Assembly: GCA_051294905.1 (NCBI GenBank)
Contig: CM119373.1
Location: 17,794,001 to 17,858,000, forward strand
Length of the DNA stretch: 64,000 bases
Direction of reading: 5' to 3'
From: Botryllus schlosseri
Taxonomy: Eukaryota
Program-made: the position numbers and the translations under genes
Notes under the pieces: model-generated
Told to the model about the DNA's origin: nothing
Database searches by the model: none
Seen by the model: the letters and a program-made list of their open reading frames with translations, nothing else
In this document: one piece after another, positions 1-64,000 of the stretch
Layout of the letters: every line of letters starts with the position of its first letter
How positions within the stretch are numbered: position 1 is the stretch's first letter

Positions 1-99
1 CCGCAATCACCAACAAAAATATCGCTGCGAATACACCTGCCGCTACTGTCCAAGTGGAGATACTTGTTGACTCGTCGAGAATTTGGGTTGTATCGGTAT
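1..99 (-). CDS. R1 transmembrane exon (truncated by window)
   Basis: Acceptor atatttcag at 100-101; open frame ending in the hydrophobic run WTVAAGVFAAIFLLVIA. Confidence 0.75.
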
Positions 100-3000
100 C
101 TGAAATATGACATCGTTTCATGGTATCAAGCAGCGTGGTCTAAAACGCAGTGAAATCCCAGTTTGTTGTCTTTTGAAAATAAGATTACATCACAATCACA
201 ATGGCTCAATCAAAAATATAGAGGGAACACTTGATCTTCGTTGACACCCTGCTGATACGTCATATTCGTATATGTTACATTATCATGATAATGCGAATTG
301 CAGTTCTTCGAATATTTGACGATACAAGGTTGATCTTAATACTGCGTTAATTTCCTTTCTGACTGTCTTACCACCGTGATAAGTAGCTGAAATTCAATGA
401 ATATTTATGGAATATGTTAATATTAGGAAACAGTACCACTGCGTTCAACAAAAGTAAACATTACGATTCTGTTGAAAACGTTTTATTTTACATCTTCGTC
501 GCTAGGTGGTGTGTTTTCCCGCGGCGATTCATGCTGTTTTATTCATTTTACATTAAAAATGAATAGATGCGAAAATGTTGGAATGAATTCGGTATATTGA
601 AATGATTTTGACCGAAAAAGCTATAGGCTACTGTGAGTAGATTATATACGGCTCGTATAAGTTGGTCAATGATCAGGGCTGGGTTAGTAGAGCGCACACC
701 ATACCATTCCGACCGCCTTCTATGCGTTGATGGCATTAGTCACATAGTTCGATTTCGGTATGTTTACTCGAAGGTGGTAGATTACTCGGTGATAACTTAC
801 CCGTCTTACCGTGTCATCGGGCAATACCATTCTCACAGACATGATTCTATCATTCTATGCAACTTAGTGATCTCGTCAGTTCACTACGTTGCCCTGGACA
901 ACGAAAGAAAACACAGCTTCAGAGACGTGCCTATTAAGTTACCCTATAATGAGCCGCATTAGCGTCTAATGAAATATAATTCTTTATGTCTATCAATATG
1001 CCTGTGGGAATTGTATGCCGGAATGACTTGGTTTACACCTTGGTCGTGCAATCTCAATCTTTGTTCGGCTTAGCTGTACTGTATTGGATTACTACGCTTG
1101 TAAATCCATCCGTCAGCAAGCTATCTAAACGACCGGGCCAGATTTACATCTTCAATTCGCATGTCAATCGCGTTGAAAGTGAAGTCCATTCAGACTGATA
1201 CGGTGTTTGCCGATTAGGGCCGTGGGAACTTCCATTTCGTCCCGTGTTTGTTCCTCCTACTGTGCACGATACTCTGGCTATTCTTCGACTAATTGAATAT
1301 TGAAACCGCTGCTGAATCACTATATCTATTATACTTATTTAGTAGAATTTAACGGTACGCCCTCTGGCTTTACCTGGATCTATACAAACAGGTACTACTT
1401 TGACCGCTGCGACAAAATAACATATATGTTTCCGAGTTGCTATGACGGCTAGTTGGTGCCAGCGTACTACGTATTTATGAAATCAATCGATGTTCATTCG
1501 CACCGAACTTAGCTACAAGATACATCGCATCCGTTTCGCTAACATACTAACTATACAGTGCATATCATACTTGATTAGGCTCGACGTAACTAGGTTCGCC
1601 AATTTTATAGTTACAGCGTTGATACGTAATTTGGAATCAACCTCCGCCTTGCTAGGCGCAATTCGCATTATTGGCTCCCAAATATCCCTAGCTAGAGTGC
1701 AACGCCATTGAAATACAGCATATGGAACTTACCTTTTTCACATTCGCGTCTTCTGAATTCATCTAAAATAGGAACACAACATACAGACATGATATTTCAA
1801 CGCCTCGGCGCGTTGTGAAACTACGTACTCTTCACCATTATTGATTTTCGAGCTTTCAACGGTCGCTGAGTTCTGTGTCGCAGTATCGGGACTGATTCCA
1901 GTGTTATCATATACCTTCCATTCTCGTTTATCTTTGGCCCGGATTCTTCCTTTGATCCGTTGTAATAGTAAACGAATTTTACCTGTCGATTGTATCGAGA
2001 TTTTAGCATGACAACAATTTCAAGCACTGAAGTCGACATCGTTGGACGAATTACTAATATGTGGAACGTGGGGTTGCAGCGTTGACATCACATTTCTATA
2101 TAATGGGGTTACTGAGAAATATATCGAATTTCGTTGCGAATATATCTCTAATTACTCCGGCATTGCTGCATCGATCAGTACAGCCAGAATTGCTTTACCG
2201 TGATTATTATTTTTACGGCTTGTCCTTCGTTTTGACTGATTTAACGTTATCACTTCTCATCATAGGTCATAATAATAGAATAAATACTCGTGCGCTAAGA
2301 ACCAGAATACACGTTTATTGGATGTCGGTGAAACCATGATCTGGGCTGGGCGAAAATGATGACGATGTTTTGGCGGAGAAAACTACACAATTGCGCAGTA
2401 AAGCTATTGCAATTCACCGTAAGCACCAGAAGTGCGTTATGGAAATTGAGATTTTCGACTCTCCTTAGGTTTCCAGCCATGTCTATGGCAACCCTGGTTA
2501 TAGTGTTAACAATGTCCCAATGATTATTAAGTATGATCAATCGTGCAATGATCTTATTCGGCATGTTTGCTCTGGTACCGTGGCCTAAAAAGCTGTGTCG
2601 GATAGTTTCAAAGAATTTTCAATTTATTCTGCTAAATTATTCTGTCGCTCCTCTCCGACACATATCGCTAGTCTTAGCTGATTTGCCAATTATTCGGTAC
2701 AGTATACGATTCGGCACGATTCACTGGACGTCGTAACTGGAAACCCTTTCGTCGCCGCATGCATACGGCGTGAAATCAAAGTTCTGCTTTTACGATATGG
2801 CACACATGACAGTAATTTCGTGCTATTATTTGAACTACTTCAAAATCGAGTCATGCTTCGAGTACTTTTACATATGTATTATTTTGCAATTATGTAGGCC
2901 TACCTATACCAAACGTATCGAGTGATGTATTAGATCTGTGCTTGCCAACAGTTGGGTCGCGATTCGCGAAGCTATTTCAGACGGGTCGCGTGTCATTTTC

Positions 3001-6000
3001 TAAAAGTTACAGTTTTCTATTCAATTTGTCAGATATGCCAAACACCGTTTCTTCTCAGGATAAGACGGGCAAAAACCCGTTCTCCTCTAAAGAAATTGCG
3101 CCTCTGAGTGTCGTAAGCCACGTTCCGGTGCTCACAATAATTCATGTCAGCTTTTTGTTACAGTCATTTTGATCGAAGCGCGAAGTTGGGCAGTATGTTG
3201 TTTCTATGCCTTGAAATATGAATTCATTCCTTTCTTCGAAGGCATTGCGAACGTTGATTGGCAAATGCAATCCAGCCCGTTTACAATCAACCAGCAATAG
3301 CCGGGACGCAATGCTGTACTCGTAACTCCATTGTGTTTGACGTAAAAGGCGAATTACTGCTCGAATACGCGCTTTCTCGTTTGCAATCATCTATCGCGTG
3401 AATTCTTGTCTGCTTGATACATTCGTTTTCTCGCAATTTGGCTTGTTGGCGACGATTTGAACGCATTGTGCGTCGAATTACGTTTTCATTCGTTTGGACA
3501 TATCTCATGGTGGGTCTTGCAATGAAACGTGCATTAAAAGCCGGTTGCGAACTGGAAAAGGTTGGGAAGCACCGGAACCTGCGATATCGAGGGCCCCGGA
3601 TTTAATTTAGTCTATACTTGCGGCGCAAGTTACTGTAACGGTGGTAGTGACTATTTCTCGCAAGGATTTCTAGCTGTGCTGAATAATCTATACTAAACGT
3701 ACTTTTGGGATTGCAATTTTGTCATTGGTAAGTATCGGCTATATAGCTGATATAGTTTAAATGCGCTGTCGCACCTGTGGTACCAATTCAGTGTTGTCAT
3801 ATTGTATAGCTACTTTTACGCGTAGGCGATGATACCCGGCGTTACCTCGCAAATTGAGTAATATCATCTATCATGTACGATTTTACTTATTCATCAGTCA
3901 CTCACATGTAACTAAAGCAATAGTCTGCCTATCATGAATTACTCAATTCCTAACGAAAGTTGAATAATTACTATACGTGGTTGGGTTATTTGTATACTAT
4001 TGCGCGAGCTATGCCGATACACAAATTATGTCCACGTCCTATTACTAGATTCTTACCGAACATAGACTTTTTCTTCCATACTTTTAACTTTTGCGTATGT
4101 AGTAGTAGCACTGTCATGTGAAAGTCATTGCACTTAACTTTCATTAACATTGTGCATTCGCACAAAGCGATTGTACCATTGGGTTCCACGACATATTTAG
4201 CGGTTGTCCAACATTTGAGCATGCGGCATATTGAAAAACGACAAATGCACAATGATCATGTGACAAGTTAGCATGCATCACTTGAAGATGTGACTTGCTA
4301 ACTCCCATATTAATCCTAAAACCTTTGCCATAACACCACCCCTGACCCAAACCGAAGACCAAATCCAACCCAAGCCCGAACTTTAACGCACCTGCATATT
4401 GCTTAGGTTTCACATGCAGCAATGCAGCATGTTTGTATGTCATGGCCTCATCAGCGCGATTACCGTGGTTGAATATCTATCTACTTTTACGGCGCTAGGC
4501 TACATATTAGTTCACTGTCATATACTAAATAACTGGTACTCACTTCCCGGTTGGTGTATGCAGTTTGGTTTGGAGTAATGAGAAGGAATGCTTCCGTTGT
4601 ACTACTCATTTCGGACACATCTCGTATTATGGCGTGAAATCCTGTCACATCTCGCGCACCCAAATACTGACCTGAACGCAATTCATGAATGTTTCACCGC
4701 CAAATGTTAGTTTAGTTACTTCTTTACCTTTAATTTTCCAGCTTAATTCGATTCCCAAGTGCATCTCGTCTTTGTTAGCGGATTGATGGCATTTTACTGT
4801 CACTGAAAAATTGGTCGGCTGCGGTTTTGGATGTCCTACGCGACTTGGTGGTGCATGATCTGATTGAAAATTTAGGCGTAAGCCACTTTGCTCAAGTTGT
4901 AAGTTTAGGATGTATCCAAACCAAATCGGCAAAATTTCAGTCTGTAGTGTACATTGTGAGGTCACCTAACATACGAGATGTATGGATTTTGATACCAAGT
5001 GTGGGGATCTCCGAAAAACCGTAATCCTGGTCCAAACCAGAACCCCTTGGCCAGAAATCAATATTTGTAAAAATGGTTCAAGTTGGTACCTTAATGAATC
5101 ATGGCCAAGATCGTTCGATATTCGACTTGTTTGTTCGTGTGAATCATGTATATTTTGCCATCGTGTATACTATGTGTGTTGTATTGCCAAAAGGCCGAGG
5201 ATATTAATTAAATGTGATTTGAAATCTCATGCGCAAACAAGTAAAATTATGTTTACTATCATGACTTGAAAATTGATTTTCTAAGGCGAGCGTATATATC
5301 CGGTGGTGTCCTCAGATAACCTGCCGGATTTCTAACCGTTTACTAGAACCGAAAGCAATTACTCTGAGGGTCTCTATCAACCAAACAAGATTGAAAGATC
5401 TTTCTACTTTTCTTTGAAACTAGGCATAGTGGCAAGTCTGGATTGGTGAACATTGTCCCAAACGTGGATTTATACGCTCTGTTAAGACACTTGCATTTTT
5501 TAATCCCGCCAAACAGTCATTGGCCACTTAAGCGTCTATATTGGCGCGGTTGTGGAAGCTCGGAATATCCTGCCTAGTGCCCACGCAATTCTAAACACAC
5601 TCATTTGCTGCAAGTTACTTGGTACAATCCAAATGAACGCAGCAATTCGAGAAACATTGAGAACAACGTTCATCGCACACAAGCGAGAACCCAGGGCTTC
5701 GGATTTGATCGGATCCGAAGCACTAGGTCACTTCGAATAATGATTAGTTCGTACAACACCTAAATAGCGCAAGTGTTCTGCCAAATACGTCATCCAATCT
5801 GGTGTTTTGGTTACAGTGATTGCATTATAACCTACTGCATAGATATTGGAAGTACAGTACATGCTTCATACTGGGAATAGTCTTACCATAAGTAACTTTG
5901 CATGCGAGTTTGTCCTCATGAGGCCGATCAATTTCACCACCAGCCTGCTGACTGCAGCTTGATTGCGCTTGAGGTAATAAGTTGACGAGGGCCAGAACTA

Positions 6001-6028
6001 ACCACGCAGTGCTAAATGCGGTCCTCAT
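1..6028 (-). CDS. IL-17 receptor-like gene R1 (3' part beyond left edge)
   Basis: Exons with GT-AG ends and matching phases: 5887-6028 (signal peptide MRTAFSTAWLVLALVNLLPQAQS-SCSQQ...ACKVTY, donor GTAAGA), 2701-2736 (TTSSESCRIVY), 2313-2584 (...ALLVLTVNCNSFTAQLC...), 1829-1982 (VKFVYYYNG...YMITLESVP...IMVK), 1733-1762 (EFRRRECEK), 1374-1406 (VKVVPVCIDP), possibly 372-386, and TM exon <1-99 (TDTTQILDESTSISTWTVAAGVFAAIFLLVIA). The exon series parallels R2/R3. Exons between 100 and 1370 are unresolved. Confidence 0.75.
5887..6028 (-). CDS. R1 first coding exon (signal peptide, CSQ motif)
   Basis: ATG at 6028; hydrophobic leader; SCSQQ...ACKV resembles IL17RA CSQPGLNCTV; phase-1 donor G|GTAAGA at 5886. 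Confidence 0.75.
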
Positions 6029-7994
6029 TGGTGTGCTTCAGATAACGCTAATCACAAAGACAACTACAGATCTGCTGGAGCCTTTCTGAAATATATAAGT
6101 CCGTAGCCATGTTTGAAGTTTACGTTATCTCCGTATCGCGCACTGGTATCGAATTAAACGGTGTTGGGTGCGTAGCTTCTGAATATGTGTCAGGTCTCTT
6201 CTCGTCGGCCTTTTCAACTAAGTAACTTAATATCCACTCCTTTGTTTAACGTAACCCGGTCTTTTGTTATGGCGGGTAAATCTACTCAGGGCTGTACTAG
6301 AACCGTTCCGTCTGTCACTGACTGTCACAAGCCATTTTAGTCAATGCTGGTGACTGCGGGTCGTTTTCACTGTTATAGCCATTTTTGAAACGTTAAATTT
6401 GGCGAGAGCCGCATGGGCGAGGTGCAGGTACTTCCGAAATAAAGCACCCTAAGAACGGCGCTTGAAAGGTAGTGCAAAGCCGCCTACTGGGTGATATCAT
6501 TTAACAAGGTCTGCGATTTCATTGTGATAACTTCAAGCCATCGGTGTTCGCATGTTTCAATGCGTACTTCGATTATAAGAAATTGAATGTACAATAAGAT
6601 TTCCACTTATCCCTTTCCCGTGTTTATCAAGGCGAAGTGTCATTGCGGAAGATGCGTTTTAGTCCGCTAGAGCAATTATAAATCATCGCAGTAACCGCCT
6701 GACGTCCTGCCAAACGTGGGGAAAATAGAATATACACATTTGCTCTTGCCTTCAAAACTCTCCTGATGCAAGTGACCACACTACCGTCAAACTCTCAACT
6801 CGGCTGACTTGCATTCGTTAGTCACAATGTAAATATAATATTAGATATATATTTATATTTCGGAAACGCATGGTCTGCTCGAATCTTTTTCACGTGTAAA
6901 TAAAAGAATCCGTGGGCCCCGCGATATGCGGAAAGTGACTGCAAGAATTTACATTTTACTTTTGCGGAGTTGATGTGGTGGCAAATATCCGCAAACCCAT
7001 TCAACACACGTACTGGCATACCCGCACAGCGTGCCGCGCTTGAACTTGTCTTCGCGTGTTGATTGCTTTGCATTTTCACACGGTACAGTTGAAACGCGTG
7101 CGATAGGTTCACGCTAAGTGCACTCAGGTTATAGAGGTGATTTGTAGTAGCGTAAGCACGCCTCAGATTTTGGCCCGTAAGTATTTTCTCGTGACGATGC
7201 TTACCGCAACAAACACTAAGTTAAAAAGCGAGTGCTTCTTTAGATTTATTTTTTATTCGGTGCGACAAAACAATTCTGTGCTCATTGAACCCAAGCTCTG
7301 CTCGGGTATACTATGGATTCTCAAACATTGCCCAGTAGCGAGTCAGGCGTTGACCTTTTTGGCTACTTGTTGACCAATGACCAAGTAACCAAAATATGTT
7401 TTCTGGCAATTAATCCGATGGACACCCAGAGTTGATCAAAAGCAGCGACTCAGCGACATACTGAAGTACAAGTATAAGTAACACACCGTTAGTTTCTACT
7501 CAATTACAAATAAGAGGTAGCCATTTCCGATAGATGCCAAAACAAGAGAATGAAGGTCCGCAAACCTGTGTCTATGACTAGAGTCACCTTTTTCGTATGA
7601 CTTGACTTGACTCGAGTCACTTTGCTAAAATGACTTTACTTTTCACGGCGTGTCAGAAATGTGGATTGACTCGTGACTCGGAGCAAAATTCACGAGTCAA
7701 TTTCAATTCATCAAGTAATCGGTGTCGATAAAAATCACTGTATCTTGCATATGTTTGGATTGTTCGCGAAACGCTGGTGCTAGCTTTCTAGCATACGCGG
7801 TTATCAAGATATAGCACAATTAGCTATTTTCGGTTCGTTCGGTGAAATTGCACGGACACTAGAGGGTGGAGGTACCTGAATTGATGATAGAAGTAATTCA
7901 TTCAAGATTTGGGACCAAATATCAAAAGCACTTTTTGAAAGTCAAATTTTTCTTTTTTTCATTCCGTCCTACTGGTCCATGTGACGCTCTAATA

Positions 7995-9462
7995 CAGTGG
8001 TTCCCAACCTTTGTGTCTTCATTCCCCACTTCAGATTTATTCCGAGCCTTCATTCCCCACCAAGACCGTAACGGCACTACGTCAGCCCCCCCAATAAAAC
8101 GTTGGTCTTGGGCCCCCCACAGCGTGATGAACCAAACAAAGCCCCCCAGAACCCCCTCATCCCGCCTGAGCCTGTACGCTTTCCCCCGTTACTTATCAGC
8201 TACATTGGGTTCGCTGTTTAGTGCGTCGCCTTATGAGGACTAAACGCGCCAAGCGCGATTTTAAAAAAAAAATCATGTTTGAATCGGTACATATGATCGG
8301 GAATTTCGTATATCTTGCTATCAATCTTTTATCCCCTCTCTGCCCACGTAATCAGATTTACCAGTAGAGCTGAGTAAGGTGTGTTGCAAAAGGTAAGACC
8401 CCTGAATAAGTAATAAACATCTTCGGGTGGACCCGTTGGTATATTGACTTCGTTACATTATGCTATTTCGTGACCTCCTATATCTGCTATGTCAAAAGAT
8501 ATGGAAAACGCCAAAACTAAAAGGCACACACGATTTCAAATTAGTATTGCTTTACTGGCAAATAATTTTTTCCCTGCAGGATGGCATTTGTCCTGTGGGG
8601 TTCAGATCGCCAGAACAGGAACATTCGGCGCCAGCCATTTAGCCGCTAATGGACATATGTATATTGTATATATATCGAAGGTTTCGGTCAGCACAAGGGC
8701 ATTCCTTCTCGGCCAAGCTCTTCTCGCTGCTGATCGTTTTGGCACACTTCTCGGAGTCGCATGTTACATGGCCTATAACTTCATATGTCTTGGTGCGTCG
8801 AGGCGCAGTAATGGCCGGCGCCGAAGTCTCCATTGCCATAAAATCTACGTATTTTTGTGGGGGAAGGGTACCCAATAATCAGTATATTCGGCAATATTAA
8901 ATCGCGCACGCAGCGCGAAATATTTTGGAAAAAGTGGCATATATTTCCAAAAAATACTCTATAATGTATGTTAATTCTTGAAATAATTTTAGGCCCCTTC
9001 AAGCTCGCCCCATCCCCAATTGGGGGGTTTGGGGTGCGGAAGTTACGGTCCTGTTCCACATTACCCAACACTTTTTTCTTCACAGATCAGCTCTTTGCTG
9101 GTTTGACTACACAAGACACCCAACCACACCAGTACGCAAGACAATCGCCTATAACTGCAACATAAAACGTATTGTGAACCGATACCAGTAACAGTCAAAA
9201 TTTCGCGGAGGCGTTATTTCACGTCAAACTATCCGAGCTGGATGCGTTTGTGACGCCATCATTGGCCATCCAGAGTTAAAAATGAGGTTTTGTGAACGAC
9301 ACGCAATATAATTTTCGATACATACATTCCAGAGCAGTTAACCGGTAACGGGAATTGCGCATGTGTCTCCGTGAATATGTAGACTGTCCTGTATATAATT
9401 ATGAACAAATGCGTCTATTTCCCACCAAAAACCATTGAATTCCCCACCAGTGGGAACCACTG
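7995..9462. mobile_element. hAT (Charlie/Buster-type) non-autonomous element with nested insertions
   Basis: Termini CAGTGGTTCCCA...TGGGAACCACTG; 8-bp TSD ctctaata/ctgtaata; small palindromic insert at about 8618-8831. Confidence 0.75.
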
Positions 9463-10344
9463 CTGTAATAGCTATTATATTCCTAAATATATTCAGTTAT
9501 GAATTATGAGGTCATTTACAATCACAAGGGTCATTTCACGCAGTTCGTATCACATGCACTAGGCACTCCAGTGAATGTGATTTAAACGTAGGCCTTCCAC
9601 AAAACTGCTTTTATACTTTACGGAACCCCAGGTGTAATAGTGAGTAGTTTTGAGAAAGGTCTGTTCAAGTAGAAGTGGAAGTAATCTAAAAACGTAACAA
9701 CTTACAGAAGTATTGCAAATAGACAAACCCTATATGTGTACTCAATCAAGAAGAAGTCTTGGTGCTGGCTGTCAGTAATAAATACATGTGGATTGAGGAC
9801 ACACCTCGTTAAACGCTTCGACTCGAGATCAATCAGACAACTACAGCTCATATATTTTCATCGCACTGACAGTGTATTCGCGATAGCGTTAAAATGAGAT
9901 TTCATGAACACTTGTATGGACAATGGAAAACACTGATGATATAAAATATAAAATTGAAAAGTAACAAGAAAAATGAATACCTCCAGCACATGTAATCGAG
10001 AATATAACACAACGCATAACGTCACTTGGGAGTATAGCGCTGCACAGCCTCATATTGATTTAATATTTGAAGAATTGACGCTTATACCAGGATAGACGCG
10101 GTAATCTACGTAAGTAGAAAGGGTGGCGTAACGTGAGGAAGAAACACTATTAATGGTTCCGTGCAAAACTTTTAAATATATAAATATTTATGTTGAGCCA
10201 TGTCTGACGCCGCCAGTTTTTATGGTTTCTGTCAAAGTACCTACGAATAATAATATGACTGACTGGACTTGGTATTTTTCAGCAATCACCAAATATCTGT
10301 GGTAGATATAGACGAAAAGTGTAATGACCATAGTATACATCTAT

Positions 10345-10940
10345 TCATTTTTTCGAACAGTTCTGGCTCTCATCGCCTGCTAAGCTTAGCAGAAGACGGA
10401 CTGTCTTCGTGGCCTTGTGCATTTTCGGTCTTGTGCGTTCGTTAGCTTCGTTAGCGAGACTAACCATCTCGTCCGTGCTGAACGGGCATTTTCTCGGCCC
10501 TTCCGAAAACAAGTTATCGTAGAACTTCCGCAGTTCCTCCGGCAGTTTGAACTTGCACAAATTATCCCGATTGCCGAAGTCTGGCCACGAGTCTTGCTTC
10601 TTGAGATGAAACGACACCAACGCGATTTTCTTCCCAGATGTTTCCTCGTTACGAGTGCTTCCTATCAGACTATTTATCCATTCGTTGAAATACAGATTAA
10701 TGCAGCTTTCGTTGCTTGTCTGTGGGCTCACTAAAGCAACAATGATATCTGATTGGGCGGTTGCGTTTCGTATCCAGGTCATTGGATCTGCGATGAGTCT
10801 GACTGTCTCCCAACGGTTGTACGTGATATCCGCCAGATCGTGCTTTCTGATTTCGTAAACTAGACTTTGGAAGGCGTACGAACAGGGATTGTCCAGCTCT
10901 TCGTTGATTTTCTCTAAGAAGAGGATACGCTTTCTTCTCC
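10345..10940 (-). CDS. R2 terminal SEFIR-domain exon
   Basis: Acceptor ctgttttag at 10941-10942; RRKRILFLEK...AFQSLVYEIRKHDLADITYNRWETVRLIADPMTWIRNATAQSDIIVALVS follows the SEFIR betaA-alphaA-betaB-W...W-betaC pattern; stop at 10345. Confidence 0.88.
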
Positions 10941-13900
10941 CTAAAACAGGATGGGGATTTGTTCCGTTAAGTTGCGTATAAATTCAACTCTTCTGTAGTA
11001 TCGTAGTCCGAGATGTAGTATCGCAGTATCGTGAATTTGTATTCTGAATCTAGTTGTGACCTTTGTGTGAATTTGATTCATATTCCGGCTATGCTATGGA
11101 CAATGGACATTGAAAATGGACATGGAAGTGAAATCCGGAACATTGATCAATAAATCTAATGCAATCCTACTTGTAGGATACTTGGTAATCATTAACATTT
11201 ACTTTGAGCGAAGGCGTTAGAAACATTTATTGATGATGATCACCGATTTTAAATGATGATCGCCGATTTTATACAAGTGAGTAGTTTTAGTTGTAGCTCT
11301 AGTTGCGCATTTAAATACAAATTAGTTCTAGATGACTAGAAAACACGTAGCGTCGATAGGCGTGAGTTGAGTTGTGATTACTATGCTCTATTCTGATGTT
11401 TTTCCAACCATTTCTCAGAAAATTCACATCTAACAGTGGAGTAGCCAGGGGTGTGTTTTGAGGGTCGAAAAGCCTCCAATTTCAAAATTGAACTCCCCTT
11501 CCCATTTAAATGCCGATTATGTATCCAATCTTTCTCCTATCATTTGCAAACAATAAATTTATATTATCAGTTATTAGTTGTATTTTAACTCGTTGGTTGC
11601 GGGTTGTTATCTCAGATGAGAGATAATAAGCATTCGTTTCTTATAGTTAACAACGATCAGCGGATGAATACACTGAGCATGGAAATGACAATGTAGGTCT
11701 ACTCAAGTGTGACCTTGTGAAATCTTGAATCAGTAACTGCCTGACTATCTCTATTTTGTAACCGGCATCGACCGTGACGAATTATCACCTAGTACGTAAT
11801 TCCTGGAAGTACCATGAGATTGCGGTTTTATTCAACGTCATATCATATCGTTTGCATATCATTTATGATGGCTTGCTCCTTGCGATAAGCCGCGATATGA
11901 CAGACGTAGTCACTGCTGACGGATTTTCTATTAAGTAAACCGATTTTATCTATAATCACTCACCGATATTTGCATTCAGTCCCCAGGTGATCCATCCTAT
12001 GAACGCTATGGAGAACGCAATGCCTCCCAAAGTGATGCTAAATGTGGTTAATCCGATACCTAAAAGAGGGATAGGATCTTGTTTGTTGTTTTAAATCGAG
12101 GTCCGTGTGTCGTAGATGGAGTCAAACGTTTCATATAATCATTGCCGGCCTAAATTCCAACGATAAGTGTGTTGTAGTGCAAATTCCTGTATTCCTAAAT
12201 CCTTTCTACGAGATTGTAACAGATTAATCGACGAAGCATTGATGAAAGCTAGCGGTTACGCGATACCCATGTTGCCGTATTTTGATAATAGTAATCTTCC
12301 GTAAAATCTCTGCTTAGTCAGCTATTCCTGTGCTACGCAATGTAAAGTGCTAGCTGCACCTAGTGGTGACATTTAATTTGACGAGAGAGAAAACTAAAAT
12401 GGCGAAGTTCTCGTGGGCTTTTCGTTGCATTCGAGAACACGTCCGCGTATCCATATCATTGGTTTCGATCTATACTTGGTTGAAAATTATGTCACACTGA
12501 AATATGAATACGTTTTAATAGTGCTGTTGCTATTGGTACGAAATGGTTGATTGAGCAACTAGCTGTTGCAAGTACGGGAAAGTAAATCTGCTAACCTCAT
12601 TTCAGATTGATTGTATTTTATGTTTAATTTAGGCAGATGCTGGGGAATGAATGATAGAATGCTCAAGGCGGTATTTTTAAAATTTATTATCCTTTGTACG
12701 TAGTGCGCTGTCAAATCGTCATACTTCGAAATGAAGACGTAATAGTGTTTTCATTACCGATTTCTCGTCGAAGATATTTACGAACGGGTAGTGAATATAT
12801 CTGTGATTTGCATATTCCATATCGCACGCTAGAAATGTACCTCGTACGGGGAATGTTAATGCCATGCCGATACTTTATCTGTGTCCTAAAATAAGACCGA
12901 GTGCTATAAATACGCTTATCGGTCCATGTATCGACTTTATGTAATTGAATGGGGGTATCGTCCGGTAATTATGTCACAGACCTCGTCTAAGTCTCTTTAC
13001 CTGTGCTGGAAGGTGATGAAGATATGGTGTTGTTATCTGTAAACAAAAACATTCCTTTAAGCCTTAAAATGTATTCTCTATAATTTCTCTGTTAGCATGG
13101 TATATTGTCCACAGAGTTATAGTTATTTTAGCATGCTGAATGGTTTGTGTGTGATATGATTCGAACGGGAAATGCCTTTGTTATCAACAACTCTTACGTT
13201 ATCATGATCGGGATAAGTGCGCGACAATTTGAATTTTGTAATAACAACTAAATGTATGTGCTGTTAACTTGCTTTAGGAACTAAACCTATACGTACCAAG
13301 TATACCACTCGGTATTAATGATATAAAGAGGTCAACCAGTCGAGATACTAGAATTGTAAATTGTATATTCTTGTATCGTTGTATCAAATAAATAGCAGTG
13401 ATGTTATTATGCTACGATGGTGATTGTATGACCTCTTCAATTTTACGCATTTACGCATGCTATTTACAATGCATCTATGACACCAATGATGGTTCACCGT
13501 TCATTGTACGCACATGCGTCATGATTCATGAAAATTGGGTGCCGGACGATACTTATCGCGAGTTCGAGTCGTCCGCAAAACCTGGATTTGCAATGTATTC
13601 TTTTTTTTTGCGAAAAACATGTCAACAGTAGTTTCGGCTCGACTCACCAGTCGCTGTTATCGTAGATGCCACCGTCGTCCGTAGTTCTTGCTGTTGCTGC
13701 TCAGGCCGTGCGTGTCTGCCTTGAGAAATGAAATTGTTAGGTAAATGCGTTACCAACGGCACAGTTTATATGATCAACAGGTATAACATAACTCGCTGCT
13801 CTATATAGATGACACAAATCTGTGTGTAATCCATCTGACACGGAGAGGCTGAAGTCATTTCTCATCTCTTGGAGTATTTCTTTATTTTTTTCGAAGGAAA

Positions 13901-16900
13901 TAAGGAATCGTTAACATCTTCACGTAGTATCGCGGATTCAAATTCTTCCGACCTTTAGAGTGTCCGGAAACATGATATTTTTGGTCAATGGCCATGCAAA
14001 ATATGATGGTTTCAGAAATATTTTGGGCTCCTCTCATCAGATTTGCCTCTATTCCCCGTAACGAAAAATCATGATCATTTAGTACATGGAGTTCCCAAAC
14101 TAGGGGTCGTTCGCCTATTCTCTGAGGTCGCGGAGATGCAAATTAACTACCAATGACAATGACTATTTCATAAAAAATAACTTGGGTCGATTGGGTGTAG
14201 ATAGAAATCGATCGTTGTTATTGTATTGATTGACTTTCTTAGACTGAGGACGGATGATGACGGGTTCATAATTGTTACTACTGCTCACATATATAGTCGA
14301 CAGCTTCACGCAAAGGCAGTGAGTAGGTTTGGGCGAAGGGGCTAACCATATTTTTAGTAACATGCACGTCAAATGGAGAGGTGGGGTCGAGAAACATTAC
14401 CGAATCGAAATTTGGGGTCGCGACCATAAAAAGTTTGGGAACCCGTTGTTTAGTATCTAGGTGCTGACGATTACCCCTGACAAGCTTCAGCCGAAAATAT
14501 TCGGGTTCATTTCAAAATGAATAGAATATGCAACTGTATATTGAATTTCTTTACCTCCAAGAAGCTTTTCTTGCCCAGAGTTGGTCTGTACGCGGTAGCT
14601 TACTCCTACATTTTCGGAGTACTCAAGCGGTTATGTTTATACACTACTTCCACTGCTACTTCACAGCTTTGTAGGCTGTAGTATTGATGCTGGGAAATGC
14701 TACCATATAGTCACAACATATCAAACACATGACAATTGTCCACGACACATACGGGCAATGGTACCTACGTCTAGCACAATGTATTGTCTTTCTCGTCTTT
14801 TTATGTCGGCAATCTGAAAAGGAACGGCAGTGCTGAATGGATATCCCTTGGGTAAATCGTAAGCTGCGGGCCTTACCTGGAATCTTAACTAGCATATACG
14901 CGGCAGTGTCTTCGCCAACGTCGAAATCCCCAGGCATTGATATGATCGTCACGAGGATCTTATGTCCAGGTTCCAACGCGACGCACTCGTCGTTTTCGCA
15001 AATGTAACGATAAATGAAATGCACCTAAAGTAAAAAATCACGATTCCCGAAAACCTGAGATGGTAAAAGGGGTTTCGAGAATTCCGATACTTCACAAGAT
15101 TCAATTTCAAAAAGCGTCCAACGAAAGTGGGCCATGCTACAAGTTGGCAGCTCAGGAAATATAATCAGGAATGTCGCCCTAGTGTAAATGACCATAATAG
15201 TCGAAACACCGTAAATACCAAGAATAACAAAGACGAAATCTACAAATTAAGAACTACATTAATCGTTGTTAAGACATGGAGGCAAATTGAAAAATATACC
15301 AGTCAAAAATTTTCATGTACATTGTACAAGGTTATGTATATGAATATGTTAGTGATTTTAATATTTTTCTGTTCTCTCAGTCCACTTCAGATTTGTTCAG
15401 ACGCTAAATCAATGTCAGATTTTGCGTGTTGTGCGCTCGTAAATTGTCCCACTACACATTAGCATGCTTAGAAAATTGTGCTAAGAATCACCACGAACGT
15501 AAGTATGCTACAATATGTATCCTTGGACGTCACTCGAATGCCGAACGTCTATCTTTCGTATTACCGGCCTATCATATCTCGAACACTTACCCTTCTGCTG
15601 CCGTCTTCTTCTGTGGTGGTGTTATGAACCAAGACGTCATTGAAACAGACGTCGTAACCGAATAGCTGTCTCGTGGAGTGGAAATTTATCGTGTATCCAG
15701 TGATATCGGTCATTTGACTTGCTGCGGGAGAAACCATATAAAGATTATAGCGTGACTTAGCGCATATCTTTTTCCGACATGCACTGTGCAATGTACATTG
15801 GGGATGTGGAAAAATGACTTTTTTTCTCAAATTGTACTGGCTACTCGATAAAATTGGTAGGTTACTTAATTAAAGGCTGCACACCAACAAGTAGCCGAAT
15901 TCCTACAGCAGAAAGTTTTCTTATTTATTATATGAAAATAAATGAAACAATTTTCTAAATTTTCTCTTCACCCCATGAAACTGTCTATAGAAATGATGTC
16001 CACCAAATTTGGCTCAACTCATACCAGAGGAAGCGGAGTTATTACCGTCGAAAATTTTGGATTTGAACAAAATAGTATTTACGGTGGGCACATCTATAAT
16101 AAATACCATCGGATGAACAGAATATTTTTATTTTTTATTTATTTAATTTTATATAATAAATATAAACTTCATTCTATTGTAGCAATGCGGCTACTGGTTG
16201 GAATTGAACCGAATTTGGTGTGCAGCCTTTAATTAGGTAACTTGACAATTTTATCAAGTAGCCAGTACAGTTTGAAAAAAAGTCATTTTTGAACACCCCT
16301 TGTGCATGTCAGGCGATCCAATGTGTCATGTGTGCAATATCTATCCACCCGCATCTTATAGATATTGACCATTCCAATCACGCAAATAGTACAAATACAA
16401 CAACGATGTAGTCTTTCGACTGACGACTGTAAGACCATAAGAGAGACTATGACAAGATAGTTCTGTTCAGGGGTGGTCAAAGTACTCAGCGTTGTTAGTC
16501 AAGTAGACCTAGAAGTAACGACGTAACTACTTCGAAGTATAGAATGGTAGGTCTGAAAATTACACAATTGTTACTTTAAAGAAGTTGATTTGATCGAGGG
16601 TTCACATGCATTTAACACCTAATAGGAACTGGCTACATTCAAAGTTAACCAAATGCGTCTCCATGATTAACGGTTAATTACGGGCGACTCCCAAATGGGC
16701 TTACGGTAATACAGGGGCTATTTCACACGCTCATTACGATAATTACACTCATTGAAGTGATCCAACTCCTCTTAAAGCTATACCTTATAGTATTCAGGTC
16801 GTGAGAACAAACCCCGGCCGGATCAGACCAAATCCGAAAGTAAACTGCTATCCGCGGCTTCCCCGCTTGGCGCTCAGCATTACCAAGATAGCGTGGACGT

Positions 16901-19711
16901 GTGGTACAAGCCTTAGAAAACCTTGCAAGGCTATATCTGCACCATCATTGTCCAGCGGCATATGCACATCATGCACTCATGGTATGCATATACACAGATC
17001 GTGTGTATGTATATCATGAGTCGGTGTATGCCGCAAAACCATCAAGGACAAAAATATACAACCTCCTATTCCTCTTCCAATTTCAAAAACAAAGTGTAAA
17101 AAGTAAATAGTATTGCCAAAAAAACTGATAGGCATCAGTGGATAGATCAGGAGTTGTTGAACGTTTTTGATTAAGGAGCATTTCAAGTTTTGTGGGCGGT
17201 CGCGTGGACCCCCAAAGTATCAGAGCCCGAAAGACTGAAAAATCATTGCATGGAGATCAAATTTATTCAGGCTATTCCATGCTTAAAATAAGGTAACTAA
17301 TGACTAGACAAAGTGATCACGGACCCACTCACGATGTCATCCTAAAAGGACAATTGGCTTTTGTAGTTTCTTGATGACGTATTGTTGTTTCATGTTCCAC
17401 CTAAAACCACTTTGTGGGCCCAGAACCCGTGGATAAGTCAAAGTACTTCGTTACTGACCATCTCTGTCAGCATACCGTTACGCGGAATATCAGCCGACTA
17501 TACGACCGTATTCAGGATTCATGTATAATAGGTAATGAAGGCGTTTTCTTCACCTTTGTTCGACCAACGCAGTTCAATCCCAATCAATTTTGGACGTCTC
17601 CCTGTTTTCCGTGAAGATCCCGACACCCTTCGAGTGTTTGAGCTTTTGTAGACGTAGAACGACGCCTGGGCTTCTTCCGGTCTTGGGGCTCGGCTGGTAG
17701 CTGTTGGATAAAATGACGGCGTGCACCCTGGAATGAAAATAAACGAAGGGTGATGTATTTTCAGTGATATATGTTATCAAACAGAACAGATACGATCTGA
17801 TCGAGGTGTCAAATTGTGCTAGGGTTACTCGTAATGGATCGAATTTCTGATATGAAACCTCTTCATCTAATGGGTCTAAATACGAGTAATCGCTACTTTC
17901 GCCGTAATACGAACAATATGTTTCGCAATTGATCATATCATGCTCGGTTTATCGTACGTTTAGCTTTGAACAGTAAATCCATATAGCTGAAGGACAGATC
18001 AAATCAATATGTGATGTGCTGTTTGTTTTCGGAGGTTGATTTTTAGGATTTTTCCAAAAATCGGCCATCGTGGCTGCACATCTTTTTAATAAGGTAAGTT
18101 ACTTCAACTTATAATATAACGCATGTATAGGTTATTACAGAACTAAAGTTTATGCACCGCGCAATACGTATGGCATTGTGTTGATACGAACTGAAACTAA
18201 TTCGTACTTCAGTCTTTGTTTGTTGGAATCGCGCAGGCGATCACATTTCCTGGCAAGTGAGACTATTTCCTGGTAATAACGTTACTAAAATATAATAGCG
18301 TGGTGATTGCATAGCGGGTCTCGCAGACAAGCCGTATCAGCTCGATCTTAGCTCGCGGTCCAATGAATCCAGTCCAGGGATAGTGAAATCAGTGTCGGTA
18401 CCAGCCCGGGTGAATGAGCAGGGCTGCGACGGGAGCGATTGTCCAGCGCAAACACTGAGACGCATCAATGGACAGAAAGTGGGCGCTGATCCACCATGGA
18501 AAGTCACCACACATGAGAAACTGAATGAGTGTCTCTCACAATTGCTAGAACATGTTTGACAGTATCAAATATGGAAAAGTTATATCCATTGCGACAGGAT
18601 ACGCAATCGTTTGACGAGAAAACGTGTGAGTTTTCCCCGTGGCATATCTTTGCAAGTCTGTGCGGGCGCCAGGGCATACACCTGACAGATATCGCTAAAA
18701 CATATGTAGCGCTGGTCCTAATCTGGAATCAGATTGTAGCATTATCTACATACCCTCAACAGCCCTAGGCTGTTATTGTTGTAATTGTGTACGTTTGTTG
18801 GTTTTATTGCGCGCGTTTTAATGAGATGTAAACATTAAAATTCCGCAAGGACTTCTTTACTCACAATGGATGTCGTAAATTAAGCGACAAGTACGGATTA
18901 TGTTCACGATGCCATCTGAAATTGATAAAATCCATGTATGCGCTCTGCGCGATACTCCGTCAATGTCACATGTGACTTATTTTGAACCTGGTATAACGTA
19001 TGTTCGTTGTCCAATTCAAGCTAGACATTGATGTAGCAGCAATCGAGAACGGATTTGTGACGGAATTATTTGCTGTGTTAAACGCCCAGCGACAATTATT
19101 CGTTTTTAAAATTTTTGCCTTCCGTCGCTAGAATACCGAACCGTATTTTTGGTTTTGGCGCAAAACAGTCGGTAAACCACTATATTAGACTCTGAACTCG
19201 TACAGCGCGTGAGTCGTTAGAGTCCTCGTACCTATAACGCCTAGTTTCTAGAGGTCCTGTCAGACTGCAATCACAACTATTAGGTACGGGTAGGACCGAA
19301 CCCTGCCATCGTCACAAAGCGTTATGGAGAATAAACATTGCACAGAAACATAACATTATTTTGACGACATGTTACTGACATTATTCTCCTTCTGACCCAA
19401 AGGCAGATAAGTGCTTGGATTGTCGAAGTTATCATCACTGGCATCGCGGCATAATATAGGCGATAATCGAATATAGTCGACTCGACTCGTGCCCGATGTA
19501 ATAGAAAGTACTTCGGATACTCACATCTTTCGCCAAAGCACGACTTATCGATTCCTTCATTCGAATTCCCATCCTCTTTCGAACTGCCCGGGGCAAGCCC
19601 GAGTCTTTCCAGGGTCACACTGTCATGGCAACGTATCGCACCTTCGACGGATACTCGCGACCAGCTCTGTGCAATCGCACACACGAACACCGTTGACCAT
19701 ATCGAAGACAT
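10345..19711 (-). CDS. IL-17 receptor-like gene R2, complete, 8 exons, 482 aa (single FnIII-like domain, TM, SEFIR)
   Basis: Exons 19525-19711, 17554-17727, 15591-15721, 14877-15024, 14769-14813, 13648-13719, 11964-12059 and 10345-10940 are all GT-AG, with phases 1,1,0,1,1,1,1 and a total of 1449 nt in frame. Motifs: SCFGERWCTPS, IELRWSNKASQMTDITGYTI, VHFIYRYIC, KIPDCRHKKTRKTIHC (cf. IL17RA PDCEHARMKVTTPC), TM GIGLTTFSITLGGIAFSIAFIGWITW, then SEFIR. Confidence 0.88.
11964..12059 (-). CDS. R2 transmembrane exon
   Basis: ctcttttag ... G|GTGAGT; 96 nt, phase 1-1; IGLTTFSITLGGIAFSIAFIGWITWGLNANI. Confidence 0.85.
14084..14446. mobile_element. Degenerate hAT MITE
   Basis: Ends resemble GAGTTCCCAAAC / GTTTGGGAACCC with ggggtcgcga subterminal motifs; no clean TSD. 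Confidence 0.5.
15799..16300. mobile_element. Palindromic hAT MITE (TAGGG family), degenerate ends
   Basis: Arms match those of 50738-51404 (aaaatgactttttttctcaaattgtactggctac...); left flank atgtacat. Confidence 0.7.
16796..16885 (+). mobile_element. tRNA-derived SINE fragment
   Basis: Degenerate B-box region ggtcgtgagaacaaaccccggccgg, followed by tgctatccgcggcttccccgcttggcgctcagcatta, which resembles the conserved central domain of marine invertebrate SINEs (recalled, not searched). Confidence 0.4.
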
Positions 19712-19748
19712 TTCGGATGATTTTGTATCCCTCATCGCGAATTTCGCC

Positions 19749-19758
19749 CTTTTATATA
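19749..19758 (-). promoter_or_regulatory. Putative TATA box of R2
   Basis: TATATAAAAG on the minus strand about 45 nt upstream of the ATG at 19711. A start about 30 nt downstream of it would skip the in-frame ATG at 19735, favouring 19711 as initiator. Confidence 0.4.
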
Positions 19759-22700
19759 TGAACTCATCTCCTCGAGATCTGAGCAGTATCCTTTCATCAT
19801 TTTCCTATTTTTTTACTTGTTATTAGCGTGCGTTTAAGCACTCCCTCATTTACATATAATTTGCTCATGATTAGATACATTAGGTGTTCGTCGTTTTGTC
19901 CCGTTTATGCCCCGTACACGTCTTTTTTCCACATTTTCTCTCATTTTGAGTACCTCGTGCATTGCATGTACTGCACAGATCATAGTTCCACATATAGGAT
20001 CTTCTTTAGCACTATCCTATGCTCTCTCGTATAGCCTAACGCGAACCCCGTGTGGGGCGATCACGATCAGTAATTGCTTATGCTTGCAGATGAGTTATTA
20101 TGTAGGTGTTCCAATGATCACATACGGCCATATATCTCAAGCGGGCTAATTCCTGCACAATTGCAATCGTGATTGATACTAATATAACCTATTACCGAAG
20201 CTTGCAATGTTGTCGGCAAGAATCGCATTATTACGATGTCTTTCTTACATTGCTATTACATTGTCCACTCGCTTACTACATCCGAACGGCTGCATGTCGC
20301 GATGCGTGTTTATCGCTTTGAAACCAGCAAATCTTGTGTTATTTCGTATCTTCATCGCACATCATGATCGGATTATTGCATTTTCCATGATTATGAGGTT
20401 AATCTGTACGTAAATGCAAATTTCTACGTAGACAATCGATAATCCTCTCAATAAGTATTCACTTGACCGTTTGTGTATGCGCGCTACGGTTAAAAATGGC
20501 ACTCGACATCCTTTTTCAATCCATGATTCCATACTTGGTGCATCATATTCATAAATATCGGGATATTCGAGTTGTGTGGTCGTCTGACGCGTACTTTTAC
20601 GTAGTGGCGAGCCCGTATTTGAGCGAGGCAAAAATTGCATAGAATTGATGATTCCATGTTCCAAGTGTGTGTGGAGCAATGAGAAGTAATTGTCGAGGCT
20701 CTCGGCGGTACATAGCCGCACTATGCAATTGAATAGTATGTGCGAATTCCAATAAATCCGAATTTTTTTTTCTAATCCTTTCTTTCGCGAATGGACGTGT
20801 CGTCATATTACCTTTCGAAATCAGTTTAAAAAGGAATAGTTATCACATCGGAAAAAAGGGGCATAAAGTTCACATTAGTGGTTTGTTAATACGCATTCCT
20901 TCTTCCCTTGTACAGTTTAGGCGCACTTCCACGATTTACCTGCATTTACAATTGTACAATGTACATAGTTCAAAGAGGACGCAAGGAATAATAGTTTTCG
21001 ACTGTTGAAAATGTTAATGAAATCTGTTGCATGGCATCTATAAAGCAGGGGCGGGCAACATCTCCAGTCGCCCAGGCCTGATATGTGAAAATGAAGTACT
21101 TGGTGGGCCGAACTCTCGAATCGGTACAACAATCGCGTATTTATTCACCTATATAAGGAATAAATCATATAAATGTAAACTTTCAATTTAAAGCATACAG
21201 ACCGGAAACAGTATTTAAAGAAGTTACTAACGTAATGTACTTCAATAACTGTTGAAGTCAATGAGACATCTGTGGTCGATCAAAGTTGCCAACAAGTTCT
21301 TTGCACTCTGGCCGCATATCGGACGTAGCAACCGTTAGTGAAGACTGCTCGTGAACATCAGTTAGATTGATAGGTAAGTAGGAAGATATGAGAGGATGTT
21401 CATTCATACTGCCTTTTCAGCCTAATTATACATGATGTTTATGTGCAAATAATTTTGACGCGAATTTTGCCAGGAAACTGACTGATACAATCAGGCCCGG
21501 CCGATGGCGCTTGAAATTGAAGACGTAAATATGGCGTCGTACAAAACAAGGTCACATTATCCTATCATTTACAGCTGCATATGTGAAAACGTAGAACGTG
21601 TTTATGCTACGCTGTTCAGGCATTAGTTGCGATCGTGGAATCATTCCAACTTGCGAAATACTGTGTGATGCGTCGACATCATGTATACGATATATTACGT
21701 TACTGTTAAGGGTCCACTTGATTGACCCTGTACGGTTCTTTTTAGTGGTTTATTACTAGAAAAAATCACGTGATACGATGTTTAGCTGATGCATCCGTCA
21801 AATCGCTGACTTTCGATGTAGCGTATACCTATAGCGTCATGACATGCAAGAATTATGCAGAGCCGAATTAGAAATACCCGCGTTAAGTTTATCCAGTGTC
21901 GCACAGCACATCAAACGCGCACGTCATAGTATTGCCACTAACATTACTTGAGTAGAAACACTCATACGTGATCTTATCGCTTAATGTTGCATAATGAAAA
22001 AAATCTAGAATGTGTTTATGTTCAGCCCTTCAGGCATTGCGTTAAAACTGGAATCCTTAACGTTTTGTCACTACCTCTGATGAGTCGTGACACACGCCAG
22101 GTTATCGCTGTATGGTTCATCGATGGTGACGAAACAATCCACGTATACCCTACGTACGTAGGCTTCCCTTTGTGTTTACTTCTTCGATGACTTCATGTCT
22201 CTAATATAAACATTTTATTGCAGTTCTGTTGTAGGTATAGCCTAATGGATGTTCATTTACATTAGTAACCTACTCTTCACTAATTCGTTTCGACACTTTC
22301 CTATCATCTTGTTGTATCGCAATATTATTATAGGTTTATATCGTGAAAATGTTGGATGTTTGATTGATGAAATGCTTTCCCGTAGAATGGTTCGCACCTG
22401 ATCTGTCCTCAGCTATACTGAGTCGACGGGACTGCCATGCGCTCTTGGCATCAGCTTATGTTTGCTACACTGTCGGCTTTTATCTCTTTATCGCTGCATC
22501 GTCATAGCTAGAGTAGCATCAAACCTGAACAAGCAAAAAGCACAGAAAATGCCGTTTACTGTTAAACCTTTGTTTGTGGAAATGATATGATTGTGAATTG
22601 GAGATCAACCCACAGCATTGTCGCATAGGAGTCAAATGATATTGGTATGATGGAAAAATTCCGATGCGATGTAGAGCTGACATTATATTCGTTATGGTCG

Positions 22701-22794
22701 CATAAAAGGCACATATTTTAACTTCCTAAATACTCGATTCAGAGTTGAATCACTCCATTCCTTGTAATGACAGCATTGAGACGTCGGTACCCAT

Positions 22795-24415
22795 TAGGGT
22801 TGTCCATAATTTGGAAAATCTCTAAAAAGATGCGTATCCATGTCTCATTCTGTAGATTATTGATAAAAAAACGTCAATGAACCGGCAATAAGCTCATGGG
22901 AAAGTCGTTAACATTTGTCTAAATGCGTTTGAAAGTAGCTGCCGTAGAGTGGGCGTGTCAGCGACCATAGAACGGCGAGAAGACTAGTAATCACGAAATC
23001 ACGATCCTTGATTGGTTATTCAGCTATGCTTGAATGATCACGACCGCAGCGGCTTGCTGATTATGTGCTTCTATTAATCCAAGGAGATCGCTAACGGCAA
23101 TGATTCTGTAAGCGCTTTGTACATTGGTGATTTAATAATAAAATGAGAAATCTGGTCACAGAGTGTTTTAGTGTCAAAACTAGGTAACGATAGGTTTAGA
23201 GCAACAATAGCCTCTTACATGCATTGATGCATGACAGAGGTGAAACAGCGAATGATTGTGAACTTATAGAACTAAGTATAGATCCAAGAAATACCTATAT
23301 GATACGCTTGAGATTACGCCAAGTGGTCCTGCTTTTCTGGGTGCAGGTAAGGCATATTAGACATCACCAAACTGGAGCAGCATAACATGTGAGATGGATG
23401 CTGGACACAATCCTGCATGCTCAGAAGATATGTTGGCCGACCAGGTAGCTTACATTGGATTTCTGAAGAAGAGTGTAACTACCACACCGCTTCAATCCAT
23501 CCTTTTTATGTCCATGTCTGGTTTGATTCAAGCATTAGTCGTTATGCAGCCGGTAATGATCTAATGTTCATTGAGGACAAGCTAAGCAATGAAAGCAAAC
23601 TGTCTTTTTGCTGGTCCTACCAGCATAGTCTGTGCTTATCTTTAGAGCTCTTTGCCCGGCATCATTGAGGACTTTGACAGCACTTGCGGGTATGATTCAT
23701 TATGCTGCAAGAATCTGACAAGTGCCAAACATAAATGACTGATTCATCCAGCCCTTAACAGCACTAAAGACTTCAATTATGTACCACGACAACAGCCTAA
23801 TAAGATCAGACAAAGTAGTGTCAATATCAAGCTTTATATTTGTATTCAATGATGGTACATCCCCTCTGAAACTAGAAATTCGTATGCCACTTGCATAAGC
23901 GCCTTTGCACTATTTTTCCGCGTGTTTTTGTGCTTTCCATCAATTAAATCAAGGCATACAGGCTACAACGGTTACCTTCACAATAAGCCATCAAGTCATC
24001 TATTTAAAGATATTGTGAAGCAGCTGTTCTTAGTTCATCATGTATTTCGTAACTCAACATGTTCTGAATTACTCCTAAATCATTAGTTGCGGACTAACCT
24101 ACAATACACTTACTGAATCACCGCCGTCAGCCGACTCCTTGACCAGCTGATCAACAAGCCGCCAACGTCGTGATCATTGAAGCATAGCAGATTAGTCAAT
24201 GCAACGCCGTGATTTCGTGATTACTAGTCTGCTTGCCGTTCCATGGTCGCTGACACGCCCACTCTACGGCAGCTACTTTCAAACGCATTTAGACAAATGT
24301 CAACGACTTTCCTGTGAGCTTATTGCAGTTTCATTGACGTTTTTTAACTATAATCTATAGAATGAGACATGGATACGCATACATTTTGAGATTTTCCAAA
24401 TTATGGACAACCCTA
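22795..24415 (-). mobile_element. hAT (hATm-like) element, 1.6 kb, long TIRs, transposase remnant
   Basis: TAGGGTTGTCC...GGACAACCCTA; perfect TSD gtacccat; TIRs about 270 bp; internal minus-strand AVKVLNDAGQRALKISTDY (about 23600-23690) resembles the VNDxAERG C-terminal motif. Confidence 0.8.
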
Positions 24416-26693
24416 GTACCCATGTACATTGTACATATTGTACAACGGTCATTGACGTGCCTCCAAGCGGATATGAAGCCACATATATACGCATACACTA
24501 CAGAATCAATGAAAGTTGTAATCAAGTAATAATCGTGGATTGAAATCAAAAAGGTGGAGTTAGGAATCAACCCAGACATACTTTTGTTACTGTATAATAT
24601 CGTCCCCTAGCAGTCACGGTCACAATTTGCTACGAGAGAGTACTTGACAGCTATAGCGCCTTACGTCTTGCACTGTGTTTACGTATCGTGATCACGCACT
24701 CACTTACGTAAGGCGTCGATTAAAAACGTACTGTTTCCAACTACGCGTAGTGTTTACCCACGTACGTTCGCATCCCGATTCGGAAGGCCGACATGCGATA
24801 CCTTTCAACACGTTAATGCGACAATTGCACTGCAGAAACGTAATGCCGGCGCTTCTAAAATTAAATATAGGGGCTTGAGAAATACCGGTACCGGTACTTG
24901 TTTGCCTTTGGATGCAGGTATCTATGACTTGGTACCGAAGCGGCTTCAAGCATTACAATTTTGAAACATTTTCACCGCCTCATCTGAAGGTAATCTTAGC
25001 AAACTCTATCGATAAGCAATCGACGAATAATCTGTAAGGCTTTGTATTTCCGTGTACATCTCCACGGTTATTTTCAGGACTGGAATATCAATTTGTTTCC
25101 GGAGCAGTCCCGGCACTGTTCCTAAATGTCATTTCACAGCACATTGAAGTCTGACTTGCTCTTTTAGTATTTTGAGAATTCTACAGTCTTTTCGCAAACA
25201 ACTTTCATATGCAGCGGAGCTAATTTTGGCACTAGAGAGGATCGAGCAAAATCAGTATCGCAGCAAACAATAAGCTCATATTTCCAAATTTATTCCACTC
25301 GAAGCTTTTCGACTGACTCTCATCAGAAGCGAATGTCAGTAAATGCGGTTATCAAATTAGAAATATAGAAAAGTTTCTTCGTTGTGTCGTAATAATCACA
25401 AGTACACAGAGTCGCGAACGGCACATAGCAGCGCAGTGTACGGTATAACACACAAATTCGGCTGTAAAATAGCCGAATGACAACACAACTCAAATGAAGT
25501 ATTTATTCCCAGGGTAATACAGATGCTCTTCCTGGCGGCACAGGATCGGCTTTTGCAGCTTTATAATCGTAGATTCGAGGACCTTTAAATAAGGGTTATC
25601 ATACGTCTTCCTTTAGGAAGATTTGTCCTTATTTTAGAGGAAATTTGAAATGTCCTCCATTTTGGCAATTCGTCCTCCTTTATAGCTTTTCTAGCTAGGT
25701 TAATGTACAGCGTCAACTGAAAATCGGCAGGAATTTCGTGAAATAGGGTAATACGAACGTTCGAGCGGGTCATTCGGTGCATTTTCAGTTTAGGTACACT
25801 AACTTTTATCATTTGAAAAAGGGTCCCCCTTTCGCAATTCCAAAATATGGTAACGCTACTTTAAATGAAAAAGAGAACGACCACGAGCAACTATATGGAA
25901 ATCTGATTACTGTTATAATGTTTTGCACACTCGGGATGTTTCAAAAGGTGCTGTCCGATGGCAAAATTACATGCTGTTAATTGATCATAATAGAGACTGT
26001 GATGATGATCATCATCATCATCCCGTGATTTTATAATTTGACGTGGAACATGCTGACGACTTCTTTGTTGCAAACGCATTACTGAACTCGGCTAGGACCG
26101 TTGTGCACAGTGTGATGTACCAGAGGTGGCCAGTAACGAAGTACATATTCTTTTGCGCGGTACTCAAGTAGGTTTGCGTACTTGCACCACTTGCTCAGGT
26201 GGTTACATATTTAGAATACCAACTTTGTAGCGGAACAGTTTTTCGGCAGAATGCCTTACTTTTGCAGCTACGATTGGAAAAGTGAAAATCAGTTTTGAGA
26301 TAATTTTGCGAAACTCTTACAATTGAAATCACCATAAAAACCGTATTCCACCTATTTGTAGTGCTGTCATTAGCTGTTTTGTGATAGTCTGGTAATTTCG
26401 TACGTCAATCAGATCAACCTTTGAGGCCTACCGGAGTATTTTTCAAACCTTTTATTCTGTACTTCCGCTTGAGGTAGTTTTGTCATTTCATGGAGATCGC
26501 GACTCCTACTGAAGTAGAAACTGACTACTCTAACCATCTTTGTATACAAATACTGGTATAATTTCGCCTCGCTGATAGACGTGCCCGACATGGTGATACA
26601 TGCATCTCCCATAAGTAAACTCTCAGTACACGGCTCACTATGGGGCCTAACTGCTTATGGGGCGAAGAGGAACATAAGCCTCCTTCTTTACGT

Positions 26694-27268
26694 TCATAAG
26701 TTATTGTACTCAGTTTGCTGCGAATTATTTTGTAGCAACGTCTCTCTTTGATGAATTGCGTCAATGTGATCCGTCCCATACTGACAATTAGACAGCGTGT
26801 TAGTTGATTGTGTTTCTAGCGCGAGGAATTTATTCATCGTCACGTCCTTGCGAATATGTTTTCCTGTTACTTTACGCAGAAGTCTGAAGAAATCCCGATC
26901 AGCTTCGTATATCAGAAACTTTGTTTGATGCTTCCTTTGATTGTTTTTCAGCGTTAAAATCGCAATGTCAGTATCGCTGGCAATTGAATGACAGTTAGCG
27001 CATTGAAGGGCTTGTTTCATTTCGCTTGACACGTTAAACTCTTCCATATCTTCGGAATAATTCCATCTTTCAACTATAAAAATGACAATTGTCGATTGGT
27101 TCATTAACTCCTGGTACCAGCGACAGCCGCTTTTTCTGATCTCTTCCTGGTTTTCCCAATTGACGGTGATGTCCAAGTTGTATACGTCACGTAACTTTGT
27201 CACCAGTCTGTGGGCTTTTACGATATCGAAACTGCTCTCCGATGTTATCATCGCTATAGAGTTGTGTC
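26694..27268 (-). CDS. R3 terminal SEFIR-domain exon
   Basis: Acceptor ctcttttcag at 27269-27270; HNSIAMITSE...AHRLVTKLRDVYNLDITVNWENQEEIRKSGCRWYQELMNQSTIVIFIV. Confidence 0.88.
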
Positions 27269-30200
27269 CTGAAAAGAGGATTCAAGTGCAAACGTTTCGT
27301 AATAGTGAACTTTATTCGTTATCAACGACGTAATGCCTGGTCCAGTCAAGTCAGGGAAGGCATGACCTTAGACCAGGGGCGGGCAAGATACGGCCCGTGG
27401 GCCGGATCCGGCCCGCGAAGGGATTTTGACCGGCCCGCAGAGAGTTTCTACCCTGAAAGCGAAACTCTTTTCTGAAAGCATTGACAAATTTGATGCGTCA
27501 CAGAACGAATCCAAGTTTGCCAACCAGAAAAAGATGGACATGAAACTACTTGCTCTGTTCGGGTGTACGTATATTTTCGACCACGAAAATTAACTAGACA
27601 AGGCTGCGTTCCAATATAATTGGTGTTCACGTGCATTCTTTACTAAGGGTTTCTACATACGACATGTAGCCATAGTTTAAATAACTTGCTGACAACTTTG
27701 ACCGACCGATGTGTGATTGACTTCTACAGCTACTGTTTGTTTGTTTTGTGGTATTCTTGGTGTTTGTCGACTACCATATAGTCATTTACACCAGGCCGAT
27801 AGTTCATATTTTTTGCTTCCATAGCTGCCGTCTTGTAGCACGGCCCACTTGTATAGGCTTTTTTACGACACAGGTTACGCGGTTGAGATGGCGAGGAGGA
27901 GCAGCTACTGTTAGTATATTTATTAAATACTGTGCTCTAAACCTAAAGTTTACATTAAATACGATTCATTCCCTATATAGGTGGATTAATGCACGATTAA
28001 GGTATATATTCTGTAATCCGGCCCGCGAAGTAATTCATTTTCCCATATCCGGCCCGCCGACCGGAAAATTAGCCCGCCCCTGCCTTAGACCTATAGTCAA
28101 AACTTTCATTGACTAGCCCAAGCGATACTGCTGGCACCGTTGTAGTCAGCATACTAACATAACGTATACGAAGGAAATGAATATAAATGAGAATAAAATC
28201 ATTTGCTTATGGTTCAGAATCATGGCAAATGTCGACCTTATTTCTGTCGGGCTTTAGATTTCCGTTAAATTTCATCTTTTACTACATATTATATATAGGC
28301 TACGTTATGATCTCCTGTCCATGTATGGAAGTCTGTATGGAAAAAACGTCTATGTGTGTGAACACTGAACAGTTCTATCGAGAAATTCTTAACTGCCGTT
28401 GCAAAGCAATCACTTCGTATTATAGTGTTGTGATAAAAAATATTACCCTACCTCTCGAAATATGATGACTCCTCTGAACCATGCACAGTAGAATGGGGAT
28501 GATGAGAAACGTTGCTATCGCCCCGGCCAGCACAAAATAGATGGTGTGATCTAAAACGACATGGCTACTTTGACAATCGAATTATTCCAATCAAACCTCG
28601 TTAAGTTTTGAGCTTTACATATGTGCGGAAGAAGGATACAGTGGACAAGGACTCAAACAGGATCCATCGATGGTGGAATAATCCAAAGTAATTATATTCT
28701 GACGCCAAATATCGTTGGCAGTCAACAACACACTTCCTACCATGATATTGATGTAGCGATATGACCTTTATCTACGCTATTTCTATTACGTGTAGGCATA
28801 GCTTGTCAACATGTCACCGTGTCAATCAAGGTGATTTAATTTCCATTGTGATGGATATCTCTAATCTGATTCCGCGGTGTATTTGTTAGTAGTGTATACT
28901 CACCAGGATACCGTTGGTGCACGAGTATTGTTGTCCTTCCTAAACAAGTGTGATAAAGAAAATGTTAACCTGAAGCTGGTCACGATTTTGCACTTCCGAT
29001 ATTGCCCCGGCGCATACCGCTTCGTATTTCCCGGAGGAAATGTCGTATACTTGCGGAGTTGCGGTGACACAATTAAGTAATGATGTCAAATGCTTTGGAG
29101 GATTAGTGTTGCAGATGGCTATCGGAACTACCATCAGATAACATGGATTGCCATATGCAAATTTGTAGATTACAAGATGTAGATAACTGGATTTTGAATT
29201 TGAGGATGTTTATGAAACACGACGTAATAACAAAGTGCATTCACGTGGCCATCGATTGGCGTATTATCGTCGTTATTACCGATTTACGTTTCCAGTGTTC
29301 ATGTTAAATATTATGAATTCGCCAGAGTAATTGCTCATGGACGCGTCAGGTCAGTATACCGGACATTCAAAATAATAGTATACTTGACATGGACATGCGA
29401 AAATAACGGAAATGTAGATTGTACAAGGTACAATTGTACATGCATTTGGAGACATAGTGAGTACTCCGTGTATTTGGTATTACCTCGTCAACGGCTACCC
29501 GAATGGTTTGTCTCCTACTTTGGATATCTCGGCTTCTATATTTTTGGCTTAATCTAATCCCCTTTCAGCAGTACTAAAGCGCAAACTACGTTTATTCTGA
29601 CTATAAGTGACGTACAGTTGCTAATATGACGTGTTCCAAGTGTGATGAAATTAACGCGGTAAATTTTGGGCGTTCAGCGGCTGATTGAATCTTACGGACT
29701 GTACCGCACTTTTGAAATTGGCGACGGACAAATACAATTCAACAAAAACTCTCGTATGATTCAGGTATACTGTTCGTTGCCAATTTGTAATTATAGAATT
29801 TTCGAGGAATTTAAGAGTTTATTCTATTGATGCTCGAATCTACAGTATGGAGTGGAACGTTTTGAAACCCGGGTCATGCCAGGATATAAACTTTACAAGC
29901 CTGACACCGGACGTGATGGGCGCATCTATATTCCTTATTCTTACCTGTTAAATTCATTTCGCTGGTCTGGTTTATTGTCCACGCTTCGTGAAACCCTGAG
30001 AGGAAAAGTTTTCTGTAACAGCCGATTGAATAATGTTTTGATGAGTCATATCTGAAGTAATTTATACAGCAATCGATTTAAAACTTCCCGTTGTTGTTGG
30101 CCGAGATAATTTCAGGCTGATAAGTCTTTTGATTACCATTATCAGCGATTCCATTTCGATGTTTCATGGTCTCGCTTGTACGTACATGTCCAATTGTCCA

Positions 30201-33200
30201 AGTACATATGCGTTGTGCACTGTAAACCCTACGTATGAGGTATTGGCTGAGAGGTGAGGTGTATTTCCCCACCCGGGACGGTAAACGAACCTGGATCAAC
30301 TGCGATATAAATCCGCATCTTACATCAGAGTGGAATTCTTAATGGATTGCATCCTGAAATACCGCGACGAGATAGCGTAGTGGTATGATCCACGGCTGCA
30401 ACACCAATAGCCCGACTGAAGTCGACTCCAGAATTCCTACCTAAGTGTTGGAGCTATATCAACGCTCCTCCTCATCTGATCCGCGCAAGCGGTGTCTTTA
30501 AAAATCCTAGCCTAGAAGTTGGCCGTACTACAAGTCGGCAGATACGGAATCAAAATGAAGACAATAGGCCTGGTGTAAATGACCATTGTAGTCGACAAAC
30601 ACCATGCATAACACAAACATACAACCTAAAATACCAATTCACCTTTCCAGTATGCTTGACATTCCGCCATTTCAGGTAATTCCAAATCCGCGAGCCTTTC
30701 ATCTTCTTCGCAGCCTAAATTTAAAATTAATCACATTTACTTCAAGACTTTCTTTATAGATATAGGTAACTCAATTACGTGCTACGGCTACGTTGATTAA
30801 ATAAGTCAGAGTCGGCAGACTATCGGTACTCCTAGTTCACTGGCCGGAAACCTTTTTCGTCAAAAGAGCCATATTGGTCCTATGATTCCTAATGAGCCAT
30901 ACAACGATATCAAATCAACTGTTACGTCACCAATCACCATCGAACATTCGTAATAAGAAATCGATGTTCTATACATGAGAACCGTCATGCGGTTTTATAA
31001 CCAATCAAACGCATCGTGCAATTTAAGATTTCCTGGGCTAATTCGCGAGAGATATTGGCTGTCGACGTGACATCAATTTGCCTTTGCGATCATGCAAACT
31101 TCTTTAGAATTTTAAAGAACGGGGCCGGATCCTCTAGAACAGGGGCGGGCAACATATTGCCGACGAAGCGATTTTGACCGGCCCGCGGAGAGTTTCTACC
31201 CTGGGAGTGGAATTCTATTCTGAAAATATTGACAAAGTTATGCGTCACAGAATGAATCCAAGTTGGCCAACCTGAGAAAGGTGGACATGAAACTGCTTGC
31301 CCTGTTCGGATCTACATACATTTTCGACCATGAACTGTAACGAGACAGGCTACGTTCCAATATAACTGATATTCACGGGCAGTCTTTACTACAGGTTGCT
31401 ACATACGACATGCAGCCAGAGCTTCTTGTTGACAGCTTTGGCCGACCACAGATGTCTGATTGACTTTAACAGCTACTGTTAACAAATTCATTAAACACTG
31501 TTCATGGTCTCTATGCTTTAAACCTAAAGTTAACATTGAATACTATTTTCCTTGTATAGGTGGATAAATACGCGATAAATGTATATATTCTGTAATACGG
31601 CCCGCCAAGTACTTTATTTACCAGTATCCGGCCCGCCTCTGCTCTAGAAGAAAAAAACGATAGCCTATCTTCACCTCACATAGACATGTGCCAACTACCA
31701 TAAGAATATGGATTCTTGTCTGGCTAATATGAAAATTTGTTGAAGAAGTTGTATCATTATTGATAATAAAATTATTAAGCGAGTTAGATGTAATATTGAT
31801 AATTTATTAGATAGCCATATCTAGGGTTACCATATTTTGAGAACTTAAACATAGGACACTTTTCAAAAATTCCGAAAGCTCCGGCACCGGACAAGAAAAC
31901 TGATGATTTTGAAAAAATTTCGACCGATAGTACTATGTTGACTAAAAAAGAGTTCCGATTGTCCTGTTTTTTTACGAAATTCTGACGTTCGTTTCGTCGG
32001 TGTCTCTTTTTTGGTCGCATTTAATCCTTTTTATAGAAAAAATGAACAAATTCCTAAAAAGACTACATTTAGGCGTCCTCCGAGTACGAATCCTCTTAAT
32101 AGAGGATGCATGGTAACCCTAGCTATATCATAACATCTAGACAACCGTGGGATTGCACTCATCCGTCTTACTTGGTATTGTTACTATGGTCTCCATGAAC
32201 TGCGGGTTGTTGTGTCGACGGTACATTGGCAACGAGTGTAGTCGGATGCGAACTCGATCTCGCGGACGGAGCCATAAGCTGCCCGTTTGTCCGATGCACG
32301 GAAATTCAAAGTGAACCACATCCTGCAAAAAGTGAACTGCATCAGACTTATTGCATTGATCTGGCATTGTAAGATATAAACAGTAGGTGACCGAGATTAA
32401 TTTGTTTTTCACTGGAATCGAACCAGAATCCTGATATCAGGGACTTCAAGGCAGAATTGGGCAACTGGAAAATATCTAGCTTTTCCAAATTAGACAAGAA
32501 TTGGGAATAGAAATAGAAAAAAGACGTTTAAGAGCTTCTTGGAGGTACAGAACTTTAACATACAATTGAATAGTATATTCATATTGAAATAAACCCGAAT
32601 ATTTTCGGATGACACTCGTCAGGGATCAGCAGCTAGTAGAGTATTGGAAAGAACATTGTATATCAACAATCGTATCTCAAAATATGACATCACCAGCATG
32701 GAATTTCGAATAAGAGAGCTTTCAATGTACTAATTTTGGATGGTGCACGACAGGGTTTTAATGACTCGAGTCGCGATTTTCTGATGACTCGACTTGACTC
32801 GAGTCATTGTCTCAAAATACGCAAATGGTCAACTTGAGTCAATCTGTGTATTGACTCGACTTCGAGTCGAGTCATCGCGCATGACTCGGACCAAGTACCT
32901 AATGTGACTCGAGTCTCAGACGGCCAAGACCTGCATTTCATTGTAATTTCGAAGAATAGTAAAGTAGCCACACTGTTGGTATTTCGCCTATTGGTACTGA
33001 CAATTGACAATGGGCCAGAAACTGTTAAAAGCGACGTAACTTAGGCTATTTCAAGTGCGAACCATTCGATATCACCAAACAGAGTTATAAAAAGTGGTTT
33101 TAACAAGACCCTAACTCGAAATTGAGCAGTCAACGCAAGGACTTGGAGTGCGTGAGTGCATGATGTCTATACGCCAGTGGACAAGGAAGATTCGAATTAG

Positions 33201-36200
33201 AATTATACTACAAAGTTTTCTTTCCAAATTAGAGTAGAATTGAAAATATAGCTGCAGTTATTTCCAAGTCAGGTTAAAATTAGAATTATAGCTACACAGT
33301 TTTTCTCCAATTTGGATTAGAATTCGAAGTACTAAATTAGCGAAAACTTGAACATAGAATCAAGTTCCATTAATATCAAATCCCAGCTCATCCTTATGAA
33401 CCTGAGACTATAGCAAATGTCCGTAAAGCAAGTTTGGCTCGTTTCGTACTATGCAGTAGGGCTGTTAAAATATAACTTTTTTTAAAATTTATATTATGCA
33501 AAACAAATTTGACTCAATCCCAACTACTAGAAGCGGATAATTTCGTTGATAATTCTCGGATTATCCTTGATTCATGGATAATCCGTGGATTATCAATGAA
33601 AAACTCCAATAACTCCGCTTCTACTAGTTGGAATTGAGTCAAATTTGTTTTGCATGGTCTCTGATGACAGCTCAACAATTTCGTGGGGTTGACAGAAAAA
33701 TTTGAATTTTTCTTTTAATTTTCCCGTATAAATTAAATAATTAATGGGATCTGCAAAGACTTATACTTGTTAGAATTGAACCAGATTTGGTGTGCAGCGT
33801 TTTTTAGGGTAACCTGACAATTTAATGACTGAATAGCTGGAATCCAGAATAAAAATATTATTGAACAACCCTACTATACAGTTTTTCTGTAGCATTTACA
33901 GGAAAACCAGAAATTACAATTAAAATATGAGCATTGAAGGCTTTCACATATTAGATTAGAATTAGATTAACGGCATTTCGCTCTAATTGGTCGAATTGTA
34001 CAACTTTAATTATCTAGTTGTCCAAATCTGCTTCAAGGAATGAATCTGAACCTTTTTCTAGGCATGTCCAATGTCTGTATTGACAACAGTCCGCTGCTTA
34101 CTGGTTACAAGTAATTGAACTCTGGAAGATTGTCATTAAACTGTGGCGGTGGCAAATTGTAGAGGATTTGTTTTATATTCATCGCTTCTATCAGGGGCGG
34201 CTAACCTTTTCGGCCAAATGGCCACATGAGATTTGCGAATCATTGCGCAGGCCACTTGAGTGTTGATGACCTTTTTTTGTCGCACGATAAGAGCGAACCG
34301 GATTAGGTAACGATGAAAACAAGAGTCCTATTACTACGAATCAGAATCGCTAACAATTATGTCATGAAAAGGGAGTCTGTATAGCGCACTAAATACCTAA
34401 TCGCGCGAACTGCGAGAAATTTTCTAAGTTTATGAATGAGTTCGTCCAATACTAATGTCCCTTGCATACATCGCATCTGTATACCGCTGGGCTCATTCGG
34501 CAAGGACAGGACAGGCGCCTGGACATATAAATATCGAAGGTTTCGGCGAATATCCGTCTGGAAATTTGTGCAAGGGCTTCATCGCCGAGTGCAAACGCGA
34601 TGTCTTATGTTGGATGACAAGTTCTCTCATAATTGCGAATATAGTCAGCCTCATTTCAGTAAATTGGGCGCATTTTTTTAATTTTCAGGAGGGGGCACTA
34701 AAAGCAACAAAATGATTGAAAATAAATCGCGCGAAGTGCTAAGAAAAATATCAAGTCAACCAAATGTACCGCGAAATAGGCTATTCTACTTTATGGTCAT
34801 ATACTAAGATCTACGGAAAATGTGGCTTGGCGTATACGCTAATGCGTCGGAGCTGATATTCCGCGGTCAGGCGATTCAAATTTTTAATTGGCCTTGCAAG
34901 TTCACAATGAATTCCCCGGGTAATTTATTATTCGATATTTTATCTATTTTCGAGAATTATCTCTCGGCCACGGGTTGGCCGCCCCTGTTCTAAATGATAT
35001 GCCGACCCGTCAATCCTATTGTGAGACATCGAAATATAATTTGTCAGATCAGGCGTTATGATACTTTGGTGTCAAAGCGTTAGCTGGTATCAGACGCGGA
35101 GAGGTAACGCACGAAGGGGTTTCGTATCCGCGCGTTGTACCAGCGCCTGCGTGCGTGATTTACGTGATATTTGATATCACATATTTTCGGGTACAAAAAT
35201 ACCTACACGTACAGTACGCAAACATTTCTGGCAAAAAACGTTATGTAAGCAATAAATATGATTGAGATGGGCAGAAGAAAGATTTACTTAGCAAAGGGGC
35301 ATATCTCATGTAAATGGTATGTTTTTGCGTCCACTGGGTAATACTTTGCCGCGAAGTTAAGTCTAGTTCATGTGTTTTGGTAGCGAGTTAACTATATTTG
35401 AAATTGAACATTTTGAGACAGATTTGCAGTTGATCATCAACTGGCGCGTTTGCGGTACCCCGGTTTCAAAATGCGAATATTTATAATATTATAGGAACGT
35501 TTGCACCACCTTAACCGTCTCATTGCCTTGCTTACGTCCATGGGTAAAGCCCGAAGCTGTACTTCGATGTTGATTTTTTTTCGCTGAAAGCTCTCTAATG
35601 TGCAGCACGAGATGAAACGTTTTTTCCTCTCGATCTGGCAGCGCATTCAACAAAATTTACGAACAAATCATTATTGCTCCTTGTATATATTATATATCTA
35701 TTGTACAAAGGCTCCACGTCGCCAACTGCATTCGCATTAGCCCACCTCGTTTTCATATATCAAGATAATTCAACCCGCATGTAACTACGACTATGAGATT
35801 TCGCGTGAAATTGTCAAGCACTATCATGGTTTTACGCCACGGTATTAATTTGACCAAACCAAAATTTTGTCAAGCATTGCACAGGGAAAAGTGTTGTACG
35901 TTAAAGGTTCGGTTCAGCATAGTTTTATCGATTCAAAAAATCACAAGATTGCGATGAAATGACAATATAAGGAATCGACGTGACGCGGGCATGTTCATTG
36001 TACACTGTATCAAAAATACTGAAGGTAACATATATATACCGCACGAGATGAAAATAAAGTGGGATGTGTCGGTAGGCTAAATCGACGTGTCAGATCCTGA
36101 CATGGTTATAGACTAGTATTCGTATAAATAGGCTGTTTCTGATGTTTCCGAAGTGAGATAATTCGTTGGCCAAGTTGTGCTGCAATGTTCATAATGGATT

Positions 36201-39200
36201 TGATCTTCTCTTCCGAGATAGAAAAGCGCATTTATATAAAATGTCTCAAACACGGTTTCCGCTCGCAACCGTTTGTTGAAATGTTAGTTACGATCTACGT
36301 ACCACCACACCACACCAGATGTGCTCCGCGTTTGCGATGCTGCGTCAGTAATCCTGTGTGACATTCACTTGCAACTTTGATTTCATTTGTCGATTGTTGG
36401 AGGCAAATTCCCGTCCATATGTGAGTGGCAACGCTGGAAACGACTTACTCGTACATATGTCAACCAGTCCGATTTCGTTCTATTCATGTGACGATTTGAT
36501 GCGACTGTTTCAGATTATGAGGCCACATGCGGAATTATATCCTATAAGTCAAAGTTCAATCCCATTGTATTGATGTTCTCAAAATATCCTTGTGTTTCGG
36601 TATCATTGTACTCTCATCAAAACCGCTCGCTCACAATAAGGCTGAAAAGGCAGTAATTTGAATATCGGTAGTATCAAACGATTGCGTTGTTGCTACGTAG
36701 CGGTGTTAGCAGCGTGAAAAATTGACTGTGGCAACAGGTACAAAAGACTTCTGGATTGGGTATCAATAGAGAATATTTTCGTTAATCGGCTTCAGTTTCT
36801 CAAGTTGCGGTGTACTGCGCGGATACTTTCACGTTCATCTCGGCTTATGTGCATCATAAATAGACTCTGGTTAATGACGCACGCGGTTGAGCGCAAGAAA
36901 GGGGGTCCTGTACACAACAGTGTACTTATGTAATTTAGAAACTTCAGGCATGGCGTGCGATGTTCCCTCTAACTTTTCACGAGTCTGCGCGCACTCACCA
37001 ACTCACTGCGCAACTCGACGCAAAATAAAGTCCTTGTGATGAGTCCTATCTTGCCGGTTGATCGTAACTCAGCATCCATATTATGCGGAACAAAGCTGGG
37101 GATGTTCGCTGAAACGACTACTAATCTCTCGATTAGTAATCAACCCACGACATTGTCAGAAAGCGCTTTGAAATAGCCATGAAGTGCAAAAACTTTTAAT
37201 TATTTCTACCATAATTCGTAATGTAACTATTGGAACTCTTCAGATAGCCAGATTTCGTTGAAATAACGTTTTTTCATGTAAAAAGTTGTCAGTTTTTGAG
37301 GCATAAAAGTTTTTTTTTGGCCAAACTACTTCGTAAGGACAGACAGTTCCAACGAAAAATGAAGATAAGTAGTACATTTCTAACAATATGTGGGAAAACA
37401 CCTAATTTGCATACGGTAGGTCAGATTTGGTGAAAATTAATATTTTTAAGGTCAAAATCTTCCGTAATTTAGGTAAAAAAAATCGCACAAGTTATAAGTC
37501 ATTCTTTGCGTACAAATGCCGGGCTTAGGGACGAAGAAGAATGCCGTGAATCAGATGTCACGTGTCTCTCCAATAACGGGGACATTTATACACTGGGCCT
37601 GTTGTGTATTGCAATTTATGTATTGAATGTTGTGGCTTTTAATAGTTTCTATGCATCGCAGTGGATATGTCGACATCATTTTACTCGTGAAAGATTTTCG
37701 CGCAGACCTATTATTCGTTTCAAATCACGAGATCGAGGCGGACCGAATTGGTAAAACACGGTCAGGGGCCTACGAATATCGTAGGCCACGCACGGTTTCC
37801 GAGATTTGAATCCAAATCCAAATTCATTATGGAAATGAGACACCAAATTTTAGGTTGATTTTGAAATTTTGAACATGTTTTTATTCACCAGTCCGAAAAA
37901 TTAGTATTGAAATTATGCCGTTCCCCGCAAGCTACAATGATTCAGAACCTCGAACGAAGATCTACGAAAAATGTGGCTATAAGCTACGCCAATGCGTCGG
38001 AACTGATATTTTGGTCAGCAACATCCCAAATGTCGCGATCAGGCTAATCAAATTTTTGGTTGGCCTTGCAAGTTCACAATAAATTACTTTGGTAATTTAT
38101 GTTTTGATATTTTAACTAATTTTGACAATTACCCCGCGGGCAACTAAACCTCTCGGGCCACGGGTTGGCCGTCCCTGAATTAGACGCACACAAGTGAAAT
38201 TGCGCGACAATTTGAGTATACGAGTACATCAACCTGACAATAATGCTCATATTAGGGGATTACAAACGAGGAAGCGGGTATTCAAGTATGGTAATTCGTC
38301 GTTTACGTCGAGCGTAATGGGTCCGGAGTATTGTTTGCCGATTACAATCGGACTGGATTGCATTTTCCAATTAGCGCTCGCAACTTCAAAGCATGCACAA
38401 AAAGACAGTGTCCAGTTACGCGTTCCTATCAAAATGACTGTCGAGAAAATCTGGTTCACGAATTACTGCAAGCACGGGAACCTGGCTTTAATTCAGAGGA
38501 GAAAGGGTATGAGCCCGCCTAATCGTAAGAAGATTAGGTGTCCGGCAATTTTGGCGAATTGAATAAAAACTGTAACATTTAGAAATTCTTAACGACCCAT
38601 TATTAGGGTGGAGTGAAAAATGGAAAATTTTGAATTTTAAAACGGACACTTGATATGTGGTGCCAAATTGAAAAAAAATAATTTCTATAATAATTTTGGG
38701 CTCGTGCACCCTCTAGTGGTCGTGCAATTGCACCGAACGAGCCAAAAATAGCTAATTTCGCTATATATTGATGACCGCTTCCTCTAGAAAACTGATTTTG
38801 GTCTCAAAAGATGCGGAAGCAACAAGTTTCTATCTCACTTCCACGGAACTTTGTCTTAAAAATGAACAGAAAAAAAGTTACAAGCAAATTATTGATTTTT
38901 AGACCATTTTTCGGTAAAATTATGCATTGAAGCAGGGTACGAAGCCAAAAGCATGTAGTGATCGATCTTATGACTGACAACTCCATATTGGAAACACATA
39001 AATTGCTAATTCATATTGAAAACACAAAACCATCAATTCCATATTGAAAAAAGATCTATTTCGAAGATGATTTCACTACCAGAGTATTAGTCTGCACAAA
39101 CTTTGAAATCTTGTTTTGTATTGAAAGATTTCATCTGTTTTTGAGACTTCAGTTTTTCTCTGATTAAGTCATCTCTACGTTTAAATCCCGACACATGGGC

Positions 39201-42200
39201 AGATGCTTTGGTCACCACTTTAACGTCTCTTTCCACTGCCTGGTTGTACCAAGGATGTTTGAGGAGATGACCTTAGATTTTCCATCTCGAGATATGGTGA
39301 GTTTTTGATTGCTGGTGGCTGTTCCATATCTTTTAGATTCAAGTTGACAATTTAGTGGTATGATTTGGCCTTGATGTTTATAATTGGGATTTTAAACAAT
39401 CTGATTCTAGTGTCAACGTTGTTTTTAGGTTTCGGTTCATTAACATATCCCTCCTTCTAAGTCGTCGATTGGAATTTGGTATTCTGTTTGATCTGCTCAT
39501 AGTTGTAGGCTAATCTTGCAAGTCTTCCGAGGCTTTCATCATCATCACCGAGCATTCCCAAAAGACATTATCCGGATGTGCAAAATATGCTTTTCCTTGT
39601 AGCAAAGGTAGTGCAAGGTTGCGAATTCGTGTATCAGAAAGCTTTGTAATATGGGAAACTATGTTGCACAAGTTTTTAGCACCATCAACAATGGAATTGT
39701 GCCTTTTTTTTCAAACCATGACGGAAAATTAAACTCCATGCAGAATTAAGCAAGATAGTTCAGATTGCTTGATGGATGACTCTGTCGCACATGTATGCTA
39801 TGTATAGAACCTCAAAAAAATCAGGAAATCTGAACTATCTTACTCAATTCTTCATGGAGGTTTATTTTCCGTCATGGTTTGAAATAAAAAGGTACAATTA
39901 TGGATGACTCAGTCCCACATAAAACATGCCGAATTTTGAGTTTCTATGTGCGACAAAGTCATCCATCAAGCAATCTGAGCTATCTTGCTCAATTCTGCAT
40001 TGAGGTTTATTTTCCGTCATGGTTTGAAATAAAAAGGCACAATTCCATTGTTGATGGTGCTAAAAACTTCTGCAACAGTTTCCCATGTTACAAAAGCTTT
40101 CTAATACACAATTCGTAACCTTGCACTATCTTTGCTACAACAAAAGGCATGTTTTGCACATCTGGGAATGCTCGGTGATGATGATGAAGGCCTCAGAAGA
40201 CTTGCAAGTCTACAACTATGAGCAGATCAAACAGAATATCAGATTCCAATCGACGACTTAGAAGGAGGGATATGTTAATGAACCGAAACCTAAAAACAGC
40301 GTTGACACTAGAATCAGATTGTTCAAAATCCCAATTATAAACATCAAGGCCAAGTCGCACCACCAAATTGTCAACTTGCATCTAAAAGATGCGGAACATC
40401 CACCAGCAATCAAAAGCTTTTCATATCTTGAGCTGGAAAATCTGAGGTCATCACCATTAAGGATCAATCATCCTTGGCACAACCAGGCAGTGGAAAGAGA
40501 CGTCAAAGTGGTGACCGAAGCATATGCCCATTGCTCATGTGTCGGGATTTGAACGTAGCGATGGCCTCATCACACAAAGACTGAAATCTCGAAAGCAGAT
40601 GAAATCCTTTATTACGAAACAGAATTTTAAAGTTTGAGCATACTAATACTCTGGTAGTGAATCCATATTCGAAATATATCTTTTTTCCATATAGAATTGA
40701 TGTTTTTGTGTTTTCAATATGGATTTGCAATTTATGTGCTTTTAATATGGAGTTGTCAGTCATAAGATCAATCAGTACAAGCTTTTGGCATCATAGCCAC
40801 TGCTTCAGCGCCTAATTTTAACTAAAAACAGCCTAAAAATCAATAATTTGCTTGTAACTTTTTTTCTGTTCATTTTTAAGACTAAAGTTCTGTGGAAGTG
40901 AGATATAAACTTGTTGCTTCCGCATCTTTTAAGCCCAAAACCAGCTTTCTAGCATAAGCGGTAATCAATATATCGCGAAATTAGCTATTTTTGGCTCGTT
41001 CGGTGCAATTGCACGACCACTAGAGGGTGCATGAGCCCAAAATTATTATAGAAATTATTTTTTTTAAATTTGGCACCACATATCAAGTGTCCGTTTTGAA
41101 ATTCAAAATTTTCCATTTTTCACTCCACCCTACCCATTATGGCTTGCGTCTCACCGGATTGAAAGCACTGATCTTGACCAATATGCTAAAATGTACGAGC
41201 GTTTCGCGGAACTGCTGCTGTAGACGACCTTATTCGAAATTCTATACGGCTATCATCACCAACCTCCGAAAACGCGTCCTTTGTGAAATTTGCATCTTCT
41301 TCTGTAGTTACATTCAGCACCGTTCGTACCGTTGAGTGAAAAGTGTACGCGTCGTCGTGAAGGTTCATTAGGTAATGAAGGTAATAACCTTGGACGGTGC
41401 CCGAAGTCAAATGATTTACTACAAAGTGTATCGATAAGGAATCAGGTCTCTCCACAAATTCATGTTTCTTCATACCTTTTTGACTCCACTTTACCACCAG
41501 AGCAATGGATCTTTCACGAGTCAGGTACCAAGCGGACCAAATATTTTGCGCCATGGGCGCAGTGACCTGTCCAATACGCGAATACGGTGTATGTTCGCGG
41601 TCTGTGAATACATGGAATGTTACCTCGGTAATTATAAAAACAACAATAACAACTAGTTGCAGTTAGTTTTGCGATAGCAGTTGGTAGTAGGGATTGTGTG
41701 AACGTGAGGTTCACGTTCGCGCTCTGTGCGTGAACCTCAGAAATTTAAAGGTTCACGTTCACAAACGAAACATCGAAGGTTCTGCACTGTGAACCTTTTT
41801 CATATATTACAATTTTCACTTCATTATCTTTGATTGTAATTTATTGCATTTCAACTGCGGGCGACTCCATGCATGGCGCTGGCAGCGTAAAATATCAACA
41901 CTAAACGACCATGCACCTTGACAATCCCAAACATTTGACTTGCTCTGTTACGAAAGTTTGCTCGAAATATCCAGCTTTCCGTTTGTGAATATTTAGCGAC
42001 TCTCTGCTGTGAGCTTGACCCGCAATCACACAACACCAAGACCGAAATACACTACATGTAGTCAGCAAATGATGTTTATGCAACTAATCAATGGAAATGA
42101 TATCGTTGTCTGATGTAAAAAATCTAGCAAGTGTACCGGGTCAATCTTGACCTCATATGTTTATTGTATCGTAAAATCAAAATCCGTGCGATTGGGGTAT

Positions 42201-45200
42201 TGGTTACTGCTGTTCAACTTGTTAATGGGGTGATATCGGTAGCAAGTATAGAAACCCGTTTTACACTCTGATCAAGCTCAATATCAACCTCGCAATACTC
42301 AGACGCCGGATACATTATCCGGTTTGGCCTGGACCGTTAAGGCGAAAGCTTATATTCCCTTGCAAGTTCTTGTCGAAATTTTAGGCAAAGCGATGAAAGA
42401 TATTGATTTTATGGCATTATTATGTCATTCTATTTTCCCGGTTGATACATTTGGCGACGTTTAAAACGTCAATATGTACTTCAGCATTGCGGCATTATGT
42501 GACCCGAGTCGTCACTATAGGTATCGTGTACAATGTAATATAGACTATCACTTTACTGAAATTTATAGTTGGAATCAGCACGTGACGTCATGAGGTTTCA
42601 CTCCATCCCTAGTTAGTATAGGACTAGGAATTTATAATCGACTCGAGAATTCGAGTATCACTCATTGTGACGTCATAAGTTTATTGGTCAACTGGAAGTT
42701 CAAATATGCGACCGCAACGAAAAATAAGGCCAGTTCTCCACCACGCTAACGATAATTTGTTATTTCATTGCACTCCTGACGATGCTGTGATTTGATCACG
42801 AAATCCCAGGAAATTCATGTTCACTAACGTGCGTGGCCTTTTAGGGCATGTTTTGAATGCTGTCATAGTATTAATTGAGATTTCAACGATTCCACGGTGG
42901 GTAAAAAGTATAGAAACTATAAATAATAATATAACTATTAGGGCGGTGGTTCTTAAACTTTTCAGGGCGCAACTTAAATCTGAGTTTAGTGGCATCTCGC
43001 TACCCAAAACCTCTATTAGTATGCTATACGCGTTTTTAGGGGATTGTATGATATAGCGAACGCGAAGACGACAGCTTCATGCAACGCAGCTCTATGAAAC
43101 ATTTTTGTCGCACCCGTTTTCAAATTTGGGTGCATTATTCTTTTCTACGGGTTGCTTTTATACTACTGTCTACTCATTTAGTGAATACGGAACTGTGTCG
43201 TGCCGACCATGTCACCACATATAATATATAGGTTTTGGCCAACCAGCGACAGTCATTTTTGACCAAGGTTTTATCGCCGCAGATATTGTTGACGCGGCAC
43301 TTTTGCCATCCGTCTGTTGGCCAAAACTTCAAGTCTTTATGTGTTTCGACGCGGAAAGCGGGTTTCTCTAGAAATAAATGTGTCTTACAGTCGCGCACCC
43401 GATCGTTGCACACCACTGCAGTAAGGCATCCCAACGGTCTCCGACGCGGTGTTTTCCAGAGAATCCAATGTCGGATAAACCTTTTCATGAATTCAAACCA
43501 ATTTGTGTAATACAAAGGGCGACGTATTTTCACGATCAAGCCATATTGTAGTAACGACTTTCTGCATGTCTCGCTTAGTGGCTCTAATACCATAGACCAG
43601 CTGGTCCCAACGTGGGCAATATCGGCCCCGCAGTGGCCGATTGTGGGAGAGAACGGGGCGAAAGTACTTGACGCTGCTATAGGGGGCGAAAATGTTAGAA
43701 CTTCCAGTGAGATGTATTTAATTACCACGGTCAAAAAATGCACTGAAGACGGATGTTTTCTGCATATGAGGGGACAAAAAAAGGTCAACTCAACGGAAAG
43801 TAGACGCGGAAACCGGTTTTCCGAGCTACTACCACCTCGGCAAAATGAAATTTTTAGTAAATTCACCAGCGATCAGAGTTAGGTCAAAAATCTCCCGATT
43901 ACGCGTCTTCCTCGCTGCAAGAGTTTAAGCAAATGTTTCAGATCGCTCTGGTGTCGTCGCGACCCAAAATTATACCCAAACCTTAAGAACGGGAACGGGC
44001 GTATAATTTCAGTACTCGCACAAATCGTCTCTATCTACTCCAATCGGATCATGCATCGCTAATATATCATTCTTTACATTCCTAGCAATTGTGTATGTTG
44101 CTTCGGTATATTTCTACAAAATAACGACCCTTTTTTAAAACTACATTCCACAATCGCGTTTCGTTTTTCGCTCATATGTGTACTTGTACGCGTCGGAACC
44201 TTACTTACGAGTTACGACCAATAACAGGTATATTCAAAACACCGCGCAGACGTGGTCGTGTTATGTAAGACATAAGAGTCAAATTCCAATGATAAACACA
44301 TTGAGATCATACGTACACAGTAGGGTGGTTCAAAAATAACCCTTTTTCCTGAATCTTGCAGGTTACTTGATTAAATCGTTAGGTTGCCTTAAAAAACGAC
44401 GCACACCAAATTTGAATTCATTCCAACCAATATTCGCGGATTTCGTAGAGTTTGAAAATTTTGAATTTGCCTGAAAATGCAAAAAAAAAATTTTTTCAAA
44501 TTTTCCTTCCAACCTTATGAAATTGTTGCGCTGTCTTCAAAAACGATGGAAAACAAATTTGAGTCAATTCCAAGCTGCAGAAGCGGAGTTATTCAAGTTT
44601 TTTGATGATAATTCTGAGATGATCCACCAATCAAGGATAATCCCAGAATTATCAAAGAAAAACTGAAATAACTCCACTTCTACGGCTTCGAATTGAGTCA
44701 AATTTGTTTTGCATCGTTTTCGAAGACAGCGCAACAATTTCATGGGGTTGGCAGAAAAATTTGAAAAAAATATTTTTTGCATTTTTAGGCAAATTCAAAA
44801 TTTTCAAACTCTACGAAATCCGCGAATATTGGTTGGAATGAATTCAAATTTGGTGTGCGTCGTTTTTTTAAGGTAACCTAACGATTTAATCAAGTAACCT
44901 GCAAGATTCAGGAAAAAAGGTTATTTTTGAACCACCCTAGTACACAGTATTATATCAGGCATTTGAGATAAAAGGATAAGATATTTTGTTGTATCTTGCT
45001 GTCATTCTCAGTAAAGTATTTCCCAAAAAATTACAGCACAGCCGATGATTTGAATACAGCCTTCCTATAATTCTCTTCGTCCATCGCAACCGAAATCTCG
45101 TGACAACTTATCGGCGTAATCTTTGCGGGTACAGTTGTTTGCAACTTATAATTCCGAATAAATCGCGGATCAATGCGCTTCCTTCATGTAAGCGCTTGTA

Positions 45201-48200
45201 ACCGCGTTGGTTTATTGCTATCTTCGCCACTCCTCGCCGCTATACGCGCAGGGGTCAGCCTAATTTGAATGTAGTAACTTACGTGCATTGTCAAAATGAA
45301 CACACTTGTTCGGTTCGTACGCGTGGGAGTGTACTAAAAATGCATTAATACCTTATTTACAATTGGTGTGCGGTAGCGAAGTATTAGGAACTATCCTGTT
45401 GTTAGCGTAAAAAAGATTTAATCTGAAAAATGCAAAGGAGTGTTTCATGCCCACCCTTTATTACAAACAGATGGAATATAGTGAGTGACGTATACTGTCG
45501 TGTGCGGGATCCCTAATCGAAGATACCATGTGTTTTGGAAACTTGAACGACTTGCGCGAAATAGACTCAAATCTAAATCCAGAGAAACAACTGAACGGCT
45601 AATTGTTAATTCGGTATAAAGTTGAATGTTACGTTCATGCTAAAAAAAAAACTCGGTCTCAATTTATAAACACCTCACCTCACTTTATGCGTCTCAAAAG
45701 CTTCGTACAAATTGCGATTATTGAGTTATATTCATGAAATTATGGTAATATTATCCACTATAGTATTTCACTTTTATTTGGCCTAAATCTATAGAACTTT
45801 TAACACCTTGGCGAGGCCTCTTGATGACTGTGCTGTACGCGATAACTAATGTTTTTATTCACATTGGCGGGTAGATTATATCTATTAGTCTACCGAGTGT
45901 CGATGTCGGGTTTTCTGTTTTCGCCGTGTCCTGTTGGTGGTAGCCATGGTGTTTGTCGACTACAATGGTTATTTACACCATACCGATATTCCTTATTTTG
46001 ATTCCGTAGCTGCCGACTTACAGCACGACCAACTTCTACGCTTATTGTAAGACACCGCGGACGCGGATGAGATGGCGAGGAGGAGCCTAGATAAACCTCC
46101 AACACCTAGGCTAGGTAGGAATTCTGGAGTCGACCTCGGTCAGACTCGAACACACAACCCATTGGTGTGACAGCTGTGGATTATGCCACCACGCTATCTC
46201 GCCACTAGCCGTGTACAAAAAATACCTGATGTAGAATCTATTTTTATCCGGTCGATTCGTTTTTTAGTTGTAGATTTTTATCATCGGTCTGAATTTCATC
46301 CCTCGCTGCCTGACCAACGCGTGCTTTCGCGTTTATGTGGCCTGGAATCGTTTGGACAGTGCGTTGTGACAATGCCAGAGACAGACGGTCGAAGTGGTCA
46401 GTGTTGCATTCCAATATGAGGAAAAAAGTAATGCGCTAAATTTCTACTCCATTAGAAGTAGAAAATAAAAGGTATGAACCGTACTCAAGTAAGGAGTTTT
46501 CAAGGGGATTTGGTCGAAGTGCCTCATACATGTAGTAAGTGGCAATGATATATATATAATATAGTAAGTAAGTATAGTAAGGAATGGAGTTCTTTCAAAA
46601 TCGCACACGACAACGCAAAATGAATGATGAGTACAGAATACTCTGATAAGAGCAATTTTTGAAAGTATACATTCTGTGATACTATGATACAGGACCCGTT
46701 TCACGATAATAATAATAATAATAATAAGATGTTAATTTCACTCAAAAATATGATGCAAACCCACTCCAAACCTACTTTTCACTTTAAAAATGTTTTTCTT
46801 TCAATATTTTTATCAAAACCGTTGAATAGAATTAGATGTAGCCTGAAAACATAACAACGTGACTAAGTTATGCAGCTATAGGCAAATGCTACTTTTGTAC
46901 TCCGCAATAGTAGAAATCCGTCGTTACTGACCTCCTCTGATACCAGATATATACTAGATTAGTGGTTCTTAACCTTGTCTCCAGCGCCCCCCCCCCCAGG
47001 GGACGATTTGTATTTTGAAGGGGGTGGAAACGCTCAGGGGGAGAAATGCATGCGCTGAGCTCAGGAGGGCGGTATGGGGCGCTGGAGAAAGATGGCCTCG
47101 CAGTAGATAGTGTATACATATGATTATATAGTAGAAGTAGAACAATAGTTCTGTATATCCCTGAGTTCTCATTGCAAGCTAACATACGAAAAAAATCTGT
47201 TAAATCACACCGTGTTTCGTTGCGCTAATCGCGAAATATCTACCGACGATGTTTTCATGAATGCAGTGGTTTATTTTGATTCATGTAAAATGAATTTGGC
47301 GTATTTTTGGATTGCCAATTTCCCGTTAAAACACTCCCGTCACGCTAGCTATACTCCAAGTCGTTTCGACACCTTCCAATCTTTTGTGGTGCTTTGAAAT
47401 CATGAAAATACTAATTAACTGATCCTTATACTGACGCAACGCTAGCTCGGGTTATTTTCCGCAAAATTGTTTTGAACTATGGATTGTATCCTGCAGCGCG
47501 CTGCGTGTCGAAATCGAAAAGGCACTGTACCGTACATTGTACAGTGTACAACTTTTGAGAGTGGTGCCCTTTGTACATTAAAGATGTTTTGAAGCTTTTG
47601 GGCCAAAATGATTAACTAAATATACTTGTATTTGAGAGCTACAAAATTACATCGTCAGAATATTTCTCCATCGTATGATAAAGGATGATAGTGCTTAGTT
47701 TCGTTACCCCCATTCATGTTAAAGTTATGAGCTTGGTGCAGTACTGAATTTAATGTGAGAAAATCTCTAACACATTCTCAGTTGATTTAGTAGTCACACA
47801 AAGCAATAAAACAAAACCCAATACAGTTAATTTCCCCGTAATGCCAATCGCACAGGAGAATTCGGGATGTGTACATCGATCTCGAACCAAATGCTATGAG
47901 CCCGTAGGCCTTACTCGATGGTTGTTATAACAACCGTGATTTGATCCCGAAAATAGCACATACAATTACACCGTTAATTAGTCGAGTGGTCTAATAATGA
48001 AGTCCCAACCCGAAACCGGACTTCGACCACTTACCCATTGTTTTGTTTTTACTACAGTATTTAAAACAGGGGCCGCCAGACTCAGTCAATGTTTGAAGGG
48101 GGGCGCTGGAGAATAAAAGGTTAAGAACCACTGTATTAGATGGTTGGTATTAATATTTACTCAATTTCAAGTATAAGAAATACGAAGTACGCGAAAGGCC

Positions 48201-51200
48201 TGTCGTAGTCCTTGCGAATACGACATGTCGCCGTTAGCTGCCGTACGATGGGAATTTCCACTAAAGTCACCGGGTGTTTGTATGAGTTTTAACTGTAGCA
48301 GACGTCGTCCACTCGATACATGAATTAACTCGGATGACTCCTACGTAACCGGTCACGACATTGTTGCGATAGATATATTATCGCCGCTGTGATGCCTGTT
48401 ATCCGCTACGAGTCATAGCTCATTCGTAACACGTTAAGTAAATTAGATATGTCGCGAAGATTGCTCGTATAATGGACATATCAACTGCACGTGAGAATCG
48501 TAGGCCTGGTGTTAGATTTCCGTGGCTCGCAATTTCAGCATTTGATTTTCGTATAGAGCAGTGGTTTTCAACCTTTTTCAACTCATCGTCCCTTATCAAG
48601 CCCGACACAAAGTTTCGCCCCCCAAACATACAGGTCCGAAACAGAAGACGAAAAACGAGAAATTTATTTACCTAGCTTACCTAGTTTCTCCGGGAAGCTC
48701 CTCAAATACGTGCCTTTTATGCGAACACAATTATCATAATGTCAGGTCTACATCACATTAAAGATGATATTGCGTTCCCAGGCAATTTACTCCATGCGAG
48801 GTCACACAGGGTTTCATCCGGTATTGTTTAACGCGTAAACAAAGACAAAGCGCAGCCTTCTTGCGTCTTTCGAATCTTTAATAAATTGACACAATGTCTT
48901 ACGAATACGGTTAACGACTTTCCCGGCTTTAATCTCACTACATGTTACGAGCACATAGCGCCATCTTACTACACAAAATGAATCAAGTCGGACATGACGT
49001 CAAAGGGTACTAACCATAGGTGAATGCTGCACAAGTGCGCATAGATACTACGACCATGCCCGATGTTTTATTGCCCTTTGTAACTAAGAAGTGGGTTGCT
49101 TACGACTTAACAGATATGCCATTTCCAGTAACACGCGGAGCTCAAGCTTATTACTGCCTGTTGCGCATGCTACGATACGACCATAATAAAGGTTTCAAGA
49201 CTTCCACAGTTGAAAACATCAAACTACAATTTTCGTTGATAAATTGACTCTTAGTGGAAAATGCTGCATAATTTCATTGCTCGAAAATATCAGTTGTCAC
49301 CACTTGAACCATTAGAATCGGTACTCGATTCGAATTCGTGTACTTGAATCATTGTACGCGGCCCCATCTACGAAGGCGGCAATGCGTACAAGGCTATAGC
49401 TAAATTTACCATAAGTATTTCATCACTATATAGCTAAATTTACTCAAAGTCATTGGTTCCCAAACTTTTTCGGCTCGTGACACACTAGAATAGTTATAAA
49501 ACTCTCGCGACACACTTGGGCCGAAAAAGGATGCTTTGAAAAAGATCGATGTTTTTTTATTACATGAACAGAACGTAGTAGGTTGAATTGTTCGCAAATT
49601 TACCCGCATTTTGCAATATACATCCCCAAACAAACATATCAACATAACCCGCATCTTATAATTAATTCCAAGCAGTGTCTCTCGTTTACAGCTTATAATT
49701 TCACTAAAAAGGCCATGTCCACCTAGCCATGAAGATGCCAATTTTAACACAGTATGGATTGCTTTTGCACCGATTTTGCAATAGCATTTGCTTGCAGACA
49801 GATAAAAATCACCCCATTTCTTTTGAAGAAATAGCTTTAAATTTTCGTAAATTAATTAGCTGCTCTTCTGCAGAAAGATTGCTTAATTTATCAGCTGTTG
49901 ACGAGAAGCGTTCGTAAGTTGCGTATGCCAGTCTCCAGGCCTTCTTCAAAATATTTATAATTCTTTTCCAAAACTCCAAAATTGTTCGCGGCACACCTGA
50001 GAATATGTGGCGGCTCACCAATGCCCGATATGTAGGCTGTAATACACTGTACGTGTACAGTGTACGTACATGTACAATAGGGCTGTTCAAAAATAACCTT
50101 TTTTTTTCCTGATTCCAGCCATTCACTGATTAAATTGTCAGGTTGCCACAACAAAGGCTGCACACCAAATTTGGTTCAATTCGAACATGTCTAAGCGTCC
50201 GCAGAGCCAATTAAAATTTTTAATTTAATACGTAAAATTAAAAAAAAAAAAATTTCAAATTTTTCTCTCAACCCCATGAAAATGTTGAGATGTCTTCAAA
50301 GACCATGCAAATGAAATTTGAGTCAATTCCAACCAGTAGAAACGGAGTTATTTGAGTTTTTCGTTGATAATTCTCGGATTATCCACCAATCAAGGATATT
50401 TGGAGAATTATCAACGAAAAACTCCAATAACTCCACTTCTACTAGTCCGAATTGAGTCAAATTTTATTTGCATCGTCTCTGAAGACAGCTCAACAATTTC
50501 TTGGGGTTGACAGAAAAATTTGAAAAATTTTTTTTTTTCAATTTTCCTGTATAAATTAAAAATTTTAATTGGATCCGCGGAGCCCTATACTTGTTAGAAT
50601 TGAACCAAATTTGGTGCGCAGCGTTTTTTAAGGTAACCTGACGATTTAATCACTGAATGGCTGGAATCCGGAAAAAAAAGTTATTTTTGAACAGCCCTAA
50701 TGTACAATTGTACATTCTACATTTGTACACTGTACATTAGGGCTCTTCAAAAATGACTTTTTTTCTCAAATCGTACTGGCTACTTGATAAAATTGTTAGG
50801 TTACCTAATTTAAGCCTACACACAAAATTTGGTTCAATTCCAGCCAGTAGCCGCTTTGCTACAGAAGAAAGTTTCTATTTATTATATAAAAATAAATAAT
50901 AAAAAATTTGAAAATTTTCTGTTCACCCCATGAAAGTGTTAGGCTGTCTATAAAAACGATGCTCACCAAATTTGGTTCAATTCCAACCAGTGGACGCGGA
51001 GTTATTGCCGTCGAAATATTTGGATTTGAATAAAATAGTATTTACGTTTACGGTGACCGATTCTTTGTTTATTTATTATAGTTGTGCTCACCGTAAATAC
51101 TATTTTATTCAAATCTAAATTTTTCGACGGCAATAACTCCGCTTCCACTGGCTGGAATTGAACCAAATTTGGTGAGGATCGTTTCTATAGACAGCCTTAC

Positions 51201-52638
51201 ACTTTCATGGAGTGAACAGAAAATTTTCAAATTTTTTATTATTTATTTTTATATAATAAATAGAAACTTTCTTCTCCTGCAGCAAAGCGGTTACTAGCTG
51301 GAATTGAACCAAATTTTGTGTGTAGGCTTAAATTAGGTAACCTAACAATTTTATCAAGTAGCCAGTACGATTTGAGAAAAAAAAGTCATTTTTGAAGAGC
51401 ACTACTGTACGTACATTATACAACGCGAGAAACGTTGTAACTTCAGCAACCCTGTGCCCCTAATGTACCAGTACAATCGTGAACAAGCGAGTTTGTCTCA
51501 AAATGCTTAAGTATCACTGGTATGGCGTGACCAGGGGTCGAGAATATCTGGAGCACGCGGTCGCGGTTCGCTGAAATATACAGACTACTCAGAAAGAGTA
51601 TATGACGTTATGTTCCAAAAAGATCAGTGTTTACCTTTATATTTGCAGAGCAAAACTTATGACCGTGTTCTCATTGGCACAATGTTGGGACTGGGAGTAT
51701 TTCCATTGTGACGCAGATAACTCAACGAGGTCACGGCAAAATGATGGGTTGGCGCTTGATTATATCATATATAAATGTGATATATAACTTCTTACACAAT
51801 CAGAAAACTGAGATAGTAACGGTATTTAGATAGTAATGTACGCGAGCATCCTGAGCGCTCGCTTGTTACCACTTTCTCATTGGAAATCCTCTTGCCACTG
51901 ATTTCCCTTTTAGCTAGAAATGCGTTTCTTAATGTGCGCAAACAGAATCCACTGGGACATATATGATATATCCGCATGAAATTGTGCGTTTTTCATTGTG
52001 GATTCCACGTTCGAATCCAAACGATGCCAAGTGTAAACACGCGAGAGATGTTTCCATGTTCAGATCAAATAAAAATCTGAGTTAATCCTCATCTTTAGTA
52101 CACAGTTACACGATACATTAATCATCATCTATATATGCTTGCAGTGTATTATTTGCGCCGCCCACATCGCAATATGCACTATATGGCGACTACATTGAAA
52201 ATACGTGGGTGTAAACTAGGTGGTTTACCGCATATCCACCAAAGCGCCGGGTGCAAATGAGGCAATCAACACTTTCTGGTTCAAAACTTTGCTTACGCGC
52301 TCAACCTAATGGCGGGAGATGATGCGTAAAATACACCAATACTTATGGACATTTGGACATATATTTCAGGGTTGCACCGGGGCCTACGTAGGCCCCGGTT
52401 GTACGCTATGGCTTAACCAGGTGAAATACACGATTTTGGTGTACTATGTTCCATCACCTTGAGTTTCAAACGACAGTTTCGATCCAGACTATAACAAATA
52501 CTCACATTCCATAGAACACCGTATCCGTTTCGTGGCGCTGATCGGAATTGCGTTATTCTTTCCGCACACAGATTGGCATTCCTCCGGGAATGTGACATCA
52601 GACATCAGAAGAGTTACATATAATACAAACAACCACAT
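26694..52638 (-). CDS. IL-17 receptor-like gene R3 (two FnIII-like domains, TM, SEFIR)
   Basis: Exons 52506-52638 (signal peptide MWLFVLYVTLLMSDVT...RCSME), 43389-43415 (VCNDRVRD), 41476-41601 (...IALVVKWSQK), 41264-41418 (...GTVQGYYL...TTEED), 32172-32322 (DVVHFEFPC...IRLHSLP...VTIP), 30643-30714 (CEEDERL...ECQAYWK), 30233-30299, 29945-30051, about 29017-29188 (phase unresolved), 28904-28939, 28452-28550 (TM HTIYFVLAGAIATFLIIPILLCMV) and 26694-27268 (SEFIR). Without the 29017-29188 exon the path is in frame (1548 nt, 515 aa). The link of the first exon across 9 kb is inferred. Confidence 0.78.
27374..28082 (+). mobile_element. hAT Charlie/SPIN-like MITE with nested SINE fragment
   Basis: TIR CAGGGGCGGGC; perfect TSD ccttagac; internal LLALFGCTYIF dimerisation-domain relic. 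Confidence 0.85.
27738..27901 (-). mobile_element. 5'-truncated SINE inserted in MITE
   Basis: 11-bp TSD cagctactgtt (27727-27737 and 27902-27912); (caaa)n tail; body matches SINEs at 30364 and 45915. Confidence 0.8.
28452..28550 (-). CDS. R3 transmembrane exon
   Basis: gtcgttttag ... G|GTAGGG; 99 nt, phase 1-1; 22-aa hydrophobic run followed by QRSHHISR. Confidence 0.85.
30364..30625 (+). mobile_element. tRNA-derived SINE (B box deleted)
   Basis: gagatagcgtagtgg A-box head; body alignable by eye to the 45915-46203 copy. Confidence 0.7.
31140..31641 (+). mobile_element. hAT Charlie/SPIN-like MITE (sister of 27374 copy, no SINE)
   Basis: TIR CAGGGGCGGGC/CAGAGGCGGGC; perfect TSD ctctagaa; relic LLALFGSTYIF...RSNITDIHGQSLLQVATYDMQPEL. 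Confidence 0.85.
31822..32121. mobile_element. hAT MITE with TAGGGTTACCA termini
   Basis: TIR TAGGGTTACCA; TSD gccatatc/gctatatc. Confidence 0.75.
33457..33873. mobile_element. Palindromic hAT MITE (TAGGG family)
   Basis: TAGGGCTG...CAACCCTA; TSD ctatgcag/ctatacag; shares sequence with the 50078 and 59078 copies. Confidence 0.8.
34192..34987. mobile_element. hAT Charlie-type MITE
   Basis: CAGGGGCGGCTAACC...GGTTGGCCGCCCCTG; homologous to 54138-54578 and to the 37950-38177 fragment; TSD not clean. Confidence 0.75.
38604..41132. mobile_element. 2.5-kb foldback hAT (hATm-like) element made of two inverted transposase 3' halves
   Basis: TAGGGTGGAGTG...CACTCCACCCTA; perfect TSD cccattat; arms about 1.2 kb, each with decayed VYFPSWFEIK...FAH...LGDDDE and HPW(H/Y)NQAVERDVKVVT...GF.R.D.LI..LKS motifs reading outward. 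Confidence 0.85.
41845..42600. repeat. Dispersed hAT relic, inverted copy at about 62250-62950
   Basis: Shared tract e.g. gctcgaaatatccagctttcc...ctctgctgtgagcttgacccgcaatcacac; decayed SSxxRxxS...WIFRANFRNR dimerisation-like motif. Confidence 0.6.
44321..44939. mobile_element. Palindromic hAT MITE (TAGGG family)
   Basis: TAGGGTGGTTCAAAAATAACC...; perfect TSD gtacacag; near-identical outer arms. Confidence 0.88.
45915..46203 (-). mobile_element. tRNA-derived SINE, near full length
   Basis: A-box-like TAGCGTGGTGG (46186-46196) and B-box GTTCGAGTC (46143-46151) on the minus strand, followed by the family body. Confidence 0.75.
46960..48133. mobile_element. hAT Charlie-type non-autonomous element
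   Basis: (T/C)AGTGGTTCTTAACCTT termini; TSD tactagat/tattagat. Confidence 0.78.
50078..50699. mobile_element. Palindromic hAT MITE (TAGGG family)
   Basis: TAGGGCTGTTCAAAAATAAC termini; perfect TSD atgtacaa. Confidence 0.88.
50738..51404. mobile_element. Palindromic hAT MITE (TAGGG family), near-perfect hairpin
   Basis: TAGGGCTCTTCAAAAATGAC / GTCATTTTTGAAGAGCACTA; TSD ctgtacat/ctgtacgt. Confidence 0.88.
52506..52638 (-). CDS. Signal-peptide exon assigned to R3
   Basis: MWLFVLYVTLLMSDVTFPEECQSVCGKNNAIPISATKRIRCSME, ending T|GTGAGT (phase 1) exactly as R2 exon 1 does. Confidence 0.65.
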
Positions 52639-52683
52639 CGCAGATATTAACCAACAATCAACCACATCGCAGATATTAACCAA
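52630..52683. repeat. Tandem duplication (25-nt identical core, period 29) spanning the R3 start codon
   Basis: caaccacatcgcagatattaaccaa at 52630-52654 and 52659-52683. Confidence 0.9.
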
Positions 52684-54137
52684 TCTCTCCTATAGCAGAA
52701 ACAATGCACTTCTCATACGCGTCGGCCGGCCCGAATATACCCTGCAAGCTTATTCAATTAAAGGAAAAGGTTTTTTCTATTCTGTTACAACGCTCGGACG
52801 CTATATCGTGCTGGCGCTACGACAAACCCTGTAAACTGTTTTATTGCTATTCAACATGTATTTACAAATGTAGGCACACCGTGGGACAAGTTTTCTTCAA
52901 AACAATTCACGCATCGTTTGTTTTAAGTTATAGGAATTTTACTGCGAATGTTCGCCTTTCGGCTTTAGATGGGCGTCATGGTTAGTAAGTTTCATTGGCG
53001 TTTCACAATGACCAGCATTGAGAATTAATTAAAGGATCGCTTCGCCGGTAGAAATGGTAACAAGGTTACAATCACACCTCAAGTTCTCCGGAGGTATGTC
53101 GGATATACTGAATCAGTTCCGTGCGGTTGAATATTAATTTCCTCACATCAAAACATCAGGAGATTGCAATAAAACGAAAAGATAGGAAGGAGACGAAACG
53201 ACATGGAGCAGTCATTCAATCAAAACCCACATTGGCTCGGAATTTACAAATAAGAGACATATTCGCTGAATTGAAAGTAACGTCAGAGAAGTAAAAGATG
53301 ATTTTTCTCGAGTACTGAAATTATACGCTCCTTACCACTAAAAGGAAATTTATCAACTAGAATTACAGTTTTGATACTAATTTTCACTGCTGAAGCCTTG
53401 AAATCTTGATTGGTCGTATCGTAGCATGCGAAACATATAGTACAAAGCTACGAACGTTACTGAAAATAGCACATTTCCAAAGTCATGATCATCCCACAAC
53501 ATTGTCACCAAGTGCAATGAAACCGGTATGGTCGAAAAAATACCAAAGTATCTGTACTGTAATTGATAACTGGCATTATATTCTTTGTGGTCGCATCCAA
53601 AGGTACATATTTGAACTGTGTCATATTACTCTCTGTTATGACGTCACAATGAGTGATACTCGATTACTAGACTCGAAGCATATTACTTGATTCAGAATCG
53701 AATCACTCATGTACAAGGGCGTAGCCAGAAAAAATATTTGGGGGATGCGAAAAATTCGATGAAGTAAATGACCCCCCCCCCCTTAAAGATAAGGAAAAAA
53801 TAGGTAAAATCGATGGACTTGGGCGCTTATTGGATGATTAACACAACATCTGGGGCGGTCGTTACATATATTCCACTCACAGACGGATGTGATCAAATGA
53901 TGATTGTGGAAAACCAGGACGACAACACTTTCGCGCGAAGCGCGAAAATTTTTTATGGTTAATGAATGAAATTGGTTCATTATATTGGTATTTGCATATT
54001 GCAAATACGTTTTCATTATCAGATTTACCGGTAGGGCTGATAGAAGTGGTGGTCATCAAACATTCAGCGGGCAATTAATTATACATCTTGAGCAATATGT
54101 TCATACCACACGGCAAGACTATTTAGAGTTTCTAGAG

Positions 54138-54578
54138 CAGGGTGGCCAAAGGGCCACATGAGACTTACGAATCATTGCGTGGGCCACTTGAATGGTGATG
54201 AGCTTTTTTAGTCTTCCGATAGGAGCGTACCGGATAATAGGTAACGTTGAAAATAATACTTATATTATGCGCATCAAAATCAATAACAATTATGACATGA
54301 AGACTTGGTGTCGATCCCCGACCTAGCCGCGCGAAATATTGTACATTATATAGTCATATACGAAGATCTGCGAAATTGTGGCTGGCCCCTGGCTACGCCA
54401 ATGCGTCGGAACTCGGAACTGATATTTTAGTCGGCAAAATCCCAAATTTCGCGGTCAGGCTAATCAAATTTTGGTTATTCGGTTTTGGTGATTTATTTTG
54501 TGATAATATTAGTAATTTCGAGAATGAACCCGCGGGCCTCTCAAAACCTTCTCGCGGGCCATGGGTTGGCCGCCCCTG
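54138..54578. mobile_element. hAT Charlie-type MITE
   Basis: CAGGGTGGCCAA...TTGGCCGCCCCTG; TSD ttctagag/ttctatag. Confidence 0.78.
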
Positions 54579-56395
54579 TTCTATAGAGGGTGGACGCCGG
54601 ACGAGACAGTTGTCATTTATTGCTGTTACTTGATGACTTGCGTAGAATGCTGTCACCACTCAAGAGATCGAGCACACGCAAGGTCGTAGCCAGAAAAACA
54701 ATTTATTTGTATTTTGTTTGGGGGGGGGGGTTATGACTTTAGGGAATCTCTCCCGTGGGAACATCTCGCAGAACCGTACGTCCTGCCATAGGCAATTTCA
54801 TCACTACCCTTTATACATACGATTCTTAGACGCACACACACACATACTCTATGGAAGCTTCCAGTTGCCAACTATATAGCTTGTATTAGGCGGTCGTTGC
54901 ACGGACGAGCCCAAATCGCTGACATAAGGTGATGAACAATCAGTGTGAATTTCGGCCCTAGTCGCGCGGAGCATAAATGTTTTTTGAAAAAATGAAAGAA
55001 TTTGATCAATAATATTGGTACGTCTATATGAGCAAGTGGTGTCCACTGTCCATTCTTATTACTCCGTTGAAGCACGGTTTGGGCGTAACCTCTGGTAGAG
55101 ATTGACGCTACTTTAAAGATTGAAATCGCTGATACATACCAGACCAAATTAAAAAAACTCCTTTGATCAGACTCGTTCAATTTCAAATTAGCAATTTTTA
55201 ACGGGAGGTGGTGATATTTTCCTGTGCCAGTTGCGTTTATGTTGTAGGGGTCTGATTGCAGGGACAGGATCATTAGGTGCCAGCCATTTAAGCACCCGAA
55301 AATCTATATCGAAGGCTTCGGAATACATGGGTCGGTTTTATGGTCGTCAATCATTTTGGGAGCGCACTTTGCGGAGTCGCATGTAGCCTACTTTATATAT
55401 CTTCGTGTGTCCCGGAACGGAAGTTGCCGGAGCTAACAGTCCCCAACCCCCATACTGAACTGACACTCCTACAGATTCAATCAACCAAACGACCTCAGGC
55501 TACTCTAGTGCATTTACTGGTACGGTTGTATTCTCATAATTGAGAATGCAGCTAAATTCAATATTGGGTATTTGCGGAATATTTTTTTCGTGATACCGAT
55601 AATAAAATCAAGACATGAACGGACACTAAATCGCGCGAAGCGCGAAGAAAAATTTTAGGTTGCATACATTTGCCCCAAAATACTCTAATATCTGTTGATT
55701 TTACGAAAATTTTCAAATAATTTGGGGGGGGCGACCGCCCCTTTCGCCCCCCCCTGGCTACGCCAGTGCTCATGTACTTGATTTCGCCCAGACCTAGAAA
55801 TAACATGTGTCGGCACGGTGCCAGGTATCTTGAGCGCAGACTATTATTAGCGGCTTGCGAGTGGTTTTCTTCCAATTTCCAGCGCATTGTTTCAAAGATT
55901 TATTGGATATGTTCGTAAGACTTCGCGTAAGTCGTATACCATAATTTTATACGTAATGCGCGCTCTCCTGATTGACTGAGATGAACGGTAGGAAGCACGC
56001 AATTTCATTTCACATTATGATTTCACACCATTAATTAGTTTATGGTTAGGAAGATATGTCTCGTAGCTGAGAAGCGTTACTATATTTTGATGTAATGATG
56101 CAATCGACCGCGCAACATAGTCGCACTGCTCACGACAAGATAAATTCAGAATATCGTCGATAACCAGTCAGCATCAGTTGGATTGATATGACCGAATTCG
56201 CTAACGGACTCTCTGTCAACATCAAGCGTTATCTCCGATTTATTACCACCATCCTATTACTACTTTTTTGTTAGGAAAATTACGAGTTCAATGCAAGACT
56301 TTACCGCTGGATACTGTGTGCTCTAATGTAAAATGTAAATGTGTGAGGATAGTCGCCAGTCACCCATGCTGACATAGCCTATAGATAGATTAGAT

Positions 56396-57744
56396 CAGGC
56401 CTGGGCAAAGTGCGACCCGCGGAGCTATTCTGTGCGGCCCGCGTAAGGTTGCTTGAAATTGAAAATATAAAACCAACTTTTTAGGTTGTATGAATTGGAC
56501 CGTAAATTCGTTTACTAACAAGCCTGTTCATTAACCTGCCGCGATTACGCAGCCTATACGTACATCACATGCCTAATCCAGATTCAAAGTACAGTCAATG
56601 TCAAAATTCTGCCGTTATAATTAAAGTCACAAGAAGTCCCCAAACCTTCTTTGTTTCCATTGTCACATTACGCATTACAACGGTCTGCGTTTCAAATTGT
56701 TACGTGATAAATTCCAAATGCCTAATTCGTAAAACAAATCAATCGGTGCCCGTGATTTCTATGAGTATATCACCACCCGTAAAGGATGTAAAAAAGGAAA
56801 GCCGAAAGTTGAAATTCAAAGAAGGTTTGGGGGACTAACTAGTTGTTTACTAACCGTATTTTTAGTAGTTAGTGCTGCGCACGTCGTCGTGTTTAAGGAG
56901 TATAATGTAAGTCGGTTCTCTGACAAAAACACGAAGACATAGGCTACACTCGATCAAGAGATGGCGAAATTCGGAATAGCGGCAAGCTTGGGTCAGCAAA
57001 AAAGCCATTTCGGGAAGCTGCACACTTCTCAGAAACCCGCTACCAAGACAATAAGCTTTATAGTAGGGTAGTAGAGCTCGAAGGGCACCCAAAATTATTT
57101 CGTGAATGAACATAAACCAACAGGGGCTCCCGAATATTTCCAAGACAGCACCTCACTCAGCTCTAGCGATAAAACTGAGTACGCGGGCTGAGAGAGGATA
57201 AAAAATATAGCAATACATGTGCAATTACCAATATTATTAACCGATCGAATCACGAATCATGGAAAAATGCCGCGCTTCGCGCTATTAGGGCACAAACATT
57301 GCCAATTAGTGTATACAAGAAATCTCGCTCAGAAGCAGTGTTAAAAACGTGCATCCCGATTAGGTCCGGTCTGGGGGCGAAGCCCCCAGGAGTTTGGTTT
57401 ATAACTACATGAGGGAAGCAAGTCCAACGTTTCGGGGGGCTGACGACGGGCTGTTTCGACCATTGCAAATACATTTTAATATATTGATAGAAGAACGCGG
57501 GTAGGAGTTTAAAGAGAGTTCAAAATGTATCATGTTTAACATTGTTTCGGAATATTGCGGCAAATAAATATTTTTTGGTAATTAACCGTCAATTTCCCAT
57601 TCCCCAATATCAACACATCCACTGCTTTCAATTTAAAAATAAAATCAATACGCGGGAGAATACAGCTAAAATTTCTGACTCGGCCCGCCAACGTATTTTC
57701 TGCTTCTCATTTGGCCCGCGGAGAAAAATAATTGCCCACCCCTG
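56396..57744. mobile_element. hAT Charlie-type non-autonomous element
   Basis: CAGGCCTGGGCAA...TTGCCCACCCCTG with ggcccgc subterminal repeats; perfect TSD gattagat. Confidence 0.8.
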
Positions 57745-58154
57745 GATTAGATAGATTGTAGTGCTTTAAACAATCAGCACGCGAGCGTCTCAAAAATCTT
57801 TCAACTTCGAGCGGAACATGCGTGGTTGTTATGACCGAACCCCACCCGTCTATACAATTCTATTACCAATCTTGTCCGCTTAGTCTGTGCAATTGTAAAG
57901 CTTATTGTACGTCCTTACCATTTCATCCTATCAGTAGATTCACGATTGGTTGGCTATGGGCGCCATGTTGTTGTCAACGTATCAAAATAAGTCGTTACTG
58001 TGTGTGAGATCACCGCGCGAGATGCTAGGAAGGCTGTATCGAAATCAAGAGTCTCCGGCACTCCTTACCCCTGATTCAGAGTGAAGAATCCAGCAATCAA
58101 AAAATGGTGCAACATCTCTCTTTCACAACGTTTCGACTGAACAACACTGATTGC

Positions 58155-58569
58155 TAGGGCAAGTTTTTGTTGCAGTCAAATCCGTGGAAAGTTGCATTTA
58201 TTTTTCACAAATGTTACCGTAAAAAGTTGCATTTTTTTCACAAAGTTGCTCCAAAATGTTGCATTTATGGACAAATTCCTTGAAATTATCTGGTATGAGA
58301 TACTCGAATCGATCCGTACCCAAGGCACTGTAGCAAACTCAGTGTTGACGACTTCAACAAAATTGACAGCCAGTAAAATGTAAGTTGCATGAAAAATCGG
58401 AAAAAGTTGCAAAAAGTTTGATGAAAAATCGCAAAAGTTACAAAAAGTTACATGAAAGAATTTGAGAAAAGTTGCAATATAAGAATCCTCCACACTACAT
58501 AACTTCTGAGTATTTATGAAGCTGCCGGAACCTGTAAAAAAGTCGCTAAAGTTGAAAAAACTTGCCCTA
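58155..58569. mobile_element. hAT MITE with internal aaaagttgca repeats
   Basis: TAGGGCAAGTTT termini; TSD ctgattgc/ctgattac. Confidence 0.75.
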
Positions 58570-59077
58570 CTGATTACGTTTGATTGAAAATTATATTGAG
58601 ACAATGAAAAAACCGACTAATGTTCTCGGTTCGCCAAAAAAATTGAGTCGAAATCATACTTTGTAGAAAATATTGGTCATCAGTAGAGTGATTTTTTTGA
58701 CATGTCGAAAAAGTCAAAATTTTGTCAAAATTGTGGCGTTAGGTCAAAAAATGTCAAAAATTTTTACGAAGTCAAAATTTTTTTGCAACCTGTATTTCGT
58801 TTGTATCGTAGATTTTGCACTGTCGGTGAACTTTCATTTGACATTTTACAACTGGTAGCCTGCTTTATAGGCCTACCGCTGTATACGGCCCATTGTCTGC
58901 TTAGTGTCAAACATAAATATTCAAATGAAACATCGGCTGACATGGTGTTATGCTCAAAGTACCGCGATATCCTAACTGAAGCAAGGCTGCGTGGGCATTG
59001 CATGGATCTTATATCAAGATGTAGATACCATTGTCAGAATGAAGCAACACGGTGTGTCACTAGCAGTGTATGCGCAA

Positions 59078-59678
59078 TAGGGTTGTTCAAAAAAAACTTT
59101 TTTCTCCAAATCTCACTCGCCTAATGACTCGTCAGGTTGTCCAAGAAAACAATGCACACCAAATTTGACTCAATTCCAACCAGTAAAGGCCGTGCAATCT
59201 TGAATTGAAATTTTTAATTTATTAATAAAAATTTAAAAAAAAATTCTCAAATTTTTCTGTCAACCCCATGAAATTGTTGAGCTGTCTTCAAAGACAATGC
59301 AAAACAAATTTGAGTGAATTCCGACTAGTAGAAGCGGAACTATTTGAGTTTTTCGTTAATAATCCCCGGATCAAGGCTAATCAAAGAATTATCAACGAAA
59401 AACTCAGAAAACTCCGCTTCTACAAGTCGGAATTCACTCAAATTTGTTTCGCATCGTCTTTGAAGACAGCTCAACAATTTCATCGGGTTGACAGAAAAAT
59501 TTGAGAATTTTTTTTTTTAATTTTTATTAATAAATTAAAAATTTCAATTCAAGATTGCACGGCCTTTACTGGTTGGAATTGAGTCAAATTTGGTGTGCAT
59601 CGTTTTCTTGGACAACCTGACGATTTAGTCATTAGGCGAGTGAGATTTAGAGAAAAAAGTTTTTTTTGAACAACCCTA
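59078..59678. mobile_element. Palindromic hAT MITE (TAGGG family), near-perfect hairpin
   Basis: TAGGGTTGTTCAAAAAAAAC termini; TSD atgcgcaa/atgcacaa. Confidence 0.88.
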
Positions 59679-59931
59679 ATGCACAATTCAGTGTTGTCAA
59701 CCAACAACTGCTACTGTTGAACGTTCTACCTAGCTGCTAGCTGCCAAATATATATATATATATATATACAAGTTGTCGTCAAGCCCGCCAGTTATCGGTA
59801 TTATCAGTATCGATTCAAAACCCTATATCGTTATGTTAAACTCTTCGATGCGTTACCGATTCAATTTTCAATAAACATTTGGCTTCCTTGACTCAGATTT
59901 GATTGCAGACAGAAAACAACGACCATAGACT

Positions 59932-60386
59932 TCAACAAGGAGAGCGATTACTGTCTAAAAACTCGAGCAACTCTGTCCCCTCCTGACAGGCGTGTTCGAA
60001 ATCGAAATACTTTACTCGCGTTGCATCCGTAGCGCTTTCCATTCGGTCTTCCGGGTCGCTGTTTAAAAATATCAGCCATTTTCCCTTTCCCAAACTCGGT
60101 TGCTGGTATAAGTTGTGAGGGTACGTAAACTCGCTTTGATCCGCCGTTCCTATGCAGTTGTTATTATCGAAATCAATGAAGCGCTTAGCGTTGATTAGCA
60201 CCAGGGCGTCGGCTTCGTCGAGCGCGTTGAGGTACCAATTTTTGCAGTCGGTCGGAGAGTTTACGATCTTATTATGTTCGTCCCAGTTTAGGCGCAAGTC
60301 GAATCCGTGCTGTCGTAAGTTTTCCGACAGTCTCTTTGCTTGTTGTGAGTCTTCACTGCCGGCTACTATTAGCAGGTGACTGATGC
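59932..60386 (-). CDS. R4 terminal SEFIR-domain exon
   Basis: Acceptor ttgatttcag at 60387-60388; ISHLLIVAGSEDSQQAKRLSENLRQHGFDLRLNWDEHNKIVNSPTDCKNWYLNALDEADALVLIN. Confidence 0.86.
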
Positions 60387-63300
60387 CTGAAATCAATGAG
60401 TGTGTTAATAAAGTGTGGACACAAGTGGTGAACTATTAGACCAGAGGGTAACCCGACTTGTACGTTTTCGGAATACTGATATAGGTTTTACACACTTGCA
60501 CTATACCTTTACTGTTTCTTAACCTTCACCAACGCGCAGAACACTGACGGTAATATGCAAGCCTTCGGGAAACCCCAAATTTCTCTGCGTCATAACAACA
60601 AAAACAAACAATACCACAATACGTAACCAACTAGGCGTGTGTCTGGCCAAACGAGACTGCAGCTCAGTCAGGAGAAGGAGCCAGACAGCATTGCTGCGTC
60701 ACAAAGCCAAACTCGATCACAATACAAAACTTGACGCTGATTTGGGGGGTTCTAGGGCCATGAGCAGAATACAATTTATATTTTCGTAATCGGTACAGCA
60801 GCAGGTTTCCATTGATATCCGTTTTATCAGATTTAGCGCTCGGCAATCTGGTAAAAAGAAATGGCCGTAAAATTGCCTTTGGCCAAATGGAAAGTATGAC
60901 GTAACACAAATGCAGTGAGCCGTTCAATCTCGCTGTGTCCACAGTCCACAAAGTCTACACCATTTAGGACACTTTCACTATGGTTACACTACTATAATAG
61001 GAAAGGAAAGTTCAGGAAAGGCAACAACAGTAATTTTTTAAGTCCTAAAAGTCCGATGCGAATCTCCCACTAAAATCCTCTGCCCCTGTTCCCCTGCTCT
61101 GCAGGTGTATCCTTATTGTTGTGTATCTTGTCAATCGTTTATTCAATTATATGCCAATAGTGTATACAACTTTTGTTCTTTCGTTGGGACACACGAAATT
61201 TTGACACAGTACAGTTCAGTAGCATCATTATGAAAATAGTCAATAGCATGGAAATTGAGTTTCCGGCAAAATTTAGGCAGTAGTCCGCAGAATTACTAAT
61301 TTGCCTAAAGGGGTCCGGGACTACAAAAATGTTGGGAATCTCATCTGTCAAATCTCTCTTTACACTATTTCTGAATCTATTCTTATTTGTGAAATGTTTC
61401 TATGCTCTCATCGTAATTTCGATCTAATTTCTGGTTTTCCTGTAAATTGCTACCACAGGAGAACTGTATAGTGCGAAACGAGCCAAGCTGGCTGTACGGG
61501 CATCTTTTGTTCCTATCATTTAACAATGAACTATGACTTGATATTAACGGAACTTTATTCCATGTCCAAGTTTTCGCGAATTCAGTGATTCTAGTTCTAA
61601 CTAAATTTGGGAAAAACTGTGGCCATAATTCATATTTTATTCTAATCTGGGAAAAACTTTGTGGCTGTAATTCGAATTCTAATCTAATTTGGAAACTGAA
61701 AATTTTCTAATTAACTAACAGTTTACAACAGATTACGTAATATGGGTGGAATCAATGTGTTTTCTGGATTCCGAATAAATTCCGGTTTCATATCATGACC
61801 AAGTCCACAAGGTAATCGTCAAGGTGCTCGTTCAATGATTTTGCACGAGCATCCATGATTACATCGGTTAGAATGAAAAAAAGATACTATTGCAACACGT
61901 TGTCGCGATAAGCCTCACGGCCACCAAGATTGCTAGCGACACCTTGTGTATTGTATAAGATATGCACACCTGATGATAGATTGAGTGAAGTAGCACATCT
62001 TTTCTTCCATAGCTTCCTGGATCGTAGATATGCTATTATTGTCAACAGGACAATATCAAGCATCCCGACACAGATCAAGACAGCAATCATTTGACCTTTT
62101 CTTGTGCTTAGATAACCGTCCTTGTCTGTGAATAAATTATTACTGTCGCGGTACGTTACTGTAAACCAGGGATGGTGTGTACGTCTGAAAGGTTCAGGTT
62201 CGTGTGAACGCGAACCTTTTTGAAAGGTTCTGTGTGAACGCGAACGTGAACCTCATGACGTCACGTGACGTCATATTGCTAATTCCAACCGTACATTCCA
62301 GTGAAGTGATAGCCTATATTAACGTACACGATACCTAGCGACGACTCGGGACACAATATGCCACAAATGCTGGATACTTATTGACGTTTTAAACGCCGCC
62401 AGATGTATCAACTGGGGCAATCAATGGATATCATCATCTCAGAAAATCAATATCTTCGCCAACAATTTCGACGAGGACTAGTAAGGGAATGTAAGCTTAC
62501 TCCTCAACGGTCTAGGCCAGACCGGACAATGTATTCGGCGTCTGAGTGTTAACAAGTTTTACAGCAGTAGCCAACACCCCAATCTCACGGATTTGGTTTT
62601 TATGATACAATAAACATATGGAATCAAGATTGATCCCGTACGCCTGCTAGATTTTTTTTATCACAACAACGACATCAATTTCGCTGATTAGTTGAATATT
62701 TCAATGAGCGTCATTCGCTGACTAGTGACTATCTATGTAGTGTATTTCGTTCTTGATGTTGTGTGATTGCGGGTCAAGCTCACAGCAGAGAGTCACCAAA
62801 TATTCACAAAAGGAAAGCTGGATATTTCGAGCAAACGTTTGTAACAAGGCAGGTAAAATATTTGAGATGTTCAAGATGCATGCTCGTTTAGTGTTGATTT
62901 TTTAAGCGGCCAGCACCATGCATAGAGTGGCCCGCAGTCGAAATGCAATACATTCCAACCCAAGATGTTATAATGAAGTTTTATAGAGTAAATAATTCTA
63001 GATGATATGGAATATATTTTGAAATTAGCGCCACTAATTAGTAGTTCTACTTGATATTTGTTTCATTTTGATATCCCTTCTGTCGGTAAAAATAATTTAT
63101 ATCGGTATCGGCTGAAAATTCTGATATCGGTTGGGCTCTGACAATAAGGATTCACCTTCGCCGAGCAGTAAGGTTTCGATTTCGCCCTCAAAATGTGAGT
63201 TGTTCAATTTCTGTTTCGATACATAAGTTAACATTATATGAGCAGGTGGATATGATTTGTAAGAAGACTCTGTGAAGCTATTTATTAGTCGATATGAGAC

Positions 63301-63419
63301 TTGGAGGATTGGCATTATTAATGGTACTCGTTGCGAGCATACATTATCGCAGTGCTTTTCAACCCATGGGATGGTTCGAACTTGTGTGAATGAAACATAT
63401 AGCAGTGCGGATGAAAATC
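59932..63419 (-). CDS. IL-17 receptor-like gene R4 (5' part beyond right edge)
   Basis: SEFIR exon 59932-60386 and TM exon 61970-62125 (MIAVLICVGMLDIVLLTIIAYLRSRKLWKKR) are well supported. Candidate juxtamembrane exon 61297-61344. Candidate FnIII-D2-end exon 63156-63419 (VRTIPWVEKHCDNVCSQR, cf. IL17RA VQIQPFFSSCLNDCLR), low confidence. Confidence 0.78.
61970..62125 (-). CDS. R4 transmembrane exon
   Basis: tttattcacag ... G|GTGTGC; 156 nt, phase 1-1; hydrophobic run followed by a basic cluster. Confidence 0.8.
62250..62950. repeat. Dispersed hAT relic, inverted copy of about 41845-42600
   Basis: gtgtgattgcgggtcaagctcacagcagagag...ggaaagctggatatttcgagc is the reverse complement of the 41.9-42.0 kb tract. 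Confidence 0.6.
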
Positions 63420-64000
63420 CTAAAAACCTTTTTGACGTAAAATAATTCAAAAAAATTAATAGGAAATTCAAGTGAAGTGAACTCAACTTTTGTCGTTGCG
63501 GCGCAATTGTAAAAATTTCATTGACTTGCAACGCACCACTAATCGTAGCTTTTACAATAACTTTTTCTGGCACCAGCCGCAGTGAATTGTTACTTGCGCA
63601 CTATAATTATTGTGTAATCAAAAATCTGGTCCGAAAGCCGGTGAAATGGAAGGCATACTGTTCAACAGCCCGTCTGAGCCTGCGATATGCAGGAAAAATG
63701 ACGTAAAGTAGACTTACAGCTTTCTTTCTAGGAGCAATCATCAAATTTTCGTAATAACGGCTTGATTAGCACTAGTAACGAAGATATAGTAGTAAATGCC
63801 ATCATTACAGACCCACATTTGCATGTTACTGTAACGCAAATTTCCCCCCCTTTATGGGTTCTCAAAGTATGGATCGCAAAGGGTATAATTTCAAGTCGCC
63901 ACGGCACAAGAGCGATCTGTGTATGCAATATTAGCTGCAATTCCTGCAAAAATGTATATTCCCGCGATTTCCGGTGTCTAGTTTTTACAAATCCAATGTC

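What the first reader, a model, noticed from the sequence alone, without database searches (positions are those of the whole stretch)
1..63419. Tandem array of at least four highly divergent IL-17-receptor-like (FnIII-TM-SEFIR) genes
Seen: four co-oriented minus-strand genes with the same exon series (signal exon; W-S-x-K exon in R2/R3; G-Y exon; V-x-F exon ending in phase 1; C..C exon; TM; single terminal SEFIR exon seen for R2-R4), yet little residue identity between copies. Established: SEFIR plus IL17R-type FnIII defines the IL-17 receptor family, which has five members in mammals. Inference: a lineage-specific, rapidly diversifying cytokine or immune-receptor cluster in an invertebrate, continuing past both window edges and invisible to the ORF track.
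Basis: partly seen in the sequence, partly recalled or inferred. Interest (0 to 1): 0.85.

Follow-up and report, generated by a model that had tools for sequence, protein, structure and literature searches.

The report
Divergent IL-17-receptor-like gene cluster
The window holds a head-to-tail row of three solid genes and one partial gene for very divergent relatives of the interleukin-17 receptor, each apparently with one extracellular domain instead of two; a similar row in another, probably sea-squirt, species shows it is an old family, not a recent burst.

Summary
Mostly right. Three minus-strand terminal exons (R2 10345-10940, R3 26694-27268, R4 59932-60386) are the only window matches to a SEFIR profile built from other species (E 5e-41, 7e-10, 1e-4). 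The family profile hits only IL-17RB SEFIR in the PDB. An AlphaFold model of the R2 exon matches IL-17RE/RD/RC best in Swiss-Prot.

R2 splices into a clean 7-exon, 458-aa signal-ectodomain-TM-SEFIR ORF, collinear with an uncharacterized Styela clava protein. That protein's ectodomain model, though low-confidence, matches IL-17RA/RB domain 1 first. R1, R2 and R3 share collinear ectodomain exons with identical intron positions and phases.

Corrections:
- There is only one FnIII-like domain (D1). No D2 was found.
- R4 is secure only for its TM and SEFIR exons. Its proposed V-x-F exon resembles nothing.
- The array is not lineage-specific: a compact four-gene array in another species has the R3-type and R2-type genes adjacent in the same order, so the paralogues are old.

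Splice junctions could not be tested, because the single read-laying run failed. The same scan noted another SEFIR cluster elsewhere in this genome; I did not check it. Verdict: a new variant of a known kind, of moderate interest.

The parts
10345..10940 (-). R2 terminal exon: SEFIR domain plus C-terminal tail and stop codon
   Evidence: Acceptor ttttag|GG enters in phase 1. Pfam SEFIR E 0.0056, below the cut-off. phmmer hits P0002 at 1e-27 and P0006 at 6e-4, and both pass the Pfam SEFIR cut-off. The external-only HMM gives E 5e-41. The AF2 model has pLDDT 75.8, and its best matches are IL-17R SEFIR domains.
11964..12059 (-). R2 transmembrane exon
   Evidence: Encodes IGLTTFSITLGGIAFSIAFIGWITW. 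Acceptor has 14 of 15 pyrimidines, donor is ATATCG|gtgagt, and the exon enters and leaves in phase 1.
14769..14813 (-). R2 short C-x10-C exon
   Evidence: Best-scoring phase 1-to-1 two-cysteine exon between E4 and the TM exon. Styela P0005 has C-x10-C at the same place.
14877..15024 (-). R2 E4 (VHFIYRYICENDEC...), last part of the FnIII-like domain
   Evidence: Goes from phase 0 to phase 1. tblastn aligns it to P0005 residues 139-169. It is one of the two top hits of the external-only E4 HMM.
15591..15721 (-). R2 E3 (ITGYTINF...TTTEED)
   Evidence: Goes from phase 1 to phase 0. Collinear with P0005 and R3.
17554..17727 (-). R2 E2 (...IGIELRWSNK)
   Evidence: Enters and leaves in phase 1. External-only E2 HMM gives E 1.8e-7. 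tblastn aligns it to P0005 residues 66-96.
19525..19711 (-). R2 E1: start codon, signal peptide and Cys-rich N-terminus (an alternative ATG lies at 19735)
   Evidence: Donor AAAGAT|gtgagt leaves in phase 1. The junction codon gives W in ERWCTP, matching ELWCPP in Styela.
1..99 (-). R1 transmembrane exon, cut by the left window edge
   Evidence: Phase-1 acceptor at 99. Encodes STWTVAAGVFAAIFLLVIA, which runs to the edge.
1829..1982 (-). R1 E4 (VKFVYYYNGS...)
   Evidence: Goes from phase 0 to phase 1 and is 154 nt long. Its boundary aligns exactly with the R2 E3/E4 boundary. The HMM hit alone is weak, E 0.61.
4544..4671 (-). R1 E3 (VTGFHAII...)
   Evidence: Goes from phase 1 to phase 0, after a 56-nt intron. 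Collinear with R2.
4728..4859 (-). R1 E2 (...LGIELSWKIK)
   Evidence: Enters and leaves in phase 1. Its end aligns with the end of R2 E2.
5887..6028 (-). R1 E1: ATG and signal peptide MRTAFSTAWLVLALVNLLPQAQS
   Evidence: The donor leaves in phase 1.
26694..27268 (-). R3 terminal exon: divergent SEFIR-like domain plus stop codon
   Evidence: Acceptor tcttttcag enters in phase 1. External-only SEFIR HMM gives E 7e-10. blastp to L001 La and Lb gives 1e-6 and 2e-7. The R3-type profile against the R2-type profile gives hhalign E 2.9e-7. No direct Pfam hit.
28452..28550 (-). R3 transmembrane exon
   Evidence: Encodes IYFVLAGAIATFLIIPILLCMV followed by QRSHH. Enters and leaves in phase 1.
32172..32322 (-). 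R3 E4 (DVVHFEFPC...)
   Evidence: Goes from phase 0 to phase 1 and is 151 nt long. It is the top hit of the external-only E4 HMM.
41264..41418 (-). R3 E3 (VQGYYLHY...VTTEED)
   Evidence: Goes from phase 1 to phase 0, after a 57-nt intron. Collinear with R2.
41476..41601 (-). R3 E2 (...IALVVKWSQK)
   Evidence: Enters and leaves in phase 1. External-only E2 HMM gives E 0.0066. The R3 ectodomain against Lb gives z 15.9.
52506..52638 (-). Candidate R3 E1 (MWLFVLYVTLLMS...RIRCSMEC); weak
   Evidence: Signal-like start, a strong phase-1 donor TGGAAT|gtgagt, and a Cys pattern like the first exons of La and Lb, but blastp E is only about 1. It overlaps a 29-bp tandem repeat.
59932..60386 (-). R4 terminal exon: most divergent SEFIR-like domain plus stop codon
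   Evidence: Acceptor gatttcag enters in phase 1. External-only SEFIR HMM gives E 1.1e-4, covering the N-terminal half only. blastp to R3 gives E 0.003. Pfam shows only a weak TIR_2 match, E 0.022.
61970..62158 (-). R4 transmembrane exon
   Evidence: Encodes MIAVLICVGMLDIVLLTIIAYL followed by RSRKLWKKR. Enters and leaves in phase 1.
63156..63419 (-).
   Evidence: The donor GCGAAG|gtgaat does leave in phase 1. However, the acceptor is poor and the piece resembles no other copy (z -1.1 to 1.2).

Best explanation
The window carries a head-to-tail array of paralogous genes for type I membrane receptors of the IL-17-receptor (SEFIR) superfamily.

Each solid copy (R1, R2, R3) has the same layout: a signal peptide, a Cys-rich N-terminus, one FnIII-like domain of the IL-17R D1 type split over three exons, a short stalk, one transmembrane helix, and a cytoplasmic SEFIR domain on a single terminal exon. 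R1's SEFIR exon lies outside the window. R4 has secure TM and SEFIR exons, but I found no recognisable ectodomain for it.

The host is probably a tunicate. This rests only on the closest full-length relative being from Styela clava and on the 56-57-nt introns.

Inferred mechanism, not shown here: the D1-like domain binds an IL-17-type cystine-knot ligand. Receptor chains pair, as IL-17RA pairs with RB, RC or RE. The SEFIR domains then recruit the SEFIR adaptor CIKS/Act1 by SEFIR-SEFIR contact, which leads to TRAF6 and NF-kB type signalling.

The paralogues are old. An orthologous array with the same local gene order exists in another species.
For: SEFIR domain:
- The R2 exon finds only four true relatives among 1.84 billion representative proteins. 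Two of them, P0002 and P0006, pass Pfam's SEFIR cut-off at 25.8 and 48.7 bits.
- The family profiles A1 and A5 hit only IL-17RB SEFIR in the PDB, at E 7e-5 and 2.4e-4.
- R3 and R4 are linked to this domain in two ways. An HMM built only from other species gives E 7e-10 and 1e-4. An independent profile-profile comparison gives E 2.9e-7.

Ectodomain:
- The spliced R2 protein (458 aa) is collinear with Styela XP_039269350.2 (local score 156, z 27), and six cysteines align.
- That Styela protein gives Pfam IL17R_fnIII_D1 at E 0.0027.
- The Styela ectodomain model matches IL-17RA/RB ectodomains in its top 19 PDB hits and IL-17RA/RD/RB/ILCR-1 D1 in its top 8 Swiss-Prot hits.

Paralogy:
- Intron phases and positions are conserved in R1, R2 and R3 and in the L001 genes.
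- Ectodomain comparisons among R1, R2 and R3 give z 5-8.

Age of the array:
- The R2/Lc and R3/Lb pairs are the best reciprocal matches (SEFIR blastp; ectodomain z 18.6 and 15.9).
- They are adjacent in the same order in both species.
Against: - No transcript or junction evidence was obtained. The read-laying one search failed and cannot be repeated.
- Direct Pfam hits on the window exons are below the cut-off (R2) or absent (R3, R4).
- The ectodomain structure is a low-confidence model (pLDDT 54.6) of the Styela orthologue, not of a window protein.
- R4's ectodomain was not found, and RNA runs hold only 5-9% of the R4-region words.
- I picked the R1 exons partly by motif, so their z-scores are somewhat inflated. 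Exon-class HMMs find R1 only weakly.
- Ligand binding and adaptor recruitment are pure inference.
Confidence: 0.8

Rival explanations
1. R4, and possibly other copies, is a decaying pseudogene or a truncated gene that has lost its ligand-binding ectodomain. The functional array would then have three genes, or R4 would encode only a membrane-tethered SEFIR protein.
For: R4's proposed E4 exon resembles nothing. Only a weak E3-like hit exists, at 62515-62646, E 0.007. R4's SEFIR matches the family HMM only over its N-terminal half. RNA runs hold 5-9% of the R4-region words, against 16-51% for the R2 region. An in-frame Met sits directly before the TM helix.
Against: The TM and SEFIR exons are open and have good splice sites in the family's phases. 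The upstream exons may simply lie beyond the right window edge or be too diverged to detect. The word shares are crude and depend on tissue.
Confidence: 0.4
2. The cytoplasmic domains are TIR domains or another STIR or flavodoxin-like domain, not SEFIR. The genes would then be IL-1R/TLR-like or a different receptor class.
For: R4 gives a weak Pfam TIR_2 hit, E 0.022. The language-model look-alikes of the R2 exon mix TIR and SEFIR clusters, all below 0.9. DNPH1 and MilB score close to SEFIR in the fold comparisons.
Against: Relatives pass the Pfam SEFIR cut-off. The profile hits in the PDB are IL-17RB SEFIR only. The nine best Swiss-Prot structural matches are all IL-17R-family SEFIR regions. 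The ectodomain matches IL-17R D1, not Ig or LRR domains.
Confidence: 0.05
3. The ectodomain is a class I cytokine-receptor (haematopoietin) type FnIII module, suggested by the W-S-x motif, fused to SEFIR. That would be a new domain combination rather than an IL-17R relative.
For: Language-model look-alikes of the Styela ectodomain are IL-3RB, IL-21R, IL-2RB and similar clusters at 0.75-0.78. The W-S-x-K motif recurs in the copies.
Against: Those scores are below the tool's 0.9 lead threshold. Foldseek puts 19 IL-17RA/RB chains ahead of any other FnIII domain. Prolactin receptor appears only at rank 11 in Swiss-Prot. Pfam gives IL17R_fnIII_D1, not fn3 or IL6Ra-bind. There is no WSXWS motif and no second domain.
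Confidence: 0.05

Closest known systems
Vertebrate IL-17 receptors IL-17RA to IL-17RE (PDB 4HSA, 7UWM, 7UWK, 4NUX, 3VBC, 9OT1)
   Same: Both are type I membrane proteins with an N-terminal FnIII-like D1 and a cytoplasmic SEFIR domain. These receptors are the best structural and profile matches for both halves. From my own knowledge, not tested here: tandem duplication also occurs in vertebrates, where IL17RC and IL17RE are neighbours.
   Different: No second FnIII domain (D2) was found here. The ectodomain is about 200 aa rather than about 270-290 aa. Identity is about 10-20%. The window exons fall below Pfam's cut-offs. R2 ends about 40 residues after the core domain, with no long C-terminal extension like that of IL-17RA.
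'Degenerated' invertebrate IL-17Rs described in PMC11087794 (PNAS 2024)
   Same: That paper reports that about half of the IL-17Rs in most subphyla have FN3 and SEFIR domains too diverged for domain models. It attributes this to subphylum-specific co-evolution with ligands and adaptors. These genes fit that description.
   Different: I could not see that paper's tunicate gene list, because no supplement is held. A conserved four-gene tandem array and a D1-only ectodomain are not mentioned in the text I read.
Styela clava LOC120344281 (XP_039269350.2, 'uncharacterized protein')
   Same: It is the closest full-length relative of R2. It shows the same order of features, six aligned cysteines, W-S-N and G-Y motifs, C-x10-C, a TM helix and a SEFIR domain.
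   Different: Identity is low: 25% to R2 in the SEFIR alignment A1 and 20-30% to the R2 ectodomain exons in A2. It has a longer low-complexity stalk. It is not annotated as an IL-17R.
Ciona 'putative IL-17 receptor' (AY261862) with three IL-17 ligands
   Same: It belongs to a tunicate IL-17 pathway that is expressed in haemocytes, pharynx and gut and responds to LPS and stress (PMC5465252, PMC10258323).
   Different: Only one receptor is discussed in those papers. I could not compare its sequence with the window's genes.
C. elegans ILCR-1 / ILCR-2
   Same: They appear among the top structural matches for the ectodomain (ILCR-1) and the SEFIR model (ILCR-2).
   Different: They are larger proteins (718-846 aa), function in neurons, and are not in a tandem array.

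Membership tests
IL-17 receptor family | Cytoplasmic SEFIR domain (Pfam PF08357) | tested here: met
   R2 scores 17.4 bits directly, below the 23-bit cut-off. Its homologues P0002 (25.8 bits) and P0006 (48.7 bits) pass. The family profile hits IL-17RB SEFIR at E 7e-5 and 2.4e-4. The model's best matches are IL-17R SEFIR domains. R3 and R4 are linked only indirectly, by the external HMM at 7e-10 and 1e-4 and by hhalign at 2.9e-7.
IL-17 receptor family | First FnIII-like ectodomain of IL-17R type (D1, PF16556) | tested here: met
   This was met through the Styela orthologue, with caveats. Pfam gives E 0.0027 at 17.9 bits, below the 26-bit cut-off. The AF2 model has pLDDT of only 54.6. Even so, its top 19 PDB hits and top 8 Swiss-Prot hits are all IL-17R-family D1 domains. 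The R1, R2 and R3 ectodomains align collinearly to it, z 6.3-27. For R4 this feature is not met.
IL-17 receptor family | Second FnIII-like domain (D2, PF16578), giving the 'double-FN3' that PMC11087794 uses as the definition | tested here: not met
   In the R2 model only a 15-aa C-x10-C exon lies between D1 and the TM helix. The Styela mRNA model has about 78 aa of low-complexity stalk there and no D2 Pfam hit. Unrecognised exons in the R2, R3 or R1 introns cannot be excluded without transcripts.
IL-17 receptor family | Signal peptide and a single transmembrane helix between the ectodomain and SEFIR | tested here: met
   Hydrophobic TM exons followed by basic residues are present in R1-R4. Signal peptides are present in R1 and R2. 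R3 has only a candidate, and none was found for R4.
IL-17 receptor family | Binds IL-17 cystine-knot ligands and recruits CIKS/Act1 through SEFIR | not testable with these tools
   This needs binding and signalling assays. No IL-17 ligand gene or other Pfam domain was found in the window's larger open frames.
TIR-domain receptors (IL-1R/TLR) | TIR domain (PF01582 / PF13676) | tested here: not met
   Only R4 gives TIR_2, at E 0.022 and 15.6 bits against a 28-bit cut-off. No TIR protein ranks above the IL-17Rs.
Class I cytokine receptors | Cytokine-receptor homology module with a WSXWS motif | tested here: not met
   Each copy has a single W-S/K-x-K, not WSXWS. Language-model look-alikes score 0.75-0.78, below the lead threshold. 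Structural matches favour IL-17R D1.

The most novel reading that the evidence does not exclude
Ascidians keep an ancient, syntenic array of single-domain (D1-only) IL-17R-like chains. These act as interchangeable subunits of heteromeric receptors for the few tunicate IL-17 ligands. At least one array member, R4, has become an ectodomain-less, membrane-tethered SEFIR protein that modulates or decoys signalling. The same scan has an unchecked note of a similar copy, 'paralogue X', elsewhere in this genome.
Probability: 0.25. Interest if true: 0.55.

Novelty: new variant of a known kind. Interest (0 to 1): 0.42.

Why it matters
Tunicates are the sister group of vertebrates. The papers I could read describe their IL-17 pathway as three ligands and one putative receptor.

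A conserved tandem array of very divergent IL-17R-like chains would enlarge that repertoire. The closest annotated relative is still labelled 'uncharacterized', and standard domain models miss the window copies. The array would give a concrete set of candidate receptor subunits to test against the known Ciona and Botryllus IL-17s.

These genes would also offer an outgroup for how the vertebrate RA-RE set and the two-domain ectodomain arose or were reduced. They are a practical example of receptor genes that are missed when annotation relies on long ORFs or on Pfam cut-offs.

Tried and rejected
1. Read laying. No junction evidence was obtained.
2. Single-exon searches against PDB sequences gave nothing.
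3. Pfam on single window exons gave only sub-threshold hits.
4. Three word-indexed homologue searches (P0005, the full-length profile A3, the R3-type profile A4) returned only the queries' own clusters. The family is almost absent from protein databases.
5. The look-up of encoding contigs had no record for Styela P0005 and no DNA for P0001.
6. The first hhalign run, A4 against A1, was discarded because A1 contained the R3 and R4 rows. I repeated it against the independent alignment A5.
7. The global percent-identity table from my own script is inflated by gappy alignments and is not used.
8. Regex searches for V-x-F or C..C motifs and simple TM scans were too noisy to settle the C..C exons of R1, R3 and R4.
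9. I looked for other genes, an IL-17 ligand, tRNAs and Rfam families in the window. None was found.
10. All-against-all comparison of the frames mostly recovers dispersed and inverted repeats, not extra receptor copies.
11. I searched the paper library for the run accessions and the Styela locus name. There were no hits.

Full report
**What the window is.** It is 64 kb of eukaryotic DNA with about 40% G+C and no N runs. It has no tRNA genes and no Rfam matches. The only long minus-strand open frames with a plausible domain are three candidate terminal exons, at about 10.3-11.0 kb, 26.7-27.3 kb and 59.9-60.4 kb.

**Direct domain tests on the window exons are weak.** Pfam gives SEFIR at E 0.0056 (17.4 bits, cut-off 23) for the first exon, nothing relevant for the second, and TIR_2 at E 0.022 for the third. 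Single-sequence searches of PDB sequences find nothing. The three exons barely match each other by BLASTP: R3-R4 E 0.003, R2-R3 E 0.15.

**SEFIR identity of the R2-type exon.**
- An exhaustive phmmer search of the R2 exon against 1.84 billion representative proteins finds only four true relatives. These are P0001 (1e-40), P0002 (1e-27), P0005 (2.8e-6) and P0006 (6e-4). Two further rows are repeat artefacts.
- P0002 and P0006 pass Pfam's SEFIR cut-off at 25.8 and 48.7 bits.
- P0005 is Styela clava XP_039269350.2, annotated 'uncharacterized protein LOC120344281'. It carries sub-threshold SEFIR (E 3e-4) and IL17R_fnIII_D1 (E 2.7e-3) matches.
- A profile of the family (A1) hits IL-17RB SEFIR chains at E 7.3e-5 and 0.038. 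The other four rows, all at E 0.06 or weaker, are unrelated proteins.
- A profile without R3 and R4 (A5) hits only those two IL-17RB chains, at 2.4e-4 and 4.9e-3.
- An AlphaFold model of the R2 exon has pLDDT 75.8 and pTM 0.75, with a flavodoxin-like beta-alpha fold.
- Foldseek against the PDB is not discriminating: DNPH1 ranks first and IL-17RA/RB/ACT1 chains rank second and third.
- Against all of Swiss-Prot, the nine best matches are the SEFIR regions of IL-17RE, IL-17RD, IL-17RC and C. elegans ILCR-2.

**R3 and R4 terminal exons.**
- An HMM built only from non-window sequences finds exactly three significant hits among 2,220 six-frame segments of the window. They are R2 (5e-41), R3 (7e-10) and R4 (1.1e-4, N-terminal half only). 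The window therefore holds no further SEFIR exons.
- R3 matches two terminal exons of a foreign contig, La at 1e-6 and Lb at 2e-7.
- R3, R4, La and Lb align with invariant N-W...I...W-Y positions.
- This R3-type profile matches the independent R2-type profile at hhalign E 2.9e-7, probability 93%, over 129 columns.
- An earlier comparison was invalid because the target alignment contained R3 and R4.

**Gene models.** I read splice sites and phases off the sequence. R2 has seven exons:
- E1 19711-19525
- E2 17727-17554
- E3 15721-15591
- E4 15024-14877
- E5 14813-14769
- TM 12059-11964
- SEFIR 10940-10345

Spliced, these give an uninterrupted 458-aa protein with a signal peptide, a TM helix and a SEFIR domain. 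The E1/E2 junction codon creates the W of 'ERWCTP', which matches 'ELWCPP' in Styela. That is an independent check on that junction.

R1 (E1 6028-5887, E2 4859-4728, E3 4671-4544, E4 1982-1829, TM 99-1) and R3 (E2 41601-41476, E3 41418-41264, E4 32322-32172, TM 28550-28452, SEFIR 27268-26694) repeat the same phases. E2 enters and leaves in phase 1. E3 goes from phase 1 to 0. E4 goes from phase 0 to 1 and is 148-154 nt long. The TM exon enters and leaves in phase 1, and the SEFIR exon is entered in phase 1. The E2-E3 intron is 56-57 nt in R1 and R3 but 1.8 kb in R2.

R1's TM exon runs into the left window edge, so its SEFIR exon is outside the window.

**Ectodomain paralogy.** Local-alignment z-scores against 300 shuffles are 7.3 (R1-R2), 5.0 (R1-R3), 8.0 (R2-R3), 27 (R2-Styela), 6.7 (R3-Styela) and 6.3 (R1-Styela). 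The alignments are collinear, and the exon boundaries coincide. One caveat applies: I chose some exons by motif, which inflates z. As an unbiased check, exon-class HMMs built only from other species find R2-E2 (1.8e-7) and R3-E2 (0.0066) and rank R3-E4 and R2-E4 first and second. R1 is detected only weakly.

**Ectodomain fold.**
- The tools do not accept spliced window proteins, so I modelled the Styela ectodomain, with window and L001 exon fragments as alignment rows.
- The model is poor (pLDDT 54.6) but consists of seven beta-strands, followed by two short helices at the C-terminal end.
- Its 19 best PDB matches are all IL-17RA or IL-17RB ectodomains, E 3e-5 to 2.5e-3 over 133-154 alignment columns. 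Generic FnIII domains come only after them.
- In Swiss-Prot the eight best matches are IL-17RA (residues 64-191), IL-17RD, IL-17RB and ILCR-1.
- The A2 sequence profile also picks out seven IL-17RA chains, but at a non-significant E of about 1.
- Language-model look-alikes point to class I cytokine receptors at sub-threshold scores. I treat that only as 'FnIII-like cytokine receptor'.

**Only one FnIII-like domain.** In R2 a single 15-aa C-x10-C exon separates D1 from the TM helix in my model. In the Styela mRNA model the spacer is a low-complexity stalk of about 78 aa. It fails the 'double-FN3' definition used in PMC11087794.

**R4.**
- Its TM exon (62158-61970) and SEFIR exon (60386-59932) are open, well spliced and in the family's phases.
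- The proposed V-x-F exon at 63419-63156 has a poor acceptor and resembles no other copy.
- The only other trace is a weak E3-like hit at 62646-62515, E 0.007.
- RNA-labelled runs hold 5-9% of the sampled words of 59700-64000, against 16-51% for the R2 region. This measure is crude.
- R4 may continue beyond the right edge, may be decaying, or may encode a TM-SEFIR protein without an ectodomain.

**The array is conserved in another species.**
- P0006 lies on a 24-kb Logan contig (L001, with twin contig L003). The contig carries four co-oriented genes, La to Ld, in about 19 kb, each with the same exon series and phases.
- The best cross-species pairs are R2-Lc (SEFIR 5e-17, ectodomain z 18.6) and R3-Lb (SEFIR 2e-7, ectodomain z 15.9).
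- Lb-Lc in that contig and R3-R2 in the window are adjacent in the same order and orientation.
- The R2-type/R3-type split therefore predates the separation of the two species. The low identity between copies reflects age and fast overall divergence, not a demonstrated recent lineage-specific burst.
- La and Lb are closer to each other (1e-13) and may be a later duplication. The R4-La and R1-Ld correspondences are not established.

**Context from the literature.**
- PMC11087794 states that about half of IL-17Rs in most subphyla have 'degenerated' FN3 domains, and often degenerated SEFIR domains, that domain models miss. It ascribes this to subphylum-specific co-evolution. Its supplement is not held.
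- Tunicate reviews and expression papers mention one putative IL-17R and three IL-17s in Ciona.
- I found no description of a tandem array or of a D1-only architecture. The search covered open-access papers only.

**Rest of the window.** The other large open frames have no Pfam match. The remaining self-similarity is dispersed and inverted repeats. A weak candidate first exon for R3 lies at 52638-52506.

**Verdict.** The finding is best described as three solid copies and one partial copy of an old, conserved array of D1-only IL-17R-like receptors. Cytokine binding and SEFIR-adaptor signalling are inferred from the family, not shown. Splice junctions remain untested.

Noticed in passing
L001:1-19337 and L003:1-20425 (Logan contigs from SRR10746997 / SRR10746996): A compact array of four co-oriented IL-17R-like genes, each about 4.5 kb, with the same exon phases as the window genes. 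La and Lb are close duplicates of the R3 type. Lc is P0006, of the R2 type. Ld is a fourth type. The species is unknown to me.
   Followed up: partly
window 4672-4727 and 41419-41475: The E2-E3 introns of R1 and R3 are only 56-57 nt long, and in R3 the intron is in frame and stop-free. The homologous R2 intron is 1.8 kb. Removing the short intron restores the W-S...G-Y spacing seen in Styela.
   Followed up: partly
window 10345-10940 (R2 helix YFNEWINSLIG, residues 83-93 of the exon): Another note in this scan says all three SEFIR domains keep a glutamate at the alphaC position used by TIR NADases. In alignment A1 that position is K in P0002, and no Glu aligns there in the Styela protein or P0006. 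It is therefore not conserved across the R2-type family.
   Followed up: partly
window 33517-33760, 44392-44878, 50242-50584, 59124-59625: A dispersed repeat family, 55-97% identical at the translated level, is present in both orientations in the introns and intergenic DNA around R3 and R4. It is probably a MITE-like or other transposon remnant.
   Followed up: no
window 38491-39510 versus 40188-41332, and 50740-51392: Long inverted repeats whose arms are 84-97% identical at the translated level. One pair lies just downstream of the R3 E2/E3 exons and the other is in the R3-R4 gap.
   Followed up: no
window 43177-43872 (minus strand): The longest open frame in the window, 232 aa, lies between R3 and R4. 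It has no Pfam match and no similarity to the receptor family. Its nature is unknown.
   Followed up: partly
window 52625-52683: A 29-bp tandem repeat (2 copies, 96% identical) overlaps the start of the candidate R3 signal exon (ATG at 52638).
   Followed up: no
window 62515-62646 (minus strand): A weak match (E 0.007) of the G-Y exon HMM lies between R4's proposed V-x-F exon and its TM exon.
   Followed up: partly
another piece of the same genome (scan notes s1-306297, s1-306311): The scan's index lists a second tandem cluster of four SEFIR-type copies inside a putative NUP98-96 intron. It also lists a copy with a broken ectodomain but open TM and SEFIR exons. If real, the family is larger than this window shows.
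   Followed up: no

What the first reader, a model, noticed from the sequence alone, without database searches (positions are those of the whole stretch)
10345..19711. R2 is a compact IL-17R-like receptor with only one FnIII domain
Seen: after the D1-closing PDC...C exon (14769-14813) comes only a 72-nt Gln/Thr-rich stalk exon (RHARPEQQQQELRTTVASTITAT) and then the TM, fully in frame. Neighbouring R3 has extra D2 exons at this position. Established: vertebrate IL17Rs use two FnIII domains to grip IL-17 dimers. Inference: D2 loss through phase-1 exon deletion gives a receptor with altered ligand range, or a co-receptor or decoy role, within the same cluster.
Basis: partly seen in the sequence, partly recalled or inferred. 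Interest (0 to 1): 0.7.

Follow-up and report, generated by a model that had tools for sequence, protein, structure and literature searches.

The report
One-domain IL-17-receptor-like gene, family-wide trait
R2 is an intact sea-squirt gene for an IL-17-receptor-like membrane protein whose outer part has only the first of the usual two ligand-binding domains, but its neighbours and its relatives in two other sea squirts share this, so it is an old family trait and not a recent loss in R2.

Summary
On the minus strand, eight GT-AG exons (19711-10345) give an uninterrupted 482-aa type I membrane protein. The order is signal peptide, one IL-17R D1-type FnIII domain, a 45-nt C-x10-C exon, a 72-nt Gln/Thr stalk exon, the TM exon and a divergent SEFIR exon.

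The C-x10-C exon has the spacing of the disulfide-stapled D1-D2 linker of human IL-17RA. The protein therefore stops where D2 would begin. No D2 is hidden in the introns.

The Styela clava relative (LOC120344281, three NCBI isoforms) and a homologue on a contig from an unidentified ascidian have the same architecture. The contig homologue also shares the exon phases.

All four tandem genes on that contig lack D2. My model of neighbour R3 has two tiny stalk exons (51 and 36 nt), not D2 exons. D2 absence is therefore a family trait, not an R2-specific deletion. A pure decoy role is unlikely, because a SEFIR domain is kept.

Weak points:
- No RNA evidence: the single read-laying run was lost to a filter.
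- The D1 fold rests on a low-confidence model and sub-threshold Pfam scores.
- A 36-nt Ser/Thr-rich candidate stalk exon (13036-13001) remains untested.

The scan already holds a similar, unchecked note on another contig (s1-236864).

The parts
19525..19711 (-). R2 exon 1: start codon, signal peptide and Cys-containing N-terminal extension (aa 1-63). An in-frame ATG also lies upstream at 19735.
   Evidence: aligns with the N-termini of the S. clava and L003 homologues.
17554..17727 (-). R2 exon 2: first strands of the D1 domain (WC...P.P...YVYK...IELRWSN), phase 1-1.
   Evidence: conserved motifs in the alignment; tblastn matches.
15591..15721 (-). R2 exon 3: middle strands of D1 (GYTINF...VCF), phase 1-0.
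14877..15024 (-). R2 exon 4: last strands of D1 (HFIYRYICENDECVALEPG...VKIP), phase 0-1.
   Evidence: E=0.017 against the L003 homologue, spanning exon 4, the open 63-nt intron 4 and exon 5.
14769..14813 (-). R2 exon 5 (45 nt, phase 1-1): C-x10-C segment with the spacing of the disulfide-stapled first part of the IL-17RA D1-D2 linker.
   Evidence: The homologues have the same C-x10-C spacing. The Pfam D1 profile ends at the second Cys of the S. clava relative. IL-17RA Cys185-Cys196 is reported in PMC9637376. The VIA alignment ends at IL-17RA residue 200.
13648..13719 (-). R2 exon 6 (72 nt, phase 1-1): basic then Gln/Thr-rich stalk, RHARPEQQQQELRTTVASTITAT.
   Evidence: It sits where the 168-nt stalk exon of the L003 homologue sits, and the S. 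clava relative has a longer stalk at the same point of the protein.
13001..13036 (-). Candidate extra or alternative stalk exon (36 nt, phase 1-1, DNNTISSSPSST). It is unverified and would not add a domain.
   Evidence: the only candidate in intron 6 that passes the splice filters. Paralogues have a second stalk exon of 33-72 nt, and S. clava isoform X1 has a 30-aa cassette at this position.
11964..12059 (-). R2 exon 7 (96 nt, phase 1-1): transmembrane segment.
   Evidence: Kyte-Doolittle maximum 1.75 at aa 258-259; the basic RRKR that follows is encoded at the start of exon 8. The L003 homologue's TM exon is also 96 nt.
10345..10940 (-). R2 exon 8: divergent SEFIR domain, C-terminal tail and stop codon.
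   Evidence: Pfam SEFIR E=0.0043, 17.8 bits, below the 23-bit cut-off. The SEFIR of the L003 homologue scores 48.7 bits and aligns with R2 at E=1.7e-13.
26694..32322 (-). Comparator: 3' part of neighbour R3. Exon 4 is 32322-32172, linker exon 30714-30643, stalk exons 29995-29945 and 28939-28904, TM 28550-28452 and SEFIR 27268-26694. It has no D2.
   Evidence: The model is in frame, and exon 4 and SEFIR match genes on contig L003/L004. It is a prediction without RNA support.

Best explanation
R2 is an intact member of a fast-evolving, tandemly duplicated family of IL-17-receptor-like genes seen so far only in ascidians.

Shown here: it encodes a type I membrane protein with these parts in order.
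- A signal peptide and a Cys-containing N-terminal extension.
- One IL-17R D1-type FnIII domain.
- The disulfide-stapled (C-x10-C) start of what in vertebrate receptors is the D1-D2 linker.
- A short basic and Gln/Thr-rich stalk (24 aa, perhaps 36) in place of D2.
- A transmembrane helix.
- A divergent SEFIR domain.

Also shown: the one-domain ectodomain is the family's normal state. The S. clava relative, the homologue on contig L003/L004, its three tandem neighbours there, and R3 (on my model) all share it.

Inferred: D1 would bind a cystine-knot ligand of the IL-17 type through the equivalents of IL-17RA sites 1 and 2. It would lack the site-3 contact and the elbow movement that D2 supplies. 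The SEFIR domain would recruit a SEFIR adaptor of the CIKS/Act1 type. R2 would act alone or paired with another receptor chain.
For: - Gene model: eight canonical exons, 482 aa, no internal stop.
- Collinear homology with S. clava LOC120344281, E=2e-30. Its three NCBI isoforms add at most a 30-aa cassette between D1 and the TM.
- In the window's own genome, the only match to that S. clava protein is R2's SEFIR exon.
- The L003 homologue has the same eight exons and phases: a 42-nt C-x10-C exon, one stalk exon and a 96-nt TM exon.
- D1 identity: Pfam IL17R_fnIII_D1 on the S. clava relative gives E=0.001, covering residues 89-202 and profile positions 46-152 of 154. The AF2 model has seven strands plus a terminal helix. 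The top 17 Foldseek PDB matches are all IL-17RA or IL-17RB chains, E 3.6e-5 to 2e-3. VIA-align gives Z 8.1, with model residues 42-185 on IL-17RA 67-200.
- Linker identity: IL-17RA Cys185-Cys196 also has C-x10-C spacing (PMC9637376).
- SEFIR.
- No hidden D2.
- All four genes on L003/L004 (428-493 aa), and R3, lack D2.
- R2 has only 45 aa between the end of D1 and the TM window. IL-17RA's D2 alone is about 101 aa.
Against: - There is no transcript evidence for R2 itself.
- R2's own SEFIR score is below Pfam's cut-off.
- The Pfam D1 score of the S. clava relative is below the cut-off.
- The AF2 model is of that relative, not R2, and has mean pLDDT 41.6. Z of about 8 is in the range VIA-align gives for common beta-sandwiches.
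- Sequence and profile searches of the PDB found no IL-17R.
- Ligand binding and signalling are pure inference.
- The R3 and L003/L004 gene models are my own predictions.
Confidence: 0.75

Rival explanations
1. R2 recently lost D2 exons that its neighbours still have.
For: All post-D1 exons are phase 1-1, so a clean deletion is mechanically possible. R2 has the shortest D1-to-TM spacer of the family, 45 aa against 56-77.
Against: The S. clava relative, the L003 homologue, the three L003/L004 paralogues and R3 all lack D2. R3's extra exons encode only 17 and 12 aa.
Confidence: 0.05
2. The gene model is incomplete, and real D2-coding exons lie unrecognised in introns 13720-14768 or 12060-13647.
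For: Relaxed scans find open phase 1-1 stretches of up to 210 nt. No RNA data were laid.
Against: Those stretches have poor acceptor signals. Part of intron 5 looks to the eye like an inverted-repeat element, which I did not test. With the filters met by all true exons, only 30-, 81- and 36-nt candidates remain. The homologues with compact introns show nothing there. The S. clava isoforms add at most 30 aa.
Confidence: 0.04
3. R2 is an unexpressed or decaying duplicate. It would be an intact-looking pseudogene in a rapidly turning-over cluster.
For: Divergence is extreme: 24% identity to the S. clava relative. SEFIR is sub-threshold. The TM segment is weakly hydrophobic, KD 1.75 against 2.7-3.3 in relatives. 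No run on record as RNA holds the stretch.
Against: The 1449-nt ORF across eight exons is intact with canonical splice sites. Cysteines and motifs are conserved across three species. A 56%-identical SEFIR fragment exists in another public sequencing run (P0001). Several runs guessed to be RNA hold 21-24% of the stretch's sampled words, close to its exonic share of about 19% (my arithmetic). That last point is only suggestive.
Confidence: 0.1
4. The family is not derived from IL-17 receptors. It would be an unrelated FnIII or Ig-like domain joined to a TIR/SEFIR-like domain.
For: Pfam D1 is below the cut-off. The profile search of PDB sequences hits only VAP MSP domains, weakly. Generic beta-sandwiches reach similar VIA Z scores.
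Against: Several independent resemblances coincide. SEFIR is above the cut-off in the L003 homologue. The only Pfam ectodomain hit is IL17R_fnIII_D1, and it ends exactly at the second linker Cys. IL-17RA and IL-17RB occupy the top 17 Foldseek ranks among 350,542 chains. The C-x10-C spacing matches the IL-17RA linker disulfide.
Confidence: 0.06

Closest known systems
Human IL-17RA and IL-17RB ectodomains (PDB 3JVF, 4HSA, 7UWM, 7UWK)
   Same: Type I receptor with a non-canonical FnIII D1 that carries an N-terminal extension. A C-x10-C segment follows D1, with the spacing of the IL-17RA linker disulfide Cys185-Cys196. The cytoplasmic domain is SEFIR. These chains are the best structural matches of the S. 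clava relative's model.
   Different: There is no D2 (about 101 aa in IL-17RA). The site-3 beta-strand contact and the D1-D2 elbow are therefore missing, and a 24-36 aa low-complexity stalk takes their place. Sequence identity is about 10-16%.
Styela clava LOC120344281 (XP_039269350.2, XP_077969407.1, XP_077969408.1), named 'uncharacterized protein' by NCBI
   Same: The whole architecture is collinear with R2, including the conserved cysteines, the PGC...C linker and the basic cluster after it. It is the closest full-length relative found, and its only match in this genome is R2's SEFIR exon.
   Different: Only 24% identity. The stalk is longer (about 55 aa). A 30-aa cassette is optional (X1), and isoform X3 carries the cassette in place of the TM segment.
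'Degenerated double-FN3' IL-17 receptors of invertebrates (Proc Natl Acad Sci 2024, PMC11087794)
   Same: These are fast-diverging IL-17R ectodomains and SEFIR domains that domain models barely detect, and they have arisen repeatedly in different subphyla.
   Different: That paper treats such receptors as double-FN3 with degraded sequence, or with added EGF or Ig domains. Here the second FN3 is absent, not merely unrecognisable. Two full-text searches turned up no paper describing a single-FN3 IL-17R.

Membership tests
IL-17 receptor family (canonical, as in IL-17RA to IL-17RE) | Type I topology: N-terminal signal peptide and a single transmembrane helix | tested here: met
   Hydrophobic N-terminus MSSIWSTVFVCAIAQSWS. 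An uncharged stretch spans aa 253-281, with a Kyte-Doolittle maximum of 1.75 and RRKR following it. No dedicated signal-peptide or TM predictor was available.
IL-17 receptor family (canonical, as in IL-17RA to IL-17RE) | Cytoplasmic SEFIR domain | tested here: met
   R2 alone scores 17.8 bits, E=0.0043, below the 23-bit cut-off. The SEFIR of the L003 homologue (P0006) scores 48.7 bits, E=1.3e-12, and aligns with R2's SEFIR at E=1.7e-13. The feature is therefore met through homology, not by R2's own score.
IL-17 receptor family (canonical, as in IL-17RA to IL-17RE) | First FnIII domain of the IL-17R type (Pfam PF16556) | tested here: inconclusive
   The S. clava relative scores 19.1 bits, E=0.001, against a 26-bit cut-off. 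R2's separate exons give no hit. The AF2 model has low confidence, pLDDT 41.6, yet its top 17 Foldseek hits are IL-17RA or IL-17RB, and VIA-align gives Z 8.1 on IL-17RA residues 67-200. A PDB profile search found no IL-17R. The balance leans towards met.
IL-17 receptor family (canonical, as in IL-17RA to IL-17RE) | Disulfide-stapled helical D1-D2 linker (IL-17RA Cys185-Cys196) | tested here: met
   C-x10-C occurs in R2 exon 5 and in both homologues, the same spacing as in IL-17RA (PMC9637376). The model shows a helix inside the loop. The disulfide itself is inferred.
IL-17 receptor family (canonical, as in IL-17RA to IL-17RE) | Second FnIII domain (D2, Pfam PF16578), giving the 'double-FN3' ectodomain | tested here: not met
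   Only 32 aa lie between the second linker Cys and the TM window. No credible exon is hidden in the introns. D2 is also absent from the homologues and paralogues. The genome-wide Pfam D2 scan was uninformative.
IL-17 receptor family (canonical, as in IL-17RA to IL-17RE) | Binds an IL-17 family cytokine and signals through a SEFIR adaptor | not testable with these tools
   No binding or signalling data exist, and no complex prediction was attempted.
Soluble or decoy cytokine receptor | Lacks a signalling domain, or lacks a membrane anchor | tested here: not met
   The R2 model has both a TM segment and a SEFIR domain. Only S. clava isoform X3 lacks the TM exon.

The most novel reading that the evidence does not exclude
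Ascidians carry a conserved, expressed clade of IL-17-receptor-like proteins that work with a single D1 domain. That would show that D2, the site-3 contact and the elbow movement are dispensable for ligand capture and SEFIR signalling. Alternatively, these receptors may have been re-tuned to another ligand. The conserved polybasic motif just after the linker disulfide might also allow convertase shedding of a soluble D1.
Probability: 0.3. Interest if true: 0.6.

Novelty: new variant of a known kind. Interest (0 to 1): 0.42.

Why it matters
IL-17 receptors are defined in the literature by a double-FN3 ectodomain (PMC11087794), and structural work gives D2 a role in ligand contact (site 3) and in the elbow motion that follows binding (PMC5566378, PMC9637376). 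A conserved receptor family in the closest invertebrate relatives of vertebrates that keeps D1, the stapled linker and SEFIR but drops D2 would be a natural minimal version of the receptor. It would make testable how much of IL-17 recognition resides in D1. The finding also corrects the local story. The cluster is not a mix of two-domain and one-domain genes, so R2 is an ordinary member of an unusual family, not an exceptional member of an ordinary one.

Tried and rejected
- RNA evidence. The look-up of sequencing runs listed candidate runs.
- Representative-protein search with R2's SEFIR exon. It gave six hits. P0003 (3574 aa, 194-aa repeats, no TM) and P0005 (a repetitive 1076-aa protein with no receptor features) are spurious and were dropped.
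- The search for homologous proteins with P0004, and with a mixed SEFIR alignment A4. Both returned only P0004, so no S. clava paralogues could be fetched.
- The look-up of encoding contigs. It had no record for P0004 and no DNA for P0001.
- Pfam on single R2 ectodomain exons gave nothing.
- Genome-wide exon-level scans. PF16578 (D2) and PF15037 found nothing, and PF16556 (D1) gave one sub-threshold hit elsewhere. These scans cannot show presence or absence of D2 in this genome.
- PDB sequence searches. The protein search found nothing. The profile search found only weak VAP MSP hits.
- Alignments A1 and A5 of exon fragments were visibly misaligned and were not used for folding.
- The spliced R2 protein could not be folded or searched directly, because it has no single reference and I did not type it in.
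- R1 could not be modelled with confidence from the sequence alone.
- tblastn of R2 against the window finds no paralogue, because the paralogues are too divergent.
Full report
**1. The observation**

Reading the minus strand from 19800 to 10300 and joining the candidate exons gives eight exons with AG/GT borders. They are 19711-19525, 17727-17554, 15721-15591, 15024-14877, 14813-14769, 13719-13648, 12059-11964 and 10940-10345. The CDS is 1449 nt, encodes 482 aa and has one terminal stop.

The 45-nt exon encodes (P)DCRHKKTRKTIHCAR. The 72-nt exon encodes RHARPEQQQQELRTTVASTITAT. The next exon is an uncharged 29-residue segment followed by RRKR, which is the transmembrane segment. The last exon gives a weak Pfam SEFIR hit (E=0.0043, 17.8 bits against a 23-bit cut-off). 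Every exon from the 45-nt one through the TM exon is phase 1-1.

**2. Is the model real?**

I searched 1.84 billion representative proteins with the SEFIR exon and got six hits. One is a full-length relative, Styela clava LOC120344281 isoform X2 (P0004, 514 aa). R2 aligns with it collinearly from the first ectodomain cysteines to SEFIR (E=2e-30, 24% identity). In the window's own genome (495 Mb), the only match to P0004 is R2's SEFIR exon.

A second relative lies on a 24-kb genomic contig from a public sequencing run of an unidentified ascidian (L003). I modelled that gene by hand. It has the same eight exons with the same phases: a 42-nt C-x10-C exon, a single 168-nt stalk exon, a 96-nt TM exon, and a SEFIR exon that passes Pfam's cut-off (48.7 bits).

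The three-species alignment conserves the cysteines. It also conserves the motifs E.WC, P.P, YK, I.L.IKWSN, GY, IC, F.Y.Y.C...CV..PG and IPGC(x10)C.

**3. What the ectodomain is**

The S. clava relative gives a sub-threshold hit to Pfam IL17R_fnIII_D1 (E=0.001). Residues 89-202 match profile positions 46-152 of 154, so the profile ends at the second cysteine of the C-x10-C segment.

An AlphaFold2 model of its residues 22-206 is of low confidence (mean pLDDT 41.6). It contains seven strands and a terminal helix. Its 17 best Foldseek matches among 350,542 PDB chains are all IL-17RA or IL-17RB (E 3.6e-5 to 2e-3). VIA-align places model residues 42-185 on IL-17RA residues 67-200 (Z 8.1, 132 aligned), which is D1 plus the start of the linker.

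[quoted passage not shown] That is the same C-x10-C spacing as in R2 exon 5.

In IL-17RA, D1 makes ligand sites 1 and 2, and D2 makes site 3 (PMC5566378).

**4. Are D2 exons hidden?**

A relaxed scan of introns 13720-14768 and 12060-13647 finds many mechanically possible open phase 1-1 stretches, up to 210 nt, but their acceptors are poor. I then required a pyrimidine tract and a donor score that all seven real R2 exons with an acceptor meet. Three candidates remain.
- A 30-nt candidate.
- An 81-nt candidate, which would leave only a 34-nt intron.
- A 36-nt candidate at 13036-13001, encoding DNNTISSSPSST.

Together they could not encode the roughly 101 aa of an IL-17RA-type D2 (residues 173-273 of mature IL-17RA).

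The homologues agree. The L003 gene spans only 1.0 kb between the linker exon and the SEFIR exon, and the stalk and TM exons account for its coding content. NCBI's three S. clava isoforms differ only by a 30-aa cassette between stalk and TM (X1), or by that cassette replacing the TM exon (X3).

R2 has 45 aa between the last D1 strand and the TM window. The two homologues each have 77 aa there.

**5. The neighbours**

The contig L003/L004 carries four tandem genes in one orientation. I modelled all four, and the proteins are 428 to 493 aa. Each has one D1, a C..C linker segment, a short stalk, a TM segment and a SEFIR domain, and none has D2. Three of the genes carry one or two small phase 1-1 stalk exons of 33-168 nt. 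In the fourth, linker, stalk and TM share a single 252-nt exon.

R3 in the window matches two of these genes in D1 and SEFIR. It has a linker exon at 30714-30643 encoding CEEDERLADLELPEMAECQAYWK, which ends like the paralogues' FLYWK and KYYWK. It has stalk exons at 29995-29945 and 28939-28904. With TM at 28550-28452 and SEFIR at 27268-26694, the chain is in frame. That leaves 56 aa between D1 and the TM.

R3's 'extra exons' therefore exist, but they encode 17 and 12 aa of stalk, not a D2 domain. The one-domain ectodomain is a trait of the whole family and pre-dates the split of these species.

**6. Mechanism**

Shown: an intact gene, its architecture, and the conservation of that architecture.

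Inferred from the IL-17RA structures: D1 would contact a cystine-knot ligand at the dimer interface (sites 1 and 2). There would be no site-3 strand pairing and no elbow rotation. The short stalk would hold D1 close to the membrane. The SEFIR domain would recruit a SEFIR adaptor.

Because SEFIR is kept, a pure decoy role is unlikely. Pairing with another receptor chain is possible but untested. The very fast divergence and the tandem duplication are the pattern described for 'degenerated' invertebrate IL-17Rs (PMC11087794).

**7. Known or new?**

The S. clava gene is labelled 'uncharacterized'. The 2024 survey defines IL-17Rs by a double-FN3 ectodomain and speaks of degenerated, not missing, domains. 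Full-text searches for a single-fibronectin IL-17 receptor and for ascidian IL-17R found no description.

The scan itself holds a similar unchecked title on another contig (s1-236864) and a followed-up ascidian-specific IL-17R-like cluster (s1-306297).

I file R2 as a new variant of a known kind.

**8. Limits**

- No RNA was laid, because the call was lost to a filter on places 16114-16166.
- The spliced R2 protein could not be folded or profile-searched as a whole.
- The fold evidence comes from a low-confidence model of the S. clava relative.
- The paralogue models are my own predictions.
- Whether the 36-nt exon is used is open.

Noticed in passing
window 13001-13036 (-): A 36-nt, phase 1-1, Ser/Thr-rich open segment (DNNTISSSPSST) with a good acceptor (tgtttttgtttacag) and donor (gtaaag) lies in the stalk-to-TM intron. 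It may be a second or alternative stalk exon, like the 33-72-nt second stalk exons of paralogues and the 30-aa cassette of S. clava isoform X1.
   Followed up: partly
window 13700-13719 and 14769-14775 (-), R2 aa 227-233: A basic cluster directly follows the second linker cysteine in R2 (ARRRHAR), in the S. clava relative (NRRKKAR) and in the L003 homologue (RERRGKRS). The last fits a furin-type R-x-K-R site. It could be a shedding site or a charged juxtamembrane motif.
   Followed up: no
window 14814-14876 (-): Intron 4 of R2 is only 63 nt, in frame and free of stops. Retention would insert 21 aa (GKARSLRFTQGISIQHCRSFS) between the last D1 strand and the linker.
   Followed up: no
window about 14085-14445 (-): Intron 5 contains what looks like an inverted-repeat element (gggttcccaaacttt ... 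agtttgggaactcc), possibly a small transposon. It accounts for the longest open stretches in that intron.
   Followed up: no
window 26694-41587 (-): R3 appears to span about 15 kb. D1 exons 2 and 3 form one open stretch at 41587-41207, and a roughly 9-kb intron precedes exon 4 at 32322.
   Followed up: partly
The true start codon of R2 is therefore not settled.
   Followed up: no
G000:C3:17870448-17870720 (-), about 12 kb right of the window: A further Pfam SEFIR match (37.5 bits) lies on the same strand, so the receptor cluster extends beyond the window. R1's SEFIR exon and R4's D1 exons also lie outside it.
   Followed up: no
P0008 (S. clava isoform X3), cassette column block 258-287 of alignment A2: One NCBI isoform of the S. 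clava relative carries the 30-aa cassette in place of the TM exon. That predicts a D1-SEFIR protein with no membrane anchor.
   Followed up: no
L003 1-13662 and L004 954-5486: A public contig from an unidentified ascidian (sequencing runs SRR10746997 and SRR10746996) carries four tandem one-domain IL-17R-like genes with short introns. It is a convenient reference for this family.
   Followed up: yes
It lies in no exon and was left alone afterwards.
   Followed up: no
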